A stretch of DNA of 64,000 nt from Balanoglossus misakiensis (taxonomy: Eukaryota > Animalia > Hemichordata). Positions within the stretch are counted from its first letter, which is position 1, and each line of letters opens with the position of its first letter. Positions 1 to 64,000 of this stretch are shown in pieces. The translations under genes were made by a program, and so were the position numbers. Location: positions 5,998,303 to 6,062,302 of the forward strand of contig CM082582.2 of NCBI GenBank assembly GCA_040954595.2. Direction: 5' to 3'. A model generated the notes under the pieces. It did no database searches and had not been told where the DNA came from. It worked only from the letters and a program-made list of their open reading frames with translations.

Positions 1-285
1 TTCTTAGGAAGTCTTGGGAACGCGACTCGAAAGGTGAACACTATAATTTACGACTTCAGCACAAAAGCTCGAAAGAGTGAGAAGGGCGGAGGAAGGAGGG
101 GAGGGGGAGGCCGGGAGGGAGAGAGACTATTGAAAGCATGGACATTTTAAGTGGGTTAAGGAAAATCTACAGAATCAATTCCCACAGTATGACTTGCTGA
201 CAGTATGGAAACTCGCGTGCAGTCGAAATTTTGCCTGCCGAGCGATATTCGCATTTTTGACAAAATGTTTGTCTCCTTCTTTCAG

Positions 286-1903
286 CTTTGTATTCAAACA
301 CTGATGAGGCTTCCAAGTACCTCACCAAAGAATCCAAGACTTCCTTGTGGGGATATGCCATCTTTGCAAAACGGAATAACTATCCGATGATGGGAAATCT
401 TGATCATGCCGTCAGAGAAGGACAAGATCAGCACCTGAGGACCTTTGGTTTGACCAGAGGTGGAGTCTACGAGAAGTGCTATTCGGATGAAGACCGTACC
501 AGGACGTTTATCGGTGCAATGAATGCACTGTCTGCGATGACAGCCGAGTCCATAGGACAAGCATTTGACCTGAGCGTGTTTCGATCTGTGTGTGATTTTG
601 GAGGTAGGCATTTAACTGACTTTCAAGAAGAAAATCTTTACAATTCAATTATAGAAATAATCTACAATAAAACAATTACCAACTTAGAGGTAGGACATTT
701 TTCGTATTCAATGTAGGTCCATCACTGTATACATATTGTTATAGTGTTCTAGAAGGACATCTCATATTTGTTTTTAGACCTCGATAATTTTGCAGGTCTT
801 TGTCTCAACATTCATTCATCCTCACCAGGTGGAAGTGATGGCCTTGCATAAGACAATGGTTGTTGTTAGACCTCGATAATTTTGCAGGTCTTTGCCTCAA
901 CATTCACATCTCTCCTTGCACCAGGTGGAAGTGGTGTACTTGCATATGAGATGAGTCGAATGTATCCAGAGATGTCAATCAAAGTGTTGGAACTGCCACC
1001 TGTTGTGAAGCTGTCGAAGCACTTCGAACCAAACGACGGAGTGAAACGAAATGTTCAGTTCGTGGCTGGCGATTTCTTTGTTGATGAATTACCCGAGGCT
1101 GAACTCTACATTTTCTCGATGATCTTTCATAACTGGAGTGAAGACAGGATTAATCAGATTCTTAGACGCGCGCACAAGGCATTGATACCAGGTGAGTATA
1201 AACTCGGTGTTTCCGTTGTGCCATGTTCAACGGAACAATATTTTTCCCATTCACCCTGTTTGACCATATTTCACATATACATATACTTAATATGTGAAAT
1301 AAGAAGACGTGTATCTTTCTGATCATACGCATGTACATCTCAAATGGGACTTTTTATGTGTACCGGAAGTAATTTTCTACTCGTTTAAATATTATTACCG
1401 TATAGGGATAAACTGTGTTAACGCCATCTTGAAAATTTGCAGTGCATTATGGGTAAAATTAGTTCCGGTTGGGGGGGGGGGGTAGCGTCTACAATCTATC
1501 CATTTTCCAGCGGTTTAGTCAGATTTTCTTCATGTAACTACTACTACTAACGTAACTTGAAGAAAATATGACAAAACCGCTGGAAAATTGGATAGATTGT
1601 AGACGCTACCCCCCCCCAACCGGAACGAATTTTACCCACAATGCACTGCATATTTTCAAGATGGCGTTAACACAGTTTATCCCTATAGGTGGTGCTATTC
1701 TCATCGCAGAACGCCTGTATAACGACACCAAGACAGGTCCGGTTGACACTGCTGCGAGATGTATGCAAATGCTGGTACTGAACGAAGGCAAGGAAAGACC
1801 AGCCAAGGAGTACAAAGATCTGTTGGAGAAGAATGGTTTCAGTGATGTCCGGGTGAAGCGTACAAGGACGTTACAAGATGCAGTTTTTGCGAGACGATAT
1901 TGA
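286..1903 (+). CDS. Acetylserotonin O-methyltransferase-like class I SAM-dependent O-methyltransferase; 3' exons only (286-603, 925-1191, 1689-1903), 5' part lies outside the window
   Basis: Three exons join in frame through phase-1 GT-AG introns. SAM motif VCDFG|GGSG, 'FVAGDFFVDELPEAELY...IFHNWSE', 'L.PG|GAILIAE' and 'NEGKERP..EY..LL...GF' are typical of Methyltransf_2/ASMT. Stop TGA at 1901-1903. Confidence 0.88.
774..946 (+). repeat. Tandem duplication (about 80 bp) of the intron/exon boundary of the methyltransferase exon starting at 925
   Basis: 774-850 and 866-946 both read ttagacctcgataattttgcaggtctttg.ctcaacattca...caccag|gtggaagtg.tg..cttgcata. The first copy reaches an in-frame TAA. 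Confidence 0.85.
1401..1687. mobile_element. Palindromic MITE with about 130-bp inverted arms and probable TA target-site duplication
   Basis: 1401-1532 (tatagggataaactgtgttaacgccatcttgaaaat...ttttcttca) is a near-perfect reverse complement of 1558-1687 (tgaagaaaat...gatggcgttaacacagtttatccctata). Confidence 0.9.
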
Positions 1904-3826
1904 AATTCTTCTCTTCACATCTATCCCAATAATGTACCATTAGTGGTCTGAAATTTTGTCTTTATAGCTAATAGTAAAATTCTAGTGATTTGTAACCTTA
2001 CAATTTGAAAAAAAACACTTGCTTTGGTAGTGTTATTAAAAGATATACAAGATTGTAAAAGTATGAATAGCATTTTCAACATTCTCCTGAAGGAAAATTG
2101 CGTCATTGGCATACAATAAGAGCACATAAAACACGTGTTATGATGAAAAATATATATCTTTGATGCACGAAAGTGTGGTTATTTTGTTGTAACCTTCTCT
2201 AAAATCAGCCTGTTCTTCCCCAAGCTTACCGGTACAGTGCTCTCAACATATAACAGCCTAGGCGGGGTTTAGGCGATATGAGTTACATAAATCTCACTTG
2301 TATAATATTATACATCATGAACTGAACCTGTGGATGTTTAATTTAATTTTTTGTCACAAGTTTACGTGTATACATCGTTGGAAAATTCTGTAATGTAATT
2401 TATTTCTTCCATAAGGGATAATAAATAGATGTCATTAAAAAAAAACACTGTGCACAACTCACTACGTCAGAACAGCAACGACCTGTTGACATCTCCCATC
2501 AACAAGACATGTCTGTAACTGGTTTGTATGAGTGGTGCGATTGGTTTCCTTCTGTATGAAAACCAGCACAAACTCTATGAGTGTGGATGGTGTTTAGTTG
2601 TATACACCAAGGAAAAGTTACAAAAGAAACAAGGTACATGTACTAGCGTTTGAGAGAATAATTAGTAAGTACAAATGTATCAAAATGCAAGTCCATGTGA
2701 ATACATTGACAACAAACAACAATTTTTCATGGATACTATGATAGTGTTAGTTTCCGAATACCAATTATTCTTTTTCTTTGTTTTGGATAGGTTAACATTA
2801 TTTTTCGGTTGGCTTTCTATTTATTTCTTTTTAATTTAGACGGAACTCCATGTTTTATGTGGTATACTTCTATGGTGTGTGTGTTTGGGTGGGGGTGGGG
2901 GTGGGGCAGTCTTTGGTGTTGACATCTGTCACCCACAAACAATCCAACTCCATGTGTCAGTGTCCTATATTTGGAGTTTATAATGAGCGCAAGGTGAAAA
3001 GAAGATTAACTAGGGCATTGTGTTGTCCAGGACGGGATGCGTCAAGCGGTCCGATCGTTTATTGGCTATTGTCATATGTGCAACCTGTTATCTCAAAGCA
3101 GAAAATTACATTGACTCATTAATTACTGTCATTTCACATACATGCCCTTTTTCCTTACTTCTTGTGGATATAAAAATGCACGCAAAGGTGTCTTGACAAT
3201 AAAACACAAAGTAACATCACCATCAAAAGTCAATCTTCAGACATTTACTCCATTATAAAATGGAATCATTCAATCCTTGCATGTGCTGAGACGAAATGTT
3301 CCGTGATACGAACTCCCAAACCCTTGAACACCTGTTGATCTATGACGTTTTGATAGTAATGTTATAGATGAGAACATATAACATCGGGCATCGAACCCTG
3401 CTTGAGCTTTCCTCTGGAGGTACATGTAATTAAAACATTTAAAATATTTGTATTTCATCAGACGGATGCTGAAATGATTAGAACAATCGTATTACGTTCT
3501 TTGTCATGTCATGTTTTATGCAAATTGGTTCATATATGATTAATTTCCCTTTTGTAGTTGCACACGAGCCTATAGCAATTCCGAGAACATTAACACTAGG
3601 TATATGATCCTACGTAATTGGTGCTGAACAAGAAACCGTAGTTGACACATATTAGAAATACTGAAAAATAGCCAAAATTACAGTATAGAAAACCTTTACA
3701 CTTCCGGCGGAAGTGGTTGTAACTTGGAGCATGACAGCCAGATGGAATTCAATATATCTCTGGTTCGTATACTGAGTTGTCACAATGGCGTATAATTAAG
3801 CTACCCTGGGGCACTAAAATTGAATG

Positions 3827-4570
3827 GGAACTTAATTATACTCAATCGCATAATTATATACAAACATATGTCGCATATGCATTATTCATAATTAATGTTA
3901 TAAAACTCAGTAAATTTGTTGAGATTAATGCTGACAGATTTTCGATCAAAGTATTTCGGAAGAAAAGTATTAATTGCGAATCACAAATCACCCCCCAGTG
4001 TTCTGAGTATCTCAACATGTTGCGTGATTGGTTTGGTTTATTTGAAATTACTTTCAAACGGTATCCCAGAAAAACGTACCCAACTTGATGTCTGGTTCTA
4101 GATGTTGTAACAGCGGAGGGGGGGGGGGGGAATCGTTTGTCGACGATCCGTCAGACTGATACGAAAATTCGGGCAAATATATACAAAAGTGAATATATTT
4201 CGTGAAAGTTCACGCCGGACAAATTAAGGGTCATTTTACTGCGTGTGTTTAAGCTAGAAGATAGCCAAACTTACAAACTTGAGGATTTAGTAGTGCGCTT
4301 AGAGTGCGCGCGTGTTGTATTAAAATACAATAGGAACTTAATTATTCTCACTCGCATATTTATATAAACACATATGTCGCACATTCATTTTTCATAATTA
4401 GTGTTTAAAAAACCTGTAAATTAGTTGAGATTATTATTAAGGATGTTGCTGTCCCTGAACGATCAGGCTAACTGACATTTGACTCAGCAAATTTGTGACC
4501 CGTTCGCAAGTTTTACAGCGGTAAACAATTCAAATTTCGATAAAAGTCTTTTGGAAGAAAAGTATCAATC
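3827..4570 (+). repeat. Diverged direct repeat upstream of the giant lectin gene
   Basis: ggaacttaattat.ctca.tcgcata.ttatata...acatatgtcgca...gttgagatta at about 3827-3926 and 4333-4433; tttcgat.aaagt.ttt.ggaagaaaagtat.aat follows at about 3938-3974 and 4534-4569. Confidence 0.75.
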
Positions 4571-4874
4571 AAGAGTAGAGTGTAGACCCGGGCATTGTGT
4601 GCTTGTTGTTTGGGCTGCCATTTAATATTTTACGTCTTATTGATGTCTTTATTCAAGCAGACAACGAGAAAAACAGCCAACAAACAAACAAACAAACAAA
4701 TGAAAACCAACCATTCTCACATCTGTTGCAGGCCTTGAGTAATGAAATACGTCAACGAGGGAATGTGCTGATGTTGCAAGTGCACCGCTGAATTTTTCAT
4801 GAAGCAGCTGTTACAGTATACGATGTCAATAAAGTATCGCACAGTCCTGACATTTTGATTCACTTTCATCAGTC

Positions 4875-4950
4875 ATGGTGAAAGAAAAGCACCTTGCCAA
4901 GCCTTTGCTTGGGGTGTTGCTCCTCCTGGCGTGTGCGCGAGGAATACAAG
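4875..4950 (+). CDS. Exon 1 of the giant lectin: signal peptide MVKEKHLAKPLLGVLLLLACARGIQ
   Basis: ATG in gtcATGg context, basic n-region, hydrophobic core, and donor AAG|gtaag in phase 1, matching the acceptor at 6350. Confidence 0.8.
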
Positions 4951-7900
4951 GTAAGAATCAACGATGACTTTCACAAACAAAGATCGGTGCCTCTTGTATA
5001 CCACTAGTTTATTTTCCTTTAAACCAGGAATCATTAGTTAATGTGAACCTTCAAGAAACTTTCAGACCATGGCACAGAATTTAAAAAGTCGATTTTTATG
5101 CTTTTGTGGCTAAATATCTTCTTCTATTTTCGAAAATCGAATTACGATATCAACACCGTGATCGCAACCTATCGGCTTACTCGACATTGCTTTATGTTGG
5201 TTTGCTATGCAAAACAAAATCCAAATGCGAATTCGTTGGTCGCGAAATGGATAAAAATTTCACTAAGCCGGTCTTGATTCGAATCGGTGCAGTGTCTTCC
5301 GAGTTCCAATCCCATACGTTTTATTCTTGTATATAGACTTTATCTAGCAAACCAAAAACAATTTTGTATTTCGCAACGCCACATTCCCAATATTACGCGA
5401 ACGCCCCGCACCCACAGATGACATTCTCTCCCTCTCGCTGCGAAGTGCTGTGCTAATGAATATGGTCCGGCATGCGCCAATCGCCACATTGCCCAATTTC
5501 GGGAAGCCACCCAACTTGGAGTCGACCGCAAAAAGTTTGCACCGACTGTTAAATTTAGGGTCCTAGACAATGAGTCGAAGCGACCGCACACGACTGAATC
5601 TTACAGTCTAGATGAAGTCAAGCTTAGAAAAATCGTGTGGTTTACACATGCATGAACAGTCTTCTTACTTTTCGCTAAAACAGGTCGGATGAAAACAATT
5701 CAGTATCTTGCAAAAATATTCGAGAGGTCTCGAATTTATTATGGGATTACTTTCTTTGGAATGTGTGAAGCGTCTGTTTCCCTATTAGAGGGACTACTTT
5801 TCAGTCATAAAAGTTGACTGCTACGGGGGCTACGCTTCCGCCCAGAGAAGAGAGTCTGGGGAAATTGTAGACTCGACAGCCGCATGGGGCTAGAAGGGGA
5901 ATATGTCACAACACTTGATAACAAGTTTAACTTTCATGGTAGTTTAGGTGTCTTCACCCCGTTATCGCTTTTGTACACAACCACCGGAAGCTTGATACTG
6001 CGGCCGGCCACGGCTCTCAGCTGCGAGTGTGGGCCGTAACCTTTGACCCGAGTGAAAGTCTATTGCGCAGTTGAGACCAATATTCATATCAATGCGCGGA
6101 CACTCGTTTTTGATAAACCCACACAAAACTCGATCTCCAACAGTGACAGTGGTGGTAATAATGATGATGATTAGATACTTAATAGAAATAAAAATATATT
6201 TTGACATCGAAAGTGGTAAAATTCGACGTAGGGTCAACGCATATAGTAGTCCTACTCATTAAAATCAAGCGTTTTATCGACAAATCAGCTGGCTTTTTTC
6301 GGCAAATCTTCTCGTTTTTACATTTCACATTTGGATGTTCTCAATTTCAGGACTGCCAGACCCAGTAGCGTTTTGGCCACTTGACGCAGATGAAGGCTTA
6401 CAGGACACATCTGGAAACGGGAACCACGGCACCAACGCCGGTGGCGCCAATCTCATCGCCGATGCCGACGGCACGTTGGCCGGCGCCTATCAGTTCACGA
6501 GCAGCGCCAACTCGTACATCGAGTTCCCCAACAACGGCGCCTACGACACGAGGTACTCGATAACCATGTCGATGTACATATACCCGCAGGGCGTGTTCGG
6601 TCCCACGTTCAACTTCAAGCGCGACGCGTGGGGGGTCCACATGTACAGCGGCAACACCATGCACTTCGTGCGGTTCTGCCAGAGGAACAGCCTGGCGTTC
6701 ACCACGGCGCTGTACGTGAACACCTTGAAGCAGAACGACTGGGTGTTCGTCAGCGCCAGCTACGACCACGACACCGGGATGGCCAAGCTGTGGATCTACG
6801 ACGAAGTTGTGCAGGCCGTGAACATCGGCCGAGTTGAGTTGGCGACGAACTACGAGGCGAGGATGGGAGTCAGAACATACGATGGCAGATATCTGAGGGC
6901 CATGGTTACCTGTATGCAGGTGTACGATAGAGAACTGACACCGTCTGAGATGCGAGAAGCCGAAAGCAAATGTAAAATTGGTCGAAGTATGTATACAGTT
7001 TTATCAGTAGTCTATGTCAATAGGTATTTCACCAATCATATATTGCATCAGTATTGTGTAGTTATCTTTACACGTCTAGAATGTGAAGGAAACTGACCAA
7101 TCGAAGTGAATTATGCATGACAGGGACATTTCAGGCTCTATATCACTATGATCTGAGACGAATATACCTTAAGGTATACTAGTCCCAGCTATGATTCATA
7201 AAACATTAGACAATATTAGATAACAAAATCGCCATTGGGTTATGTCTACTTGCTTGCTTCTGCAAATTGAAATTATTGTACCCCGTACACTGTCCAAGTT
7301 TGTGTAAAGATACATTGGAAAGGGTAATATAGTACATCAGTAAAACGTGCATGTTTGACATAATTATGATTTAGTAAAAGGGAGATAAAAGTAAGATTTT
7401 ATCTAGTATAAACTATAATGCGTGAATCTTTTACTCACCAGTCGAACAACCCTTACCAACTGTGAATTGTAACAACGGGCCGCTGAGAAACCAGATGGTG
7501 CAATTCGACGGGACGGCAAGCAGCTACGTGAAATACTCCAGCGGCGATATCCCTGATCTGGAGAGGTTCAGCGCCTGCTGGTGGGCCCAGACCAGCGCGT
7601 CGGCCAACAACTACCGGACCCACTTCAGCTACATGACGAGCAACGTGAACACCGGCTCCATCTACGTGCGCCGGATCAACAGTCTCATCCTGAACGTCAA
7701 CAACGGCGACGGCGCTGCCACCTCCGTCTCCATCGAGTACGGTCTGTGGCACCACGTCTGCGTCATGTGGTCCAACATCGTCGGGCGCTACCAAGTCTTC
7801 AAGGACGGCGGACTGGTGTACACCACGACCGGTCTGAGAACCTCGCAGACGATCCAAGGCGGCGGACTTCTCGTGCTCGGCCAGCGACTGTCCAGCAACA

Positions 7901-10900
7901 CCGGCAGCTTCTACGGCGCCACCTACTCCTTTCAAGGGAACATGGCGTCCTTCAGCATGTGGAACAAACTTATTGACGAGTCAGATATAGCGGTAAGATG
8001 CAAACGTTAATGATGTATGACAAGCCTCAGGCGGGTCAGAGTTGCAGAGTGGCAACTCACTCAAAACGTCTTCTACTTTTTATATTCAGGTACAGATGTT
8101 TAGGACTAATATGCAAATTACAAAGGGCCTACAAAATGAGGTTAATGTCTTTTGAAATGCTAATTTACAGTCTTAGAAGAATGTAAAATCGAAGTGGCCA
8201 AATACTGGTGTACGATGGGATTATCATTAGCGCGTGTGCATTTGATAAGTCAACAAGCAGTTGCCAATTTGAAGGCCTTCAGAATATGTATTTGAGAAAT
8301 AAACCCAAAATTTATTCTTTGCGACCCCCACAAAACACATCTGCAGTGAAACTTTCGCTGCAATCCAACCTATTTCTATTATTCCGATTAATATAATTAT
8401 ATAATTCTTTATTTAATTATTACAGGCAATGGCATCCAGTGGATGTAACGCAGAGGATTGTGGTAACATTTTGGCTTGGACTAGTTTCCAGACTGATGGC
8501 CTAAACGGTGTTGAGACTGAACGTTCTACACTAGTGTGCGGTATGTTCAAAACTGTCGACACACTTTTTATTTGTTTCTATTTTTAATGTATTGGATTGT
8601 ATATTTTCTTTGGAATCAAAGCAGACGACCATATGATATGCGCAACAAACTTATATGTTACGGTTACCTTTCTGTACTACAAACACACAGGTTTTGTAGA
8701 AAAAAATATGGATTTGAAATACGTGGGTCTTTGACTAAAAAGCAAGGCAGGATATAGTAGGTGCTAAAGATGTGTAGACTTATTCGGTTTAATACATTAA
8801 CTCAACAGAAGACCGCGTGGAAGGATGCGCAGGTGGGGCCTTTCAGGGCAAAATGTTAAACATGGACAACACTGGCAGCGGTTTCAGCTACGCGCAGTCG
8901 TTCCAGTCCATCCCAGACATGAAGCAGTTCACCATGTGCTGGTGGGTTCGCAGCACGGACACCACTACGTCCAAGTACCTGATGACCTACCGCTCGTCCA
9001 ACATCAACACGGGCAGCATCTACGTCTACAACCCCAATAACGTGCAGCTGTACGTCAACAACGGCGCCGCCACCGCCAGCGGCATCGCCGTCAACTACGG
9101 CATCTGGCACCACCTGTGCATGACGTGGGACTCGGCGGACTCCGGCCGATACCACTACTACAAAGACGGCAACATGAGGTACACGTCGTACAATCTGAAG
9201 ACGGGCCAGACTATGCTGGGAGGCGGGACGCTGATGATCGGCCAGTGGCAGGCGTCGGTCGGGAGTGGACTCAGCAAGTCGTATTCCTTCAATCACGACG
9301 TCACCGAGTTCAATATCTGGAGTGAACTTCTGGATGCAGAAAATATTGCAGTAAGAGCATTTGGTTTGCTTGCACAAACATCACATATACGCATCACACT
9401 CTATAAACACCAAAGATTTATGTTAATCAAATGATTGGGTTTACAGTCAAACATCAGCGTGTGGTAGTTTTCAGTTTTTTGTTAGCAATTTTTTTCTTGC
9501 CATACTTTACTTGACACACAAACCCATTAGGCCTACAATACAGAAATTAGGACTACAAAACCAGTAGAAAATTTCGGGATTTTCGTCGGTTTCCAACTTT
9601 TGCATTTGGAAAGTTACTGTATTGCTCATTTACTTATTTTTGTATATTATTCCCCGCAGCAAATGGCTGAGTCTCCGTGTGAGAGCGTCTGCGGAAATGC
9701 TGTGTCCTGGGCCTTCTTCCGGGAGAGTGACATCACAATGTCTGTGACAGCTGAAGATGCCGACATTCAGTGTTGTAAGTGTTGAAGAAAATAAGGGACG
9801 TTTATAGCTGTAACTTTTGGCTTTATTGCCAGTATTTTTGTTCTTTGAATCATACACAATAAATTGTTTGCTCTACTCCAAACAGCATGTCAATGGTACT
9901 TTAACGTAGACGCATTTTGTATCGTTTGGCTATGGTTTAATAATTATTGGATATGCTTTACTCTTGACAACATAGCCGCCGAGGAACCTCAGTGTGATGA
10001 CGGAGCGTACGAAGGCAAGCTCTTCCATTTTGACAGCACATCCGAGTACACCTACGCAACCGTTGACAAAGACTTCAGAGACATCTGGTCGTTCACAAGT
10101 TGTTGGTGGATGCGAACGCAGGACACCAGCAGTACGTACCGCACCATGATGAGCTACTTCGCACTCGGTGACAGTACGAGTCTCGCCAGCATCGCGGTGG
10201 AAAATCCTTACAACATGAGAGTCGGCATCAAGGGAAGGTGGGGCAGCAGCTCCGGAATTGCAGTCAACTACGGGATGTGGCATCACGTGTGTGTCACGTG
10301 GACCTCGGATGGTGGCACGTACCAGATCTACCGAAATGGAGGCCTGGCTTACACACAGACTGGTTACTCGGCAAACAAGATCCTCAGAGGCGGTGGCAAA
10401 TTGGTTCTTGGACAAAAACAGACAACCCTCGGCGGGGGATTCAGTAGAACCTATTCCTACTACGGTGACATGTCAGATTTTAATATGTGGAGCACTGTTT
10501 TGGAATCAGACGTCATCAAGGTACATATAATTGCAAAAATGATTATTCTTGTTATTAGGATATTTTAGTAATTCTGTATACATCATTTAACACTATGAAT
10601 AATTATTTTCAGACAAAACCAATTGATAGCGTTTCTAATTATGAAAGTAAATTGTACACAAATCTGCTGTTAGTTGACCAGACGTATGTTGTATATAGCA
10701 CTGCACATTTGATCAACGCAAGTTTTATATAATTGAGTTGATTTTATCGTGTCCATTATGGCATTGTTTTCAGGGATTTGTTGAAAACCGAGGATGTAGC
10801 AATGGATGTGGTGATCTGGTTTCATGGTACGGCTTCACCAGCAGCAATCTCGAAGAAGTGGAAGTTGAAGATGCAGATGCCGTCTGCGGTAGGTCACAAT

Positions 10901-13900
10901 GTTACTGCATTAATTGTCATAGAACAAGTTTGTGTGGCATGTGAAAGGCAGTCAAGGGCAGCCCTGTGGAGTAACACGCCCTGTACACTAGCTCAGACAA
11001 ATTTTCCCTGTTACACATATGCCACAAGAATGGTTGTAACTCACCACCATATTTGTCTTTTCGATTACCGAGACATTACTTTACAAATACAAGTGCCGCT
11101 AACCATTTCCTTGTGTCTGACACTTGCAGAAGACAGAGCTACCACGTGCGGTGAGGGTACATTGGACGACAAGAAATGGAGTCTGGAAACTTCTTCGTCG
11201 CAGTTCAGCTACGCCGCCGTGAGACAAGAGATCCCCACCATGTCGGCCGTCTCGGTGTGCATGTGGGTGAAGAGTACTGACACGACGACCAGCAAATACC
11301 TGTACACCTACAGAACCTCCAACATCAACACGGGAAGCATCTTCTTGAACAACCCGAACAACCTGCGCTTCTACATCGACAATGCCGCCGGTACGGCGAG
11401 CGGAGTAGCCGTCAACTACGGCATCTGGCACCACATATGTCAGACGTGGACGGCAGAGGGCGGCAAGTACCAGTACTTCAAAGATGGGCGATTGCGGTAC
11501 ACCAGCACCAACCTGCGAACCAACTACGAGATCACCGGTGGTGGCACGCTGATCATTGGACAGTGGCAAGGGTCACAGGGCGGTACCTTCTCCACGGCCT
11601 ACGGTTTCAATGCTGAAATCTCCAAGTTCAACATGTGGAGTGAAGTCTTAGAAGTTGCTGCGATAGAGGTACTAAATATAGTAACTTTTCTTTTAAAGTG
11701 CTTAAAGTTACTATGTTGAACATTCATCTCTGGCTGGGTGTTTGATATAAAGTGTGGCTTCTGCGCATCTCCAGATATCACACTTTTAAATTACGGGATT
11801 CGAACACGGAAGGGCCAAGAACGTTGAGGGAGTTGGTTACTTTCTTGCACAGTTCAGTATTATTCTGGAAATAACTGCTTTGTTTCTTTACACAAAAGTT
11901 TACTGATTATTCCCAACTAACGGATTAAACATCTGTGCCTACAGGGTATGGTTGAAGAACCATGTGGGTATATATGCGGTGATGTCGTATGGTGGTCCTA
12001 CTTCAGGGATGACGATTTGGCCAATATAGACGTTGATGATCATGGTCTACAGTGCGGTAAGTAAAATAACTGAGAAGTTAGTGTTACATTCTAAAGAAAA
12101 ACGTGTGTGCAATTTGTATAACCATGTTGGACACACCAGAGCAAAGTTATGACGTGTATTGTTTCATCTACAGAGGAAGAAGAATTGATCTGCGAAGACG
12201 GGCCATACACCAACAAGACCTGGTCGTTCGACAGTACATCTGAATACACCTACGTCACAGCGCCTACTGAGTTTTTAGACATGTTCTCATTTACGGCCTG
12301 TTGGTGGATGAGAACCAACGATGTGTCCGGACAGGCCCGCTCTATCTTCACCTACTTTGCGCCCGGAGACAACCCTGGAAGTATTCTGGTGCAGACAGCA
12401 AGCAGCCTGAGAGCTTGTATCAAGAATACCTGGGCTTCCCCCTCCGGCGTATCGGTGACCTATGGCGCCTGGCACCACGTGTGCGTCACGTGGACCATGG
12501 ACGGCGGCGTGCAGGAATTCTACAAAGACGGCAGTCGGGTTTTCCAGCAGTCGAACGTGAGGGCCAATCAGATGTTGAGAGGCGGCGGAAAGCTCATCAT
12601 TGGTCAACGACAAGCAAGTGTTGGAGGTGGATTCAACAGGGCTTATTCGTATATTGGCGATTTGTCCGAATTCAACATGTGGAGCGAAGTCTTGATGCAG
12701 TCCAAAATCCAGGTAAGACTGATAGCGTACAAGGCAAAAATGTGTCATATAGATCCAGCGTTTACCTACATAATGATACCTATCTTACAATAAGCTCTGT
12801 AAATATCAGCTCTGACAAACGTCTCCAAATTCGTTGGTAACTATATCTACCGCGATGACCCCTCTAATACAAATCTTCCACTACAGGGTTTTGCGCAGAA
12901 CCGCGGCTGCGAAAATGGCTGTGGAGACTTACTCTCTTGGTCGGAAATAACGTCGTCTGCCCTAACGGAAGTAGAAGTCACCAATGCAGATTCCATGTGT
13001 CGTAAGTTTATTTAATGTGCTCTTCTCTTGCCCAGTAACTACAATGAGCTACAATGAGCCATAAAGATTGTCAAGTAGTGTCAAAGTTAAGGGTTTTCGT
13101 GTCTTTCCTTTGTGTCCATTACTGTAAATACCGTGTATCTTAAGTTAATGAAGTGTGTTGCTTTATGTTTAAGAACCAAGAGTTGACTGCGAAGATGGCG
13201 ACGGTGGGGAATTTGATGACAAAGTGGTTGGAATGGACAACTCTGGTGACTACAGCTATCTGTCGTCCTTCCAAACGATGCCCGACATGACCGCCTTCAC
13301 CATGTGCTGGTGGCTCCGCAGCAGAGACACGACAACGTCCAAGTACCTCATGACCTATCGCTCGTCCAACATCAACACGGGCAGCATCTACGTGTACAAC
13401 CCGAACAACGTGCAGCTGTACGTCAACAACGGCGCGGCGACCGCCAGCGGCTTGGCGGTCAACTATGGCCTGTGGCATCACCTCTGTATGACCTGGGACG
13501 GCGCCGACGTCGGCAGATATCACTATTACAAAGACGGCAACATGAAGTACACGTCCTACAACTTGCGGAACACCCAGACTATTCTCGGGGGAGGCAGTCT
13601 GCTGATTGGCCACTGGCAGGGATCCATTGGCGGCTCCTTGAGCAAGAGTTACTCGTTCAACCACGATTTGACCAAATTTAACATCTGGAATGAAGTCTTT
13701 GACCAAGAAGCAATAATGGTTAGTAGCACTTTGATCCTCTGGGGGGATTCGTGAACAACTCGATCTGTGTAGACACACAGTTTCAGTGAGTTCGATATCA
13801 CAGCAAAACATTGTTATTTGATTTCTATACAGAACATGGCGAATTCCCCGTGCGATGTCTCTTGTGGAAACGCTATTTCTTGGCCATATTTCCGTTCAAG

Positions 13901-16900
13901 CGACATATCTTCAGCTGTTACAGTGAAAGATTCTGACATCCTATGTGGTAAGTGTTTAAACGATTGTTTGAGAATGTATTTATTTATTTACTTGTGGCAA
14001 CTAATTATATCATGTGTGATATACGGTTTTCTTTGAACTGTCGATTACTGTGTATGTCACTGTGTGTAGAATGTTGTGTGTCCAAAAACGAGACTGATTT
14101 GCATATTTCAGCTCCTGAGGAACCCGAATGCGATAATGGCGAATTTGAAGACAAGGTGTGGAAGTTTGACAGCACATCCGAGTACACTTACGTCACTCTC
14201 GAGAAAGAGATCCGCGACATCTGGGAGTTCTCCTCCTGTTGGTGGATGAGGACCAAAGACAGCAGCAGTACAAACCACGCCGTGTGGAGCTACTTCGCCC
14301 AGGGCGACAGCGTGGGCAGCATATTGGTGGAGAACCCGTACAACCTGCGCGTGGCCATCAAGAACAGCTGGGGCAGCAACTCGGGCATCGCCGTCAACTA
14401 CGGCATGTGGCACCACGTGTGCGTCACGTGGACGACGGAAGGCGGCCTCTACAAGATATACAGAGACGGCGGTCTGGCGTACCAGCAAGGCGGGAAATCC
14501 ACCAACACCGAGCTGAGAGGGGGCGGGACCGTGGTGATTGGACAGAGGCAGTCGCAGCTTGGAGGTGGCTTCAGCAGGAGTTATTCCTTCTACGGAGACA
14601 TTTCAGGCTTCCAGTTCTGGAAGAACCTCATCGATGAAAGCGATATCAAGGTAATTCAGATGTCCTAGACTGGTAGTTGTCGAAATGACGACAATTATTA
14701 GAGATTGTTTAACCATAACAAACCCTATAAAACCTTCTGAGTCCCTCCAAATTCAACTCACACAAATGGTGGTAACATTAGTTCTACTCCCTTCATATAT
14801 ATGTGTCATTTTCTCGTAAATCACTTACTGATTGGCCGTAGCAATTGCATGCGAGCTGCTCATTCATTGCGCAACATCCGTTCGCATCCATTGTACGAAT
14901 AGTGAGGGTCCAAATTCTGAAATTTGCTTTCTTGTTATTGGTATTCAGAGCTTTGTCGAGAATCGTGGCTGCGAAAACGGCTGTGGTAATATCCTGTCTT
15001 GGGCTGAGTTCACCAGTGATCATCTCACAGAGGTCGAAGTTGAAGATGCTGAAGCAGTGTGTGGTGAGTATATTCCGTGGTATTTGTGCTTTTCCACAAA
15101 CATTATATGGAGACATATACATATATATCGTGACATTATTGTGACTATGTATGCAATGAGAAAATATACAATATCATAACATTGTGACCGTGTATGCCAA
15201 TAGAACAATAAGCTCTCCTCGTAATATCGGAGATTGCGACTTTTTAGCTGTCCTCATAAATGGGAATGAGATACATGAAGACTTGTGCACATTTTGGAAG
15301 TAACCGGAACATCACGTTTCCTTTCAGAACCACGTGTCACGTCGTGCGGAGATGGCGAGTTCGACGATTCAGCGTGGACGCTGGAGACGTCATCATCTCA
15401 GTTCAGCTACGCCGCCATCAGACAAGAGATCCCCACGATGTCGGCCGTCTCGGTGTGCATGTGGGTGAAGAGTACTGACACAACGACCAGCAAATACCTG
15501 TACACCTACAGAACCTCCAACATCAACACGGGAAGCATCTACCTGTACAACCCGAACAGCCTGCAGTTCTACATCGACAACTCCGCCGGTACGGCCAGTG
15601 GAATAGCGGTCAACTACGGACTGTGGTTCCACGTGTGTCAGACGTGGACGGCGGAGGGCGGCAAGTACCAGTACTTCAAAGATGGGCGATTGCGGTACAC
15701 CAGCACCAACCTGCGAACCAACTACGAGATCGTCGGAGGCGGCACCCTGATAATTGGACAGTGGCAGGGGTCGCAGGGCGGTACCTTCTCCACGGCCTAC
15801 GGTTTCAATGCTGAAATCACCAAGTTCAACATGTGGAGTGAAGTATTGGAAACTTCAGATATCGAGGTGTGTACTTTACCAGACCGTTACCGATAAGGTG
15901 GCGAATAATCTAAGCGTGCCTTACTGTTTATGGGAGATATGTAGCAGTAGACGTATGGCATGAGGACATCTCTTCAACCCCTCTAATTTGCATATTCCAA
16001 CATATGGTCTAAGTCTATGGCTGTCTTCTAATAACCATGTGGTGGCGCTAATTTTTCGGGTGGCCACCCGATTGCAAAATCGTACTGGGCAAGATCCCCA
16101 CTTTCCATTGTAACTGTGGCTATAATTGCATAGGTTGCCGCTTACCTATTATCCACACTGTTCTTTTACTTAGGCTATGGTTGCAGAGCCTTGTGGACAC
16201 ATGTGTGGGAATGTTGTTTGGTGGTCCTACTTCAGATCTGACGATATAGCCAACATTGAAGCTGGTGAACACGGGCTTCAGTGCGGTAAGTAACATCCAA
16301 CGCCCCAAAACGCCTCACAATTTGTACAACGGCCCCTATTTGGACCTCATGCGAGAGAAACCACGGCCATCTTGTATCTAGCTCGTACGCAAGCTCTAGA
16401 GTGCCTTATGGGTAAAAATAATGTTTATCAACAAAGGCTAAATCGTGACGATACCCGCCTTTTAAAGAATTTATATTACAGTCAGTCGAAGTATTATATT
16501 CCTGTTTTCTTAAATATTTGGTATCTCACGTGAAATAACTTCTTTCCGATTACAATTTACAGAGGAAGAAGAGGTGATATGTGAATCGGGAGCATTTACA
16601 AACAAGACGTGGGCGTTCGACAGCACCTCCGAGTTCACCTACGTCACAGCGCCCGCCGAGTTTGTCGACATGATGTCCTTCACTGTCTGCTGGTGGATGC
16701 GATCGAACGACGTCTCCAACCAAGGGCGGGCGTTCTTCAGCTACTTCGCGCCGGGCGACAGCACCGGCAGCATCCTGGTGCAGAACCCGAGCAACCTGCG
16801 GGCCGCCATTCTGAACTCGTGGGCGACGGCGTCGGGCGTGTCGGTGACCTACGGCGTGTGGCACCACGTCTGCGTGACGTGGAGCGCTGACGGCGGCCAG

Positions 16901-19900
16901 CACGAGTTCTACAAGGACGGCAGCCGAGTGTTCACCCAGCTGAACTTCCAGACCAACAAACCCATCAGAGGTGGCGGCAGAGTCGTCATCGGCCAGAGAC
17001 AATCCACGGGTGCCTTCAGCCGATCGTACTCGTACATTGGCGAAGTGTCAGATTTCAACATGTGGAGTGAAGTTCTAATCGCGTCTAAAATACAGGTAAG
17101 CCCAAATTCTGCGCAGTATACTACCATCAAAGAGTTTCCTGTACTTGTCAGTAAATGTATTTCACGTTCCGAAAAAAACACCTTTCTATAGAGTCTACAA
17201 ACTTAAGATGTGAGTGGTGTATGTTGGTGTTACCCAGTAAGGTATCTACAACGCAGGCAGATTCAACAAGTCTTTGGTACTCTATCTGAACAGTATGTCT
17301 ATACCAGAGGAGAAGACCGAGTTTCTAATTATTTTCAAAAAGACGAGCATTTCTCTCCTTTCATCCATTCTTCCTGCGAACATCTATTCAAGTATATATC
17401 ACGAGTTTCTCAAATCACATTTGTTCAGGCATTTGCTGACAACCGTGGCTGTGGAAATGGTTGCGGTGATCTGATCTCCTGGTCGGCATTTACATCATCC
17501 GATCTAACAAGTGTCGAAGTCGAGGATGCCGACGCAGTCTGCAGTACGTATTGAGTTCTCGTTGTGTCTATGAACTTCATTTTATGTACACAATTTTCGC
17601 TTAATTTGATATACAGTACATCAGACAAAGATCAAATGACTTGACAATAAAAACTACAACATTCAGTGTCGACGTTTGCAATAGACCATATCCAGAACGC
17701 CACGAGATCGTGCGAGATCTCGTAATGAGCGGCAAACCATCTATTGATACGTAGGAACAGTAGACGACCAAAGCATAACCCACAATAAACGACTATGTGA
17801 ACCTCTCTTTATATAGAACCGAGAATTTCCGACTGTGAATCGGACGACGGCGGCGAGTTCCACAACATGGCGCTCGACATGGACAACAGCGGCGACTTCT
17901 GTTTCGCCGAAGCCTTCCAAGTGATCCCGGACATGTCCAAGTTCACCGCCTGCTGGTGGATCCGCAGCACGGACACCACGACGGCGAAGTACCTGATGAC
18001 GTACCGCTCCTCCAACATCAACACGGGCAGCATCTACGTCTACAACCCCAACAACGTGCAGCTGTACGTCAACAACGGCGCCGCCACCGCCAGCGGCATC
18101 GCCGTCAACTACGGCATCTGGCATCACCTGTGTATGACCTGGAACGGTGCGGACAGCGGACGATACGCCTACTACAAAAACGGCCACATGAGGTACACGT
18201 CGCACAACTTGAGGACCAGTCAGACCATTCTGGGGAGTGGAAGCTTGCTGATTGGCCAGTGGCAGGGTTCGGTTGGCGGCACTCTCAGCAAGTCATATTC
18301 CTTCAATCATGAAATGACAGGGTTTAACATTTGGAGTGAAGTTCTCGATGCTGAAGATATATCGGTAAGATAGTAGTTGTTATCAGGTCAGATGAAAATA
18401 CCAAATGGAATTCCTCGTCGGCGAAGCTTCTGAATCATATAAAATCAATAAGAAAATCAATGCTAAGACATACAGACACACTTTTGGTTCAAGTTCTTAT
18501 GCTATATGGGAAATACAATACACGTGATTGTACGCCATGCCTCACTTCATCTTTATTACAACACAGGCGTTATACGGTAAGCCGTGTGATTCAGCGTGCG
18601 GTGATGTCGTATCATGGCGATTCTTCCGGATGGATGACGTCACTTCAGCTGTCACCGTCAATGATGCTGACATTCAATGTGGTAAGTATAAAGGAAGTCC
18701 CTTATTTGACCAAATCATTTGCAAAAAATGAAATACACACATGCATATCCGCAATCTATGTAAATATGAATATGTACACATTTCCAAGTTAATAACTCAA
18801 GCCAGATCATTGCTATGCACAGTGTATATCTTCTACAGCAAACATGCATGAGGCAGGCGTAGCTCACTCTTTTCGTAACGTTTACGCCATTGCTTGGTTT
18901 TACATTGATTTTCCTCTCCATTTTAGCCCCAGAAGAACCGGTTTGCTCTGGAGGCACCTTTGAAGACAAGATCATGGAATTTGACAGCACATCTGAGTAC
19001 ACGTACGCAACCGTTGACAAAGACTTCCAAGACATCTGGTCGTTCACAAGTTGTTGGTGGATGCGAACACAGGACACCAGCAGTACGTACCGCACCATGA
19101 TGAGCTACTTTGCACTCGGTGACAGTACAAGTCTTGCCAGCATCGCGGTGGAAAATCCTTACAACATGAGAGTTGGCATCAAGGGAAGGTGGGGAAGTAA
19201 CTCTGGAATTGCAGTTAACTACGGGATGTGGCATCACGTGTGTGTCACGTGGACCTCGGACGGTGGCACGTACCAGATCTACCGAAATGGAGGCCTGGCG
19301 TACACACAGACTGGTTATTCGGCAAACAAGATCCTCAGAGGGGGTGGCAAATTGGTTCTTGGACAAAAACAGACAACCCTCGGCGGGGGATTCAGTAGAA
19401 CCTATTCCTACTACGGTGACATGTCAGATTTTAACATGTGGAGCACTGTTTTGGAATCAGACGTCATCAAGGTAATGAAACACCCTTTTCATAAGTCCAG
19501 CGCCCTCACATAGGCCGCCATCTTGAATTTGAACCCAGAGCGAGGCCAATGGTTAAAAGTTGACCAATCACATGAAGAATGTTTCCCCATTGGCCTCGCT
19601 CTGAGTTCAACTTCCTGATGGCTGAATGAGGGCGCCAGACTTATTAAAAGTGTGCACATGTATTCTCATTGATTTTGTTCGTGTAAATGTTGTAGACCAT
19701 AGATTTATGTCAAACCTTAACATGTCACATTGTCACATTCAACTGACAAGGAACATTTTCTGGATACTAGATTGTATAGTTCTTTTGCATTTCAGGCTTT
19801 TGTGGAAAATCGTGGCTGCGAGAACGGTTGTGGTGATCTTGTTGCTTGGGCAGACTTCACTGCCTCTACCATCACTGAAGTTGACATTGAAGATGCCGAT

Positions 19901-22900
19901 GCCGTCTGCGGTAGGTTCATTGTTATGTTGCACATAGAAGTCGAATGTCATTTAATTCTGTTCTAAAATCGTTTAATAATACGCGTTATAATTAAAATAT
20001 GTCTCAAAACAGTGTTCAATTTCTGTCGCATTTAACTGTGTGCGATCTTTTTCTCAACACAATTTTGCGAACAGAACCCAGAGTGGAGACGTGCGGGGAT
20101 GGTGAGTTTGATGATGAAGCTATCACCTTTGAAACTTCCTCGTCACAGTTCAGCTACGGAACAGTGAGGCAGCAGATCCCCACGATGTCGGCCGTCTCGG
20201 TGTGCATGTGGGTGAAAAGTACTGACACAACGACCAGCAAATACCTGTACACCTACAGAACCTCCAACATCAACACGGGAAGCATCTTCTTGAACAACCC
20301 GAACAACCTGCGGTTCTACATCGACAATGCCGCCGGTACGGCGAGCGGAGTGGCCGTCAACTACGGCATCTGGCACCACATATGCCAGACGTGGACGGCG
20401 GAGGGCGGCAAGTACCAGTACTTCAAGGACGCGAGACTGCGATACAGCAGCACCAACCTGCGAACCAACTACGAGATCGTCGGAGGCGGCACCCTGATCA
20501 TTGGACAGTGGCAAGGTTCCCTCGGGGGCACGTTCTCGACGTCGTATGGTGTCAACGCCGACATTACCAAGTTTAATCTGTGGAGCGAAGTTTTGGACGA
20601 AAGTGACATTGAGGTGAGTGCGCACGATTTATCGCCAGTCAGCAGACGAAGGGGGCATGGTAACTTTCTTGGGATACTCCGGCCATATACAGTAGTGTCA
20701 ATATCAGTTGTCAGTTCAAAGGCCAGTTTCTGACTGTACAATCAACATACGGGGCTCAACCTAACCCCAGTCAACATTCTGTCTCCCTGGTGTCAAAATG
20801 TACCACAAGCGCCATCTCTTCAGCAAAATTTAACCCTACACAAATGTAACATATTGTAACGTGTTGACCTATATCCCATGTTATTCATTCACGTCCAGGC
20901 AATGGTCAATGCGCCCTGCGGACACTTTTGCGGAGATGTTGTTTCTTGGTCGTATTTTAGATCGGATGACTTTGCCGGAGTTACAGCAGAGGCCCATGGC
21001 TTACAGTGCGGTAAGTGCAAACAGTGCAGATATCGTACTTTATCCGCCTATACAGCTAAGTTCTTTTTGGGTGTTATCAACGATGAAGAGAAAAATATAC
21101 AATAAAAACACACTGATTTATCTTGCCTTGGCTTATGCAAATATATAGCTTGTCAATTCAGATGGCATTGCTATTTGGAAAAAGTCAATGTAACGTATAG
21201 GTTGTCTTGGATAACATGCAAAGTGAATCACACCCTGTGACGAATTTATAACAGTTGCACATTGCTGTGAATCAATTATAGAATTAAGACATTGAACTAT
21301 TTGATGTTAAATATGTGTTTTTTTCCACGTATTGTACAGAGGAGGAAGAATTGATTTGCGAAAACGGGCCATACACCAACAAGACCTGGTCGTTCGACAG
21401 TACGTCTGAATACACCTACGTCACAGCGCCTACTGAGTTTTTAGACATGCACTCATTTACGGCCTGTTGGTGGATGAGAACCAACGATGTGTCCGGACAG
21501 GCCCGCTCTATCTTCACCTACTTTGCGCCCGGAGACAACCCTGGAAGTATATTGGTGGAGAAATCTAACAGTCTGAGAGCTTGTATCAAGAATACCTGTG
21601 CGTCCCCTTCCGGCGTATCGGTGACCTATGGCATTTGGCACGCGGTCTGTGTCACGTGGACCATGGACGGCGGCGTGCAGGAATTCTACAAGGACGGCAG
21701 TCGAGTTTTCCAACAGTCGAACGTGAGGGCCAATCAGATGTTGAGAGGAGGTGGAAAGCTCATCATTGGTCAAAGACAAGCAAGTGTCGGTGGTGGATTC
21801 AACAGGGCTTATTCGTACATTGGCGAATTGTCAGATTTCAACATGTGGAGTTCCGTGCTTTTGCAATCGAAAGTAAAGGTAAATCAGAATAATTAATGGA
21901 TAAGCTTACAGTAAAGTAAATATTTCTATTTGATACGTTACAGTGCTATATTATCTTAGTGTATTGTATTTCAAACATCGTTTCTCAAGACTAGCTTACG
22001 ATACTGGTTTGTGTATAGGTGAAAGTCATTGTCGAGTACTCAGAAATCAGAACGAACTTGCTTTGTAGAAACGTGCACTATTGTCCTGTCCACATACTGT
22101 TTTGTTTATGCTTACTTGCAACTCCGAGCCTAAATACAGTAACCTTATTGTCAACAACTCCTTTCTTGACGTTATCCGACCACGTGGCTCTAATCACACT
22201 ATACCATAACGCATAACGAATGGTTTTGATACTTCTGGATTGTTTTCTCGTAGACCTTTGCAGCAAATCGCGGTTGTGACAACGGCTGTGGAGATTTGCT
22301 TTCATGGTCAGAAATCACTTCCTCAGCTCTGACCGAAGTAGACGTTAATGACGCCGAATCTGTTTGCCGTAAGTGAAATATTTCAGACAAAAGTTTCACG
22401 TGTTAGGTGGTGATTCACTCATCCATCGGTATGGAAACAGTGAATGGTTAATTATCAAATGCATTAGATCGAGAGAAAAAAAACCACTTAGGAACCGACA
22501 TCACATTTTCTGGGTTGATTTCAACACAGGTACGACATTCATAGAAACGTATACATCGTTAGATGTTACATAGGTAAAAGTATCATATGAGTGAATTGCC
22601 CGTACATATTATATGTGTATGTACTTTTTCTCTCAGGACCCAGACCGACAACTTGCGAAGGCGGAGAATTCGAAGGGAAGGTACTGGACATGGATAACAG
22701 CGGAGACTACAGCATCACCCAGAGCTTCCAAACGATGCCGGACATGTCGCAGTTCACGATGTGCTGGTGGGTGAAGAGCGAGGACAAGACCAGCTCCAAG
22801 TACCTGGTGACCTACCGATCCGCCAACATCAACACCGGCAGCATCTACGTCTACAACCCCAACAACATGCAGCTGTACGTCAACAACGGAGGGGCGACCG

Positions 22901-25900
22901 CCAGCGGCTTCGCGGTGAACTACGGCATCTGGCACCACGTGTGCGTCACCTGGAAGGGCGCCGACACCGGCAGGTACCATTACTACAAAGACGGCCGCAT
23001 GAGAATGACCTCGTACAACCTCAAGAACAGCCAAACGATCTTGGGAGGAGGCACCCTCATCATTGGCCAGTGGCAAGCGTCCGTTGGAGGCGGCCTCAGT
23101 AAGAGTTACTCGTTTAACCACCAAGTGACTAAGTTTAACATCTGGACCGAAGCTATGGACAGTGACGCCATTGCTGTAAGTCGATACTTCTACTTGCACG
23201 TCCATGTACTCCAGACCTATACAAATATGGACCTATGCTCCACAAAATTTGACTTGTGTATTCTCGCGATATCTAACCAATTTCTTTCAGGCCATTTGCA
23301 AACTTAAGTGAAAGCTGCAAAATAAAACAACCACTGCATTGACGTATTGTATACCCTTGCTAAGTGCTACTACGATTGAATGTTTGTATTCCAACGACGA
23401 CTGTCTTCTTATTTTATCCAGATTCTCGCCAACGATGCTTGTGATTCATCGTGCGGAGATGCCATTTCCTGGTCCCATTTCCGTCCAAGCGATATTTCCT
23501 CTGCAGTAACGGTGATGGACTCTGATATTCCATGTGGTAAGTAAATGTGGTGAAGTTTAAATGATCTTGACATCGTGTTGAATGAGAGTTTGAACAATCA
23601 ATGGGTTCTTTCACCAAATGCTTTAACCATGGTTGTGCAGGCACATATTCCATCCGTAAGGGGTTTACTCGCCAAATGAAACCCACTAATATTGCAGACC
23701 ATTTGCAAAACATGAAAAATAGCAAGCTGGTGATCACTGGTTTCGGTTTTAGTGTTATACACAATTTCCTTTCAAAGTTGCATTTTTTCAGATCACGCGC
23801 CTTGCTTTGAAAAAACAGACAAGTTTGGAAAATGAGTGTATGCAACTAGATTGAAGTAATGAATGTTTGTTGACCCCTGCCACTTTTTTTTTACAAGAAT
23901 AGCGCCCTTAATCCATCGCTTAAGTTATGATGTACTCACAATTCGAAATGGCGTGAATTCTCGCGTACTTATACACCTATACTCTCCTGTAACCCTTCTG
24001 GACAGGACCCCAACCATCGCTTTGCTCCGGGGGTGACTTCGAAGAAAAGTCGTGGTCCTTTGACAGCACCTCCGAGTACACCTATGCGACGACATCCACT
24101 GAGATCCCCGACTTGTGGCAATGGAGTGTCTGCATGTGGACAAAGACCGACCAGACTACCAACGCGGCCCGTGCCCTGATGAGCTACTTTGCATACGGCG
24201 ACAACCCCGGCAGCATCCTGCTGGAGAACGCTTACAACCTCCGACTGTGCGTGAAGAACTCCTGGGGTACGTCGTCTTCGGTCGCTGTCAATTACGGTCT
24301 GTGGCACCACGTGTGCGAGACCTGGACAGCAGACGGCGGCGTGAACAAGTTGTACAAGGACGGTTCCCTCGCGTTTGAGCAGGCTGCCTTCAGAACGGAT
24401 CAGGTGATACGGGGCGGCGGCGCTCTTATCATCGGTCAGCGCCAGGGCAGCATTGGCGGAGGCTTCAACAGGGCTTACAGCTATATTGGAGAAATTGCCG
24501 GCTTTAACATGTGGAGCAGTGCTCTAGCCCTGGAGGATGTCAAGGTAAATTTTGGTTTACTGAATTTTCAATGTGTACAGGACTGGGTCTTTCGAAAGTG
24601 AAATAAGGATATAAGCGTTGAAGAGACATTTCAGATGGAAGTGCTGGTTACACGGCGATTTTGGCCAAATGTCTCACTCACCTGCAAGTGCAAAATTCAG
24701 TGATTTTTATAAACACACTATTATGTTCTGTGCAATTTCGAACTAGCTTCATAGTCTATCTCCTTTACATTCTACTCCTTAGTTACTGGCTGCAGATCGA
24801 GGCTGTCAGAACGGCTGTGGTGATCTATTGTCGTGGTCAGAATTTGTTTTAGCTGACGTCATTGAAGCTGACGTTGCCGAATCAGATGGTGCCTGTGGTA
24901 AGTATTCAAAGATTCTGCGGATTTACAAAAAATGGTTCCATATTCTCAAGGATGCATGCTTAACGTTTCTAAACCACCTTGACAGTGACACAGATACATG
25001 TACGTCATAAAGTACGATACGGGGATCAGTATAAACATGTAGTCCTGTTTGGCATTTTTTTTCTGGCAGAGTGGATGTCTATGTTGTCTGTGTATATAAA
25101 CAGACATGGAAACATTTGTAATACTTGTCTTCAAAAAGCACTTTCTTTTTGAAATGGCACCTCCCGGAGAGATGTAAGACAGTTCAACTCAAGAAGACCC
25201 ATTTCATCATGTAAATATAGCAACAGACGATTTTTTACCATTTTCACTCTCCAGAAACACGACCAACCGATTGTGACGATGGCGAATTCCACGGCAAAGC
25301 GTGGTCGTTCGAGAGCACCAGCACGACCGAGTGGAGCTTCGTGAACGCCTACAAGGACATTCCGGACATGACGTCGCTGACGGCTTGCTGGTGGGTCCGA
25401 ACCACCGAGACCAACGCCAACAGGCATTTCTTCTATTACGCGACGAGGGGGATTTCCACCGGAAGTTTCTACGTGTACAACATGAACAACGTGCAGATGG
25501 GCGTTAACAACCAGGCGGGCAGCGCCAGTGGCGTGTCTGTCGGCACCGGCTTGTGGCACCACGTGTGCGTCACGTGGACCTCTGAGCAGGGTACCTACCA
25601 GTACTTCAAGGACACGTCCCGCGTGTTTTCCTCGTACAACCTGAGGTCCGGCCAGACTATCCAGGGTCACGGCACCCTGGTCATCGGCCAGAAGCAGGGC
25701 GCAAACGGAGGACCGTTCACGAACGGATACCAGTTCTTGGGTGAAATATCTTCCTTCAACATCTGGAGCGAGGTTCTGGACAGTGCGAAACTTCAGGTGT
25801 GTTAACTGACGTCCACTTCTGTTCATTGTGTAAAAGGGATTGGACCTTAGTAGAATCTTATTGAAATGATTTGGCTGTATGCCATTTATCATCATTGATA

Positions 25901-28900
25901 ATTTCGTCCAAGCTCGCCGACTTCGTTCCTCAAGAATAACTTATTTGGAGTGTACTTATAGTGTCTATATAGTTTTTCGAGTTTGCCTTGCTTCATCTGC
26001 CAAAGTATATCGCGTCAATTTTGTGGAGAAACACAAACGCACGGTTGAGATTTATAGACTTAGCAAGCTGGGTTGTTCAGCAGCGTTCTCAAGTTAACGC
26101 CAGCAATTTTGTAGGTTAACTCTATATGAAGCTAAACATTGCCATACAATTAACAGACCAGATAGACGACGACTTGCTTTGCAACAACTGTGAGACACAC
26201 TACCCGATGTAAACTAGCACATATGTCATGTTTTCTGATATAATTCCATTATGATCTTTTGAACAACCGTAGGGTGTTGCTGAAGATGGCTGCGAGAGTG
26301 ACTGTGGGGATATCATTTGGTGGTCATACTTCCGGTCGTCAGACTTGCACGAAGTTGATGTCAGTGAAGCAGATATCCAGTGTGGTAAGAGATTGGTGTT
26401 TATGAGTATCCTGAGACAAATATGAGTAGTATACGTGACTATTTGGGCACTCATTATATATTCATATATTCATATTATATATTCGTATATTCATATTTTC
26501 ATAATTATAATAAGATGCAGATATGTTTATATAATGAGTGCCCAAATAGCCACGTATACTACTAATATGTTAGACTTGACTCCTGCCTCAGAGGACTGAT
26601 CGTAATGACAGGTTTCACTGTACAATTTCGGTAACACCTCTACTCCTTTGAACACAGAGCCGAGAATAGAGACCTGTGAGGGCGGCGAATTCGAAGACAA
26701 GAAGATTTCGTTCGACAGCAGCGACGAGTTCAGCGTGGTCATGGCGTACAAACAGATCCCCGACATGACGGAGTTCACCGCCTGCTTCTGGATGCAGACC
26801 GAGGACCTGTCAACGGCAGCCCAGACCATGTTCAGCTACTGGACCCACTCGCCGAACACCGGCAGCATCTACATGCGCTACCTCTACCAGCTGCAGCTGT
26901 GCGTGCAGAACTCCTGCGCGTCGCACAGCAACATCGACGTCAGGTACGGCCTGTGGCACCACATCTGCGTCACCTGGTCCAGCACCAACGGCGAGTACAA
27001 GTACTTCAAAGACGGCAGTCTCAGTTACTCGGGAAGCAACCACAAAACCGGCACGACCATCCTGGGAGGCGGGACGCTGGTTCTCGGTCAAAATCAGGCG
27101 AGCGTCGGAGGAGGCTTTAACAAAGGGTACTCCTACAAGGGTGATCTGACCAACTTCAATATGTGGAAGCAGGTTCTCAGGAGTGATGATATTAAGGTAA
27201 GGTTAACTGTTCAGTTGTACAAAACTGGTTTGCATTGTAACTTCGACACATCAAAGCATAACTCTATTACTATACAGTGTTATATAAGGAGTTGCCCTAA
27301 GTACAGTGGCTTGAGTTCCGGTTCGAGCTCAGACTCTGGTCCAGCCTGGACTGGCTGTTCCTTTTTAAATAAAGTCATCGGCATTTAAATCTATACACAC
27401 GCGTCCCCGTCTCTTCGCATCCACCGACACCCCGGCCAGACTCTCGAAGGCTTCCCAACACTTTTGGGAGACACGACACAAATATATATTCGCCCCAAAT
27501 CTAACAAACACTGACTAAGATTATTGCTTACTCATATATCATATATTAATATCAAACACTTTTGATACAGGCAATTGGAACTACTGGCTGCGAGAATAAC
27601 TGCGGAAATGTTATCTGGTGGTCATACTTCCGTTCTGGTGATGTTGGAGGTGTAACCGTAGAAGATTCAGAAGTAACGTGTGGTGAGTGCCTACCCGATT
27701 TCATATTGATCATCTTCCCCCTAGCATTGTCACTTGTTGCTGTAATGAAAACCATGCTACCTGGAGTTTGTCTGCATGCGTATATACAGTGAAAGTTGTC
27801 TTAACTATAGTACCGCATCTGTCGTTTTGGACAAGGTCTGGGATTTGCCACATGGTGAAGTCTTTTTCATTATTCTTCCCCAGCTGAAAGACCAAGACTG
27901 TGCAACCAGGGCGAGTACATTGGCAACGTCTGGAGATTCGGGCAAGGAGACAAGTTTTCACACGCATCTGTGTACAAAGAGATTCCGGACCTGGAGGAGT
28001 TCTCGGTCTGCTGGTGGATGCGAACGGACGAGCCCAGCGGCGACCGCTACATCATGAGCTACTACCACCGCACGGCGGCGCGGGCGATCGAGATACACAA
28101 CCCGAGCAACCTGCAGCTGCTCGTGAACGGCGCCAACGGGGCCGCCATCGGCCTCGCCCTCAACTACGGTCTGTGGCACCACGTGTGCATCACGTGGGAA
28201 TCCGCCAACGGCAAGTACGAGTACTTCAAAGATGGCGAGCTGCAGAAGACCGCCACGGGTCTGAGGTCCGGCCAGGAAGTCACGAGTGGCGGCACCATGA
28301 TTATTGGCCAGTACCAGACACGTGTGGGCGGTTCCTTCAGCACCAGTTACATGTACAAGGGTGACCTGACCAGTTTCAATATGTGGGGAAGTATTCTGGA
28401 TGGTGATGCCATCAGGGTGAGTTTTTTCAACTTTTGTCCATCAATAAAAAATGACAAATTCTCGACATTGTGAATTTTGGTCATTTTGGCATTTCGTATC
28501 TAAGAAATGACCAGCTGCAGAAGAACGTGAACCTTGTAAGATGCATTTCTGGAGGCATGAAGCTTTTAGCCACCTCGACAACGTTTAAGATCGTTTTTAA
28601 ATATGCTTTGCTTTCTTTCTTAGGGAATGGCGTCTGACATTTGCCAAACAGAGTGTGGCGATCTTGTACCTTGGTCCTTCTTCAGATCTGGCGATCTCAA
28701 AGATGTGACGGTGTTGGATGCTGGTGATGCCAACCTTGACTGTGGTACGTTAGAGATTTTTAGACATAATACGCCTTTTTCACGAAGAGGGCGCCCTTTC
28801 AAAACATGGCGTCGTCGCCAAGCAGACGACGTGAAAACGAGGCCAGTGGATCACAGAGTACTGCCCGAGCTCGTCTGGTCTGTTTGTGTATAAAAGTTGC

Positions 28901-31900
28901 GTGTAAAACTTACCTTACAATTAAATGTAGCTGTCGAACTCGGTCCCAACTATAGCGACGACGCAGAAGACGATACCGTTTTTACTCTGTGACCTACTGG
29001 CCTCGTTTTCGGGCATGTGGTAGGTATACCACACTGAAAGACTTGACATACATGTAGATTTATTGTATTGATACGTTTTGAATAAACGTATTCAGATTGA
29101 CATTGATTTCATAATGACCACATTGAATAATAATTTGTCGTAGAACCCGATGAACTGGTGTGTACCGGCGGGGAACTCGACAACAAAGTACTGAGCTTCG
29201 ACAGCACCAGCGAGTACACGTACGCGCTGGTGTCGGACACGTTCCACGACATCCGGGAGTTCACCGTCTGCTGGTGGATGAGGAACAGCGACGCCAGCGC
29301 CAGCAGCCGCGTGATGTTCAGCTACTGGGCCACGGGCGACAGCAGCGTGGGCAGCATATCCCTGGAGAACCCGCACAACCTGCGCGGCTCCATCAAGAAC
29401 TCGTGGACCAGCTCCTCGGGCGTGTCGGTCACCCACGGCCTGTGGCACCACGTGTGCCTCGCCTGGTCCACCGACACCGGCGACTACAACATCTTCAAGG
29501 ACGGCAGTCTCGTGTTCGCGCAGGCCAACGTGAAGACCGGGCAGATCCTGCGCGGCGCCGGCTCCCTGATTCTCGGCCAGAAGCAGTCGAACAAAGGCGG
29601 CGGCTTCAACAGAGCCTACTCCTACATTGGCGATCTCACCGAATTCAACATGTGGAGCTCGGTCCTCGACGAGGATAATGTAATGGTAGGTATAATGTTT
29701 GAAGTTGAAATTGTGAAATAGATGAATAACGATCGCCCCCCCCAATCCCTCTCTCGCCAATCTCAGATCTGTTTTCCAATATTGTATTTGCGTTTTTTTT
29801 AATTCTATAGTCCTCATCGGTAACGTCATCAATCTAGATTCTCGTCTGTGGCTGTCCGCCTTAGATTTCCATGGAGCACACTGGATTTCCGTACGACACC
29901 TTTCATCATTATTCTGCTTATTCATCAAAACTGCACAGATTTTTAAATAACCAGCCGAATAACCCTTTCCTTGGTTTTCACAGAACTTGGCAGTAGACCG
30001 AGGATGCCATAATGGGTGTGGTGATCTGGTTTCCTGGTCAGAATTTGTGGAGTCAGATGTTGTCGATGCTGACATCACTGAGGATCCTCGACTTGGAGAA
30101 TGCAGTAAGTATTCACAGAATTTCTTGGCAACGTCGAGATGGTTGAATGTTCAAGTTATCATTATACATTTGTGAATCAATCACGGTTTCTTGTTCGACT
30201 CTTTCAAGCATAATGCCTATCTTCTCAACTCTGTACGGGTCGCATGTTTATTCAATCAGTGTTTTTCGTTGTTAAAATTTTGAATTATAGTCCGGACAAG
30301 AATTCAATGTTGTTTTGTTAATATTTTCAGTGCCCAGAGTGACTCGATGCACTGGCGGTGAATATGACAACAAGATATGGACCATGGACAACTCCGGCGA
30401 CTACAGTTTTGCCCAGTCGTTCCAGCCCATCCCAGACCTGACCGCGTTCACCGCCTGCTGGTGGTTGCGAACCACCACCACCAGCAGCTACGCGTACATG
30501 TTCTCCTACATGACGTCCAGCGTCACCACCGGCTCCATCAGGGCGTACAACGTCAAGTCCCTGCAGATGAACGTCAACAACCAATGGGCGACGGCCAGCG
30601 GCAACGCCCTCAACACCGGCAGGTGGTACCACGTGTGCGTCACGTGGAGCTCCAACGGCGGCGTCTACCAGTACTTCAAGGACACCAGCATCACGTACAA
30701 GAACGTCAACGTGAAGTCGGGACAGACCATCGCGGGAGGCGGCACGCTGGTCGTCGGCCAATCGCAGGGTTCTGTCGGCGGTGGCTTCAGTTCCACCTAT
30801 TCGTTTATTGGCGATTTTACCGGTTTTAATATGTGGAACAGTGTTTTAGACGATACCGACATACAGGTAAGATTTCGCAAATTTTTCACCTTGAATTGGA
30901 CTAGGAGCCAATCAAAGAAAACACCTTCATGAATTCAATTGAAATGAAATGCAAGGAGTTACTGGACTTTTAAAGGAAGATAGAGTTGATAAGTTTCATA
31001 TAAACATATTTACCATCGTGTTTAATAATTTCCAACTAATAGTGGAATTGTTAGACAAAGTAAATGACGTTGAAAACGTGTTATCAGTCCCTGATGTACG
31101 ACTTTGAGGGAGTTGTGTAATTGTTATCAGTATAAGCCTGATTTCAAAGCATTTTCAATCCAGGTGTGTAGTTCTTATGTCACGTGTATTATCTGAAGAA
31201 AGCGACTGCAATATGTTGATGATTACTCGTTACAGACCGTCAGTACAACCGGTTGCGAGAGAGGATGCGGCAATGTTGTACATTGGTCGTTCTTCAGAGC
31301 AGATGACGTTGCTGATATTGAAGTTGGCGATTTCGATGTAGAGTGCGGTAAGTGCTATCCTTTCGTTGTCTTAGTAGTGAAAGTAGCATCGTGAAAGACG
31401 CACGGTTTAAAAATCAGGAAAATTACAAATTTTGAGTAGTCTTGTACCTTAACAACTAATCAAGCGCGTATATAGGATGGAGAAACCCCCTTTCTGTGAC
31501 TCAGTTGTCTCCTGTCTTCTGTCTTCTCTAGCTGCCCGTGTCAAGACCTGTGGGGGAGGCGAATTCTTCAACAATACGCTGGTGCTGCAGACTACGGGCA
31601 CTGACTTCAGCTACATCTCTGTTCCCGCGGTCATCCCCGAGCTGGACGAGTTCACCGTCTGCCTGTGGGTCAGGACGGACGACATGACCATGACGTGCCG
31701 CACCATGTTCAGCTACATCACCCGCGACCCGGCGCAGGGAGAGTTCCACCTGAAACAGCCCAACACCCTGACGCTGCACGTGAACGGCAAGGGCGGCACG
31801 GCGTCCAACATCGACGTGCGCTTCGGCCTGTGGCACCACATCTGCGTGTCGTGGACGTCCAACGGGGGCGTCTACCGCTTCTACAGAGACTCCGCCTTCG

Positions 31901-34738
31901 TCACGTCCGGCATCAATCTCCACTCGGGCGCCACCATCCTCGGAGGGGGCTCCCTAATCATCGGCAACAAGCAGACGTCTGTCGGCAGCGGCCTGACCGA
32001 GAAGTACGCCTTTAACGGGGAGATTACCCACTTCAACCTTTGGTCGGAAAGTCTGGAACACTCAGTAATTGAAGTATGTATATATCTCCGTCAACCTTAT
32101 GCAATGTTCTAATTTAGACTACACCCTTTGTAACTTGCAATCATATCAAGCATGCGCACTAAGAAACGTGTAGTTTAGCCCAGCTTCTGCTAGAGGCAGC
32201 TTTCTATTTTCCCCAGGGACCTTCTGCCAAGAGGTTGTCATTCTCCCGCTCTCAAGGGAGACTTGTAGGTGGTCGCAAGCTAAATGATGAATATACCAGT
32301 CTTCCTTCACCAATATAGAGTTGTCCGTAAAACTAACTGGTGTATAATTGTGCGTTTCTTGGTGGTAAAATACAATTTTGACATTTTCAGACAATGGGTG
32401 TGACAGGCTGTGTCCAAAATTGTGGTGACATTGTGTGGTGGTCGTACATCAGAGAGGACGACCTTACCAATGTCGAGGTTGATGAGCAGAAGATCTTATG
32501 TAAAGGTTAGTTGACACGATGTTGATCTTGCCCCGTCGGATCACATTTAAACTTATAGAAAACCAGAAAATAGTGTCAAAACTAGACTCTCTCACAGCCC
32601 CTCTAGAGTCTGAACACCATATGGGGCTTCTCCTTTGCTAAACGGTTGAGGGCGCGTCAATGAAGAGCCTTGTAGCGAACCGTGGGCTGTGAGAGAGTCA
32701 ATTAGCTAAGTCAAAACACACAGCAAATCCTAATATCGGCTGCCTTTGTTCTGTGTTTGTTGCAGAACCCAGTACAGAGTGTCTGGATGGCGAATTTATC
32801 GGCAAATCTCTGTCGCTCGTGAGGAACACAAACTACAACTACGCCACCGTGTACAAGCACATCCCGGACCTGTCGGAGTTCACCATCTGCCTGTGGATGA
32901 AGACGTCCGATCGCGAAGACACGTATTTGTTTTCGTACATGACGCGCAACGGCAGATCCATCGATCTCTACAACCCGCCAAACTTGCGCATGATGCTGCT
33001 GGGAGCCTGGGTCAACCCGAGCGGAATTGCCTACAACTACGGACTCTGGCACCACGTGTGCGTCACGTGGTCCTCTGTCCACGGCACGTACCAGTATTTC
33101 AAAGACGGCAGATCGGTGTACTCGGGCACGAAGACGGGCTCCGCCATCCCGGCCGGCGGAAGTTTAGTGCTCGGCCAGTATCAAGAGAAATACGGCGGCT
33201 TTGGCACTCATCTCAATAACTTAGATGGAGAACTCTCGGAGTTCAATATGTGGACGTCGGTCTTGGAAGACGATGAAATCAGAGTGAGTATTTTCACTCA
33301 GAAGCTGAAACGGCTTCTAAATTTATAACCTGGGCAAGGGAAAATTTACCCATGGTCCAGTAACAGCGCAAAAGTAACAAAATGTTGAACGAGTTCTATA
33401 TGGGAACTATAAAGGTAGAACTTGTAAAAAACAGAAAGTCGTGAAATACAGTTATGTTTTTCTTCAAACACTCACTACAATGAGTTGTCGACTTTGTTTG
33501 ACCCACAATGCAATTACTATACCGTCATTTTGACCCCTAGCACGGAGTAAAGGCTAACGTGGGGAGTATAGATTGAAAGACAGTAACTCAACTCTTATCG
33601 TCGTTTCTTACAGTCTTTGTCATTGGATGGCTGTACTCCATCGTGTGGTGACGCTGTCCAATGGGCAGATTTCTCGTCGTTTGGAATAAATGGTGACGTC
33701 GTTGTACAAACTTCCACGGCGCCTTGCGGTAAGTTGACTGCAATCATAGAAATTCAAGTAAAAAGCAACGCAAAATGTTTTTAACATTCTCCAGAATAAG
33801 AACCCGAGTTGTACAAGAGAGCATCTCAATATATGCCAAAATTTATACGAAGATGGGAGTATTTGAAACCAACGCAAAACCCGCTGGTCTATACGTTGAA
33901 ATGTGAAACAGTCCGATTTAAGTCACACATTTTGAACAACACTTTCCCAACACCAGACCAGTGAATGAAGTTTTCACGAAGAGCACCAATACAAGAATTT
34001 TAATGAAAATTGTTGACGCATTTCTTTCCAGTCTTGCATGGAATTTTCTAAAGTAAAATTGTGGTATTAGGTATTTTCATGATGTATGTTATATCATATG
34101 TCGACCTATCTATGTGTACCCAAACAGGTCCGGACCTTCCATTGTGCTACGGGGGAGAATTCGACGGCAAGAAGTGGGTATTGGACAGCACCTCGGAGTA
34201 CAACTCCGCCACGACGTCGAGAACCATCCCCGACATCTGGGAGTTCACCGTCTGCACGTGGGCCAAGACCGCCGACACGGGCTCGGCCTCCTCCCTCTTC
34301 ACCTACCTCGCCCAGGGCTACAACTACGCCATCTTGGTGCTGAACGTCAACAACCTGCAGCTGTACGTGAACAACGGCGGCGGCGGCGCCAGCGGTCTGA
34401 AGGTGAACTACGACCGGTGGACGCACCTGTGCTTCTCGTGGGACTCCGTGGAGGGGAAGTACCAGTACTTCCAGGACGGCAGCTTGGTGAAATCCGCCAC
34501 CGGTTTGAGGACCAACCAGGTCATTCGTGGATCGGGACAGCTCATCGTTGGCGGCAGACTCAACACGTTAAACGGCTCGCCTCTTGGCAAGGCGTATTAC
34601 TACCAGGGGGAAATGGCCAATTTCAACATGTGGAGCTCTGTTCTGAGTGAAGATAAAATTGAGGTAAACACCACCGACTTTTAAATACACATCCGTATTT
34701 CAAGTTCCTATCCTGTCCATGTAATGTTATCGGTTTTA

Positions 34739-34769
<31 letters not shown>

Positions 34770-37700
34770 AAGTTGCTGATGTTCGAAGCAATGTGAATTT
34801 AAAAACGACGTGTGAATTAATGCACGAGTGTTTGTACTTTATTTCAGCGTCTGTCTCTGGAAGGCTGCCTGAATGACTGCGGAAATATTGTCTCGTGGGC
34901 CTCGTTTACAGACGAAGATATCACCGGTATTGAAGTCGCGGAATCCGAAATCGAATGCCGTAAGTATATGTGTGGCGTTTGGAGTACGTGGAAAACGTTT
35001 GCGCCCATGTATAATTGCATCGAGAGTTCTTCTGACCGAACCATTTAAATCATGTTTTCGGGAATGGATTCATATCGCTTACAGCACGTCGAGTCATTAT
35101 ACCCATTTCTTGTTCAACCCATAGGATACGAGCCTACCTGTGGAGGTGGACCATTCGAAAACAGCACCCTCGTCCTGGACAGCACGTCTTCATGGAGCTA
35201 CGCCATGGTGACCAAACAGATTCCCGACCTCCACGAATTCACCATGTGCTGGTGGATGAGGAGCACCGACACGGTGGGCTACAGCCGCACCCTGGTCAGC
35301 TACTTCGCCCCGGGCGCCAACTACTACGGCAGCATCTGGGTCGAATATCCCAATAACCTGCGGATGTGGGTGAAAGGAACGGCGGGGTCTTACTCGGGAA
35401 TCAAGGCCAACTACGGCCTCTGGCACCACGTGTGCTTCACGTGGAACTCAAACGGTGGCACCTATAAGGTAATTGTCCATGATCTGGGCAGCCCGACCTC
35501 AACTAGCTTAATTCACCAACATGGTTCAGTCCAACCCCCTTGTTTTCTATGGTAAAGTTGGACCTCTAAAACGGGAACTAGGGTGCAAGGGTATTATCTC
35601 CTGCCCTACATTTTTTCTTAAACTACGGTATAAATTGATATGCCAAACAAGGATTACTTACATGGGTAGGCCTATACTATAGGATTACTTACATGGGTAG
35701 GCATATACTATAAGAAAACGAATTTCCAGCTTACTTGAATCACTCGTATCATTTCAACAGAGCAACCTAACATATAGTCCGTAATAGTTTCTGTAATCCA
35801 GCGTGATCACTATCATAATGCACTGATGATTATAACATGAAGTCTCCTATTTCAACAGGCGTACAAGGATGGCGTGATGAGACAGTCCTCTATTAACCTC
35901 AGAAGTTCCCAGACCATTAACGGCAACGGCGTTCTCGTGCTCGGTCAGAAGCAGGCCACGTATGGAGGCGGATTCAACAAATACTATGCCTATTACGGCG
36001 AGCTGACCGCTTTCAACATGTGGAGCGAGGCGCTGAACTCTGCCGAAATTGAGGTAATGTCGTTTATCGTGCTCAGTCGAGGTTGTTCTATTTTGACATT
36101 ATAATGTGTATGTCTACCGAGACCAAATTGATTATAGGATATTCAAATAATTTCATTTCTGTCAAAGCATGGGGAATATGAGTTTTATTTTATACCGTAT
36201 GCATTTTTATTTCGAATACAGAAAATGGCGTTGGCCCCGTGCGATGAGGTGTGCGGCGACATTATGATGTGGTCATATCTCACAGAATCTGATGTTGTGA
36301 ATGCTGTTGAACAGGAAAATGATATACCATGCAGTAAGTGACTGTTCTCTGGTTTTTGTGGTAATTCTATTGTCTGTCGTGATTTTACATTTAATTTATC
36401 CATAATACGACTTTTGTTTCTCCCTCAAACAATTATAAAGGCGCATTTGTATACGATCTTCCGAACGACATGTTCTGACGACAGAAACAATATTCAACAT
36501 ATGAACAAAATGTCGAAAATTGAAAAGATATGCTTCATGAATTACGAGACGTTGCGCTCTGGCACTCAACAGAATCTTAAATTAATTGAATTCTAATAGG
36601 TCCAGAAGTTCCTGTGTGTTACGGCGGTGAGTACGAGGGTCAAACCTGGTCGTTTGATAGCACCGACGAGTTTACCTATGTTGAGGTGGACAAGGACATC
36701 CGGGACCTGAGCGAGATGTCCGTCTGTTTCTGGATGAGGACGACCGATACCTCTGGGTACGCCCGCACCACGGTGAGCTATTACGCCCAGAGCGACAACT
36801 ACGGCAGCATCGTCCTGGAGTACGTGCACAACATGAGGCTGTGGGTCAGCAACCAGGCGGCCGCCTTCTCCACCATGGAGGTGAACTACGGCCTGTGGCA
36901 CCACGTGTGCGTCACGTGGACCTCTGTGGAAGGCCGCTACAAGTACTTCAAAGACGGCGAAATCAAGTACATCGGCACCGGTCTGAACACGAACAGGATC
37001 ATCCGCGGCGGCGGTCAGATGATCATCGGGCAGAGGCAGACTACCCGGGGTGGCGGCTTCGTGAGAACGTCTGCTTACGTGGGCGAACTGGACAGTTTTA
37101 ATGTGTGGGACACACGAATTGATGACGACTTAATTGAGGTAATTACATTCCTTGATGTTTCACTTCATTTACAGAAAAGGTAGTCGTTTTTTCCCAGTAG
37201 CCATGGCTTATCCACAAACTCATACAACGTAAAGAAGCGATGAAGTTCTCCATTGAATTGTCCTATAAGGTGAAGATGGTCAAAAAAGTTGTCAGCAGCA
37301 ACACCAGCAGTAACAAGAGGAACAGCTGTATACGCTGACTTCATAATTTAAAGAACAAGGAGTTTAAAACTTCATATGCGTTCATGTTTTAGTTGACGTT
37401 ATTGGGATATATGGCGCCTTCAAATCAATTGGACATTATGTGGCATTTCAATAATGTCAACATTGTTTTGTTTTTTAGGCACTCACAGCCGATTCCTGTG
37501 TTGCTGGATGCGGCAACATAGTCTGGTGGGCTTCATTCACATCAGATCACGTGACAGAGGTGTCTGCGGCCGATCATGAGCGCGAATGTCGTACGTATTT
37601 GTCTCACCTCTAGTCTTTCTAGCAAAAGTCTACAAAGAATTGCTTTATTTATCCCTTGTGTGTTATCCTGATTCTTAATCTCCTATCACTCAGCGTACAG

Positions 37701-40700
37701 CGTTTCGCATCTTCTCTCACAACCAGCCAGTGTTACAGTAACGTAGATGGAATAGTGACCAAAATTTGAGGCACCTTTTGGACACCGTTTCACCAGTTGT
37801 GTTTCTTAGAATTGCATGTACCGTGTGACACATGGCATAAACCACTCGTCTAAATCTGCCCTAAACTACTTTAAAAATGAATCGACTGATACTTACAGTG
37901 CGAGGATAGCAAACAAGAAAATTGTTACAAAGGTACAGGACATGCAGTTTTGTTCATATTATCCATTTCTTGTCACCACCAGCTGCACGGGACAGATGCT
38001 TCGGCGGAACCTTTAAGAGGAGGACCTGGAACATCGACAACTCCGTTGACTGGAGCTACGCTGTCGGGCCGTCGGTCCTGCCCGACATGACCGAGTTCAC
38101 CATCTGCTTCTGGGTAAAGATCCCCCAGACGGAGACCAACTACTGGAGCACCTTCTTCAGCTACTTCGCCCGCGGCGACTGGTTCGGCAGCATCGTGCTG
38201 ATGTACCCGCAGAACGTGCGCATGTACGTGAAGAACTACTGGGGCGTGACGTCCGGCGTCCCGGTGAACGACGGCAGATGGCAGCGGCTGTGCTGGACCT
38301 GGTCTTCGGAAGGAGGAGCCTACAAGTTGTACAACAAGGGCTCCGTCATCTACTCGGGATCGGGATTGGCTGCCGGGCAGACCATCAAAGGGGGCGGCTC
38401 GATGGTCATTGGTCAAAAGCAAAGCACCATCGGGGGAGGCTTCCAAAAAGTGTACTCGCTCAATGCGAGGATCTTGAACTTCAACATGTGGAGCACTGTC
38501 CTCGATAGAGCTACGATTGCAGTATGTATACAATTTAATGTCTTTTTTTAGACATCGGCGTTGTATTACTGCCATAAAATTTTAGAATACATTCCATAGT
38601 GTTTTTGCATAGATAAGCCTATCATACATGTATGTGTATCCAGGTGCTTCCAGAAAGCTATACTGTCATAACGTCAAGCCCGAAAGTACTGTATACATGT
38701 ACTTAATCAGCCCTTTTAAACTGTCAAGTACAGTGTTTTAGCGTCGCCATTTTGTTTAAAGAAAGTGACTTTCTTTTAGTGGTTATCATGCATTTCCGGA
38801 ATCGAATAGCCACAATACTGACTGTGGTGTCTTGTTGCAGTGTTTGTCCGTACGACTCTAACATTTTTAAGTCTAACATTTCGTTTTTTGTTTGTTTATT
38901 TCTTGTCTTGAAGGATGATCGAAATATGTGCAGAGGAGACTGCGGAGACCTGATCTCGTGGCACGAGTTCACATACTACCATGTTGAAGGAATCGGAACA
39001 ACAAAGATTAGATGCAGTAAGTGGAAAATGTATTAACAGTATTGTTTTAGTGTGACAATATATAAAAAGAAAATCAGCACATCGAAATACACTACTTTCC
39101 GCGCATTGCGAGAGATCGCGAGACTTGATTCTTGACTGCTCCATAGACTGCAAATTTTGCTGAAATTTATATAAACATCTTTAAGAGTGAGGCATTATAA
39201 GAAGCATCAACTAGTCATTAATAGGATATCACTACATAGGAAATGGTTGACCTTATCGATTGTTGCCACTGCTAACAAAACTGAACATGTTATTTTACTA
39301 ACAGGAACAGATCCTGACGGAAATATAGACATCGAAGACCAAGATGAGGATGAGGTTACTACCATAGAACGTAAGTATAACCAGCGTCCGTAGAATAATA
39401 TGGCGCATAAATAATCCCTTAACGACCATTTATTTCTTTGTATTCATCTACTAACATATAAGAAAGCATTCGAATTTGTATTTTTTAAATTGCAAACTAC
39501 AGGAACGTAATAATCAGTTATCTGCTGTTTATGAATCCAAACCCACAATCTTCCACAAACGGTATCCACTTGACTTTGGAGAATACAGTTACATTTTATA
39601 ATTTCAAAATTTGTAGCTGGTGTAACGAGTGGACCAGTTACAGAACAACCCGAGGTCACTGAAGCACCAGAGGTCACTGAAGCACCAGAGGTCACAGAAG
39701 CACCAGAGGTCACTGAAGCACCAGAGGTCACAGAAGCACCAGAGGTCACTGAAGCTCCAGAGGTCACTGAAGCACCAGAGGTCACTGAAGCTCCAGAGGT
39801 CACAGAAGCACCAGAGGTCACAGAACAACCTGAGGTCACTGAAGCACCAGTTGTTACAGAAGGCCCGGTTGTCACAACGACAGGTATTAAATGACTGCAT
39901 TACGCCTCATCAAGTATTGCGATTCTTTGCAACAGATATGAAAATTTAACCACAGTTTCCAAGTAAGATCACGAAACGGTCGAAATAACATTATGTTCAT
40001 TTATGTTAATGTTTCTTCCTGTAGACTGTCCAGTTCCCGACAACCTACCAAACGCCGCAGTTGGCAGGACCGCCACACAAAGCTCAAAGAAAGGTGGCGG
40101 CAGAGCTGACAAGGCAGTGGACGGCAATGTTGACAGCGACATGTTGGGAGGTTCATCGTGTTCCCAGACCGAGACTGAAGAAAATCCATGGTGGATGGTT
40201 GATCTGGGAGAACCACTGGATGTCTACAAAGTCACCATCACCAACAGGCTGGATTGCTGCTGTGAGTTAGGAAAATACTATTCCTTTCCCTAACAATCTC
40301 TTTAAGGGGCATGTGTCATGCACGGCTGACCCTATGTTTCACATCAAAGAATTGAGCATGGACGAAATGTCTATCGTTTATATCTACAGAAATGCCCACA
40401 TCGGAAAATATGGGTGTGGCCGAAATCAAATAGTCATGGCGTAAGCAGCAATGACTGGATGACTTGTATTGTTAGATATGCCTGGTAATGTTGTGGACTG
40501 AGTGCTAAGATTCTTGCCGTTCTAGTTTTGACATAACTTTAAATAAATTTCTTTCCTCGCCAACCCCTTGCAGCCGAGAAACTACTCAACGCCGAAGTAC
40601 GCGTAGGAAACAGTGCTAACTTCGAAGAGAACGCTGTCTGTGGTCTAAGAATTTCGGAAGATGTCGCCAACCAGGAGACTATCGAAGTTATCTGCAGCTG

Positions 40701-43700
40701 TGGCGACCCTCTTATCGGACAGTATGTCAGCATTCAGTTGGCTGGTGTCACAGAATCCTTGACTCTGTGCGAGGTCGCTGTTGGAGGATTGCCTTTGCCA
40801 ACATTAGAACCTGCATTCACAACCGAAGGTAAGTTCAAACTGCAAATTGACATTGCTACAATGAATTGAGATTTGCATATGATAATGACGACTATTATTG
40901 TTCATTGATGGCGGACAGCATTTAGATGGTGCATGACTACATTTAGTCGATGCAAACACCCTTCAGCTGCACTGATGAGTAGTACATGTGCACTATTCGT
41001 AATGTCGTGAAAAGGTTAAAGGGTGACGATGGTCTTATGCGCATGTGCCAAACCAGAGACTTTGGTTTCAAAATTGTACACAGTCAATGCCATAAGGCAG
41101 TGTGCTGTATTAACAACAGACAAGATGGCGGCGACCATAGTCTGTGTCGAAGATCGGGAAAATACAGCGAATTAGGTGAAAAGAAGGGACAAAACTACAG
41201 TCTACTTATACGGTGCGCACGAAATGGAAGGAGGCGAAGGCAGTCGACGATTTGAATGCGTCGAATGCAAAATTCGCAGAAAAATTGCATTAGACGTATT
41301 TTTGTACACACGCACATGCGCATAAGACGATCACCGGCCTTGAATTTGCTTGAAGGTCACCTGACACACCTATATTGATCGTTCCCACAGATTGTCCTGT
41401 ACCCGAAGATCTCCCGAACGTTGCCGTTGGAAAGACTGCCACACAGAGTTCGAAGAGAGGCGGATCCAAGGCGAGCAAAGCTGTGGAAGGAAACGCAAAT
41501 AGTGACATGCTTGCAGGAAAGTCCTGTTCACAGACCAAGGCAGAGCTTCGCCCATGGTGGAAGGTGGATCTCGGAGAACCAATGAACGTGTACAAAATTT
41601 CCATCACAAACAGACAGGATTGTTGTGGTATGTGTGACAGTATTAAATATTTTTTTTATGTTTAGATTGTGGACAAATTATTAATTAGGAGATAAGAGTA
41701 TTAATGTTTTTTTTTTATTTTGGTGAAACGATTTCACAATGGGACCATTTAGCTGTTATCCCAGTTTCATACAAAATAACATACCATTCTTCAGCTGTGT
41801 AATAAACTTCATATTTGTGAATTTGACCATTCGACCAACCTTGAGCATCTATTTGCAATTTGTTGACAGTGGCAATTATTGATTATGTATAGTTGCTAAA
41901 ACAATGACGATATGTAAACCGTAGCATACGCTAACTAGGAAATGTTCTCTTGCCGCAGCTGAGAGGCTGATCAGCGCCGAAGTCCGCGTTGGAAACAGCG
42001 AAAACATCGAGGAGAATGCTGTGTGCGGCCACCGAATCTCCGAAGAGCATGCGCACCACGAAACCATTGAGGTTGTGTGTGCCTGCGGGGAGTCACTCGT
42101 CGGCCAGTACGTCAGTATTCAGATCACTAGCAGCGTACACGAGTCGCTCACGTTGTGTGAGGTAAGCATTGGCGGTCTCCCAATGCCAACCGAGGTGCCA
42201 GAAATCACGACCGAAGGTAAATTCTGTTTTGATGTCTAAACGTATACCTTGATTTTAGAGCCCATGGTGTGTATATAAGGAGTACAGTACAGTACAGTAC
42301 AGTACAGTACAGTACATCACGGTTAGGGTACTGTTCAGTACAGGTTTGATACTGTACGGTACGGATTCGATGTGGTACGATCCAGTACGGTTGGTAATGT
42401 ACAAGCAATAGGCTACAGCAGGAAGTTTGCTGCTTTGTAAACTACATGTACCTCTCCTTCCTCCTATCAGCATGCCCAGTGCCAGAGGACCTCCCCAACG
42501 CCGCGGTCGGCATGTCCGCCACGCAGAGTTCCCAGAAGGGTGGTGGCAGAGCCGACAAAGCCGTCGACGGTGACACCAACAGCGACATGTTGGCGGGAAA
42601 ATCCTGTTCGCAGACGACCAGCGAAGAAGAACCCTGGTGGATGGTCGACCTGGGAGAATCGCAGAACATCTACAAAGTGACCATCACCAACCGACAGGAT
42701 TGCTGCGGTGAGTTTCACGTAGGGCCTACACCTAACGCAATGGTGCAATATAGTGCAAAATATTGTGTAAAATTATGTTCTGTAGCACTTTAAGAGAGAA
42801 AGACAGAGAATTGCTGATGAAGGCAGAACGTCATCCATGATAGAAGGTTGATCGTGTGGAGAACCACACGACATATACAAAGTTGCAAGAACTGCCAGTC
42901 GTGTGTATCCGTCATTGCACATTGTTGAACTTGCTATAAGAACCTAGATTCCGCATGATGGGGTAGATTTTCTGACTGAGAATGCTAATGAATGTGTACA
43001 CAAACTTTACGGTAAATTGAGAGAAGGTCTTGGAAGGTTGATAAGCTGCTATCAGTGTAGTGGAACATTCATTCACCAGTCTCAGACAGTAATACTGTAC
43101 TCCCGTCAACTGATGGCTAGTCGCTGGGGCATTTAATGATATCATTAGCAGTTTACCTAACAGGCAATGTTTCTTTCAATAGCGGACGAGCTCCTGAATG
43201 CGGAAGTTCGAGTCGGCGACAGTGAAAACCTCGAAGAAAACGCCGTCTGCGGCGTTAGAATTTCCGAGAGGAATGTCAACAAGGAAACCATCGACGTCAT
43301 CTGTGACTGTGGCAATCCACTCATGGGACGATTTGTCAGCATTCAGTTGGTGGGTGTGACCGGATCATTGACGCTTTGTGAAGTCAGTGTTGGAGGTCTA
43401 CCGCTGCCAACGTTGGCTCCCGAAATAACAACACCTGGTAAGCGCATACATATTGTTCTTATCTTAGACCCTTGGGAGAGGGTCTTTGGTTTCTTATACA
43501 AGTAGATGTGATGTAAATAACGTATCAACTATAAATATACAAACCAAAACACTGTTCACTGACGTTTTATTTTGGAGCTGCTCTATGTGAATATTTGGCA
43601 CTCTGCCATGCGCGATGCCTGTCTTGTCACTTTTTGTCGTCTGCTTCGTGTTTAGGCCTAATGCTCGATCCCGGGCCACCTCGTGTTTACATTCATCCGG

Positions 43701-46700
43701 CGATGCGAGTTTGCTTCAGTTCGCGATTTCTTTTTCTGACGCTGTTTCGTTAAGAAAATGACACTGATGTGCCACAAAATCATTATTTGATATAATAAAA
43801 TAGCAATGACCCCCCGTCACATACGCTTGTGCTATATGACCAAACGTTTGGTATATTTCTGTCAACAGATTGTCCCGTACCCGAAGATCTCCCGAACGTT
43901 GCCGTTGGTAAGACTGCCACACAGAGTTCGAAGAGAGGCGGATCCAAGGCGAGCAAAGCTGTGGAAGGAAACGCAAATAGTGACATGCTTGCAGGAAAGT
44001 CCTGTTCACAGACCAAGGCAGAGCTTCACCCATGGTGGAAGGTGGATCTCGGAGAATCACAGAACGTTTACAAAGTCACCATCACTAACAGACAGGATTG
44101 CTGTGGTAAATGTTTGACCCAAGTTTTTTAACTGTAGTATCCGCTTCGAAAATCTATGCCTTAAACTTTTTTCACGTTTTGCTCAAGGCGACTTTAGATT
44201 ATTTTCTCTTAAAAGCGAGAGTAAAAAATAGGGACCACCGCGTAAAATTTTGTACATGAGAGCCAAATTTGTCTCAAATTGGAAAATAAAAATGGCCGCC
44301 AATCTGTGTGTTAACTCTATGGAGAAGATTTAAAGTTAGTGGTTTTTATGAAACCAAGAAGGTGAACACCCATTTTACATCTTCGCTTTCACGATGACAT
44401 CTCTCATACTAGAATATAAGCAAACATGTTCAATGTTTGAGAGTGTCTGAGGCGCGTAATATCTTAATCTTCTGGGTATTCGTAGTTTTACGTTGCACCA
44501 TTTGGATTGAAGTAAATGTGGTAATTGTACTAAAGTAGTGAGAAATGCCTTATTGACAACACTTTCGTTATTTATTTCTTCCGCCCAGCTGAAAGGCTCC
44601 TTAATGCCGAGGTTCGAGTTGGCGACAGTGAAAACTTTGAAGAGAACGCTGTGTGTGGACACAAAATCACTGAACACCACGTGCATCGCGAGACGATCGA
44701 AGTGACCTGCGCATGCGGGGAACCATTGGCTGGACAGTACGTCAGTATCCAGCTCGTGGGCGGCACTTTTGAAGCTCTTACTCTCTGCGAAGTCGACGTT
44801 GGAGCTCTTCCAATAGAAACCGCTGTTACAACTGAAGGTATTGCTGTTATTTTTTGCAGTAGTTTGAAATTGTTTTGACAAAATATGCATAATGTCCAAA
44901 AGGTTCAAAATTTATACATCTGCAAAATTGTCAATGTTAAGTGTAAAGGTATTTAACCAAAAACCAAAACACGACCAATAGCGTTTTATGCACGCCGTTG
45001 CCGATGGTCACTATGACTACACGAATGTCACCTGTGTTTCAATTGCAGTGTGTGTTGTACCTGAGGGTCTTTCAAATATGGCCGTCGGCAAAGAAGCGAG
45101 TCAGAGCTCCACTAAAGGGAAGCACGCGGCGTCCAGGTCTGTTGATGGCGACAAGGACAGCAACCTCAAAGGACAGTCGTGCAGCAAGACTGAAGAGGAA
45201 GACAGTCCGTGGTGGAAGGTTGACTTGGGTTCCAGCCAGGATGTCTACCAGGTCACAATTACCAACAGACAAGACTGCTGTGGTAAGTTTCCCTGCTTTC
45301 CATGGGGAAAACGGCGAGTCTAGTCCGGCATTGGGTTTTAGCCGGCCGCGCGAGTCTATGGGCCTACGACGTACGCGTTCACTCCACACGCGCTATAATA
45401 TAAATTGGTACAAATTTTGTTGAAATTTAATTTATTTAGAGAATAATTAGGCCCATAGACTTGGGACAAGTCTACAAATTCCCCAATATTGGAGGCTTGT
45501 ATTTCGGGACCCAATGGGCATTTTAATACAATTTCTCAGTACACTGGTCCACCCATAACGTTGCAATAATTCAGTTGTGTTATGTGTGAGGTTGACCTAA
45601 TTATTAACTTTTGGATGCTCCTTTCCAGTCGAATGATTTGTTGATTTTTCATTCTTCGTGTTTTCCTCCTAGCTGACAAGCTCCTGAACGCACAGGTCCG
45701 CGTCGGCGACAGCGAGGACATCGGAGAAAACGCGGCGTGTGGCGTCAAGATCAGCCAACACCACGTTGAGCAGGAAACGATCGAGGTCATCTGCGCATGC
45801 GGAGAAGCCCTCCAGGGAAGATACGTCAGCGTGCAGTTGGCCGGGGAGACGGAATCGCTCACTCTCTGCGAAGTAGAAGTTCTCGGCGGCAGTAGTACAG
45901 TTCCTACTGAGTGGACGACATCTTTCTTCACTGAAATCACGCCGACCCTGGAACCGCAGACCACAACTGAAGAACGTACGTTTGTTTCTGTTGTATTCAG
46001 AAATTGAGCGGCCATTTTCCACATGAGCCAACCCCACAAAACATCATATGAACAAAGAAACAACATGCAAAGACATATTAATCAAAACAGTACAACTTTG
46101 ACAGCTATCTGATCTGTGATTAGAGAAAAACGCACAGCAACTTCAGATCCAGAATAATTAAATGAATCAGTCTGTCACCTACTTTTTACATCAAGCAGAC
46201 TTGACACGACAACCAAAATCTCACATTGCCATTGATGATTTGCAAAGAAATCGTCTGCGTAAACAGTTCATTTATTAGTCAAGTCAAGTGGTCATATATG
46301 CTACACATGTGAAGATCCCGGTGTTAATTTAGTTTTATTTCGTGTTACAGCATGCATTCTGCCGGATGGTTTGGAAAATGTCATCACGTCAGAAATGAGC
46401 GTGGAACAGAGTTCAACCAAGAAGGCAGCCAAAGCTGAAAAGGCCATCGATGGTAATAAAGACAGCAACTTCAGGACGGGAAGATCCTGCAGCATGACCA
46501 ACAAAGAGTTTGAACCTTGGTTCAAATTGGATCTCGGCGAAGAGCGCGACATCTACAAAGTGACCCTCACAAACCGCATGGATTGTTGTAGTAAGTGCAC
46601 AGTTTGTCTGACCTGAGACAATTATTCAGTGTTTAGACTATGTTAGAAAGGTGGCGAGGAGAGGGGAGAGTAGTCATAAAGCTTTCGGGCGGCTACTGTA

Positions 46701-47813
46701 TCATGGATAGCTGAGAATTGAATGTGGCTGGGTACAGTTGTACTCAAGCTTAAGTTCGTTGTTTGTTGGTTGGTGGAAACAAAACAGATGCGTCCAGTGA
46801 CCACTACACGTATTTGCCTATTGTATGTAGAGCCGAATACTTATGGCCTTGACATTTCATTATTTGCAGTGTTCAGACTCAAGAATGCCGAGGTGCGTGT
46901 CGGAAACAGCCCCAACCCCCGGGAAAATCCCCTGTGCGGCGAGAGACCCCTCAAGGGCAGAACCGTCAAGAAGGAAACGGTGGACGTCGTCTGCGGCTGC
47001 GAGGCGCCGGTCACCGGGCGCTACATCAGCGTCCAGCTCTTCAACAGGACGCAGTTCTTGACCATCTGCGAGATCGAAGCCTTCGCGCTGCCCCCGGATG
47101 CGTGCCACCTGCCCGATCTGGTCAAGTTCCCGGCGGTAGAGGCGTCGCAGAGCTCCACCAAGGGCGGCAAGGGCGCGGAGAAGGCCGTCGACGGCGACAG
47201 GAACAGCGACTTCGCCGGTAAATCGTGCACCCTGACTGCGAGCGAGCAGTCTCCGTGGTGGAAGATGGACCTCGGTGAAAGCAAACAGATCTTCAAAGTG
47301 ACGATTACAAACAGAATGGACTGCTGCTGTAAGTATAATCGCCATAGTATCCACATTCTGTCCGTGCCTGGTTCAAGTTCAACCATGAAATATGACGTCA
47401 TCGTGCTTTTCTTCAATACTGATAATCAAACGCTTTTTTTCTTATTTGGACCAATGAAAGTTGTCTCTGTAATAATATGAGTTAATAATACCTAGATTTG
47501 AAGTAAAACTGTCGCAATGCAATGACAGACTTCAATTTTCAGTTTATATTATTGAAACTATAAAATTTGCTATTTCCCCCATTTTTCAGCTTGGAGACTT
47601 GAAAATGCCGAAGTTCGAATCGGAGACAATGCAGATTTCGGTCAGAACGCCCTCTGTGGCGCCCCGCTCGATCGAGACATTGTGAACCAGGAAACCATCG
47701 ACGTGATCTGTGACTGCCAGAACCCCGTCGGTGGTCGATATGTCTCCGTACAACTCCGTGACCTCACTCAAGTACTGACGCTGTGCGAAGTCGAAGTCTT
47801 TGGTGTTGAATAA
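4875..47813 (+). CDS. Giant secreted multi-lectin (about 7,150 aa, 70 coding exons): signal peptide - LamG/ConA-like - 26x pentraxin - acidic/PEVTEA stalk - 7x F-type lectin (fucolectin)
   Basis: Manual GT-AG splicing gives one continuous frame from ATG 4875 to TAA 47811-47813. Exon lengths sum to 21,459 nt, divisible by 3. There is only one signal peptide, no internal stop in the spliced frame and no transmembrane segment. Confidence 0.85.
6351..6986 (+). CDS. Exon 2: LamG-like / concanavalin A-like jelly-roll domain
   Basis: 'PVAFWPLD..LQDTSGNGNHG...YIEFPN...ITMSMYIYP...W.FVSASYD..TG.AKLW...QVYDRELT..E' matches the Laminin_G_3 pattern. Boundaries ttcag| and |gtatgt. Confidence 0.85.
7442..39016 (+). 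CDS. Array of 26 pentraxin modules, each a large exon plus a 103-121 nt exon
   Basis: Large/small exon pairs: 7442-7992/8426-8540; 8809-9350/9660-9774; 9976-10520/10774-10888; 11130-11668/11945-12056; 12174-12712/12887-13001; 13174-13718/13833-13947; 14112-14650/14949-15063; 15328-15866/16174-16285; 16563-17095/17429-17543; 17817-18364/18567-18681; 18927-19471/19796-19910; 20075-20613/20899-21010; 21340-21878/22254-22368; 22637-23175/23422-23536; 24006-24544/24783-24897; 25255-25796/26273-26384; 26658-27196/27571-27682; 27884-28416/28624-28744; 29144-29685/29984-30104; 30331-30866/31236-31347; 31532-32073/32391-32505; 32766-33283/33614-33728; 34128-34663/34848-34959; 35125-35468+35859-36053/36222-36333; 36600-37138/37479-37590; 37983-38521/38914-39016. 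Modules carry FT.CxW, the pentraxin signature WHHxCxTW, 'GGG.L.IGQ.Q...GG.F', 'FN.WS.VL' and 'CG..(V/I).W', with minor variants. Confidence 0.93.
19486..19649. mobile_element. Intronic hairpin MITE
   Basis: Left arm ttttcataagtccagcgccctca...gaacccagagcgaggccaatgg mirrors right arm ccattggcctcgctctgagttc...tgagggcgccagacttattaaaa. Confidence 0.75.
26420..26568. mobile_element. Intronic MITE-like inverted repeat (about 40-bp arms, AT-rich spacer)
   Basis: atatgagtagtatacgtgactatttgggcactcattatata ... tatataatgagtgcccaaatagccacgtatactactaatat. Confidence 0.75.
28833..29010. mobile_element. Intronic MITE-like element (28-bp imperfect inverted termini)
   Basis: gaaaacgaggccagtggatcacagagta ... 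tactctgtgacctactggcctcgttttc. Confidence 0.65.
32583..32701. mobile_element. Short intronic MITE (16-bp perfect inverted termini)
   Basis: gactctctcacagccc ... gggctgtgagagagtc. Confidence 0.65.
34740..34769 (+). repeat. (TTG)n microsatellite
   Basis: About 10 consecutive ttg units in an intron. Confidence 0.9.
35650..35712 (+). repeat. 31-bp tandem duplication inside the extra intron of pentraxin module 24
   Basis: aggattacttacatgggtaggc(c/a)tatactat occurs twice in tandem. Confidence 0.85.
39305..39883 (+). CDS. Stalk exons 39305-39370 (acidic, TDPDGNIDIEDQDEDEVTTIE) and 39617-39883 (PEVTEA repeats)
   Basis: Both are phase 1-1 exons with canonical splice sites, in frame with the pentraxin and F-lectin exons. 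Confidence 0.85.
39649..39846 (+). repeat. Coding minisatellite, 11 x 18 bp (CCAGAGGTCACWGAAGCW = PEVTEA)
   Basis: Tandem units counted directly, with degenerate flanking units PVTEQ and PVVTEG. Confidence 0.95.
40025..47813 (+). CDS. Seven F-type lectin (fucolectin/FTP) domains at the C-terminus of the giant lectin
   Basis: Exons 40025-40261/40574-40828; 41391-41627/41959-42216; 42471-42707/43183-43437; 43869-44105/44589-44837; 45049-45282/45673-45975; 46351-46590/46870-47328/47590-47813. Motifs 'N.AVGK.A.QSS', 'A.KAVDG', 'CS.T..E..PWW.VDLG', 'V.ITNR.DCC..RL.NAEVRVG' and 'G.YVSIQ...LTLCEV.V' define F-type lectin domains. Confidence 0.93.
42281..42315 (+). repeat. (CAGTA)n microsatellite
   Basis: Seven agtac units. 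Confidence 0.9.
42820..42884 (+). pseudogene. Degenerate fragment of an F-type lectin exon inside an intron
   Basis: aaggcagaacgtcatccatgatagaaggttgatcgtgtggagaaccacacgacatatacaaagtt aligns to coding aaggcagagcttcacccatggtggaaggtggatctcggagaa...tacaaagtc, with the WW codons changed to TGA TAG. Confidence 0.65.
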
Positions 47814-48588
47814 CCACGCGTGACTTGGCGGCTGAAATGATCAAAGATATTGAATTTATATTTTAATCTCACTGATTCTTGATAATTTGATTTTATCAAT
47901 CTTCTGATTAGCTTTGCCTTGGTAGAATATTTTTTTTTGACTGACTATGTCAGTACAATATATTTAATCGGAGTCTGAATTAATTGAATGGATTGTTCAA
48001 TTTATATAAAAGATTAGTAAGAGACGTGTGCACAATGTGCAGTCGAACGGAGAAAACAGGTAGACTTCCTTTTGAATTTAATAGTAAGAATATTGTAATC
48101 CCATCTCGCTAAATGATATGCATGTACCTTTTCTTTTTTGGTATCCATTAAATATGGCGCCTTTTGGTGTGCAAACGGGTAAATTGAATACGACTCATTT
48201 TTTCGACAATATTTAAAACACAATGGCACATTCACACACTGGCATTCACGGTGAACTATTTTAAAACGACAATAATTGTCAGACAAAGAAAGAAACTGGT
48301 CTTGGCTTTTCACAAAATGGGGCGGCGGTGCGAATTTTAGCGACAGAACTATTATTGCTGTCTTCTGAGGTGCAATAAAATCAGAGAAAGACTGTACGCC
48401 TATGGTTATAAATACCCATGCATCAGTACTTATAGACACGTTTTATGGCATAAAACATTGGTATTTTTGTCTCTGGCATATCATATGTTTCTTTATATAA
48501 AATATATGCATTCACTGAACGTTTATTCTTTCAAAACACTGTCGCTTCCATTTAGCTGGCTTCCGTCGTTACACTACAGATATAAAAC

Positions 48589-50288
48589 ATGTGAGTCTAC
48601 AGTTTCGTTCTTCATAATTTGTTAATAGACGTATCGCATCAATAATGCTTAGACTTGACAGCATGGGCTGTGATTTCGGAAGCGGGTATAAATGACATGT
48701 TTCCATACACACACAATGTGGACATACCGTCCCATTGGACTGAAGTAGATGACACTCGTGCATGTAGATGGAGGCTACGATATGACTCAGTCCAGATACC
48801 CAAAACTATCACACTGATATGTCGGTTTTTGCACCTGTATATGATGCTAGATGTTTCTCAAATCCCCGTGATAAATCTGTGTGTACGGTATACTTCCCTA
48901 ATATACGTGTTCAACTTTCAGGCGTTCTGTGAAGTTCTTGATAACTACCCTGCCGTCTCTTTTGGCACTGGTGAACGCGAGCGGCGAACACCCGTTCCGT
49001 TACAAACCGTGGATGTGCTCGCACGGCTCCTTCCGTTTCTACGACAACGTCATCTGGAACATCGTGGTTACAAAATCGATTGAATGCTTCGACGAGATAG
49101 AGATGTTGCCCGCAAAACTCGGAAATGAAACTCCAGTTCAGACCTACAATATGTATGAGAATGTTGGCGCGTTTATTGGGCCAACCGAGGCATTTAGGGT
49201 AACGGCAGTTGTGGCGGACAAATTGGATGACGTCAACTTGGTTAGAATTTGTACAATATTATAAGAAGGGGGATAATTGATGCCTTTATAGTGGCAACAA
49301 ATCGCGGCAGAAAAGAATTTGCTTTGAATCTGGATTTGATTTTGGCAATACATGTATCACATTTAGAAACTGTTTAAGATTGGTCAAACAGGAGCTTATA
49401 GGCCTAAATCTCCATATTTGTTTACTATTCAACTTGTCACATGTCCATCGCTAAAAAAGTGGACGGTTGATGTAGTGCATATTACGGTGAACTAAAGAAG
49501 TGTTAACGACCCCTATAGCCTGTGGTCCAACATACTGCCTTGGGTAAAAGTGCTTTACTTTCTACATTATCAGGGAACAAAGATTGAAGATGATTTGGTG
49601 ACTGATTGTTTAAACTGTACTGCAGATTTCTATGCCGACTACTCTTTCAGAGTGATCTGCGAGAAAATGGCAGTAAGTATTTTCTATTGGAGTTATCAAA
49701 TATTTTTGAATACACGTCATAAATACATGTATGCCAAATCACACCGTCATGGCTTCTTGAAACCTCTTGGTACAATTTCACTTCAGGTTGCATTATACAG
49801 TATTTGTCGCTCATTTTAGCATTTTGAGAAGTATTTATGTCAAAGGAGAAATCCAAACAACGTTTTGGGTAGATTTCAATGCGCCCGGCAAAAACATAAC
49901 AAAACGGACGGTGTCGATAGCCATATAGCCTGGTTGTGCCTATTGACACACGGGTGTCAATAGAAAAGGGTCAAGTCCGTGAAAAACACACCAGGAAGTG
50001 ATGTCAGGTGTTTCGAAAAGAGTAGGCGCGCACTGCCCTTGGTGTGTTTTTGAACAAATAGGTCGCACATGCGCAGTTCAGACGACCTTCCCTCTTGAAC
50101 TGAACATATCAATTTGATTTCTTTCACCTTGACAGGAATGCCCCGAGCGACTATCAAGAGGAATCTACTGGAACCCACCGGGGAACGTCACCTACTCCAC
50201 CGATCTGTTTTACTGCTCTTACAGACCACACCAGGCAGATACCGATTACCGCTATTGCATGAACTATGATCATCATGAAGATAACTAG
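48589..50288 (+). CDS. Uncharacterised 190-aa secreted protein with 8 Cys; exons 48589-48590, 48922-49240, 49574-49672, 50136-50288
   Basis: aaaacAT|gtgagt ... ttcag|G gives MRSVKFLITTLPSLLALVNA (signal-peptide-like). Later introns are phase-0 GT-AG. TAG at 50286-50288, AATAAA near 50368, TATA-like motif near 48495. Confidence 0.72.
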
Positions 50289-52110
50289 GCCATCCCCTGA
50301 TATGGGTATTTCATGTATTTCCCACGTAACACATAGATGTCACAGATGAGAGGCGAATAATTTAAGAAATAAATGACACATCTAAACACTGTTGGGTACT
50401 TCGTTCACATTCCCGTATCATCCACTCTGGAATATAAAGTCCATAGAAAAAAACTCACTTCAGTACATGACGTTGGGAAAGTTTCAACGTGTTTGACCAC
50501 TTCCGACATTTATTGAACTAATTTGCATACCAAAAGTTGTTAGTATCTGACAACATCCCTGTGACGGACGTGCAGTTTCATTCAAGAAAGAATGAATACA
50601 ATCACAAAACGCAAGAGTTCTATAATGTCTACCAGCGGTCCAAAACCAATACACTCCACAAACTAAGTAACTACGGGAAAAAAGCGACAAAGTCGCTTTC
50701 TTTTGATGGTATAATATATTTAACAAAAATGTACCGTGCAAGAAATCGTGATTTTTTCGACTTCCCAAGAGATGGTAAAGATAAAAAAAACACAGCTTCG
50801 CTTTTTTTCTTATGGCCAGGATGAAGTACAGAAACACCTATGGCCAGTCAAGAGACTTTACTAAACCGGTCTGTATAGACAGGTGGCCTTTATTGACAGG
50901 TCAACTATGTTAACTGCACAGGGACTGTTGGAAAGCGGCCAAACGCGCAAGGTGACCATTCAACATTATTGGAATATAGTCACGGCAATCTTGATACGTA
51001 TACTCATTGTAGATGTTTGAGTTAAAAAAAAAATGAAGAACCAACTACATTCTTGAAATAGGCAGTGACCCGTTCTCTTTACTACGAGGGCGCTGAAATC
51101 CATATGAAAAAGCGCCAGACCACAATTAAGGAAAAGCATTCTGTACGTAAATATTTTTGCAATATACACAAATAGTGAAGCTAAAAGGTACATGTGAAAA
51201 CAAAATTACATATCCTTTGGTAATGAATTAATCAATAAATCGGGGTAAAATTCAACCATTCGAAGTGGCCCAGCTTTGAAGAAAACTATATCATATGCCA
51301 CCTGGGGGGTCGCAGTTCAAAATGTTAACTGGACCACCTGTACCACTTGATACCAAAACAACGGGCTGGCTTGCAGCTGCCACGCGGAAATATTGCAATA
51401 ATCATGAAACTCCGTTCAAATTCTGTAACAAGAAAACTAAGTCTTTCCAGACAAGTCTTCTCAAGAAATCAGAGAGACCCTCGCAGTACATACATGTATT
51501 GTGGAGGGGAGAAGAAACGCAATGTAAACACTTTAGGTTCACTATTTTTACACAAGGGTCTACTTGACCAACAATTTTCAAAATCTGTAAAAATTAGTTT
51601 TTCGCATATAAAACGTGAATCAAACAAGATTGCTGACATTAATTGCAAAAGCAGGTCTGAAGTTTGTTTTCTGCAGACCTTCAATCGAAAATTTATTTTT
51701 TGAATATTCCTTTCCGAGTTCCTTATCAAGGACATACAATTGTACGTTAACTAGTATTACGCCAGCTGATCTGTTTGGGTTGAGTGAATATCTAGAACTA
51801 TCTATAACTGCAGTGTTTAAACCTTTCAGTAGATGCGACTTCCGGGGATTGTTCTCGCGTATGTTTGACAGATTTCAGGGAGAGTGGATGGAGAATTTTT
51901 GGGAAAAAATTGTTGGTAGATGGTGCGAAGTAAAAAAATTCTTCTGCAATGCCTTTAGGAAAAGGGTTGCCTGGCTATCAAATAAAAATATCACCGACAT
52001 ACCTACCCCCCCCCCAACTAATCAAATGGTTCTTCCCTAAGTTCTCCAATATTAAGACACATGCTGGGGTTTAGATATCAAAGTTCACTCTGCTTTGCTC
52101 TCATCATAAC

Positions 52111-53020
52111 TAACCCTTTCATCCCCAGTTCCCTCTACAGATGTCCAAATTTACCACAGAAAACAATGGATCTGGACCAAACCATCATGGTGAAAGGGCT
52201 CAATCTCAAGAGATGGGTTCGTGTGTGTGTGTAGATGAGTTACTTTGAATGTAAAATGAATCCACTTACTGAAATGAGACTGAACATTGTTATAAATAGC
52301 ATACAGCTTGTCCAAATGATGGGATTTAATGTTTAAAAAAATGTCTGTTCCCTTGTATTGCTTCAAAAATAAAAACGAAATGTACACAAGAAATTACAGA
52401 GGTCTTACGGGGAAGATTTAGTCAGGATGGGTAATATTTTGGGGATACTCTCAACCGACAGAAATGCACAAGACCAAGGCAGCCTGAATGGATTAGATCA
52501 CAACACAAAACATGCAAACGTGTGGCAGGTGTTATGTACTATTGTCGCATCAACTGAAAGAAATCAGTACGGGCATTAATGTAAGAAGTGGTCAGAAACG
52601 CGTTCAATTGCAAGAATACAACACAAGACAGGCACACAGACATATTAGATTTGATCATGTGCACGTGTAAGTCATACCGCTTGGCATTTGTGTTTTTCTA
52701 ATGCCAAAGTTGACTTTATATGTTTGAGAAACAACGGAATCCACGAAGGCCATCTACAAGGCTATAGTTTTGCCAAGCTGGGAGAGACAATGCAAGGTTA
52801 CGTCAACATAGACTTTCTTTGCCACATGCGCATTTTGCATAAAGTATTTTCATGAGGTATCTCCATATAAGATTTTAACATCCTTTTGGATGGAATACGC
52901 CTCCTAAAATGGACTCAACTCTTCTTTCCCCCCCCCCCTTCCCCTTAACCTCTTCACCCCAGTTCCCTCTTCAGAGGTCCAACCTTACCATAGAAAACAA
53001 TGGGTTTGGACCGGACCATT
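52111..53020 (+). repeat. Two copies (52111-52202 and 52945-53020) of a roughly 90-bp piggyBac-like MITE
   Basis: Shared taacc..ttca.cccc agttccctct.caga.gtccaa..ttacca.agaaaacaatgg..tggacc..accat. The first copy has inverted ends ccctttcat...gtgaaaggg; TTAA/CTAA sits at the left flanks. Confidence 0.55.
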
Positions 53021-53483
53021 AGGACAGATCATGTAACACAGGAATTCACTTGTCTGCCCTGTTTTTAACAACCAAGTTCCACATGTGCACGTGAAAAATG
53101 ATTGATGAAGTTTTTTTTTTTTAGTAAGACTAGTAAACATGGTTCAAAGTTCTAGAGCCAAGTGAATTCAGGATCCCAAAGACTCTGATGACCACCGACA
53201 CCATATCGCAGCAATACATGTTGATAATGTTACTTCTGGAATCTACATGGTAGTTCCTCTGCAACGAAGTGTGTGGCTGTGTTGTGTACTGGGCCAATCA
53301 TTCAGCAAATCCACCTTCGCACTGCTTGGTCACTGATAAAGTTCATGTAAATAAGGTCACTGTTTTTGTTTCACAACGAATGCCGGTATACGTATACAGG
53401 TATACCCCTGACGAAAAAAGAGACTTCACTGTCAGGTAAAACGATCCAAAAGATGCCTGGGTGTATAAAAATCCACCCGATGT

Positions 53484-56400
53484 CTACTTCAGGAAAACTT
53501 TTCCTTTGACCAACTTGACCCTCTCCATGATGGCGTCCTCTGCGATTGTGTCCAGGTAGGCTTTGTTATTGGCCTTCAGAAACTGGGGTTTGTATCGGCC
53601 TTTAGTGTCTTTGTCGTACCAGTGAATGTTAACGACAGCGCCCTCAATTTTACGAATCTTCCCTATCCAGTAGGCGTCGTCATCCAGCCCTTCGCCATTG
53701 ACAGCAACAATATCACCCGGCTGAAAGTTCCTCTCCTGAAAAATAAAATTAAATCAAATCTATTTTGAAGGAACTCAAAATACCAGAATTTTCTCAAGAC
53801 TTGCTTTCAGCAAAACTGTTATTAATATCGCTTTTTTTCAGGAATTTACGTGTACACTTACATAAGCTACAATGCTGCCCAACTTTATGACCCACCCCCT
53901 AATAAAATCCTACTGCAAAAGAGAGAGCATAATTACTAACCTGTCTAAGTTTCTCCACTTCCTCATCATCCAAGATATCATCTTCACTGTCAAACTTTCT
54001 TTTCCTCTTGGTCAGTTTCTCAGGTTTTTTACGCGTATCGTTACTTGCTTGTTCCTCAATCCTCTCATCATTTGCAGCGGATGGAACCGTGTTTCTATCG
54101 ACTCTTTCAAGTCTCACAGATACTGCGGTTAACCCCTTTTTCTTTCGCCTCTCAGATACGGGCTTTGTCGTCACTACTGAAGGTTCTATGCTTTTCCGTT
54201 TTTTCTGTTTCATTTCATCGTGTCCATCAACAACCTCTGCTCCTCTGACGGAACGGTCGCCCGTGTCCCCGTCAGTGCTTTTTCGTTTCAGTCTCACAAT
54301 TTTCTCGCTGTTTCCTGCGGGCTTTGCAGACGTTCTACTACCTTCCCTGCTTTTGCTTTCTTCCGGTTTTCCCTTCGACTTGACAGTCTTGGCGTCCGTC
54401 GCATTTCCGACGGCGGTTTCCGATCTCCTCCTGTCACTGTGCAGTGTCTCCTTCGCATTGGCAGTACGTACTTTCTGTTTTTCGGAACCGTCTCTCGCAG
54501 CGTGCTGTTTCTCTCTGCTGGCGCTGCCTTTGTGACTTTGCGCCCTATCTCTCTCAGAACTGCCCTTAGCACTCTGCGCTCGATCACCGCTACCTTTCAC
54601 TCCCTGAACTTTCTCTTTCTCGCCACTGCTCTTCACTGTCCTCGCTTTCTCCCTATCAACCCTCCCCTTCGCACTGTGCGCCGTTCCCCGTTCACCGCCG
54701 CTCGACACACTCTGCGATTTCACAGTTCGCAGTTTCTCCTTCTCGGCAGTGCTCTTGACGCCTTCCGTTCTCTTGACAGCGTCTTCCTTCACGGACTTCT
54801 TCGTTCTTCCGATGGCTCCGTTTGCTTCCGCGGATTTCTCCGGGTGCCCAAGTTTGCTCCATTCTCTGAACTGATCGTTCACTTGCGCAATTTCCTGCTG
54901 GGCACCAGCTTTGCCGTCCTCCAACTGGAGACCCGATTCCTCTTTCTTATTCGGCACTTCTGTGTTTCAAACAAACATCAACAAACTGTGTTAATGTTAA
55001 TTAATATGGATCCGAGGTCAGAAGAAAAAAAAGATCAAGCTTCGAAAATGAAACATACAGACAGACATTCATACATACATACAGACAGACGCAACCGATC
55101 CCATAAGGTCCCATGGTACATACCAATGGGACCTAAAAATGAACGGAAAGGAAAACAAACCCTAACCATAATCAGACCGGTGCAAAAGTCTAAGTTGCAA
55201 AAGTCAAACCCAAGTAATGTTTTCGTTAGGTGTGGTACTTAGATAAATATTACCAGGGTTCCCCTTTATGTATCAATGTATTTATATAACTAGGTGGCAA
55301 AACGTTGCTACGGTCCCCAGATCATTTTCCAGTGTTCCTTAACTTTCCCAGCTCCCTCTATAAACTGGTTAAACTTAGCAAAACACCTGCCAATGCTATG
55401 TTTGGTTACACCTTCTCACCTTCTTGCATTAAAATGCCTCCGTGCCCACTAGCCTTTATTGCTGACTTCATCTTGTGGCTGGCATAGTCGATGGGCAGTT
55501 TATTCTCCCTGTTCGTCATATTCAGCAAGGCAGGGAAAGTTTCAATCAAGCAGACGGTAACATCGACGGAGTCGAACTTCATTGCAGCGTGTAACGGCGT
55601 GTCCTTTTTGAAGTAAAGATGTATGGAAACATTTAAGTACAGAAGTACATCAAGTGAAAGCGTCCCAGCAGAGCTACCATGACGTGACAGAAAATGGCAA
55701 AGTAGGATTCAAATATTGATTAGACGGGCAATGAGATATTAAGACACAGGCACAAAATATACAAATTTTGCCTGAATATGTGGATTGCAAGCCATTCAGA
55801 TATGAAGTGACTGACTACAGCACTTTCGAAAAGAGTGAACAGTCCTGTTCCACACCCGATCACGTAAAATCAGAAAGACCGGCCTCGTATCTTACCCCTT
55901 GACTGTTTGTGTGGATAATACTCAGTTCTGAGACACCGTACTCTGACCTGACACAGTTCAACACTTCTTTCAGATAGTCCATGTCATTGTTCATGGCGGC
56001 GATACTCATTTCCTCAATCTGGTGAAGATTAGATCCAAACATACAAAAAAAAAATGTGAGGACCAAGGCACACACCTTCATGTTTTGAACTTATCTGGCA
56101 GACATAGATCTCATTGCTGAAAGTATTCTTACACACTCGGTTACGAGAATTACACACATGGGTAGAAATGTTCTCTTGATAATTTTTAAGCATTGTAGTG
56201 TAGGGCAATTTACATAAGAATACAATAGTTGTGATAATCCATTTCTGCTATTTCCCAAAATTTAAATATTTTCTCCAGCTTGTTTGGCATATGTTGCAAT
56301 TATGACAAGTAATCAGCTCTATTTGGCATTTTTTCTGTGAGAATTGACAGATTTGAGCGCAATCTCTCTCACCTTGTCGAATATCGTGACAGCTTTGGTA

Positions 56401-59400
56401 AGTTTTAGTTTGATATCAAACGGGAATACGTCACACTCGCCCCGTTTTTGTCGGAACAGTTGAGCGTGCTGCCAGGCCTTGCCGTGCTCTCCGCTTCCTC
56501 CGCATATAAATACTGACAAAACCAAGGATGAGGATCCTTTGAATTCATCCAGATTTATGGCTTCTGTGGCTGAGAAAGGAATAATGGGAAAGGATTTGGG
56601 TAAATACAATAAATAACTGAGATCATATACATCTGTATTCCCCCCCTAAAAACACAACCCAACAACAACACAACAACAACCAAATCCTAGATCAAATATA
56701 ATTATTATTACAAGGCCCAGGTGTAAAGAAAAACACAATACAGTACAGCACAGCACAGCACAGTACAGTACAGTACAGTACAGTACAGTACAGTACAGTA
56801 CAGTACAGTTCATTACAGTACAGTTCATTACAGTACAGTACAGTACAGTGCAAACAACCAACAAAGTACATAGAACAATTTCAAATCCCTGTAAGGAACA
56901 TAAAGAGTACTCTGGCAAATAGACCAAAAACTGATGGCATTTTGAAAATAATAAATCTATTCTGTACAAAGTACAGAGAGAGTCACAATTATGACTAGAC
57001 CTGTTTTTTCCTGAGACCAAATCTTTCAACGCTGTCAATGTTTCGTCCAGAGCCAATTTTTCTTTTGAATTGGCATATACACTGTTTCTCTCAGAGCTTG
57101 GGAAGCGAATTCACGTTCTGTGCTACAGCATATGATGACCACAGCAAAGACTTACCTCCTGTTGGTGTGATAAACCTGTGTGGATTCATGCTGTCCTGCA
57201 CTTTCCACAGAACAGTGGCACTGTCGTGGTGCGTCGTACTCCAGGCCAGCAAACTGCCAGACTCCAGCTGGTAACCCCCAAAGTCAAATTTCCACGTTAT
57301 GAAGGACGAGTCGTCCGGCGTCTGACCACTCAGCCTGGATAAGTACGTCTGAAATGGATTAGGAGGCAGAGATCAGCATCTATACGATTAGTGTTGCATC
57401 AAGGATACTGTATTATGGGGGGTTTCACAGTTTACCAGGGCATGTACTGAATCACTGATGAGAGATTTAACCGCACGAGGTGAATGCCCTTTCGCATATG
57501 AAGTCATACATATCACCCCCTCCCCCCTCCAGTCTTCACAAAGAAATAACAAGGGACAAAATCTTTCTCACCATGGCATTCTTGACTAGAATTCATTTTG
57601 TTGTGCAAAAGCCATATGAAACGAAATCAGCCAAGTATTACTAAAATATAGGGATTGTGTCCATTTAATGGAATTTATATTCAACTTACCACATTGTCAT
57701 CTTTTTCTTCATTCCTGACAACATTCTCTGCTGCATATATTCCATGCTCCCACCCATCGATCACTTCATTGTCATTGCTAACTCTGATGTATTTGTTTTC
57801 TCCCGACGTGTACTTCAGATGAAACTCTGTGTTATCCCTTTCCTTCTTTGTCAGGGTAAAAGACTTGCCTTTGGGTTTTTCCTTCAAGACAAAAAAAAAT
57901 CCAGAATACTGACTGTTTCTATCTATGTAGAAAAAAATGTTCTCACAGTTAAATTTTTTCCTTTGCACTATTTCTAAAAAGACTATGTAGGACTTGATGA
58001 TTAGTTGTGAATCATCATGATTAATTCCAGAGTTCAGTGAGATCCAAAGTCTCTGCTTTAGAAAAATCAGTCAAGACTTGCAACTCATGGGAAAAAAGCA
58101 GAGCACATAAGGAATAAACAAGTATGAATGGAAATCTGGTGGATTAATATCAACTGATGTATCACTCACACAACTGAATGCATTTTATATTGTGAATGAA
58201 CCACTGATAAATATATAAAGAACATGATGTGGACTTTTGATCTTGAATTTTCTCATCTAAATTATCAAGAAATGGTCAAGGATGATGCCAGTCACATACA
58301 TCTAATCCTGTTTTACTGTTTTTTTAATTGACCTCGCAAAGATAACTTCCGTTTGCTTTTCTCTCCAGACCTACCCATTTCTCTATATCTTCTCCGGGAC
58401 GAAGTCGCGCCCAGATCTCCAGCGGGCAGGGGAAATCCTTTGTCGCTGATTTGGGTTGCTGGAAAAGTCTTGTCCTCGACCAGGCATTTTTCCCTTCACC
58501 ACCTCTCAGAAATGCAGACAACACCAAAGACGACGCCCCGTTTAACTTGTGCAAGCTGAATGGTGTCCCATCTGTTCAATAAAAGACAAAAGGAGGCTGT
58601 ATAAAAAGGTGTGCCACCCGTTTATTACTTGGCTAGTTCACATTCATACATACAGCTGCTATCGGAGTTTAACAATATATGTCTGTATTCCCATCAAGAC
58701 TATTTGAATGGACTAATCTACATTTGAAAGTAAAATCATGAAAATGTGGATCCTAGTGGAGCTTTAATACATGATTGCATAACTATACCTCCAGTGGGAA
58801 AGATATATCTGTTGGTATTGGCCCCATCGTAGATTTTCCATGTCACCGACGCGTTGTCACTGAAAGTTCCACTGATCGCACGCAATGCTCCAAAATCCAT
58901 TTTGAACTTGCCGAAGTCAAACTTCCAAGATATGGAGGCACTTTCTTCAGCACTGCTGGTACTATTCCGGGACAAGAATGCCTTGACAGGTAAAAAATAA
59001 ATAAAAGAAATGTTAAAATTATATCTGCTTAAAGCTTCTATTTGAAAAATAAATAAAAGAAATGTTAAAATTATATCTGCTTAAAGCTTCTATTTGAATC
59101 TTCAAAGTGTACGTACCAACTATGCCTAACAGTGCTAAAATGACCCCCACTTTGCAAGTTGAACCATTCCTTGTATAGAACAAATCTTATCAAATATCTT
59201 AAGATGTGCACTAATAAATTTTATACAGCAAAACATGTTATACCTCTGTGGAACAGAACAAAGCTTTCAGGTTACTGAAGGAATTTCAAAAAGTGAACAA
59301 AATAAGTCTTACAACAGTTAGTCCATTGATGATGGAGTGACAATGATGAACTACTTAAGTCAAACTCAAATCAGCTTACCTCTTCACTGGTTTCACTTCT

Positions 59401-60046
59401 TTGAATGTTTTCTTCCAGGAAAGTTCCGTTTTCCCAGCCTTTGAGGACTTCTTTATCATTTGACACCCTGACATACTGGTCAGTTACGCAAGAGTACTTG
59501 AGATGGAACATTTTCTTCTTCTGTTCATTTTGAGTCAGATGGAAACACTTCCCAACATGCTGTAATCAGTCATTATCATAAATGGTATTAGCTATTTTAT
59601 AAATATTAATAGGAATTAGGATACTTAATTTACGAAGACAGTTATACCATAAAAGATTCAAATTCACATAAAGCTATGATTTAGAGTCAACAAATTTGTA
59701 TGTTGGATTCATGTAACTTATAAGAGTATGGACCTCCCCACCCAAAAGTGCTCTAATCCCAACATCTTTGGACAAAACACCAACTCCTCTCACAAAGCCT
59801 GTGGCACCCCATTTTCATGACCGGCCATCCTTCTAAAGTGCAGACGACCGTCCTTCCTTGAACGTCACAAACAAGCTCATTTGCTAATTTATGTAGACCA
59901 TGACCTAATTCAAAATGAATGTGACTTGTCTGATGTCACCAATAGTAATTTAGTACTTGTGAACTTTAGTATGTTTTATCTGCTGTACACTAACAGCAAT
60001 ATCCAACATCAACTGTACTCACCGTGTAATTACTTTTCTTGCCCAT
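53484..60046 (-). CDS. 917-aa protein: PAW - PAW - ankyrin repeats - K/S/E/R-rich disordered region - SH3/Tudor-like beta-barrel; 11 coding exons
   Basis: Minus-strand exons 60046-60023, 59559-59380, 58981-58789, 58571-58375, 57881-57690, 57348-57156, 56569-56373, 56018-55896, 55603-55420, 54959-53941 and 53735-53484 splice in frame (2,754 nt). The PAW pattern 'FHLKY...D.YVRVSND.EV..GWE.G...EN', 'YLSR...ISWKFDFG' and 'GG.G..AWQHAQLFRQ' occurs twice. Ankyrin 'NSQG|DTPLHAAM...LL...NRENKLPIDYA'. C-terminal 'FQPGDIVAV.....YWIGKI......VNIHWY'. Confidence 0.82.
55015..55140 (+). mobile_element. Probable Helentron/HINE-like 3' end fragment (tetranucleotide microsatellite plus stem-loop)
   Basis: An (acag/acat)n run is followed by the hairpin aggtcccatggta-ca-taccaatgggacct and an A-tract. 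Confidence 0.45.
56738..56850 (+). repeat. (CAGTA/CAGCA)n microsatellite
   Basis: Long imperfect pentamer run inside an intron. Confidence 0.9.
58993..59096 (+). repeat. Perfect 52-bp tandem duplication next to a splice acceptor of the PAW gene
   Basis: aaaaataaataaaagaaatgttaaaattatatctgcttaaagcttctatttg occurs twice. Confidence 0.92.
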
Positions 60047-60249
60047 TATTTTAGTCTTCTTGCCTGGTGTTGATGACAATCTGTAAAAGCAGCAGATGTA
60101 TTTACAGCAAATTAATCGTCTTTACCATAGGCGAGCGTCAGAGCATCTTTCTCTAGGGTCTATGGTCAGAGTCAATTGTTAAATCACAGGAACTCAACTG
60201 GAGAACTCACAGAACCTTATTTTTAGAATACAACAGGCGTCAGCAATCT

Positions 60250-60454
60250 GGATCTGGTTCTCTTAGTGGACACGACTATACTCCACGGGCGATAATATGG
60301 TTTTTTAGGGTTAGGGTTAGGAGGGTTAGGGTTAGGGTTAAATTCACCCTCACATTGCCACCCCTAACCCTCCTAACCCTAACCCTAACTCACCCTCATT
60401 GCCATGGTATCGTTGCCATGGGATATAGTCGTGTCCACTAAGAGAACCAGATCC
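60250..60454. mobile_element. 205-bp MITE with 31-bp perfect TIRs, 8-bp TSD (AGCAATCT) and internal inverted TTAGGG/CCCTAA repeats
   Basis: TSD at 60242-60249 and 60455-60462. TIR ggatctggttctcttagtggacacgactata / tatagtcgtgtccactaagagaaccagatcc. (TTAGGG)n at about 60305-60340 and (CCCTAA)n at about 60361-60388. Confidence 0.93.
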
Positions 60455-60899
60455 AGCAATCTTTACTACACCTTTACGTAATAAGCCCGTATTATAAACG
60501 AGTTTATCGACCTTTACCTCCATGCTCAGAATACAGTGCCGGTTGACTTCATCTAAGTACTTATACTATACTATACAAGATAATTTCATCACTTCTAATT
60601 TATGTAACTTTAGAAACGTATATTTTAATAGGCTGTGAAAAATACACTGTAAGTTTACGCATACGTAGTCGGCCAAGATATGTGCGCACTCACGTTGGCC
60701 GACACACACTCCGTTGACAGATCAGGAATATCCCTCGCAAGGGAAGCATGTGTGGGAGAAAGCAGGCGAATTTTAAATTCCTTGCAATACATACCTTACA
60801 CTAGTGCCTGTACGCAAACTGATTGGGCCAGTTAGGACGAGCGTCACATTTGTTCAGGCTTTCTCTGTGAGAAAACCACAGAGACATGCATTTGCTACA

Positions 60900-61210
60900 C
60901 ACAGAATAAAATGGCGGGACTTCCGCTGGGGATAGAGCATGCTGGGAAAATATGTTCTTTGTTTTTCTCCCCACTGAAAAGAATCTGTTTTGGGATGGAT
61001 TGTCAAAATTGGGAGCACGATTCAAATAGAGGAATATTCTTCTTTGGTTTGTGTGGGCACGGTCGCCCCACACACGACCGTGGGACCGTGGGAATTCGTG
61101 GGTTCCGAGTTACCGAAACAGGCCACCTTGGCCGCGTGAGGGCGTATCAATGACGTCATTATAAGTACAAAGTGCATGATCCGATGGGACCAAAATTCAA
61201 AATGGCGGCA
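60900..61210. promoter_or_regulatory. GC-richer putative promoter zone upstream of the PAW gene, with AAAATGGCGG (YY1-like) motifs
   Basis: aaaatggcgg at about 60908 and 61200. A minus-strand donor (gtgagt) near 60692 suggests a non-coding first exon. The second motif may belong to the transposon. Confidence 0.35.
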
Positions 61211-61288
61211 GTGCATGTGTGATCGATCGTGATCACTTCTGCTTGCAACTCCGTACTGGCATTATTTTGACAAAAAGACTTCCTGAAA

Positions 61289-61462
61289 ATGGTTAATTGG
61301 TTTTGTGCGGCTCCGGAGTGTACTATCAGCTTGCGCAATAAAAGAAACGCCGCAAAATACCCAGGATTGGCAGACGTGACATTTCATGCATTCCCAACTG
61401 AGAAACATCGCTGACTTCGCCAGCAGTGGATTTCCGTGTTACGTCGAAAGGATGCCCACTAG
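61289..61462 (+). pseudogene. THAP zinc-finger N-terminus of a DNA transposase, truncated with an internal stop
   Basis: MVNWFCAAPEC...VTFHAFPTEKHR*LRQQWISVLRRKD matches the THAP pattern C-x4-C...FH.FP...R..W...RR. The CxxHF tail and the DDE domain are missing. Confidence 0.75.
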
Positions 61463-61853
61463 TCGCTTGGTGATTTTTGGAATATCAATACTTTGTGTGT
61501 GTTTGCGGTGATTTTTTGTTTGTCTTTATTCATAATCTCAATATTGTGTGCGTGCTTGCCTTGAGCGTGTTTCTGGTAGTGAGGCGAGTTTCGAATTTGA
61601 GACTGATCTCATGGTTTCTGGTAGCGTCGCTACGTGTTCCCTACACATACGCGCTCACACTCGCTGACATTTACTCCACACACAAAAAAGCAAAGCATTT
61701 ATAATAGTTACATTTTTAGACATGTCATGAATTTTATTCAGCCAATAAAAATGTAACTGTGGCTGTACATGTGGTGTCTTTTTGATTCATATCTTAATGC
61801 TTTCACAAGAGTTTCACACATCACTCTACTAGTTTTAGAAGTACCATGAATGA

Positions 61854-62109
61854 TGACTCTCACTTTTTGTTTCACTTTTGACATTAAAGAGGGTGTGACT
61901 GCAGAGAAGTGTGAAATACAAAATATGTTGTAAGGGAATATTGTATGTTAGTTGGTCAGTTGGTTAGTGAACTGGGGAACTTGGTTTCGGTTAGTAGGTT
62001 AGTTGGTTAATGCAAACATTCCTTGATTCCCTTACAACATATTTTGTATTTGATCTCTCTACAGTCACAACCTCTTTGACGTCATAAGTGAAACAAAAAG
62101 TGAGAGTCA
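61854..62109. mobile_element. Hairpin MITE-like inverted repeat (about 85-bp arms)
   Basis: tgactctcactttttgtttcactt...aaatacaaaatatgttgtaagggaat mirrors attcccttacaacatattttgtattt...aagtgaaacaaaaagtgagagtca. Confidence 0.8.
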
Positions 62110-62181
62110 CTTGTCTTGTAAAATAAAAGTAAACAATACTAAGCTATACCCTGGTTATCCTTTTCACTATCAACAACAGTT

Positions 62182-63850
62182 CTATGTACAACTGACAACA
62201 ATGTTAGTTACAATAAAATCCTCATAAAATGTAGAAAGTTTAGCTTCAGTTGTTTTCCCAAACAATTCATCGAAATATATCCTCTCTATTGAAATGGCTT
62301 TTCTTGTGAATAACACAAAATCACACCATTGCAGTTTACAAGTAGCAAGTTGCATTTGTATTTGGGTATACCATTTTGATGTCCTCCTCAAACACACTTT
62401 GCCATCTACATCCAAAAATACATGGTATTTGGGAACTCTAGGCTTGATATATCACATGGGAATATATTGCGGTGTTTGCTGGAACATTTGATTTCACACA
62501 TTTAAAGCTGGCAATGATAGTGATTTTACTAGCTATATTGGAGAATCTGTATCAGAAGCTGATATTGATTTTATGTCATCACTGACAGCTGATCAAAGAG
62601 ATTATGAGGATTGGTATTTGTATAGACAAGGGAGCGTTACTGCCAGTATTGCACATGATATCCTTCACATGAAAGAAACTCGGGATTTGAATGACTACAT
62701 AGTCCAAAAAATTATGTCTGGCAGTCACAGGACAATACCTTCAACCCACATTGATTGTGGTATTAAACATGAACCTGTTGCTAAGCATTTATATCATGAG
62801 CAATACAAAAAGTTGCACCGGAAAGTGAAATTTCAAGATGTTGGCTTAGTCATCAGTTCTGACAAGCCATATCTTAGTTCAAGTCCTGATGGGAGGGTAT
62901 CATGGGAGGACATCAAATGGCACCTGGATAATAGTTGGACACAGTTGGTCTTGGTGTGTCAGGCTCAGACTTATCCTTTCTAATGTCAAGCTCATCTATT
63001 TCCATAGGAGTGGACTCTCTGCGGGGTTTATCCCACTTACAGGAACATCAGTACCAACTTGAATATTTCTGTCTTTGTGGCGTCTATCGAAGTCGTTGAT
63101 GCTAAACAACAATGCAACACAATGTTTGCATGTTCCATGCTCACTGTAAAAAAAATTCAGATACATGGTAAATGTTAACGCATGATTGCAGCTTTTTTGT
63201 TTATGCCTCTCTGCAGTGACTGTCAAATGAAAACTGAGGTATTCAAACCTAAAACGTCAATGCATCAAATGGAGAATGAAATCATATTAACTATTTTCAA
63301 ATATTATCTAATTTTGCAAATCCTGATTTACAGTCCTCAACAGCACTTTAAATTAGTCAACAGATACTGTTGGAAAAACATAGACAATTCTGTCAGACTC
63401 TACTGACAGTTTTCTCATCCAAACACACAGATAAAGCAAACCGAACTAAAAAACAAATGTCAAAATACATGTATAACCATGGTTATTTCAACCCACCATT
63501 TCTATGTACCTAGTCACACTGGTAGAACTAAAAGCCACGGTGGATTAAAATGATAAAATTTATATAAAAAAATACTTACGCAACACAATTACAGCCTCAG
63601 AAGAGAATGGAGGTCGCTGACCCACTCGGTGATCGTCGCCGGATCAGGCAAAGTGATGTTTTGGCTGGGTCGCGATTGTCTGCTACCGTCCGCCTTTTTT
63701 TGCTCGAAATTTCCTGGTCACCAGGCTCTAGTGGCCGAACGTCCAGTTCTATAGCTAACTCCACTACCTGAATTAGTCTATCTTTCCAGGTATTACAACA
63801 AGTTATACCTCTTTCCGACATAAACTTTCTCAGGTCAGGAACTTATGTAA
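62182..63850 (-). pseudogene. YqaJ-like (lambda exonuclease family) / SWIM protein pseudogene with frameshifts, one intron and an inverted middle segment
   Basis: Minus strand: 'VPDLRKFMSERGIT' (about 63840), 'GCNCVA|EHGTCKHCVALLF' across intron 63579-63144, 'GTDVP/CKWDKP', then 'CEIKC' (about 62495) and 'YTQIQMQL...CDFV...ERIYFD'. The motifs 'T.DQ...W...R.G.VTAS', 'GIKHE..A...Y' and 'YLSSSPDG' lie on the + strand at 62501-62900. Confidence 0.8.
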
Positions 63851-64000
63851 ACATGACCTCATTCAGGACCGGAAGTGCAGTGATCCCAACTCGCACGCCC
63901 TCAGGCGACAAGAGTCTATGAACTTTCTACTTTATTGAGAACTCGGAACCCGCGAATTGATATGGCATTCCTCACACGCACAAGCCCCCGTGTTCACACT

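Follow-up and report, generated by a model that had tools for sequence, protein, structure and literature searches.

A predicted single-chain protein with 26 tandem pentraxin modules and an F-type lectin tail in the acorn worm Balanoglossus misakiensis

Pentraxins, as they are taught, are one-domain subunits that gain avidity through rings and bind their ligands by means of calcium. A locus of Balanoglossus misakiensis, lying in the window analysed here (64,000 nucleotides of contig CM082582.2), raises the question of whether this fold can be strung 26 times in one predicted chain, joined at its other end to F-type lectin (FTL) domains, and what a chain of this kind would do with a calcium site that is replaced alike in two genera. 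At about 790 kDa, the product, if expressed in full, would rank with the larger secreted proteins and offer a way to learn what pentraxin and F-type folds do when devoid of their canonical ligands.

Gene structure and coding frame

The gene model leads from an ATG at 4875 to a TAA ending at 47813 on the + strand and comprises 70 exons, with splice sites placed by reading frame and consensus (Table 1). Its coding sequence of 21,459 nt has no internal stop and gives 7,152 aa plus the stop codon. All 69 introns are of the GT–AG type, 114–1,400 nt long with a median of 279 nt, the longest being intron 1, while all the others stay within 114–562 nt. The G+C content is 0.55 in the coding sequence (0.69 at third codon positions) vs 0.38 in the introns, and in six-frame translation long open stretches regularly take turns with short ones along the + strand. 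Each pentraxin module is built of two exons, the large one of 518–551 nt running from phase 1 to phase 0 and the small one of 103–121 nt from phase 0 to phase 1, and the gaps separating the modules are 114–469 nt long. The predicted product of ca. 789 kDa, with a pI of 4.7 and 224 cysteines, is composed, in this order, of a signal-like N-terminus, a LamG domain, 26 pentraxin modules, an acidic Thr/Pro stalk, and seven FTLs.

Table 1. Features of the gene model, in positions of the window
Feature	Position	Strand	Remarks
Whole gene model	4875..47813	+	70 exons, 7,152 aa
Exon 1, predicted signal peptide	4875..4950	+	25 codons, phase-1 donor; hydropathy
Exon 2, LamG3/ConA-like domain	6351..6986	+	one phase 1-1 exon; Pfam
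Pentraxin module 1	7442..8540	+	large exon 1>0, small exon 0>1; one-to-one P. flava orthologue
Pentraxin modules 2-14	8809..23536	+	four-module higher-order repeat
Pentraxin modules 15-22	24006..33728	+	older diverged block; best 39-51% among relatives fetched
Pentraxin modules 23-26	34128..39016	+	one-to-one with P. flava, 57-74%
Extra phase-0 intron of module 24	35469-35858	+	
Acidic Glu/Thr/Pro stalk	39305..39883	+	exons 39305-39370 and 39617-39883; 111 aa without Cys; 11.3 copies of an 18-bp repeat
Seven FTL domains	40025..47813	+	13 exons, all phase 1; stop after last strand
Candidate poly(A) signal, first AATAAA past the stop	48374..48379	+	561 nt downstream

In a Pfam scan of 44 in-frame exon pieces, PF00354 exceeded its curated cut-off in the large exon of 26/26 modules (in module 24 in two pieces), PF13385 alone was found in exon 2, and PF00754 together with PF22633 in the first halves of all seven FTLs; this check, proposed with the original prediction, thus recovered its 26 pentraxin, one LamG, and seven FTL domains. 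The stalk exon, the six stand-alone FTL second-half exons, and the two small pentraxin exons tested matched no Pfam family. The highest hydropathy over 19 residues falls at the N-terminus (1.54) and does not exceed 1.46 elsewhere, so by hydropathy the 7,152-aa product contains no transmembrane segment; the signal peptide is predicted from hydropathy and the orthologues. Our own splice model, Pfam, and hydropathy agree with the one-frame, 70-exon architecture without a transmembrane segment that had been predicted earlier, and the three junctions singled out for checking at that time (8540>8809, 39016>39305, and 39883>40025) are all present in the independent splice model.

The frame is real, well formed, and under selection, not a product of chance. 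The dN/dS ratio is 0.08–0.23 in 12 of 13 module pairs, the remaining pair being saturated, and by this measure the module copies are under purifying selection. Moreover, only seven N-glycosylation sequons are found vs 69.4 ± 7.1 expected, with a minimum of 48 over 1,000 shuffles, whereas four control motifs are not depleted in the pentraxin array. Sequons are also depleted in the Ptychodera flava orthologue (5 vs 27) and in several other tandem pentraxins, but not in three 3-module paralogues. The depletion may reflect selection on a protein passing through the secretory pathway.

Acorn-worm relatives and growth of the array

With module 14 as the query, HMMER gave 2,112 matches among 1.84 billion representatives, of which the best 150 were listed. 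Of these 150, 144 have domains above the threshold of our own profile; since the largest number per protein there is nine, the 26 pentraxins form a longer array than that of any match listed. The top match among the best 150 of the 2,112 is XP_070535677.1 (X2) of P. flava. Word-based protein searches with module 5 (315–2,000 aa) and module 3 (99–317 aa) yielded two matches each, and the orthologue surfaced only with the full HMMER search.

The fuller of the P. flava models, XP_070535667.1 (X1), is a RefSeq annotation model of an uncharacterised protein of 2,925 aa with 10 pentraxins, a stalk, and four FTLs, as compared with 26 pentraxins and seven FTLs in B. misakiensis. Its domains are collinear, at 53–74% identity, with modules 1, 2, 3, 4/8, 5, 6/14, 23, 24, 25, and 26, the stalk, and the FTL tail, and its junction peptides between modules and at the stalk resemble those of the B. 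misakiensis chain. X2, of 2,466 aa and with eight pentraxins, has 2,254 C-terminal residues in common with X1, while the module joined upstream of them differs, owing either to module skipping or to a partial model. Common to the P. flava orthologue and the B. misakiensis chain are a signal-like start, an ordered series of non-canonical tandem pentraxins, the stalk, and an FTL tail lacking the fucose-binding His. The LamG domain and counterparts of modules 15–22 are absent from the orthologue, and the best matches of these modules reach 39–51% among 154 proteins compared. The orthologue, with 10 modules and no LamG, thus lends no outside support to placing the other 16 modules and the LamG exon in the same chain.

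The named close relatives are all enteropneust hemichordates: P. flava, Glandiceps talaboti, and Saccoglossus kowalevskii. Uncharacterised paralogues in these species (P. flava XP_070546312.1, G. talaboti XP_078000107.1, and S. kowalevskii XP_006821246.1) comprise three pentraxins, a stalk, and one or two FTLs; the calcium loop is replaced there too and their last module clusters with module 26 (support 99/94), but they are far shorter and their pentraxin identity is 30–43%. Several pentraxin domains per predicted chain are also found in S. kowalevskii XP_006812501.1 (nine) and in P. flava XP_070546223.1, G. talaboti XP_077982065.1, and Branchiostoma XP_078594462.1 (five each). These canonical arrays differ in that each of their domains has the Q[ED]QD calcium loop; they branch as a clade of their own (100/99), and no FTL tail was found in them. 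An identical protein was not present among those fetched for comparison; one fetched protein of 7,436 aa (P0022) contains 19 weak matching stretches.

As far as these sequences go, the gene belongs to an acorn-worm family that is uncharacterised and of which it is the largest member encountered, and its architecture is not unique. The earlier statement that no described protein like this was known holds for the papers searched (subscription journals being outside the coverage), none of which deals with this protein or with arrays of tandem pentraxins, but not for the databases, which hold uncharacterised relatives of the same design in three acorn worms. Bishnoi et al. 2015 (Glycobiology) reportedly surveyed hemichordate FTL architectures, and their tables may include pentraxin–FTL ones.

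The growth of the array was traced in a midpoint-rooted tree of 65 domains, 26 from the B. misakiensis chain and 39 from 13 relatives, in which X2 modules also present in X1 were left out, as were the later modules of four canonical arrays. Modules 1, 23, 24, 25, and 26 pair one-to-one with those of P. flava (99–100/95–100). B. misakiensis modules fall into the groups 2/6/10/14 (95/93), 4/8/12 (92/95), 3/11, and 5/13, separate from the P. flava counterparts, and the two module-5-like copies of P. flava pair with each other. Modules 2–14 form a four-module repeat, in which identity is 89% for 3 and 11 and for 5 and 13, 81–84% among 4, 8, and 12, and 67–74% among 2, 6, 10, and 14. By the tree grouping, the four-module block was expanded or homogenised after the lineages split, and P. 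flava duplicated its modules independently. In each lineage the array would have lengthened separately, through the copying of exon pairs symmetric in phase.

The LamG exon is 78% identical to the LamG repeats of a P. flava protein composed of three LamG domains, a stalk, and five FTLs, with a related FTL tail, and on account of this identity was likely gained by exon shuffling from the sister family. In a P. flava relative (P0158) the leader is directly followed by the same LamG start, and G. talaboti has a protein with three LamG domains and FTL. Among 15 matches to the LamG exon, none has PF00354 in its listed domains, and by our own mapping a single pentraxin-like stretch (30%) occurs in one, a GPCR-type protein; that no LamG–pentraxin-array fusion was found elsewhere among these 15 is weak evidence as to its occurrence. 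The sequences compared are best read as a hitherto undescribed family of acorn worms, in which the head is accordion-like and the FTL tail is shared. A similarity of exon 2 to the clostridial neurotoxin receptor-binding N domain was rejected as a cross-match of the ConA fold (18 bits, below the cut-off of 23.8).

One chain and its possible shorter forms

Both the gene structure and the collinear single-chain orthologue speak for one predicted chain that carries the pentraxin array at one end and the FTLs at the other. The full 26-module transcript is a prediction, and modules may be skipped. The 26-module form could be rare, with phase-symmetric modules being skipped to give shorter isoforms comparable to the 10-module P. 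flava model; we consider this unlikely, though far from negligible. All modules have phase 1 at both borders, the P. flava models X1 and X2 place a module-3-like or a module-5-like unit before the same next module, and the P. flava chain jumps from a module-14-like unit to module 23. On the other hand, the open frame, six core cysteines, and GT–AG sites are kept in 26/26 modules, and X2, which has no signal peptide at its start, may be a partial model built from near-identical repeats (94% identical). Skipping concerns the product and is compatible with either of the functions discussed below.

It is very improbable that several neighbouring pentraxin and FTL genes merely appear as one frame. 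A separate 234-aa 'neuronal pentraxin-2-like' protein annotated in G. talaboti does correspond to module 2 and the last part of module 1, but it is a fragment without a signal peptide, and its C-terminus results from reading through the position of a donor site. Given the short gaps between modules, no module with a start, leader, or stop of its own, and a P. flava orthologue that is one chain, the evidence is against separate genes. In the 69 introns only two weak candidates for an internal signal-peptide exon (ATG, hydrophobic stretch, and donor) were found, scoring 2.0 and 2.3 vs 3.2 for exon 1, and intronic AATAAA occurs at chance level (14 vs 16.8 expected). Inflation of the module number by duplicated haplotypes in the assembly can practically be dismissed: some large exons are 91–95% identical in DNA across ~500 nt, but none of the 22 best self-blastn matches extends beyond exons, the similarity ending at their borders, dS between the closest modules is 0.37–0.54, and the window contains no N.

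Ligand sites and proposed function

An AlphaFold2 model was built for the P. flava orthologues of modules 24–26 (650 aa, 55-row alignment, with few rows covering the third module) and has a mean pLDDT of 88.8 and a pTM of 0.67, the latter making the packing between modules uncertain. Its residues 9–217 superpose on neuronal pentraxin-1 (6ype) with Z of 29.1 and rmsd of 2.0 Å over 202 residues, and Z is 27 for both SAP and CRP. Accordingly modelled, one module is predicted to be a whole pentraxin domain. The pentraxin signature, HxCx[ST]W, is found in 22/26 modules, both core cysteines and altogether six cysteines are kept in 26/26, and the last Cys of one module lies ~7 residues from the first Cys of the next. 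With CRP, SAP, PTX3, and neuronal pentraxins the modules have the fold in common (Z 25–29 and rmsd of about 2 Å for the P. flava model); those proteins, however, have one domain per chain, form non-covalent oligomers, and possess the calcium ligands. Classical pentraxins of the CRP/SAP type are cyclic oligomers of 20–30 kDa subunits according to PMC6503050, whereas the modules described here lie in one predicted 789-kDa chain. A possible working analogy is offered by the neurexin-alpha and laminin LG arrays, which are likewise tandem ConA-like beta-sandwiches engaged in extracellular adhesion; they top the Foldseek results for the whole model, but at 10–13% identity, a TM-score of about 0.2, and rmsd above 20 Å the likeness is only that of a repeated related fold.

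CRP binds two calcium ions through Asp60, Asn61, Glu138, Gln139, Asp140, Glu147, and Gln150 (PMC6503050). In the register set by alignments to neuronal pentraxin-1 and SAP, no module is acidic at position 138 (Arg/Lys in 15, Trp/Tyr in nine, Asn/Ser in two) or at 147, one has an acidic residue (Glu) at 140, and position 150 is Gln in none of the 26 and Tyr in 24. The register of the Asp60/Asn61 loop differs between the two alignments, that to SAP pairing Asp-Asn with Asp-Asn in module 5. In P. flava, position 138 is acidic in 0/11 modules and position 150 is Tyr in 10/11. Position 138 alternates between basic residues and Trp in modules 1–15, and the first seven P. flava modules keep the basic/aromatic pattern; since it follows from duplication, this alternation does not count as evidence in its own right.

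The fucose motif of FTLs reads H-x24-R-x-D-x4-[RK], and deviations from it may mean another specificity or lost sugar binding (PMC5712786). It is complete in 0/7 FTLs, the His being replaced by Q, Q, Q, Q, K, M, and L, while the rest is mostly kept (R-x-D in 7/7 and the last basic residue in 6/7). The His is also absent from all four P. flava FTLs and from nine further acorn-worm FTLs picked up by pattern. The cation motif h2DGx is present, with Asp in five and Glu in two of the seven domains, and similarity to FBP32 (3cqo) is high (E 5e-35). The exons match the pattern of two phase-1 exons per FTL domain described in PMC12221842, except that the FTL6/7 halves share one exon. The same paper describes the Xenopus pentraxin fusion protein PXN1, which also combines FTL and pentraxin in one chain but in the opposite order and proportion, with five FTLs beside one pentraxin and the FTL-like region N-terminal (PMC12221842).

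As P. flava shares these changes and the module copies are under purifying selection, the calcium and fucose sites look re-purposed rather than decayed. The giant two-lectin agglutinin originally envisaged is unsupported in that form, since every copy has replaced the fucose His or those calcium/phosphocholine ligands that could be placed, and the residues present do not support a classical lectin activity of either end. Because the usual calcium- and fucose-binding residues are missing, a scaffold is more likely than a classical lectin, and a cross-linker of mucus or extracellular matrix, the second possibility named at the outset, would fit the sequence better than the two-lectin agglutinin. 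A secreted, acidic, Cys-rich chain apparently without calcium sites, with a probable O-glycosylated spacer and a family-shared tail, fits a scaffold of matrix or mucus that would be long, multivalent, and independent of calcium, rather than a classical calcium-dependent agglutinin; to this reading, which we prefer, we would give a little less than an even chance. Gel-forming mucins have VWD/cysteine-knot polymerisation domains and a long PTS region. Mucin-type VWD/cysteine-knot families were detected by Pfam neither in the 44 exon pieces nor in the P. flava orthologue; lacking polymerisation domains and having a stalk of only 111 aa, the chain was not assigned to this class.

In the proposed scaffold, each two-exon module would fold as a complete pentraxin domain, and the ~7 residues between two cysteines would link the modules into a closely spaced string of beads. 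At ~4 nm per domain, the extended array would therefore be about 100 nm long. The old ligand face, with its conserved Tyr (150) and a basic or aromatic residue (138), may form numerous weak contacts with matrix proteins or with glycans, whether anionic or neutral. An O-glycosylated spacer would be provided by the stalk, and the His-less FTL tail, common to the LamG-headed sister proteins, would anchor or oligomerise the chain. The acorn-worm epidermis is described as highly secretory in PMC13554239. Against a scaffold it counts that loss of the canonical residues leaves sugar binding possible, with Arg-x-Asp and most of the third basic residues retained in the FTLs and the Asp60/Asn61 loop ambiguous.

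The main competitor, a modified form of the agglutinin first envisaged, is an immune pattern-recognition protein or agglutinin of changed specificity, whose rebuilt faces and clefts would bind microbial glycans without calcium or a preference for fucose; we regard it as possible but doubtful. Pentraxin and FTL are both pattern-recognition folds, the residues equivalent to Arg79 and Arg86 are largely kept, and FTL diversity is expanded in hemichordates (PMC5712786). Pentraxin- and fucolectin-like genes of Schizocardium californicum, not tied to the gene described here, are listed as markers of an immune cell class in PMC13554239. Nevertheless, every canonical ligand that could be placed is lost, the acorn-worm tandem pentraxins of the separate clade keep the Gln-Glu-Gln-Asp calcium loop and are better candidates, and the one-to-one order of modules 1 and 23–26 between the genera would suit a structural part better than a receptor undergoing diversification. 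As a lead only, and likewise not tied to this gene, S. californicum SCA10605 (neuronal pentraxin-2 and F5/8 domain) appears in the same source as a weak marker of mesoderm cluster 3.

If the scaffold reading is extended to the relatives, they may form a family of giant modular matrix proteins in which a His-less FTL tail is combined with interchangeable pentraxin or LamG head arrays, the calcium site is rebuilt into alternating basic and aromatic faces, and length (3, 10, or 26 modules) depends on how far the repeats have expanded and perhaps on skipping, so that the pentamer would give way to a cross-linker or ruler in the form of a single-chain 'polypentraxin'; this wider picture is speculative, and we think it rather unlikely to hold in full. 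Annotation fragments genes of this type, as the 234-aa G. talaboti piece illustrates, and counts of acorn-worm immune lectins may therefore include pieces of structural proteins.

Exon similarity and an additional cysteine

The first exons of the second and fourth F-type lectin (FTL) domains (41391-41627 and 43869-44105, respectively) share 95% identity at the DNA level, while identity in their 30-nt flanks is 40%. The same pattern, with similarity confined to the exon, is displayed by the large exons of pentraxin modules 3 and 11 and of modules 5 and 13. As judged from sequence, gene conversion between exons may have occurred in all three pairs.

An additional cysteine is found at module position 82 in modules 5, 13, 15, and 17 (12174-27682). 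By count, modules 13 and 17 offer it a partner at position 87, whereas it is left without one in modules 5 and 15 and also in the two copies of Ptychodera flava that resemble module 5. Cys82 could possibly serve as an inter-chain cross-link site.

Related proteins in other animals

A sister family, composed of n LamG domains followed by m FTL domains, is represented in three acorn worms (proteins P0158, P0160, P0161, P0165, and P0172). Its members in P. flava and Glandiceps talaboti lie on contigs equal in size to those bearing the pentraxin-FTL genes, which suggests linkage of the two gene types in these species. A SVEP1/polydom-like model of the bivalve Sinanodonta woodiana (P0008; 3,881 aa, partial) comprises four canonical pentraxin domains.

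Neighboring sequences

The O-methyltransferase gene, ASMT-like by appearance, starts before position 1, outside the window. A Pfam search with the 120-aa open stretch gave no match. The PAW exons form two pairs in the same region as the ankyrin-like exons, which also contains a Lys/Arg/Ser-rich open stretch of 355 aa on the minus strand. The segment 61271-63842 is probably a degenerate transposon; besides the YqaJ-like exonuclease match, it includes a putative THAP-like motif (61271-61411), and its minus strand carries related open stretches.

Features flanking the main gene
Feature	Position	Strand	Remarks
O-methyltransferase gene, 3' end	261-1900	+	PF00891 in three exon pieces
120-aa open stretch, coding-like sequence	48902-49261	+	3' of the main gene
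Multi-exon gene or genes	53487-59080	-	PAW (PF04721) exons, ankyrin-like exons
Short interstitial TTAGGG array	60305-60340		6.5 copies
YqaJ-like exonuclease match	62492-62980	+

Follow-up and report, generated by a model that had tools for sequence, protein, structure and literature searches.

The 64,000-nucleotide window analysed here, a stretch of contig CM082582.2 of Balanoglossus misakiensis, carries a gene of 70 exons with an intact reading frame (4875-47813, forward strand, as are all features described below). This acorn-worm-type gene encodes a predicted product of 7,152 residues, in which a signal peptide is followed by a LamG domain, 26 pentraxin modules, a mucin-like stalk and seven F-type lectin domains. 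Exon 1 (4875..4950) supplies the ATG and the predicted signal peptide; hydrophobicity, taken in 19-residue windows along the entire protein, peaks at residues 6-11 (maximum 1.54), no clear transmembrane helix was seen in such windows, and the product is predicted to be secreted. The N-terminal LamG/ConA-like domain occupies an exon at 6351..6986 (PF13385, 35.7 bits), and the single-copy pentraxin module 1 lies at 7442..8540 (56% to module 1 of Ptychodera). Downstream of the modules, an acidic linker exon precedes a mucin-like exon with 11 PEVTE repeats (39305..39883), and the F-type lectin (F5/8C) domains, with the stop codon, occupy 40025..47813. Both of the F-type exons tested exceeded the cut-offs of PF00754 and PF22633, and seven copies were counted. 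The fucose triad of F-type lectins is given as His...RxDx4[R/K] in excerpts of PMC5712786; in the window the His is replaced in all seven domains and RxD...[R/K] is retained in six. The predicted product would serve as a large extracellular scaffold, putatively located in mucus or matrix.

Each of the 26 modules consists of a large exon (518-551 bp) and a small exon (103-121 bp), and one extra intron interrupts the large exon of module 24. Every such cassette runs from phase 1 to phase 1, so that the frame is preserved whatever the number of complete modules. Modules 2-13 form three tetramers of subtypes A, B, C and D. Tetramer 1 (8809..13001) comprises modules 2 (A, 8809-9774), 3 (B, 9976-10888), 4 (C, 11130-12056) and 5 (D, 12174-13001); tetramer 2 (13174..17543) comprises modules 6 (A, 13174-13947), 7 (B, 14112-15063), 8 (C, 15328-16285) and 9 (D, 16563-17543); and tetramer 3 (17817..22368) comprises modules 10 (A, 17817-18681), 11 (B, 18927-19910), 12 (C, 20075-21010) and 13 (D, 21340-22368). 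They are followed by module 14 (A', 22637..23536), by eight divergent modules, 15-22 (24006..33728), that are absent from both orthologue models, and by the single-copy modules 23-26 (34128..39016), which have one-to-one orthologues (54-73%).

The pentraxin identity of the modules is supported by PF00354, which scored 61.7-81.8 bits in all four large exons tested of the 26 (those of tetramer 1; curated cut-off 25 bits), and by their best PDB sequence matches, NPTX1/2 (E=8e-27 and 1e-26). A predicted orthologue model (pLDDT 83.9) adopts the pentraxin beta-sandwich fold, with TM 0.86 to NPTX1 and 0.82 to SAP and CRP; against 6ype the values are TM 0.86 and rmsd 2.2 Å. The pentraxin signature pattern, HxCx[ST]Wx[ST], is complete in 13 of the 26 modules, and HxCx[ST]W is present in 22. 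The calcium ligands of classical pentraxins are provided by the GQEQD loop and a downstream Gln. Of the two acidic positions of this motif, the first (Glu) is acidic in none of the modules and the second (Asp) in one, and the downstream Gln is found in none. Judged by sequence, all 26 modules thus lack the calcium-site glutamate of pentraxins.

The original prediction described a hierarchy of 2-, 4- and 8-module periods between positions 8809 and 25796, limits that agree with the exon structure, as 8809 opens the large exon of module 2 and 25796 closes that of module 16. The dimer period is confirmed for modules 2-15. The even motif TTSKYL.TYR.SNINTGSI occurs verbatim in five of the seven even modules 2-14 and the odd motif FDSTSEYTY...YFA.GD in six of the seven odd modules 3-15, each reaching seven of seven when relaxed (conservative changes for the even motif), and neither was found in modules of the wrong parity or in the remaining 12. 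Same-parity pairs exceed opposite-parity pairs by 15.5 identity points (p=0.001; 5000 permutations, lags divisible by 4 left out); a cruder test of the lag-2 mean was not significant (p=0.15), and the parity effect in modules 16-26 is -0.3 points (p=0.62). The tetramer period is also confirmed: mean lag-4 identity is 71.7% versus 48.7% in shuffled arrays (p=0.0001), and A (2, 6, 10, 14), B (3, 7, 11), C (4, 8, 12) and D (5, 9, 13) are clades in the domain tree (bootstrap 97-100), where A and C together also form a clade (99/97). Modules 2-14/15 therefore cluster by position modulo 2 and modulo 4. Modules 16-26 were correctly described as more divergent in that identity is 39-40% at every lag, but modules 15-22 carry a weak, older lag-4 pattern (p=0.02), with 16-20, 17-21 and 18-22 paired in the tree. 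As regards the proposed successive doublings, the steps from one to two to four modules are supported by the even/odd split followed by the A/C and B/D splits, and they are old, because both orthologue models hold A-B-C-D-A'. Since the Ptychodera and Glandiceps models keep this order, the tetramer is, as far as module order tells, ancestral, and the 2- and 4-module rhythm is likely to have arisen by old block duplications.

The octamer period stands only in part. Pairs 3-11 and 5-13 are each 89% identical, compared with 66-70% to modules 7 or 9, but two of the five lag-8 pairs are without excess: 4-12 (81%) falls below 4-8 (84%), and 2-10 equals 2-6 (72%). The within-class lag-8 excess is 9.5 points for the whole module (exact p=0.037, nominal) and 12.5 points in the exon core (p=0.025), and is not significant in the flanks (4.8 points, p=0.12) or the small exon (5.0 points, p=0.10); the core and flank limits were set after inspection of the data, and weight is placed instead on the division between large and small exons and on a run test. 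At the DNA level, homogenised tracts are located in the large exon of module 3 (10011..10523, 95.1% identical to 18962-19474 in module 11), in module 5 (12169..12684, 92.8% to 21335-21850 in module 13) and in module 4 (11177..11653, 91.2% to 15375-15851 in module 8, at lag 4, and 89.1% to 20131-20597 in module 12, at lag 8). Class C exchange is thus equally strong at both lags, and modules 7 and 9 show no trace of recent homogenisation.

Silent sites follow the same exon boundary. Between modules 3 and 11 they differ at 20/155 in the large exon versus 12/26 in the small exon (p=2e-4), and between 5 and 13 at 25/153 versus 21/29 (p=5e-9), that is, 13-16% versus 46-72% for the two pairs. The counts are 28/146 versus 13/23 for 4-8, 38/145 versus 15/21 for 4-12 and 48/145 versus 16/24 for 8-12. 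Over 63 cross-class pairs the silent means are 0.51 (large) and 0.61 (small), with p<0.01 in a single pair. The run test found silent identities clustered in five of 20 pairs (p<=0.0006), and the 51 introns compared gave no alignment longer than 33 bases (best E=0.009). Near-identity that is patchy and extends to silent sites is a mark of concerted evolution, and its confinement to the large exon between unalignable introns argues for gene conversion rather than a recent doubling. There is also counter-evidence: the clustering test for 3-11 reaches merely p=0.051, the pair 9-13, counted as not recently converted, shows the large/small contrast too (p=0.0035), and the small exons of 5-13 (79%) and 6-14 (71%) carry some lag-8 excess. 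Of 40 listed sites with allele letters from contigs, 26 were examined and are mostly silent; three in the core of module 3 match module 11, but their source is a collapsed contig, so that they may reflect collapse as well as ongoing conversion polymorphism.

The exon-limited pattern recurs in F-type domains 2 and 4, whose first exons (41391-41627 and 43869-44105) are 95% identical and whose second exons are 66% identical; it is therefore a property of the DNA of this gene and not of pentraxin geometry. Module 14 is divided at the protein level: its small exon tracks the Ptychodera orthologue (84% to A' versus 50-71% to window paralogues), whereas its core tracks the paralogues (71-79% versus 58% to Ptychodera A'). 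The four A modules of the window cluster together (SH-aLRT 94). In Glandiceps and Ptychodera, A' clusters by position and not by species, so homogenisation is not general; this cross-species comparison was confined to protein sequences of automatic gene models, which appear incomplete.

We consider it probable, with some room for doubt, that old block duplications produced the 2- and 4-module rhythm of a calcium-less secreted scaffold and that gene conversion among large exons later added the partial 8-module rhythm. A module pair would have been duplicated to A-B-C-D before these acorn worm lineages split, and a B-C-D-A' block would then have been multiplied by unequal crossing-over. The introns and the 114-bp exons may have become too diverged or too short to pair, and conversion would have continued only between same-class exons of ~540 bp that were still alike. 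If modules 7 and 9 left this exchange, 3-11 and 5-13 would come to resemble an octamer. The partial 8-module rhythm is accordingly likely to be the product of copying among large exons and not of eight-fold assembly.

The alternative that comes closest is doubling from one to two, four and eight modules followed by loss of one tetramer, with conversion merely sharpening a lag-8 likeness laid down by duplication. It would account for the exclusion of modules 7 and 9, it does not require 2-10 to match, as observed, and it agrees with the tree pairs 3-11, 5-13, 6-14 and, weakly, 4-12, and with the small exons of 5-13 and 6-14, which top their lag-4 values. However, the lag-8 excess of flanks and small exons is not significant, the small exon of 3-11 equals that of 3-7 (71%), 4-12 falls below 8-12 as well as 4-8, and one extra deletion is demanded. 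Modules 6 and 14 are both near the ancestral A' (76% and 84%), which a lag-4 B-C-D-A' repeat predicts equally. We regard this history as unlikely, though a serious competitor. A clean step from four to eight modules is unsupported, because the tetramers number three, an excess is lacking in two of the five pairs at lag 8, and the near-identity, silent sites included, is limited to large exons.

The linkers between modules, of 5-6 residues, alternate between Arg and acidic types, with Arg at linker position 3 in all eight odd-to-even and none of the seven even-to-odd linkers of modules 1-16, and the alternation is the same in both orthologues. Strict alternation is unnecessary along the entire chain, as parity is lost beyond module 16. 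Structure predictions were made with AlphaFold2 on three- and five-module orthologue fragments, with alignments of 19-22 sequences, and hint at odd-even pairs: pTM is 0.69 for three modules and 0.51 for five, versus rough unlinked ranges of 0.34-0.42 and 0.28-0.37, and linker pLDDT is below 50 in three of three even-to-odd and none of three odd-to-even linkers. The value of 0.69 is equally compatible with three loosely placed domains or one tight pair. Ptychodera modules B and C modelled as separate chains gave ipSAE of 0.00 and 0.01 (mark 0.34) in an alignment-free, control-free prediction, which is given no weight for binding or against it. The suggested alternating heterodimer filament thus gains modest predicted support from the linkers and from pTM above the unlinked range, and structural hints exist for period 2 and none for 4 or 8.

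A further rival, which we consider improbable, is that the periods are maintained by selection for a four- or eight-fold quaternary structure, either ring or helix, with equivalent places for modules i and i+8. In its favour, the A-B-C-D order is kept in three acorn worm lineages, the protein is longer than the Ptychodera model by 16 modules, compatible with blocks of four or eight, and PTX3 forms tetramers and octamers according to PDB titles. Against this, shared silent sites are not accounted for by selection on the protein, the F-type lectin exons show the same pattern, five-module pTM is far below the 0.74-0.89 of five confidently placed domains, and the arrangement is unmatched by any solved multi-LamG chain (rmsd 15-30 Å). 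The contrast drawn with the five-fold ring of vertebrate pentraxins is itself weak, because one 26-domain chain need not form any ring; moreover, PDB titles include PTX3 pentraxin-domain tetramers, hexamers and octamers and a heptameric Limulus pentraxin. The classical non-covalent pentameric ring of single-domain protomers is not seen here, and the five-module model is not confidently closed. The least credible explanation attributes the near-identical cores to an artefact of assembly or polishing. Repeats are prone to collapse, and the search for sequencing runs listed two DNA runs of one sample, which may be the assembly source, and no RNA run; but modules 3 and 11 differ at 42/545 large-exon positions (15 within the core), distinct module-3 and module-11 flanks enter one shared core contig in an independent short-word read assembly, both runs cover 8800-25800 in 30/30 bins, and similar within-genome likeness occurs among the D copies of Ptychodera and the A copies of Glandiceps.

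It is about an even bet that odd and even modules form odd-to-even pairs connected through acidic hinges, an arrangement that would favour duplications in even numbers. Chances are similarly balanced that the protein is a multivalent scaffold of mucus or matrix, with calcium-independent binding of glycans or partner proteins. A more speculative reading, to which we give a minor but real chance, is a single-chain hetero-pentraxin filament whose ancestral calcium/ligand face was remodelled into two complementary versions, Arg with Trp/Tyr in even modules and Phe/Asp with Lys/Arg in odd ones. Rigid odd-even pairs would alternate with acidic hinges, selection for pairing would allow only even-numbered expansions, and exon-limited conversion would keep the faces uniform while the joints keep positional identity. 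If the odd-even pair is indeed the structural unit, this would be a new use of the pentraxin fold, which would build a covalent polymer instead of a ring. Here a seemingly structural lag 8 can be told from a possibly structural lag 2 by means of silent sites and exon limits, which calls for caution when the history of a repeat protein is read from a dot plot.

Neither block duplication nor concerted evolution is new as a process. Excerpts of PMC1553488 report higher-order domain repeats of seven in nebulin, four in fibronectin-III and five in cadherin, with a general unit of two; multi-domain duplication units, mid-array expansion and homogenisation are described in parts of PMC1553488 and PMC5100051, and conversion confined to coding sequence in yeast duplicates in part of PMC3924837. 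The window differs in that the proposed conversion acts inside one gene, keeps to the register of a four-module unit and affects one of two exons only. No pentraxins with such higher-order repeats or concerted evolution were reported in the literature searched, and the word 'pentraxin' is missing from the main text of PMC4729200, PMC5100051 and PMC13554239. No description of this protein was found in the literature on pentraxins and hemichordates, repeat evolution and pentraxin structure; such domain architectures may be listed in the supplementary files of these papers or in Bishnoi et al. 2015, a work that PMC5712786 cites. The 26-module calcium-less chain thus apparently represents an undescribed acorn-worm protein family, in which the calcium site is replaced in two alternating ways.

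The orthologues are uncharacterised RefSeq models, XP_070535667.1 / XP_070535677.1 of Ptychodera flava and LOC144453094 of Glandiceps talaboti (P0151, P0003, P0155). They share with the window the module order, 54-73% identity, linker alternation, a Pro/Thr/Glu stalk and an F-type lectin tail, but as modelled have 9-10 modules and four F-type domains versus 26 and seven. The order is 1,A,B,C,D,A',23-26 in Ptychodera P0151 and A,B,C,D,A',23-26 in Glandiceps P0155; both lack modules 15-22, and P0151 also lacks the N-terminal LamG domain. Among the gene-model variants, isoform P0003 has an additional D and P0030 an additional A.

NPTX1/2, SAP, CRP and PTX3 have the pentraxin fold in common with the window modules, but carry one domain per chain, form non-covalent rings and bind in a calcium-dependent manner (PMC3791837, in part), in contrast to 26 domains that are linked covalently and lack the glutamate of the calcium site. 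Xenopus PXN1-XENLA combines an F-type lectin domain with one pentraxin domain (PMC5712786, in part), whereas in the window 26 pentraxin modules precede seven F-type domains, none with the fucose-triad His. Neurexin-1alpha and laminin LG tandems, the top Foldseek matches by E-value, also hold several LamG-fold domains per chain, but at 9-14% identity and in an arrangement that is not superposable. Other tandem pentraxins, in Saccoglossus (LOC100374304, 9 modules), Ptychodera (XP_070546223.1, 5), Glandiceps (LOC144437069, 5) and the coral Oculina (LOC144638230, 8), keep the GQEQD calcium motif and are 25-40% identical to window modules; two-class alternation is absent in the three for which identity matrices were computed. 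Among the proteins retrieved, the 26 modules form the longest tandem pentraxin chain, the next having 10, 9 and 9.

The window holds spliced genes in eukaryotic DNA. In the pentraxin gene, 70 exons with GT-AG borders throughout join into a frame of 7,152 residues with zero internal stops, in which 26 pentraxin modules were delimited from stop-to-stop frames and splice sites. Each module is made of two exons, a large exon running from phase 1 to phase 0 and a small exon from phase 0 to phase 1; the spacing along the DNA is 0.94-1.5 kb, and of the 26 large exons four were tested, all of which passed the Pfam pentraxin cut-off. Module 24 (35469-35858) is the sole module with an extra phase-0 intron within its large exon. 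There are 6-8 cysteines per module, and the net charge is acidic in 25 of the 26. The non-pentraxin parts are the first exon (starting at 4875, upstream of the LamG exon), the LamG exon, an exon of PEVTE repeats and seven F-type lectin domains, all seven of which are without the His of the fucose triad. The N-terminal sequence resembles a signal peptide, and hydropathy is at most 1.54 in every 19-residue window of the whole protein.

According to the original prediction, the array has periods of two, four and eight modules and was built by successive doublings. Among modules 2-15, mean identity rises from 37-38% at odd lags (distances in module number) to 53% for lags 2 and 6, 69% for lag 4 and 76% for lag 8. 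Both the alternation of even and odd modules (parity p=0.001) and the division into four subtypes (lag 4 p=0.0001) are far from chance, and the classes A (2, 6, 10, 14), B (3, 7, 11), C (4, 8, 12) and D (5, 9, 13) each form a clade in trees of whole modules, of cores alone (the central part of the large exon) and of flanks alone. The octamer period is uneven: pairs 3-11 and 5-13 reach 89% each, but 4-12 (81%) is less similar than 4-8 (84%) and 2-10 equals 2-6. With positions permuted within classes, whole modules give p=0.037 for the lag-8 excess, cores 0.025 and flanks 0.12. The predicted periodicity is confirmed in part, and the doubling interpretation is supported for the pair and the tetramer but not for a clean octamer step. 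A weak, older lag-4 pattern is present within modules 15-22 (p=0.02). Domain repeats are described as commonly expanding mid-array by multi-domain units, most often of two (PMC1553488).

In pairs 3-11, 5-13, 4-8, 4-12 and 8-12, sliding identity is mostly 83-100% across the central part of the large exon and 56-79% along the small exon. Silent differences in these five pairs amount to 13-33% in the large exon and 46-72% in the small exon; among the 63 cross-class pairs the corresponding means are 51% and 61%. A polishing artefact is argued against by read contigs from one sample: every one of the 30 bins is covered, and the cores of modules 3 and 11, entered from distinct flanks, are merged. 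A single duplication cannot account for a three- to four-fold difference in silent divergence between adjoining exons, a contrast that is explicable by repeated conversion of the longer exon. The contrast has p<0.01 in six of the 15 same-class pairs, including 9-13, which is not regarded as converted, and silent-identity runs are clustered in five of 20 pairs at p<=0.0006, with 3-11 at just 0.051. Comparison of 51 introns gave no alignment between any two beyond 33 bases. Gene conversion is reported to require a few hundred similar nucleotides and to be often confined to coding sequence (PMC3924837), and concerted evolution of domain repeats is described as known and rare (PMC5100051). F-type lectin repeats 2 and 4 present an exon contrast like that of the pentraxin modules, their first exons (41391-41627 and 43869-44105) being 95% identical and their second exons 66%. 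Repeats 1-4 of this lectin series alternate with period 2. The explanation we consider probable is that old duplications, of a module pair and then of a tetramer, were followed by later conversion that would be exon-limited and in register with the four-module unit, in what is likely a secreted, calcium-less pentraxin polymer.

Contig depth rises to 10-40x the local level at 9367-9933, 16171-16737 and 19006-20139, in bins that hold introns, which suggests short high-copy mobile elements. At joints 12235/16679 and 12495/17031, contigs of about double depth link module-5-like to module-9-like pieces, which may mean that the genome has more D-class modules at other sites or that repeats caused the joins during assembly.

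Relatives were sought with a profile run against 1.84 billion representative sequences (best 150 of 10,895 matches) and by follow-up searches, and among the matches listed and the follow-ups orthologues were found in two acorn worms, Ptychodera and Glandiceps. The module order is 1,A,B,C,D,A',23,24,25,26 in the Ptychodera model (P0151) and A,B,C,D,A',23-26 in the Glandiceps model (P0155), where A' denotes module 14; since both models have the order A,B,C,D, the tetramer would be older than the split of these lineages. Given these orthologues, the organism that the window comes from is itself probably an enteropneust. Module counts in the two models may be too low. One Ptychodera isoform contains an additional D that resembles a young duplicate, being 95% identical to the first in the core and 89% in the small exon, and a further A is present on a Glandiceps fragment. 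The small exon of module 14 is 84% identical to Ptychodera A' and 50-71% to its own paralogues, and its core 58% and 71-79%; on these alignments the joints of module 14 track position and its core tracks species. The Glandiceps and Ptychodera A' modules cluster by position, which counts against a general rule of within-species cores. Core identity of modules 7 and 9 to 3/11 and 5/13 is 65-69%, and that of 3/11 and 5/13 to the other species 66-73%; because 7 and 9 are as distant as other species, either the extra tetramers arose long ago or modules 7 and 9 diverged freely. Modules 15-22 (24006-33728) are absent from both orthologue models, although they are apparently older than the species split, perhaps through lineage loss, an annotation skip or fast evolution. 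Separate tandem-pentraxin proteins retaining the GQEQD motif occur in acorn worms and a coral (P0004, P0006, P0008 and P0156), and P0008, with five almost identical modules, is a further case of homogenisation. Two unnamed, cysteine-poor proteins from ENA contigs (P0005 and P0007), with 7-8 tandem pentraxin-like modules, several of them with GQDQD, look bacterial.

Judged by sequence and predicted fold, the 26-module protein is a pentraxin-domain protein; it failed the classical pentraxin tests. In the loop aligned to GQEQD of SAP and NPTX, even modules among 2-15 have GQ[W/Y]Q (GHWQ in module 6) and odd modules GQ[K/R]Q. The Glu of GQEQD is kept in none of the 26 modules, an acid stands at the Asp position in one, and the downstream Gln is found in none; the acids of this loop and the downstream Gln serve as calcium ligands in classical pentraxins. 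Nine alignment columns split even from odd modules across three species; the loop that aligns with SAP's first calcium loop contains three of these, and a further three fall within the C-terminal segment. Calcium-dependent binding and a pentamer are given as defining pentraxin features (PMC3791837); by their entry titles, PDB pentraxins include oligomers of 4, 6, 7 and 8. Pentraxin/F-type fusions were already known from Xenopus (PMC5712786), and among the papers listed in searches on hemichordate pentraxins, no description of this protein was found.

The linkers between terminal cysteines, six residues long in 22 of 25, alternate between Arg-bearing and Arg-free, mostly acidic. In AlphaFold2 models of orthologue fragments the domains are good (pLDDT 84), and pTM is 0.51 for five modules and 0.69 for three, both above rough estimated ranges for unlinked domains, the five-module value being lower than that for a closed assembly. 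The only linkers below pLDDT 50 in the orthologue models are even-to-odd, a hint of a pair-and-hinge architecture in the predicted chain; that alternating odd and even modules form a rigid pair is doubtful. Because acorn worm epidermis is described as highly secretory (PMC13554239), a mucus or matrix scaffold would be the likeliest role of the predicted protein, ahead of a function in immunity or gametes of the kind that other F-type lectins are reported to have (PMC5712786).

An O-methyltransferase gene has exons at 261-1903 on the plus strand, upstream of the pentraxin gene (PF00891 in both exons tested). A K/E/R/S-rich open frame of 355 codons (53899-55708, minus strand) with a nearby exon that looks ankyrin-like by eye suggests a convergent minus-strand gene. 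A YqaJ-like recombinase/exonuclease domain at 62492-62980 on the plus strand (PF09588, E=1e-7) probably derives from a mobile element.

Follow-up and report, generated by a model that had tools for sequence, protein, structure and literature searches.

A conserved acorn-worm gene combines tandem PAW domains with ankyrin repeats, a basic linker and an SH3-like barrel

We analysed a 64,000-nucleotide stretch of Balanoglossus misakiensis DNA (the window), which carries a gene of 11 coding exons on the minus strand between positions 60046 and 53484. GT-AG borders fall at in-frame positions for 11 of 11 exons. Joining the exons by coordinates gives a spliced coding sequence of 2754 nt with a single terminal stop, encoding the 917-aa protein that the original prediction had put forward from the same splice borders. 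Its domains follow the order PAW, PAW, ankyrin, disordered basic region and SH3-like barrel. The exons are the following:

60023..60046, minus strand: exon 1, 8 aa, start MGKKSN
59380..59559, minus strand: exon 2, first third of PAW1, 180 nt, phase 0-0; Pfam PAW E 2.4e-13
58789..58981, minus strand: exon 3, middle of PAW1, 193 nt, phase 0-1
58375..58571, minus strand: exon 4, end of PAW1, 197 nt, phase 1-0; WSRTR in place of WQHxQ
57690..57881, minus strand: exon 5, first third of PAW2, 192 nt; Pfam PAW E 3.2e-12; in the E-x-D-W patch, E and D present, Trp changed to Asp
57156..57348, minus strand: exon 6, middle of PAW2, 193 nt
56373..56569, minus strand: exon 7, end of PAW2 with WQHAQLFR intact, beginning of the first ankyrin-like helix; Pfam PAW E 2e-9
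55896..56018, minus strand: exon 8, ankyrin-like helical repeat; helices in the orthologue model
55420..55603, minus strand: exon 9, ankyrin repeat (DTPLH) plus capping helix; Pfam Ank_5 E 1.5e-4
53941..54959, minus strand: exon 10, K/E/S/R-rich linker of about 340 aa, predicted disordered, its end carrying a basic cluster and an acidic helix that is conserved
53484..53735, minus strand: exon 11, SH3-like beta-barrel of 83 aa, followed by the stop; a transposon-type protein is its likely source

The lengths of the two PAW exon triplets are those foreseen, 180/193/197 and 192/193/197 nt. Upstream of the ATG, the frame is closed by a stop 26 codons away. Searching the window by tblastn (E < 0.5) with four NGLY1 proteins returned the PAW exons only and no PNGase core, and Pfam scans of the orthologues found no Transglut_core, Rad4 or N-terminal PUB domain. 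These results, with the upstream stop, agree with the proposed absence of a PUB or transglutaminase core. A truncated NGLY1 is ruled out by the upstream stop and the conserved start. No signal or membrane segment was seen in the 917-aa protein, whose best 19-residue hydropathy is 1.18. As predicted, the hydropathy scan shows no hydrophobic N-terminal segment, and the absence of a signal peptide rules out a secreted lectin. The gene is genuine and conserved in acorn worms, encodes a non-catalytic protein, and combines known parts in a new architecture.

Orthologues were available as RefSeq gene predictions from Ptychodera flava, Glandiceps talaboti and Saccoglossus. The full architecture is common to the Ptychodera flava and Glandiceps talaboti models; between orthologues, identity is 68-84% in the folded parts and 21-22% in the linker. 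Nine of ten exon junctions align gaplessly in both full-length orthologues, apart from one gapped residue close to junction 5/6 of the Ptychodera model, and the tenth (9/10) sits in the variable linker. The junction between PAW2 and the ankyrin part is identical in place across 3/3 orthologue models, with nearly identical residues. None of the three outcomes named beforehand as contrary to the original prediction, concerning the PAW profile, this junction and an upstream core, came true. At the other end, the first six residues, MGKKSN, are identical in the window protein, Ptychodera and Glandiceps despite lying in a 24-nt exon, and the older Saccoglossus model has a different start. Conservation of Gly-2 at the N-terminus could also indicate a location at membranes and not in the nucleus.

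The Saccoglossus protein has the order PAW-PAW-ankyrin-linker, and both models end without the barrel, which may therefore be dispensable or missing from the assembly. The Saccoglossus models also disagree at the C-terminus, and one is fused to a succinate dehydrogenase subunit, so that such gene models can be chimeric; the succinate dehydrogenase gene neighbouring the Saccoglossus locus has no match in the window. Ptychodera isoform X2 is without 60 aa matching exon 2. The RefSeq name of the Ptychodera protein, 'histone-lysine N-methyltransferase', is unsupported: Pfam finds PAW and ankyrin only in the Ptychodera isoforms, with no SET or other methyltransferase domain, which rules out a methyltransferase identity. 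The gene is best read as lineage-restricted.

The Pfam PAW model matches all six PAW exons, in model order. Taken alone, three of the six pass the curated cut-off of 31.4 bits (50.8, 47.2 and 38.0) and the other three fall below it, at 17.2-28.4 bits; in the orthologues PAW (PF04721) reaches 200-245 bits in two stretches. PAW1 and PAW2 of the window protein are 42% identical over 179 aa. The Glandiceps model has a pLDDT of mostly 75-95 across both PAWs, and Foldseek aligns the orthologue model with the mouse PNGase PAW (2G9G) at E 4.9e-20, rmsd 1.5 and 39% identity. The tandem PAW originally claimed is thus recovered as two copies, both by profile score above the cut-off and by fold. In the predicted Glandiceps model, both copies have the beta-sandwich fold of the mouse PNGase C-terminal domain.

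From the mouse structure, we take the E-x-D-W and WQHxQ patches to be the sugar site of PAW. The original prediction had considered the WQHxQ motif only; E-x-D-W is a second invariant patch. It had correctly reported that PAW1 diverges at the former (WSRTR) and that PAW2 keeps it (WQHAQLFR). In all four species PAW1 has E-x-D-W deleted and WQHxQ broken; it retains 14-20 of 24-26 NGLY1-conserved columns, and its conservation between species equals that of PAW2. In PAW2, WQHxQLFR is intact in 4/4 species and the Trp of E-x-D-W, present in 97% of 67 NGLY1-like proteins, in one of the four (Glandiceps); the position holds Asp in the window protein and Ser in Saccoglossus, and is Phe or deleted in Ptychodera. 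PAW2 terminal branches in the PAW tree are short (0.11-0.27). The window PAW2 keeps 22/28 NGLY1-conserved columns, against a median of 94% and a minimum of 72% in NGLY1 proteins. The Glandiceps PAW2 keeps 27/28, and sugar binding may therefore persist there. Asp534 and Lys530 of human NGLY1 have been speculated to be sugar contacts in a docking paper. Judged from sequence, the sugar-binding site is likely to be mostly worn away, and residual weak mannose binding by PAW2, probably varying between species, is possible. The glycan sensing originally suggested finds some backing in WQHxQ of PAW2 and is weakened by the loss of E-x-D-W from every PAW1 and of its Trp from the window PAW2.

The ankyrin part is carried by exons 7-9, with about 2-3 repeats, and so extends beyond the single GDTPLHAA repeat first noticed, which is itself corroborated by an Ank profile match and by helical repeats at residues 387-492 of the Glandiceps orthologue model. 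Exon 9 scores 22.5 bits against Pfam Ank_5, under the cut-off of 27, which the Saccoglossus orthologue passes at 29.3 bits; the exon 9 ankyrin region is 82-84% identical in two orthologues. The linker that follows is 338 aa long (K 14.5%, E 10.9%, S 10.9%, R 10.1%), in keeping with the K/S/E/R-rich region of about 340 aa described earlier, and its three basic runs were all located: KKRK at residue 747, RRKKK at 765 and KRKRK at 812. Three such runs exceed the expectation from composition only modestly (shuffle mean 0.86, p 0.04). In 3/3 barrel-bearing proteins the barrel has a basic cluster ahead of it; basic enrichment in the last 40 linker residues has p 0.02-0.16 with a linker K+R of 20-27%, marginal against chance. 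Residues 494-755 of the Glandiceps orthologue have a pLDDT below 50.

The exon 11 barrel shares 82% and 77% identity with its counterparts in two orthologues, and confidence in its model is low (mean pLDDT 57.8). Fold searches favour an SH3-like barrel (best Z 6.4, rmsd 2.0, 57 aligned), with Tudor, BAH, PWWP, myosin SH3 and relaxase barrels tied at Z 5-6.4. The SH3-like half of the proposed Tudor/SH3-like assignment therefore holds, Tudor being one of several tied families. The label of a chromatin-reader-like domain does not follow from these searches, in which reader and non-reader barrels tie in Z. BAH domains show the longest structural overlap, 70-74 of 83 residues. The barrel has no Pfam match under E 0.01, and sequence relatives came to 2/99 candidates among longer proteins and 0/371 among proteins of 45-147 aa. 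Pattern matches from viruses (92) and metagenomes (534) yielded no confirmed relative, solved-structure sequences gave noise only, and Foldseek against PDB and viral models gave no hit at E 0.001.

Comparing predicted models on both sides, the nearest structures among the Atlas matches listed have a TM by query of 0.61-0.77 over 79-96 residues. Four of the ten listed rows carry DUF7869, DDE_1 or Peptidase_C48, five list no transposon-type family and one further row is a viral cluster. By features, the sole named cluster near the barrel is DUF7869 (0.76), a lead only. DDE_1 is an established transposon-borne family, and the DUF7869 and Ulp1 families are presumably transposon-borne too. The SH3-like domains of invertebrate DUF7869, DDE_1 and Ulp1-protease proteins (Atlas labels PF31078 and PF30715) resemble the barrel in predicted structure, which suggests that it was captured from a transposon. 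Unlike those proteins, it sits in a conserved host gene without transposase or protease.

Human NGLY1 has introns at c.1611/1612 (phase 0) and c.1789/1790 (phase 1), and the introns inside both PAW copies of the window gene match those two in codon and phase. The PAWs would therefore have arisen by genomic exon duplication; a retroposed origin is ruled out by the introns common to NGLY1. NGLY1 (PUB-transglutaminase-PAW; mouse PAW structures 2G9F, 2G9G, 2I74) thus shares with the window gene the PAW fold and two intron positions per PAW. The window protein differs in having no PUB or catalytic core, in its doubled, N-terminal PAW, in invariant motifs lost from PAW1 and partly from PAW2, and in its additional ankyrin part, linker and barrel. 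Glandiceps also has a separate full NGLY1. The name PAW includes 'other worm proteins', and stand-alone non-catalytic PAW proteins resemble the window protein in that the domain is freed from the enzyme and sometimes doubled: tandem PAW proteins occur in abalone, krill and goby, and sea star and acorn worms have PAW plus a disordered tail with a CaaX-like end. They form separate branches of the PAW tree, and those scanned lack ankyrin and barrel.

A family of PAW-ankyrin-KAP NTPases is present in Ptychodera, Glandiceps and Saccoglossus (XP_070580805, XP_070579626, XP_077866181, XP_006817682 and XP_077988428, annotated NKPD1-like). The PAW2-ankyrin part of the window protein is collinear with the head of a KAP NTPase in an unbroken alignment (31% over 302 aa, E 7e-30), and within the window the KAP protein matches nothing but the PAW and ankyrin exons. 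These NTPases have a single, far more degenerate PAW without WQHxQ, where the window protein has two, and instead of linker and barrel they have a P-loop NTPase that includes hydrophobic segments; a Pfam scan found the KAP P-loop domain (PF07693) absent from the orthologues of the window protein. We infer that the last three exons of NGLY1 may have been copied, introns included, and fused once to an ankyrin pair, and that this PAW-ankyrin unit would have founded both the window gene and the KAP NTPases. A second PAW duplication would have followed in the window gene before the split of the sampled acorn-worm families, and the barrel would have joined at the C-terminus.

We therefore propose, at roughly even confidence, that this one exon-shuffled acorn-worm gene with two NGLY1-derived PAWs encodes a non-catalytic nuclear scaffold, its barrel and basic tail lying on DNA or chromatin and its head on protein partners, not sugar. 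A nuclear location is likely on the strength of the sequence. Import would proceed via the basic cluster ahead of the barrel, and the putatively transposon-derived barrel with the basic tail would provide anchoring on DNA or chromatin. The PAW-PAW-ankyrin head may bind partner proteins, being apparently under strong selection despite its decayed sugar site.

It is unlikely that the protein instead senses glycans and reads chromatin, with PAW2 binding high-mannose glycans, whether on free oligosaccharides or on retro-translocated glycoproteins, while the barrel would read methylated histones and so relay glycoprotein turnover to transcription. The intact WQHxQLFR, the nearly complete Glandiceps PAW2 and the short PAW2 branches would fit such a sensor, but the Trp near-universal in NGLY1 is replaced or deleted in PAW2 of the window, Saccoglossus and Ptychodera. 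A reader would fit the long overlaps with BAH domains and the comparable layout of BAHD1, for which PMC4791424 describes a low-complexity region, an NLS and a C-terminal BAH reader. BAHD1-type and Tudor/PWWP scaffolds resemble the window protein in having a low-complexity region and a basic cluster, with an SH3-like barrel at the C-terminus; its barrel, however, matches none of the BAH, Tudor and PWWP sequence profiles, is roughly half as large as a BAH domain, and has a cage that looks incomplete. The published BAH cage consists of Tyr and then Trp-x-Tyr/Phe 20-22 residues on. By eye, the barrel has Tyr-Trp and then Trp-Tyr-Asp 16-17 residues on, so that two cage positions would be aromatic and the third would be Asp; the tie between reader and non-reader barrels also speaks against a reader. 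Distinctly unlikely, too, is a membrane-tethered cytosolic adaptor in which MGKKSN carries a myristate, while the PAW-ankyrin head pairs with its related counterpart on the membrane-embedded KAP NTPases, regulating or decoying them. It would agree with the identity of MGKKSN in three species in so short an exon, and with the coexistence of the KAP NTPases in Ptychodera, Glandiceps and Saccoglossus. Myristoylated proteins usually have Ser or Thr at residue 6, however, where this one has Asn, the older Saccoglossus model begins differently, and the basic cluster and barrel would be left unexplained.

A long shot is that in acorn worms the ERAD lectin domain of NGLY1 became part of a mobile PAW-ankyrin sensing module used twice, in the membrane KAP NTPases and, wired to a domesticated transposon barrel, in the window protein, where PAW2, should it still bind high-mannose, would form a direct glycan-to-chromatin relay. 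If true, the protein would be an enzyme-free cytosolic or nuclear lectin telling DNA of glycoprotein leakage or ER stress. We regard as very improbable two genes or a chance join, that is, a tandem-PAW gene ending near 56319 and a downstream ankyrin-barrel gene. Exon 7 readthrough does reach a stop at 56319, and the chimeric Saccoglossus model and discordant C-termini lend this some plausibility. Yet the residues at the PAW2-ankyrin junction are near-identical in 3/3 orthologues, the PAW-ankyrin linker recurs in the independent KAP family, the 354-nt intron 7 contains no AATAAA or ATTAAA, and the fusion to the barrel recurs in two independent genomes.

Assembly by exon shuffling would make this gene a clean, dated case of new-gene birth in a deuterostome lineage, with inherited introns recording its origin and a likely transposon contribution. 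Its general impact is limited because its range looks narrow. Across the four orthologues the PAWs grade from intact (Glandiceps PAW2) to degenerate (every PAW1), which makes the mannose-binding residues directly testable. PAW, usually the sugar-binding helper of NGLY1, appears to have been freed more than once and to have stayed under selection once its conserved surface had decayed, and this retention implies a second use of the fold.

The 11 exons running from 60046 to 53484 on the minus strand all carry AG acceptors and GT donors, and joining them by coordinates gave 917 codons with one stop, at the end; with either of two alternative donors of exon 9 the frame is disrupted. Pfam matched PAW to exons 2-4 and 5-7, in the order of the model, and Ank_5 weakly to exon 9, bearing out the original prediction of tandem PAW domains and ankyrin repeats in one open frame. 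No significant Pfam family was found for exons 10 and 11. The two PAW domains are 42% identical. Four NGLY1 proteins matched the window in the PAW exons only, and upstream of the ATG the frame is closed by a stop. The gene therefore has no PUB or catalytic (transglutaminase) core, as had been proposed; upstream exons coding for a PNGase core were looked for in the window and not found.

Features neighbouring the gene
261-1900, plus strand: O-methyltransferase-like exons (likeness by eye)
within 6263-47810, plus strand: long pentraxin-like exon run, 23 exons by one motif count
40243-47310, plus strand: seven F5/8 or fucolectin-like motif exons after the pentraxin-like run (motif count)
60248-60456: small hairpin element just upstream of the gene, long inverted arms with telomere-like TTAGGG, single-copy in the window
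61093-63958: decayed element resembling a DNA transposon, with a pair of 19-nt inverted repeats and a minus-strand SWIM-like exon inside
61854-62109: small hairpin element with long inverted arms, single-copy in the window
62492-62980, plus strand: YqaJ nuclease stretch (Pfam E 1e-7) in the decayed element 61093-63958

The pentraxin-like and F5/8 or fucolectin-like exons possibly belong to a single, very large lectin gene whose end lies near 47810. The YqaJ stretch lies on the plus strand and its apparent flanking parts on the minus strand, suggesting an internal inversion in the decayed element.

Reviews describe PAW, in general terms, as binding high-mannose glycans (PMC9102325, PMC12248763, PMC2866665, PMC8997433), and the contacts speculated in a docking study include human Lys530 and Asp534 (PMC11016977). 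Of 161 proteins fetched, the 67 that have the catalytic-core motif made up our NGLY1-like reference set. In this set 36 columns (28 in PAW) are at least 75% conserved, and conservation is 97-100% for the E, D and W in E-x-D-W and for the W, Q and Q in WQHxQ. We take these two patches to be the mannose site, from the mouse structure. In four of four species two residues of the E-x-D-W patch are deleted from PAW1 and WQHxQ is gone; the window copy keeps 18 of 26 NGLY1-conserved columns. PAW2 has kept WQHxQ in all four species, in keeping with the contrast noted earlier between the two domains, but the Trp of E-x-D-W survives in Glandiceps only (27 of 28 conserved columns) and is Asp in the window (22 of 28). 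Despite the lost patches, the conservation of PAW1 between species equals that of PAW2, a sign that the surface of PAW1 may have another use.

Queried with the last exon, two of 99 candidates matched: a Ptychodera flava protein at 82% and a Glandiceps talaboti protein at 77%. Both are RefSeq models that contain PAW and have their parts in the same sequence. Identities of the window protein to Ptychodera and Glandiceps are 75/68% for PAW1, 75/70% for PAW2, 84/82% for the ankyrin part, 21/22% for the linker and 81/72% for the C-terminal 97 residues, and both window PAWs cluster with Ptychodera in the tree (support 97/89 and 100/98). The 60 residues encoded by exon 2, no more and no fewer, are missing from Ptychodera isoform X2, suggesting shared exon borders. 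The Saccoglossus kowalevskii orthologue is PAW-PAW-ankyrin-linker; of its two models, both without the barrel, one ends in a short hydrophobic tail and the other is fused to a succinate dehydrogenase subunit, on a 60-kb contig, and the barrel may have been lost or may be unassembled. RefSeq already lists these proteins, as models that are either uncharacterised or wrongly named. Among protein records P0001, P0003 and P0163, the Ptychodera orthologue is named histone-lysine methyltransferase yet has no SET domain, and the fusion of the older Saccoglossus model is an annotation problem.

Human NGLY1 has one intron before c.1612 (PMC13082330) and another after c.1789 (PMC8997433). A count back from the C-terminal end of pangolin and duck NGLY1, which put the published human W535 in its correct place, maps the first intron just 5' of the V-Y-L motif, in phase 0, and the second behind the Gly of G-D, in phase 1. 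Introns within both window PAWs occupy the same codons and phases, which indicates that the PAW exons were copied as genomic DNA. The PAW1 copies of the four species form one clade (100/99), and the internal duplication is therefore older than their split; Glandiceps retains a full NGLY1 elsewhere.

Scanning 1.84 billion representatives yielded 441 matches, of which the best 150 were analysed, 20 of these, picked for unusual length or position, also by Pfam. In six of the best 150 of 441, all hemichordate, the best stretch runs from PAW into ankyrin: two are orthologues and four are KAP-family NTPases. The PAW2-ankyrin unit aligns with a KAP protein head over 302 residues (31%, E 7e-30), and the PAWs of this unit all fall on one side of a branch whose 88/91 support is below the tool's strong mark. 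Other enzyme-free PAW proteins, namely the tandems of abalone, krill and goby and a family of sea star and acorn-worm proteins that end in a CaaX-like motif, sit on separate branches, so PAW has been released from the enzyme several times. The hemichordate KAP NTPases (P0005, P0040, P0045, P0068, P0119) carry a degenerate PAW and ankyrin at the head, with more than one paralogue in both Ptychodera and Saccoglossus. The sea star and acorn-worm proteins P0067, P0080 and P0143 form one clade (100/100); in each, a single PAW at the N-terminus is followed by a disordered tail and a CaaX-like C-terminus. The partial krill protein P0012 combines an autophagy-receptor-type zinc finger with two PAWs, both bearing WQHxQ, and is a candidate glycan-recognising adaptor.

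Modelled alone, the barrel reached pLDDT 57.8. The fold search supported the SH3-like part of the predicted Tudor/SH3-like barrel but did not single out Tudor: the BAHCC1 Tudor (Z 6.4, rmsd 2.0, 57 aligned) and DNMT1 BAH1 (Z 5.9, rmsd 3.0, 70 aligned) tied with ARF1, myosin SH3 and TraI. Compared with published BAH aromatic cages (PMC4791424, PMC9910501), the third aromatic position would be Asp, judged by eye. By features, the Atlas returned unnamed eukaryote clusters at 0.91-0.93, and the recognition value fell short of the Atlas bar; by structure, it returned ten rows (TM 0.61-0.77), comprising two DUF7869 clusters, one each of DDE_1, Peptidase_C48 and viral, and five without such a label. 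The DUF7869, DDE_1 and Peptidase_C48 rows are a lead that the barrel may have been captured from a transposon-type protein. In integrases, SH3-like barrels at the C-terminus contact DNA, and by analogy DNA or chromatin binding would be the likelier role. In the AlphaFold model of the Glandiceps orthologue, PAW (matching the mouse PNGase structure) and ankyrin are confident and the barrel weak. The disorder expected of the NLS-rich region is seen there as pLDDT below 50 over 494-755. Basic runs are only modestly enriched in the window linker (p 0.04) and not significantly in the other three orthologues (p 0.11-0.69); a basic cluster in the last 40 linker residues gave p 0.02-0.16.

Each part is known, and there is precedent for PAW proteins without the enzyme. 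No published description of the PAW-PAW-ankyrin-linker-barrel architecture was found in literature searched without most subscription papers; the way the parts are combined, the PAW-ankyrin unit shared with the KAP NTPases and the barrel of likely transposon origin appear not to have been described before.

That the locus holds two genes is highly improbable, given that the residues of the PAW2-ankyrin junction are near-identical in three of three orthologues; those of the linker-barrel junction are near-identical in Ptychodera. A glycan-to-chromatin sensor would draw on the glycan binding ascribed to PAW and is unlikely, since PAW1 has lost its conserved patches and the window PAW2 its conserved Trp. 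A role as membrane adaptor to the KAP NTPases, which share the PAW-ankyrin unit, seems somewhat more doubtful again. The reading we favour, with about even confidence, is a non-enzymatic scaffold, probably nuclear, in which the PAW-PAW-ankyrin head would bind partners, the tail would hold chromatin and the linker would serve as a flexible spacer between them.
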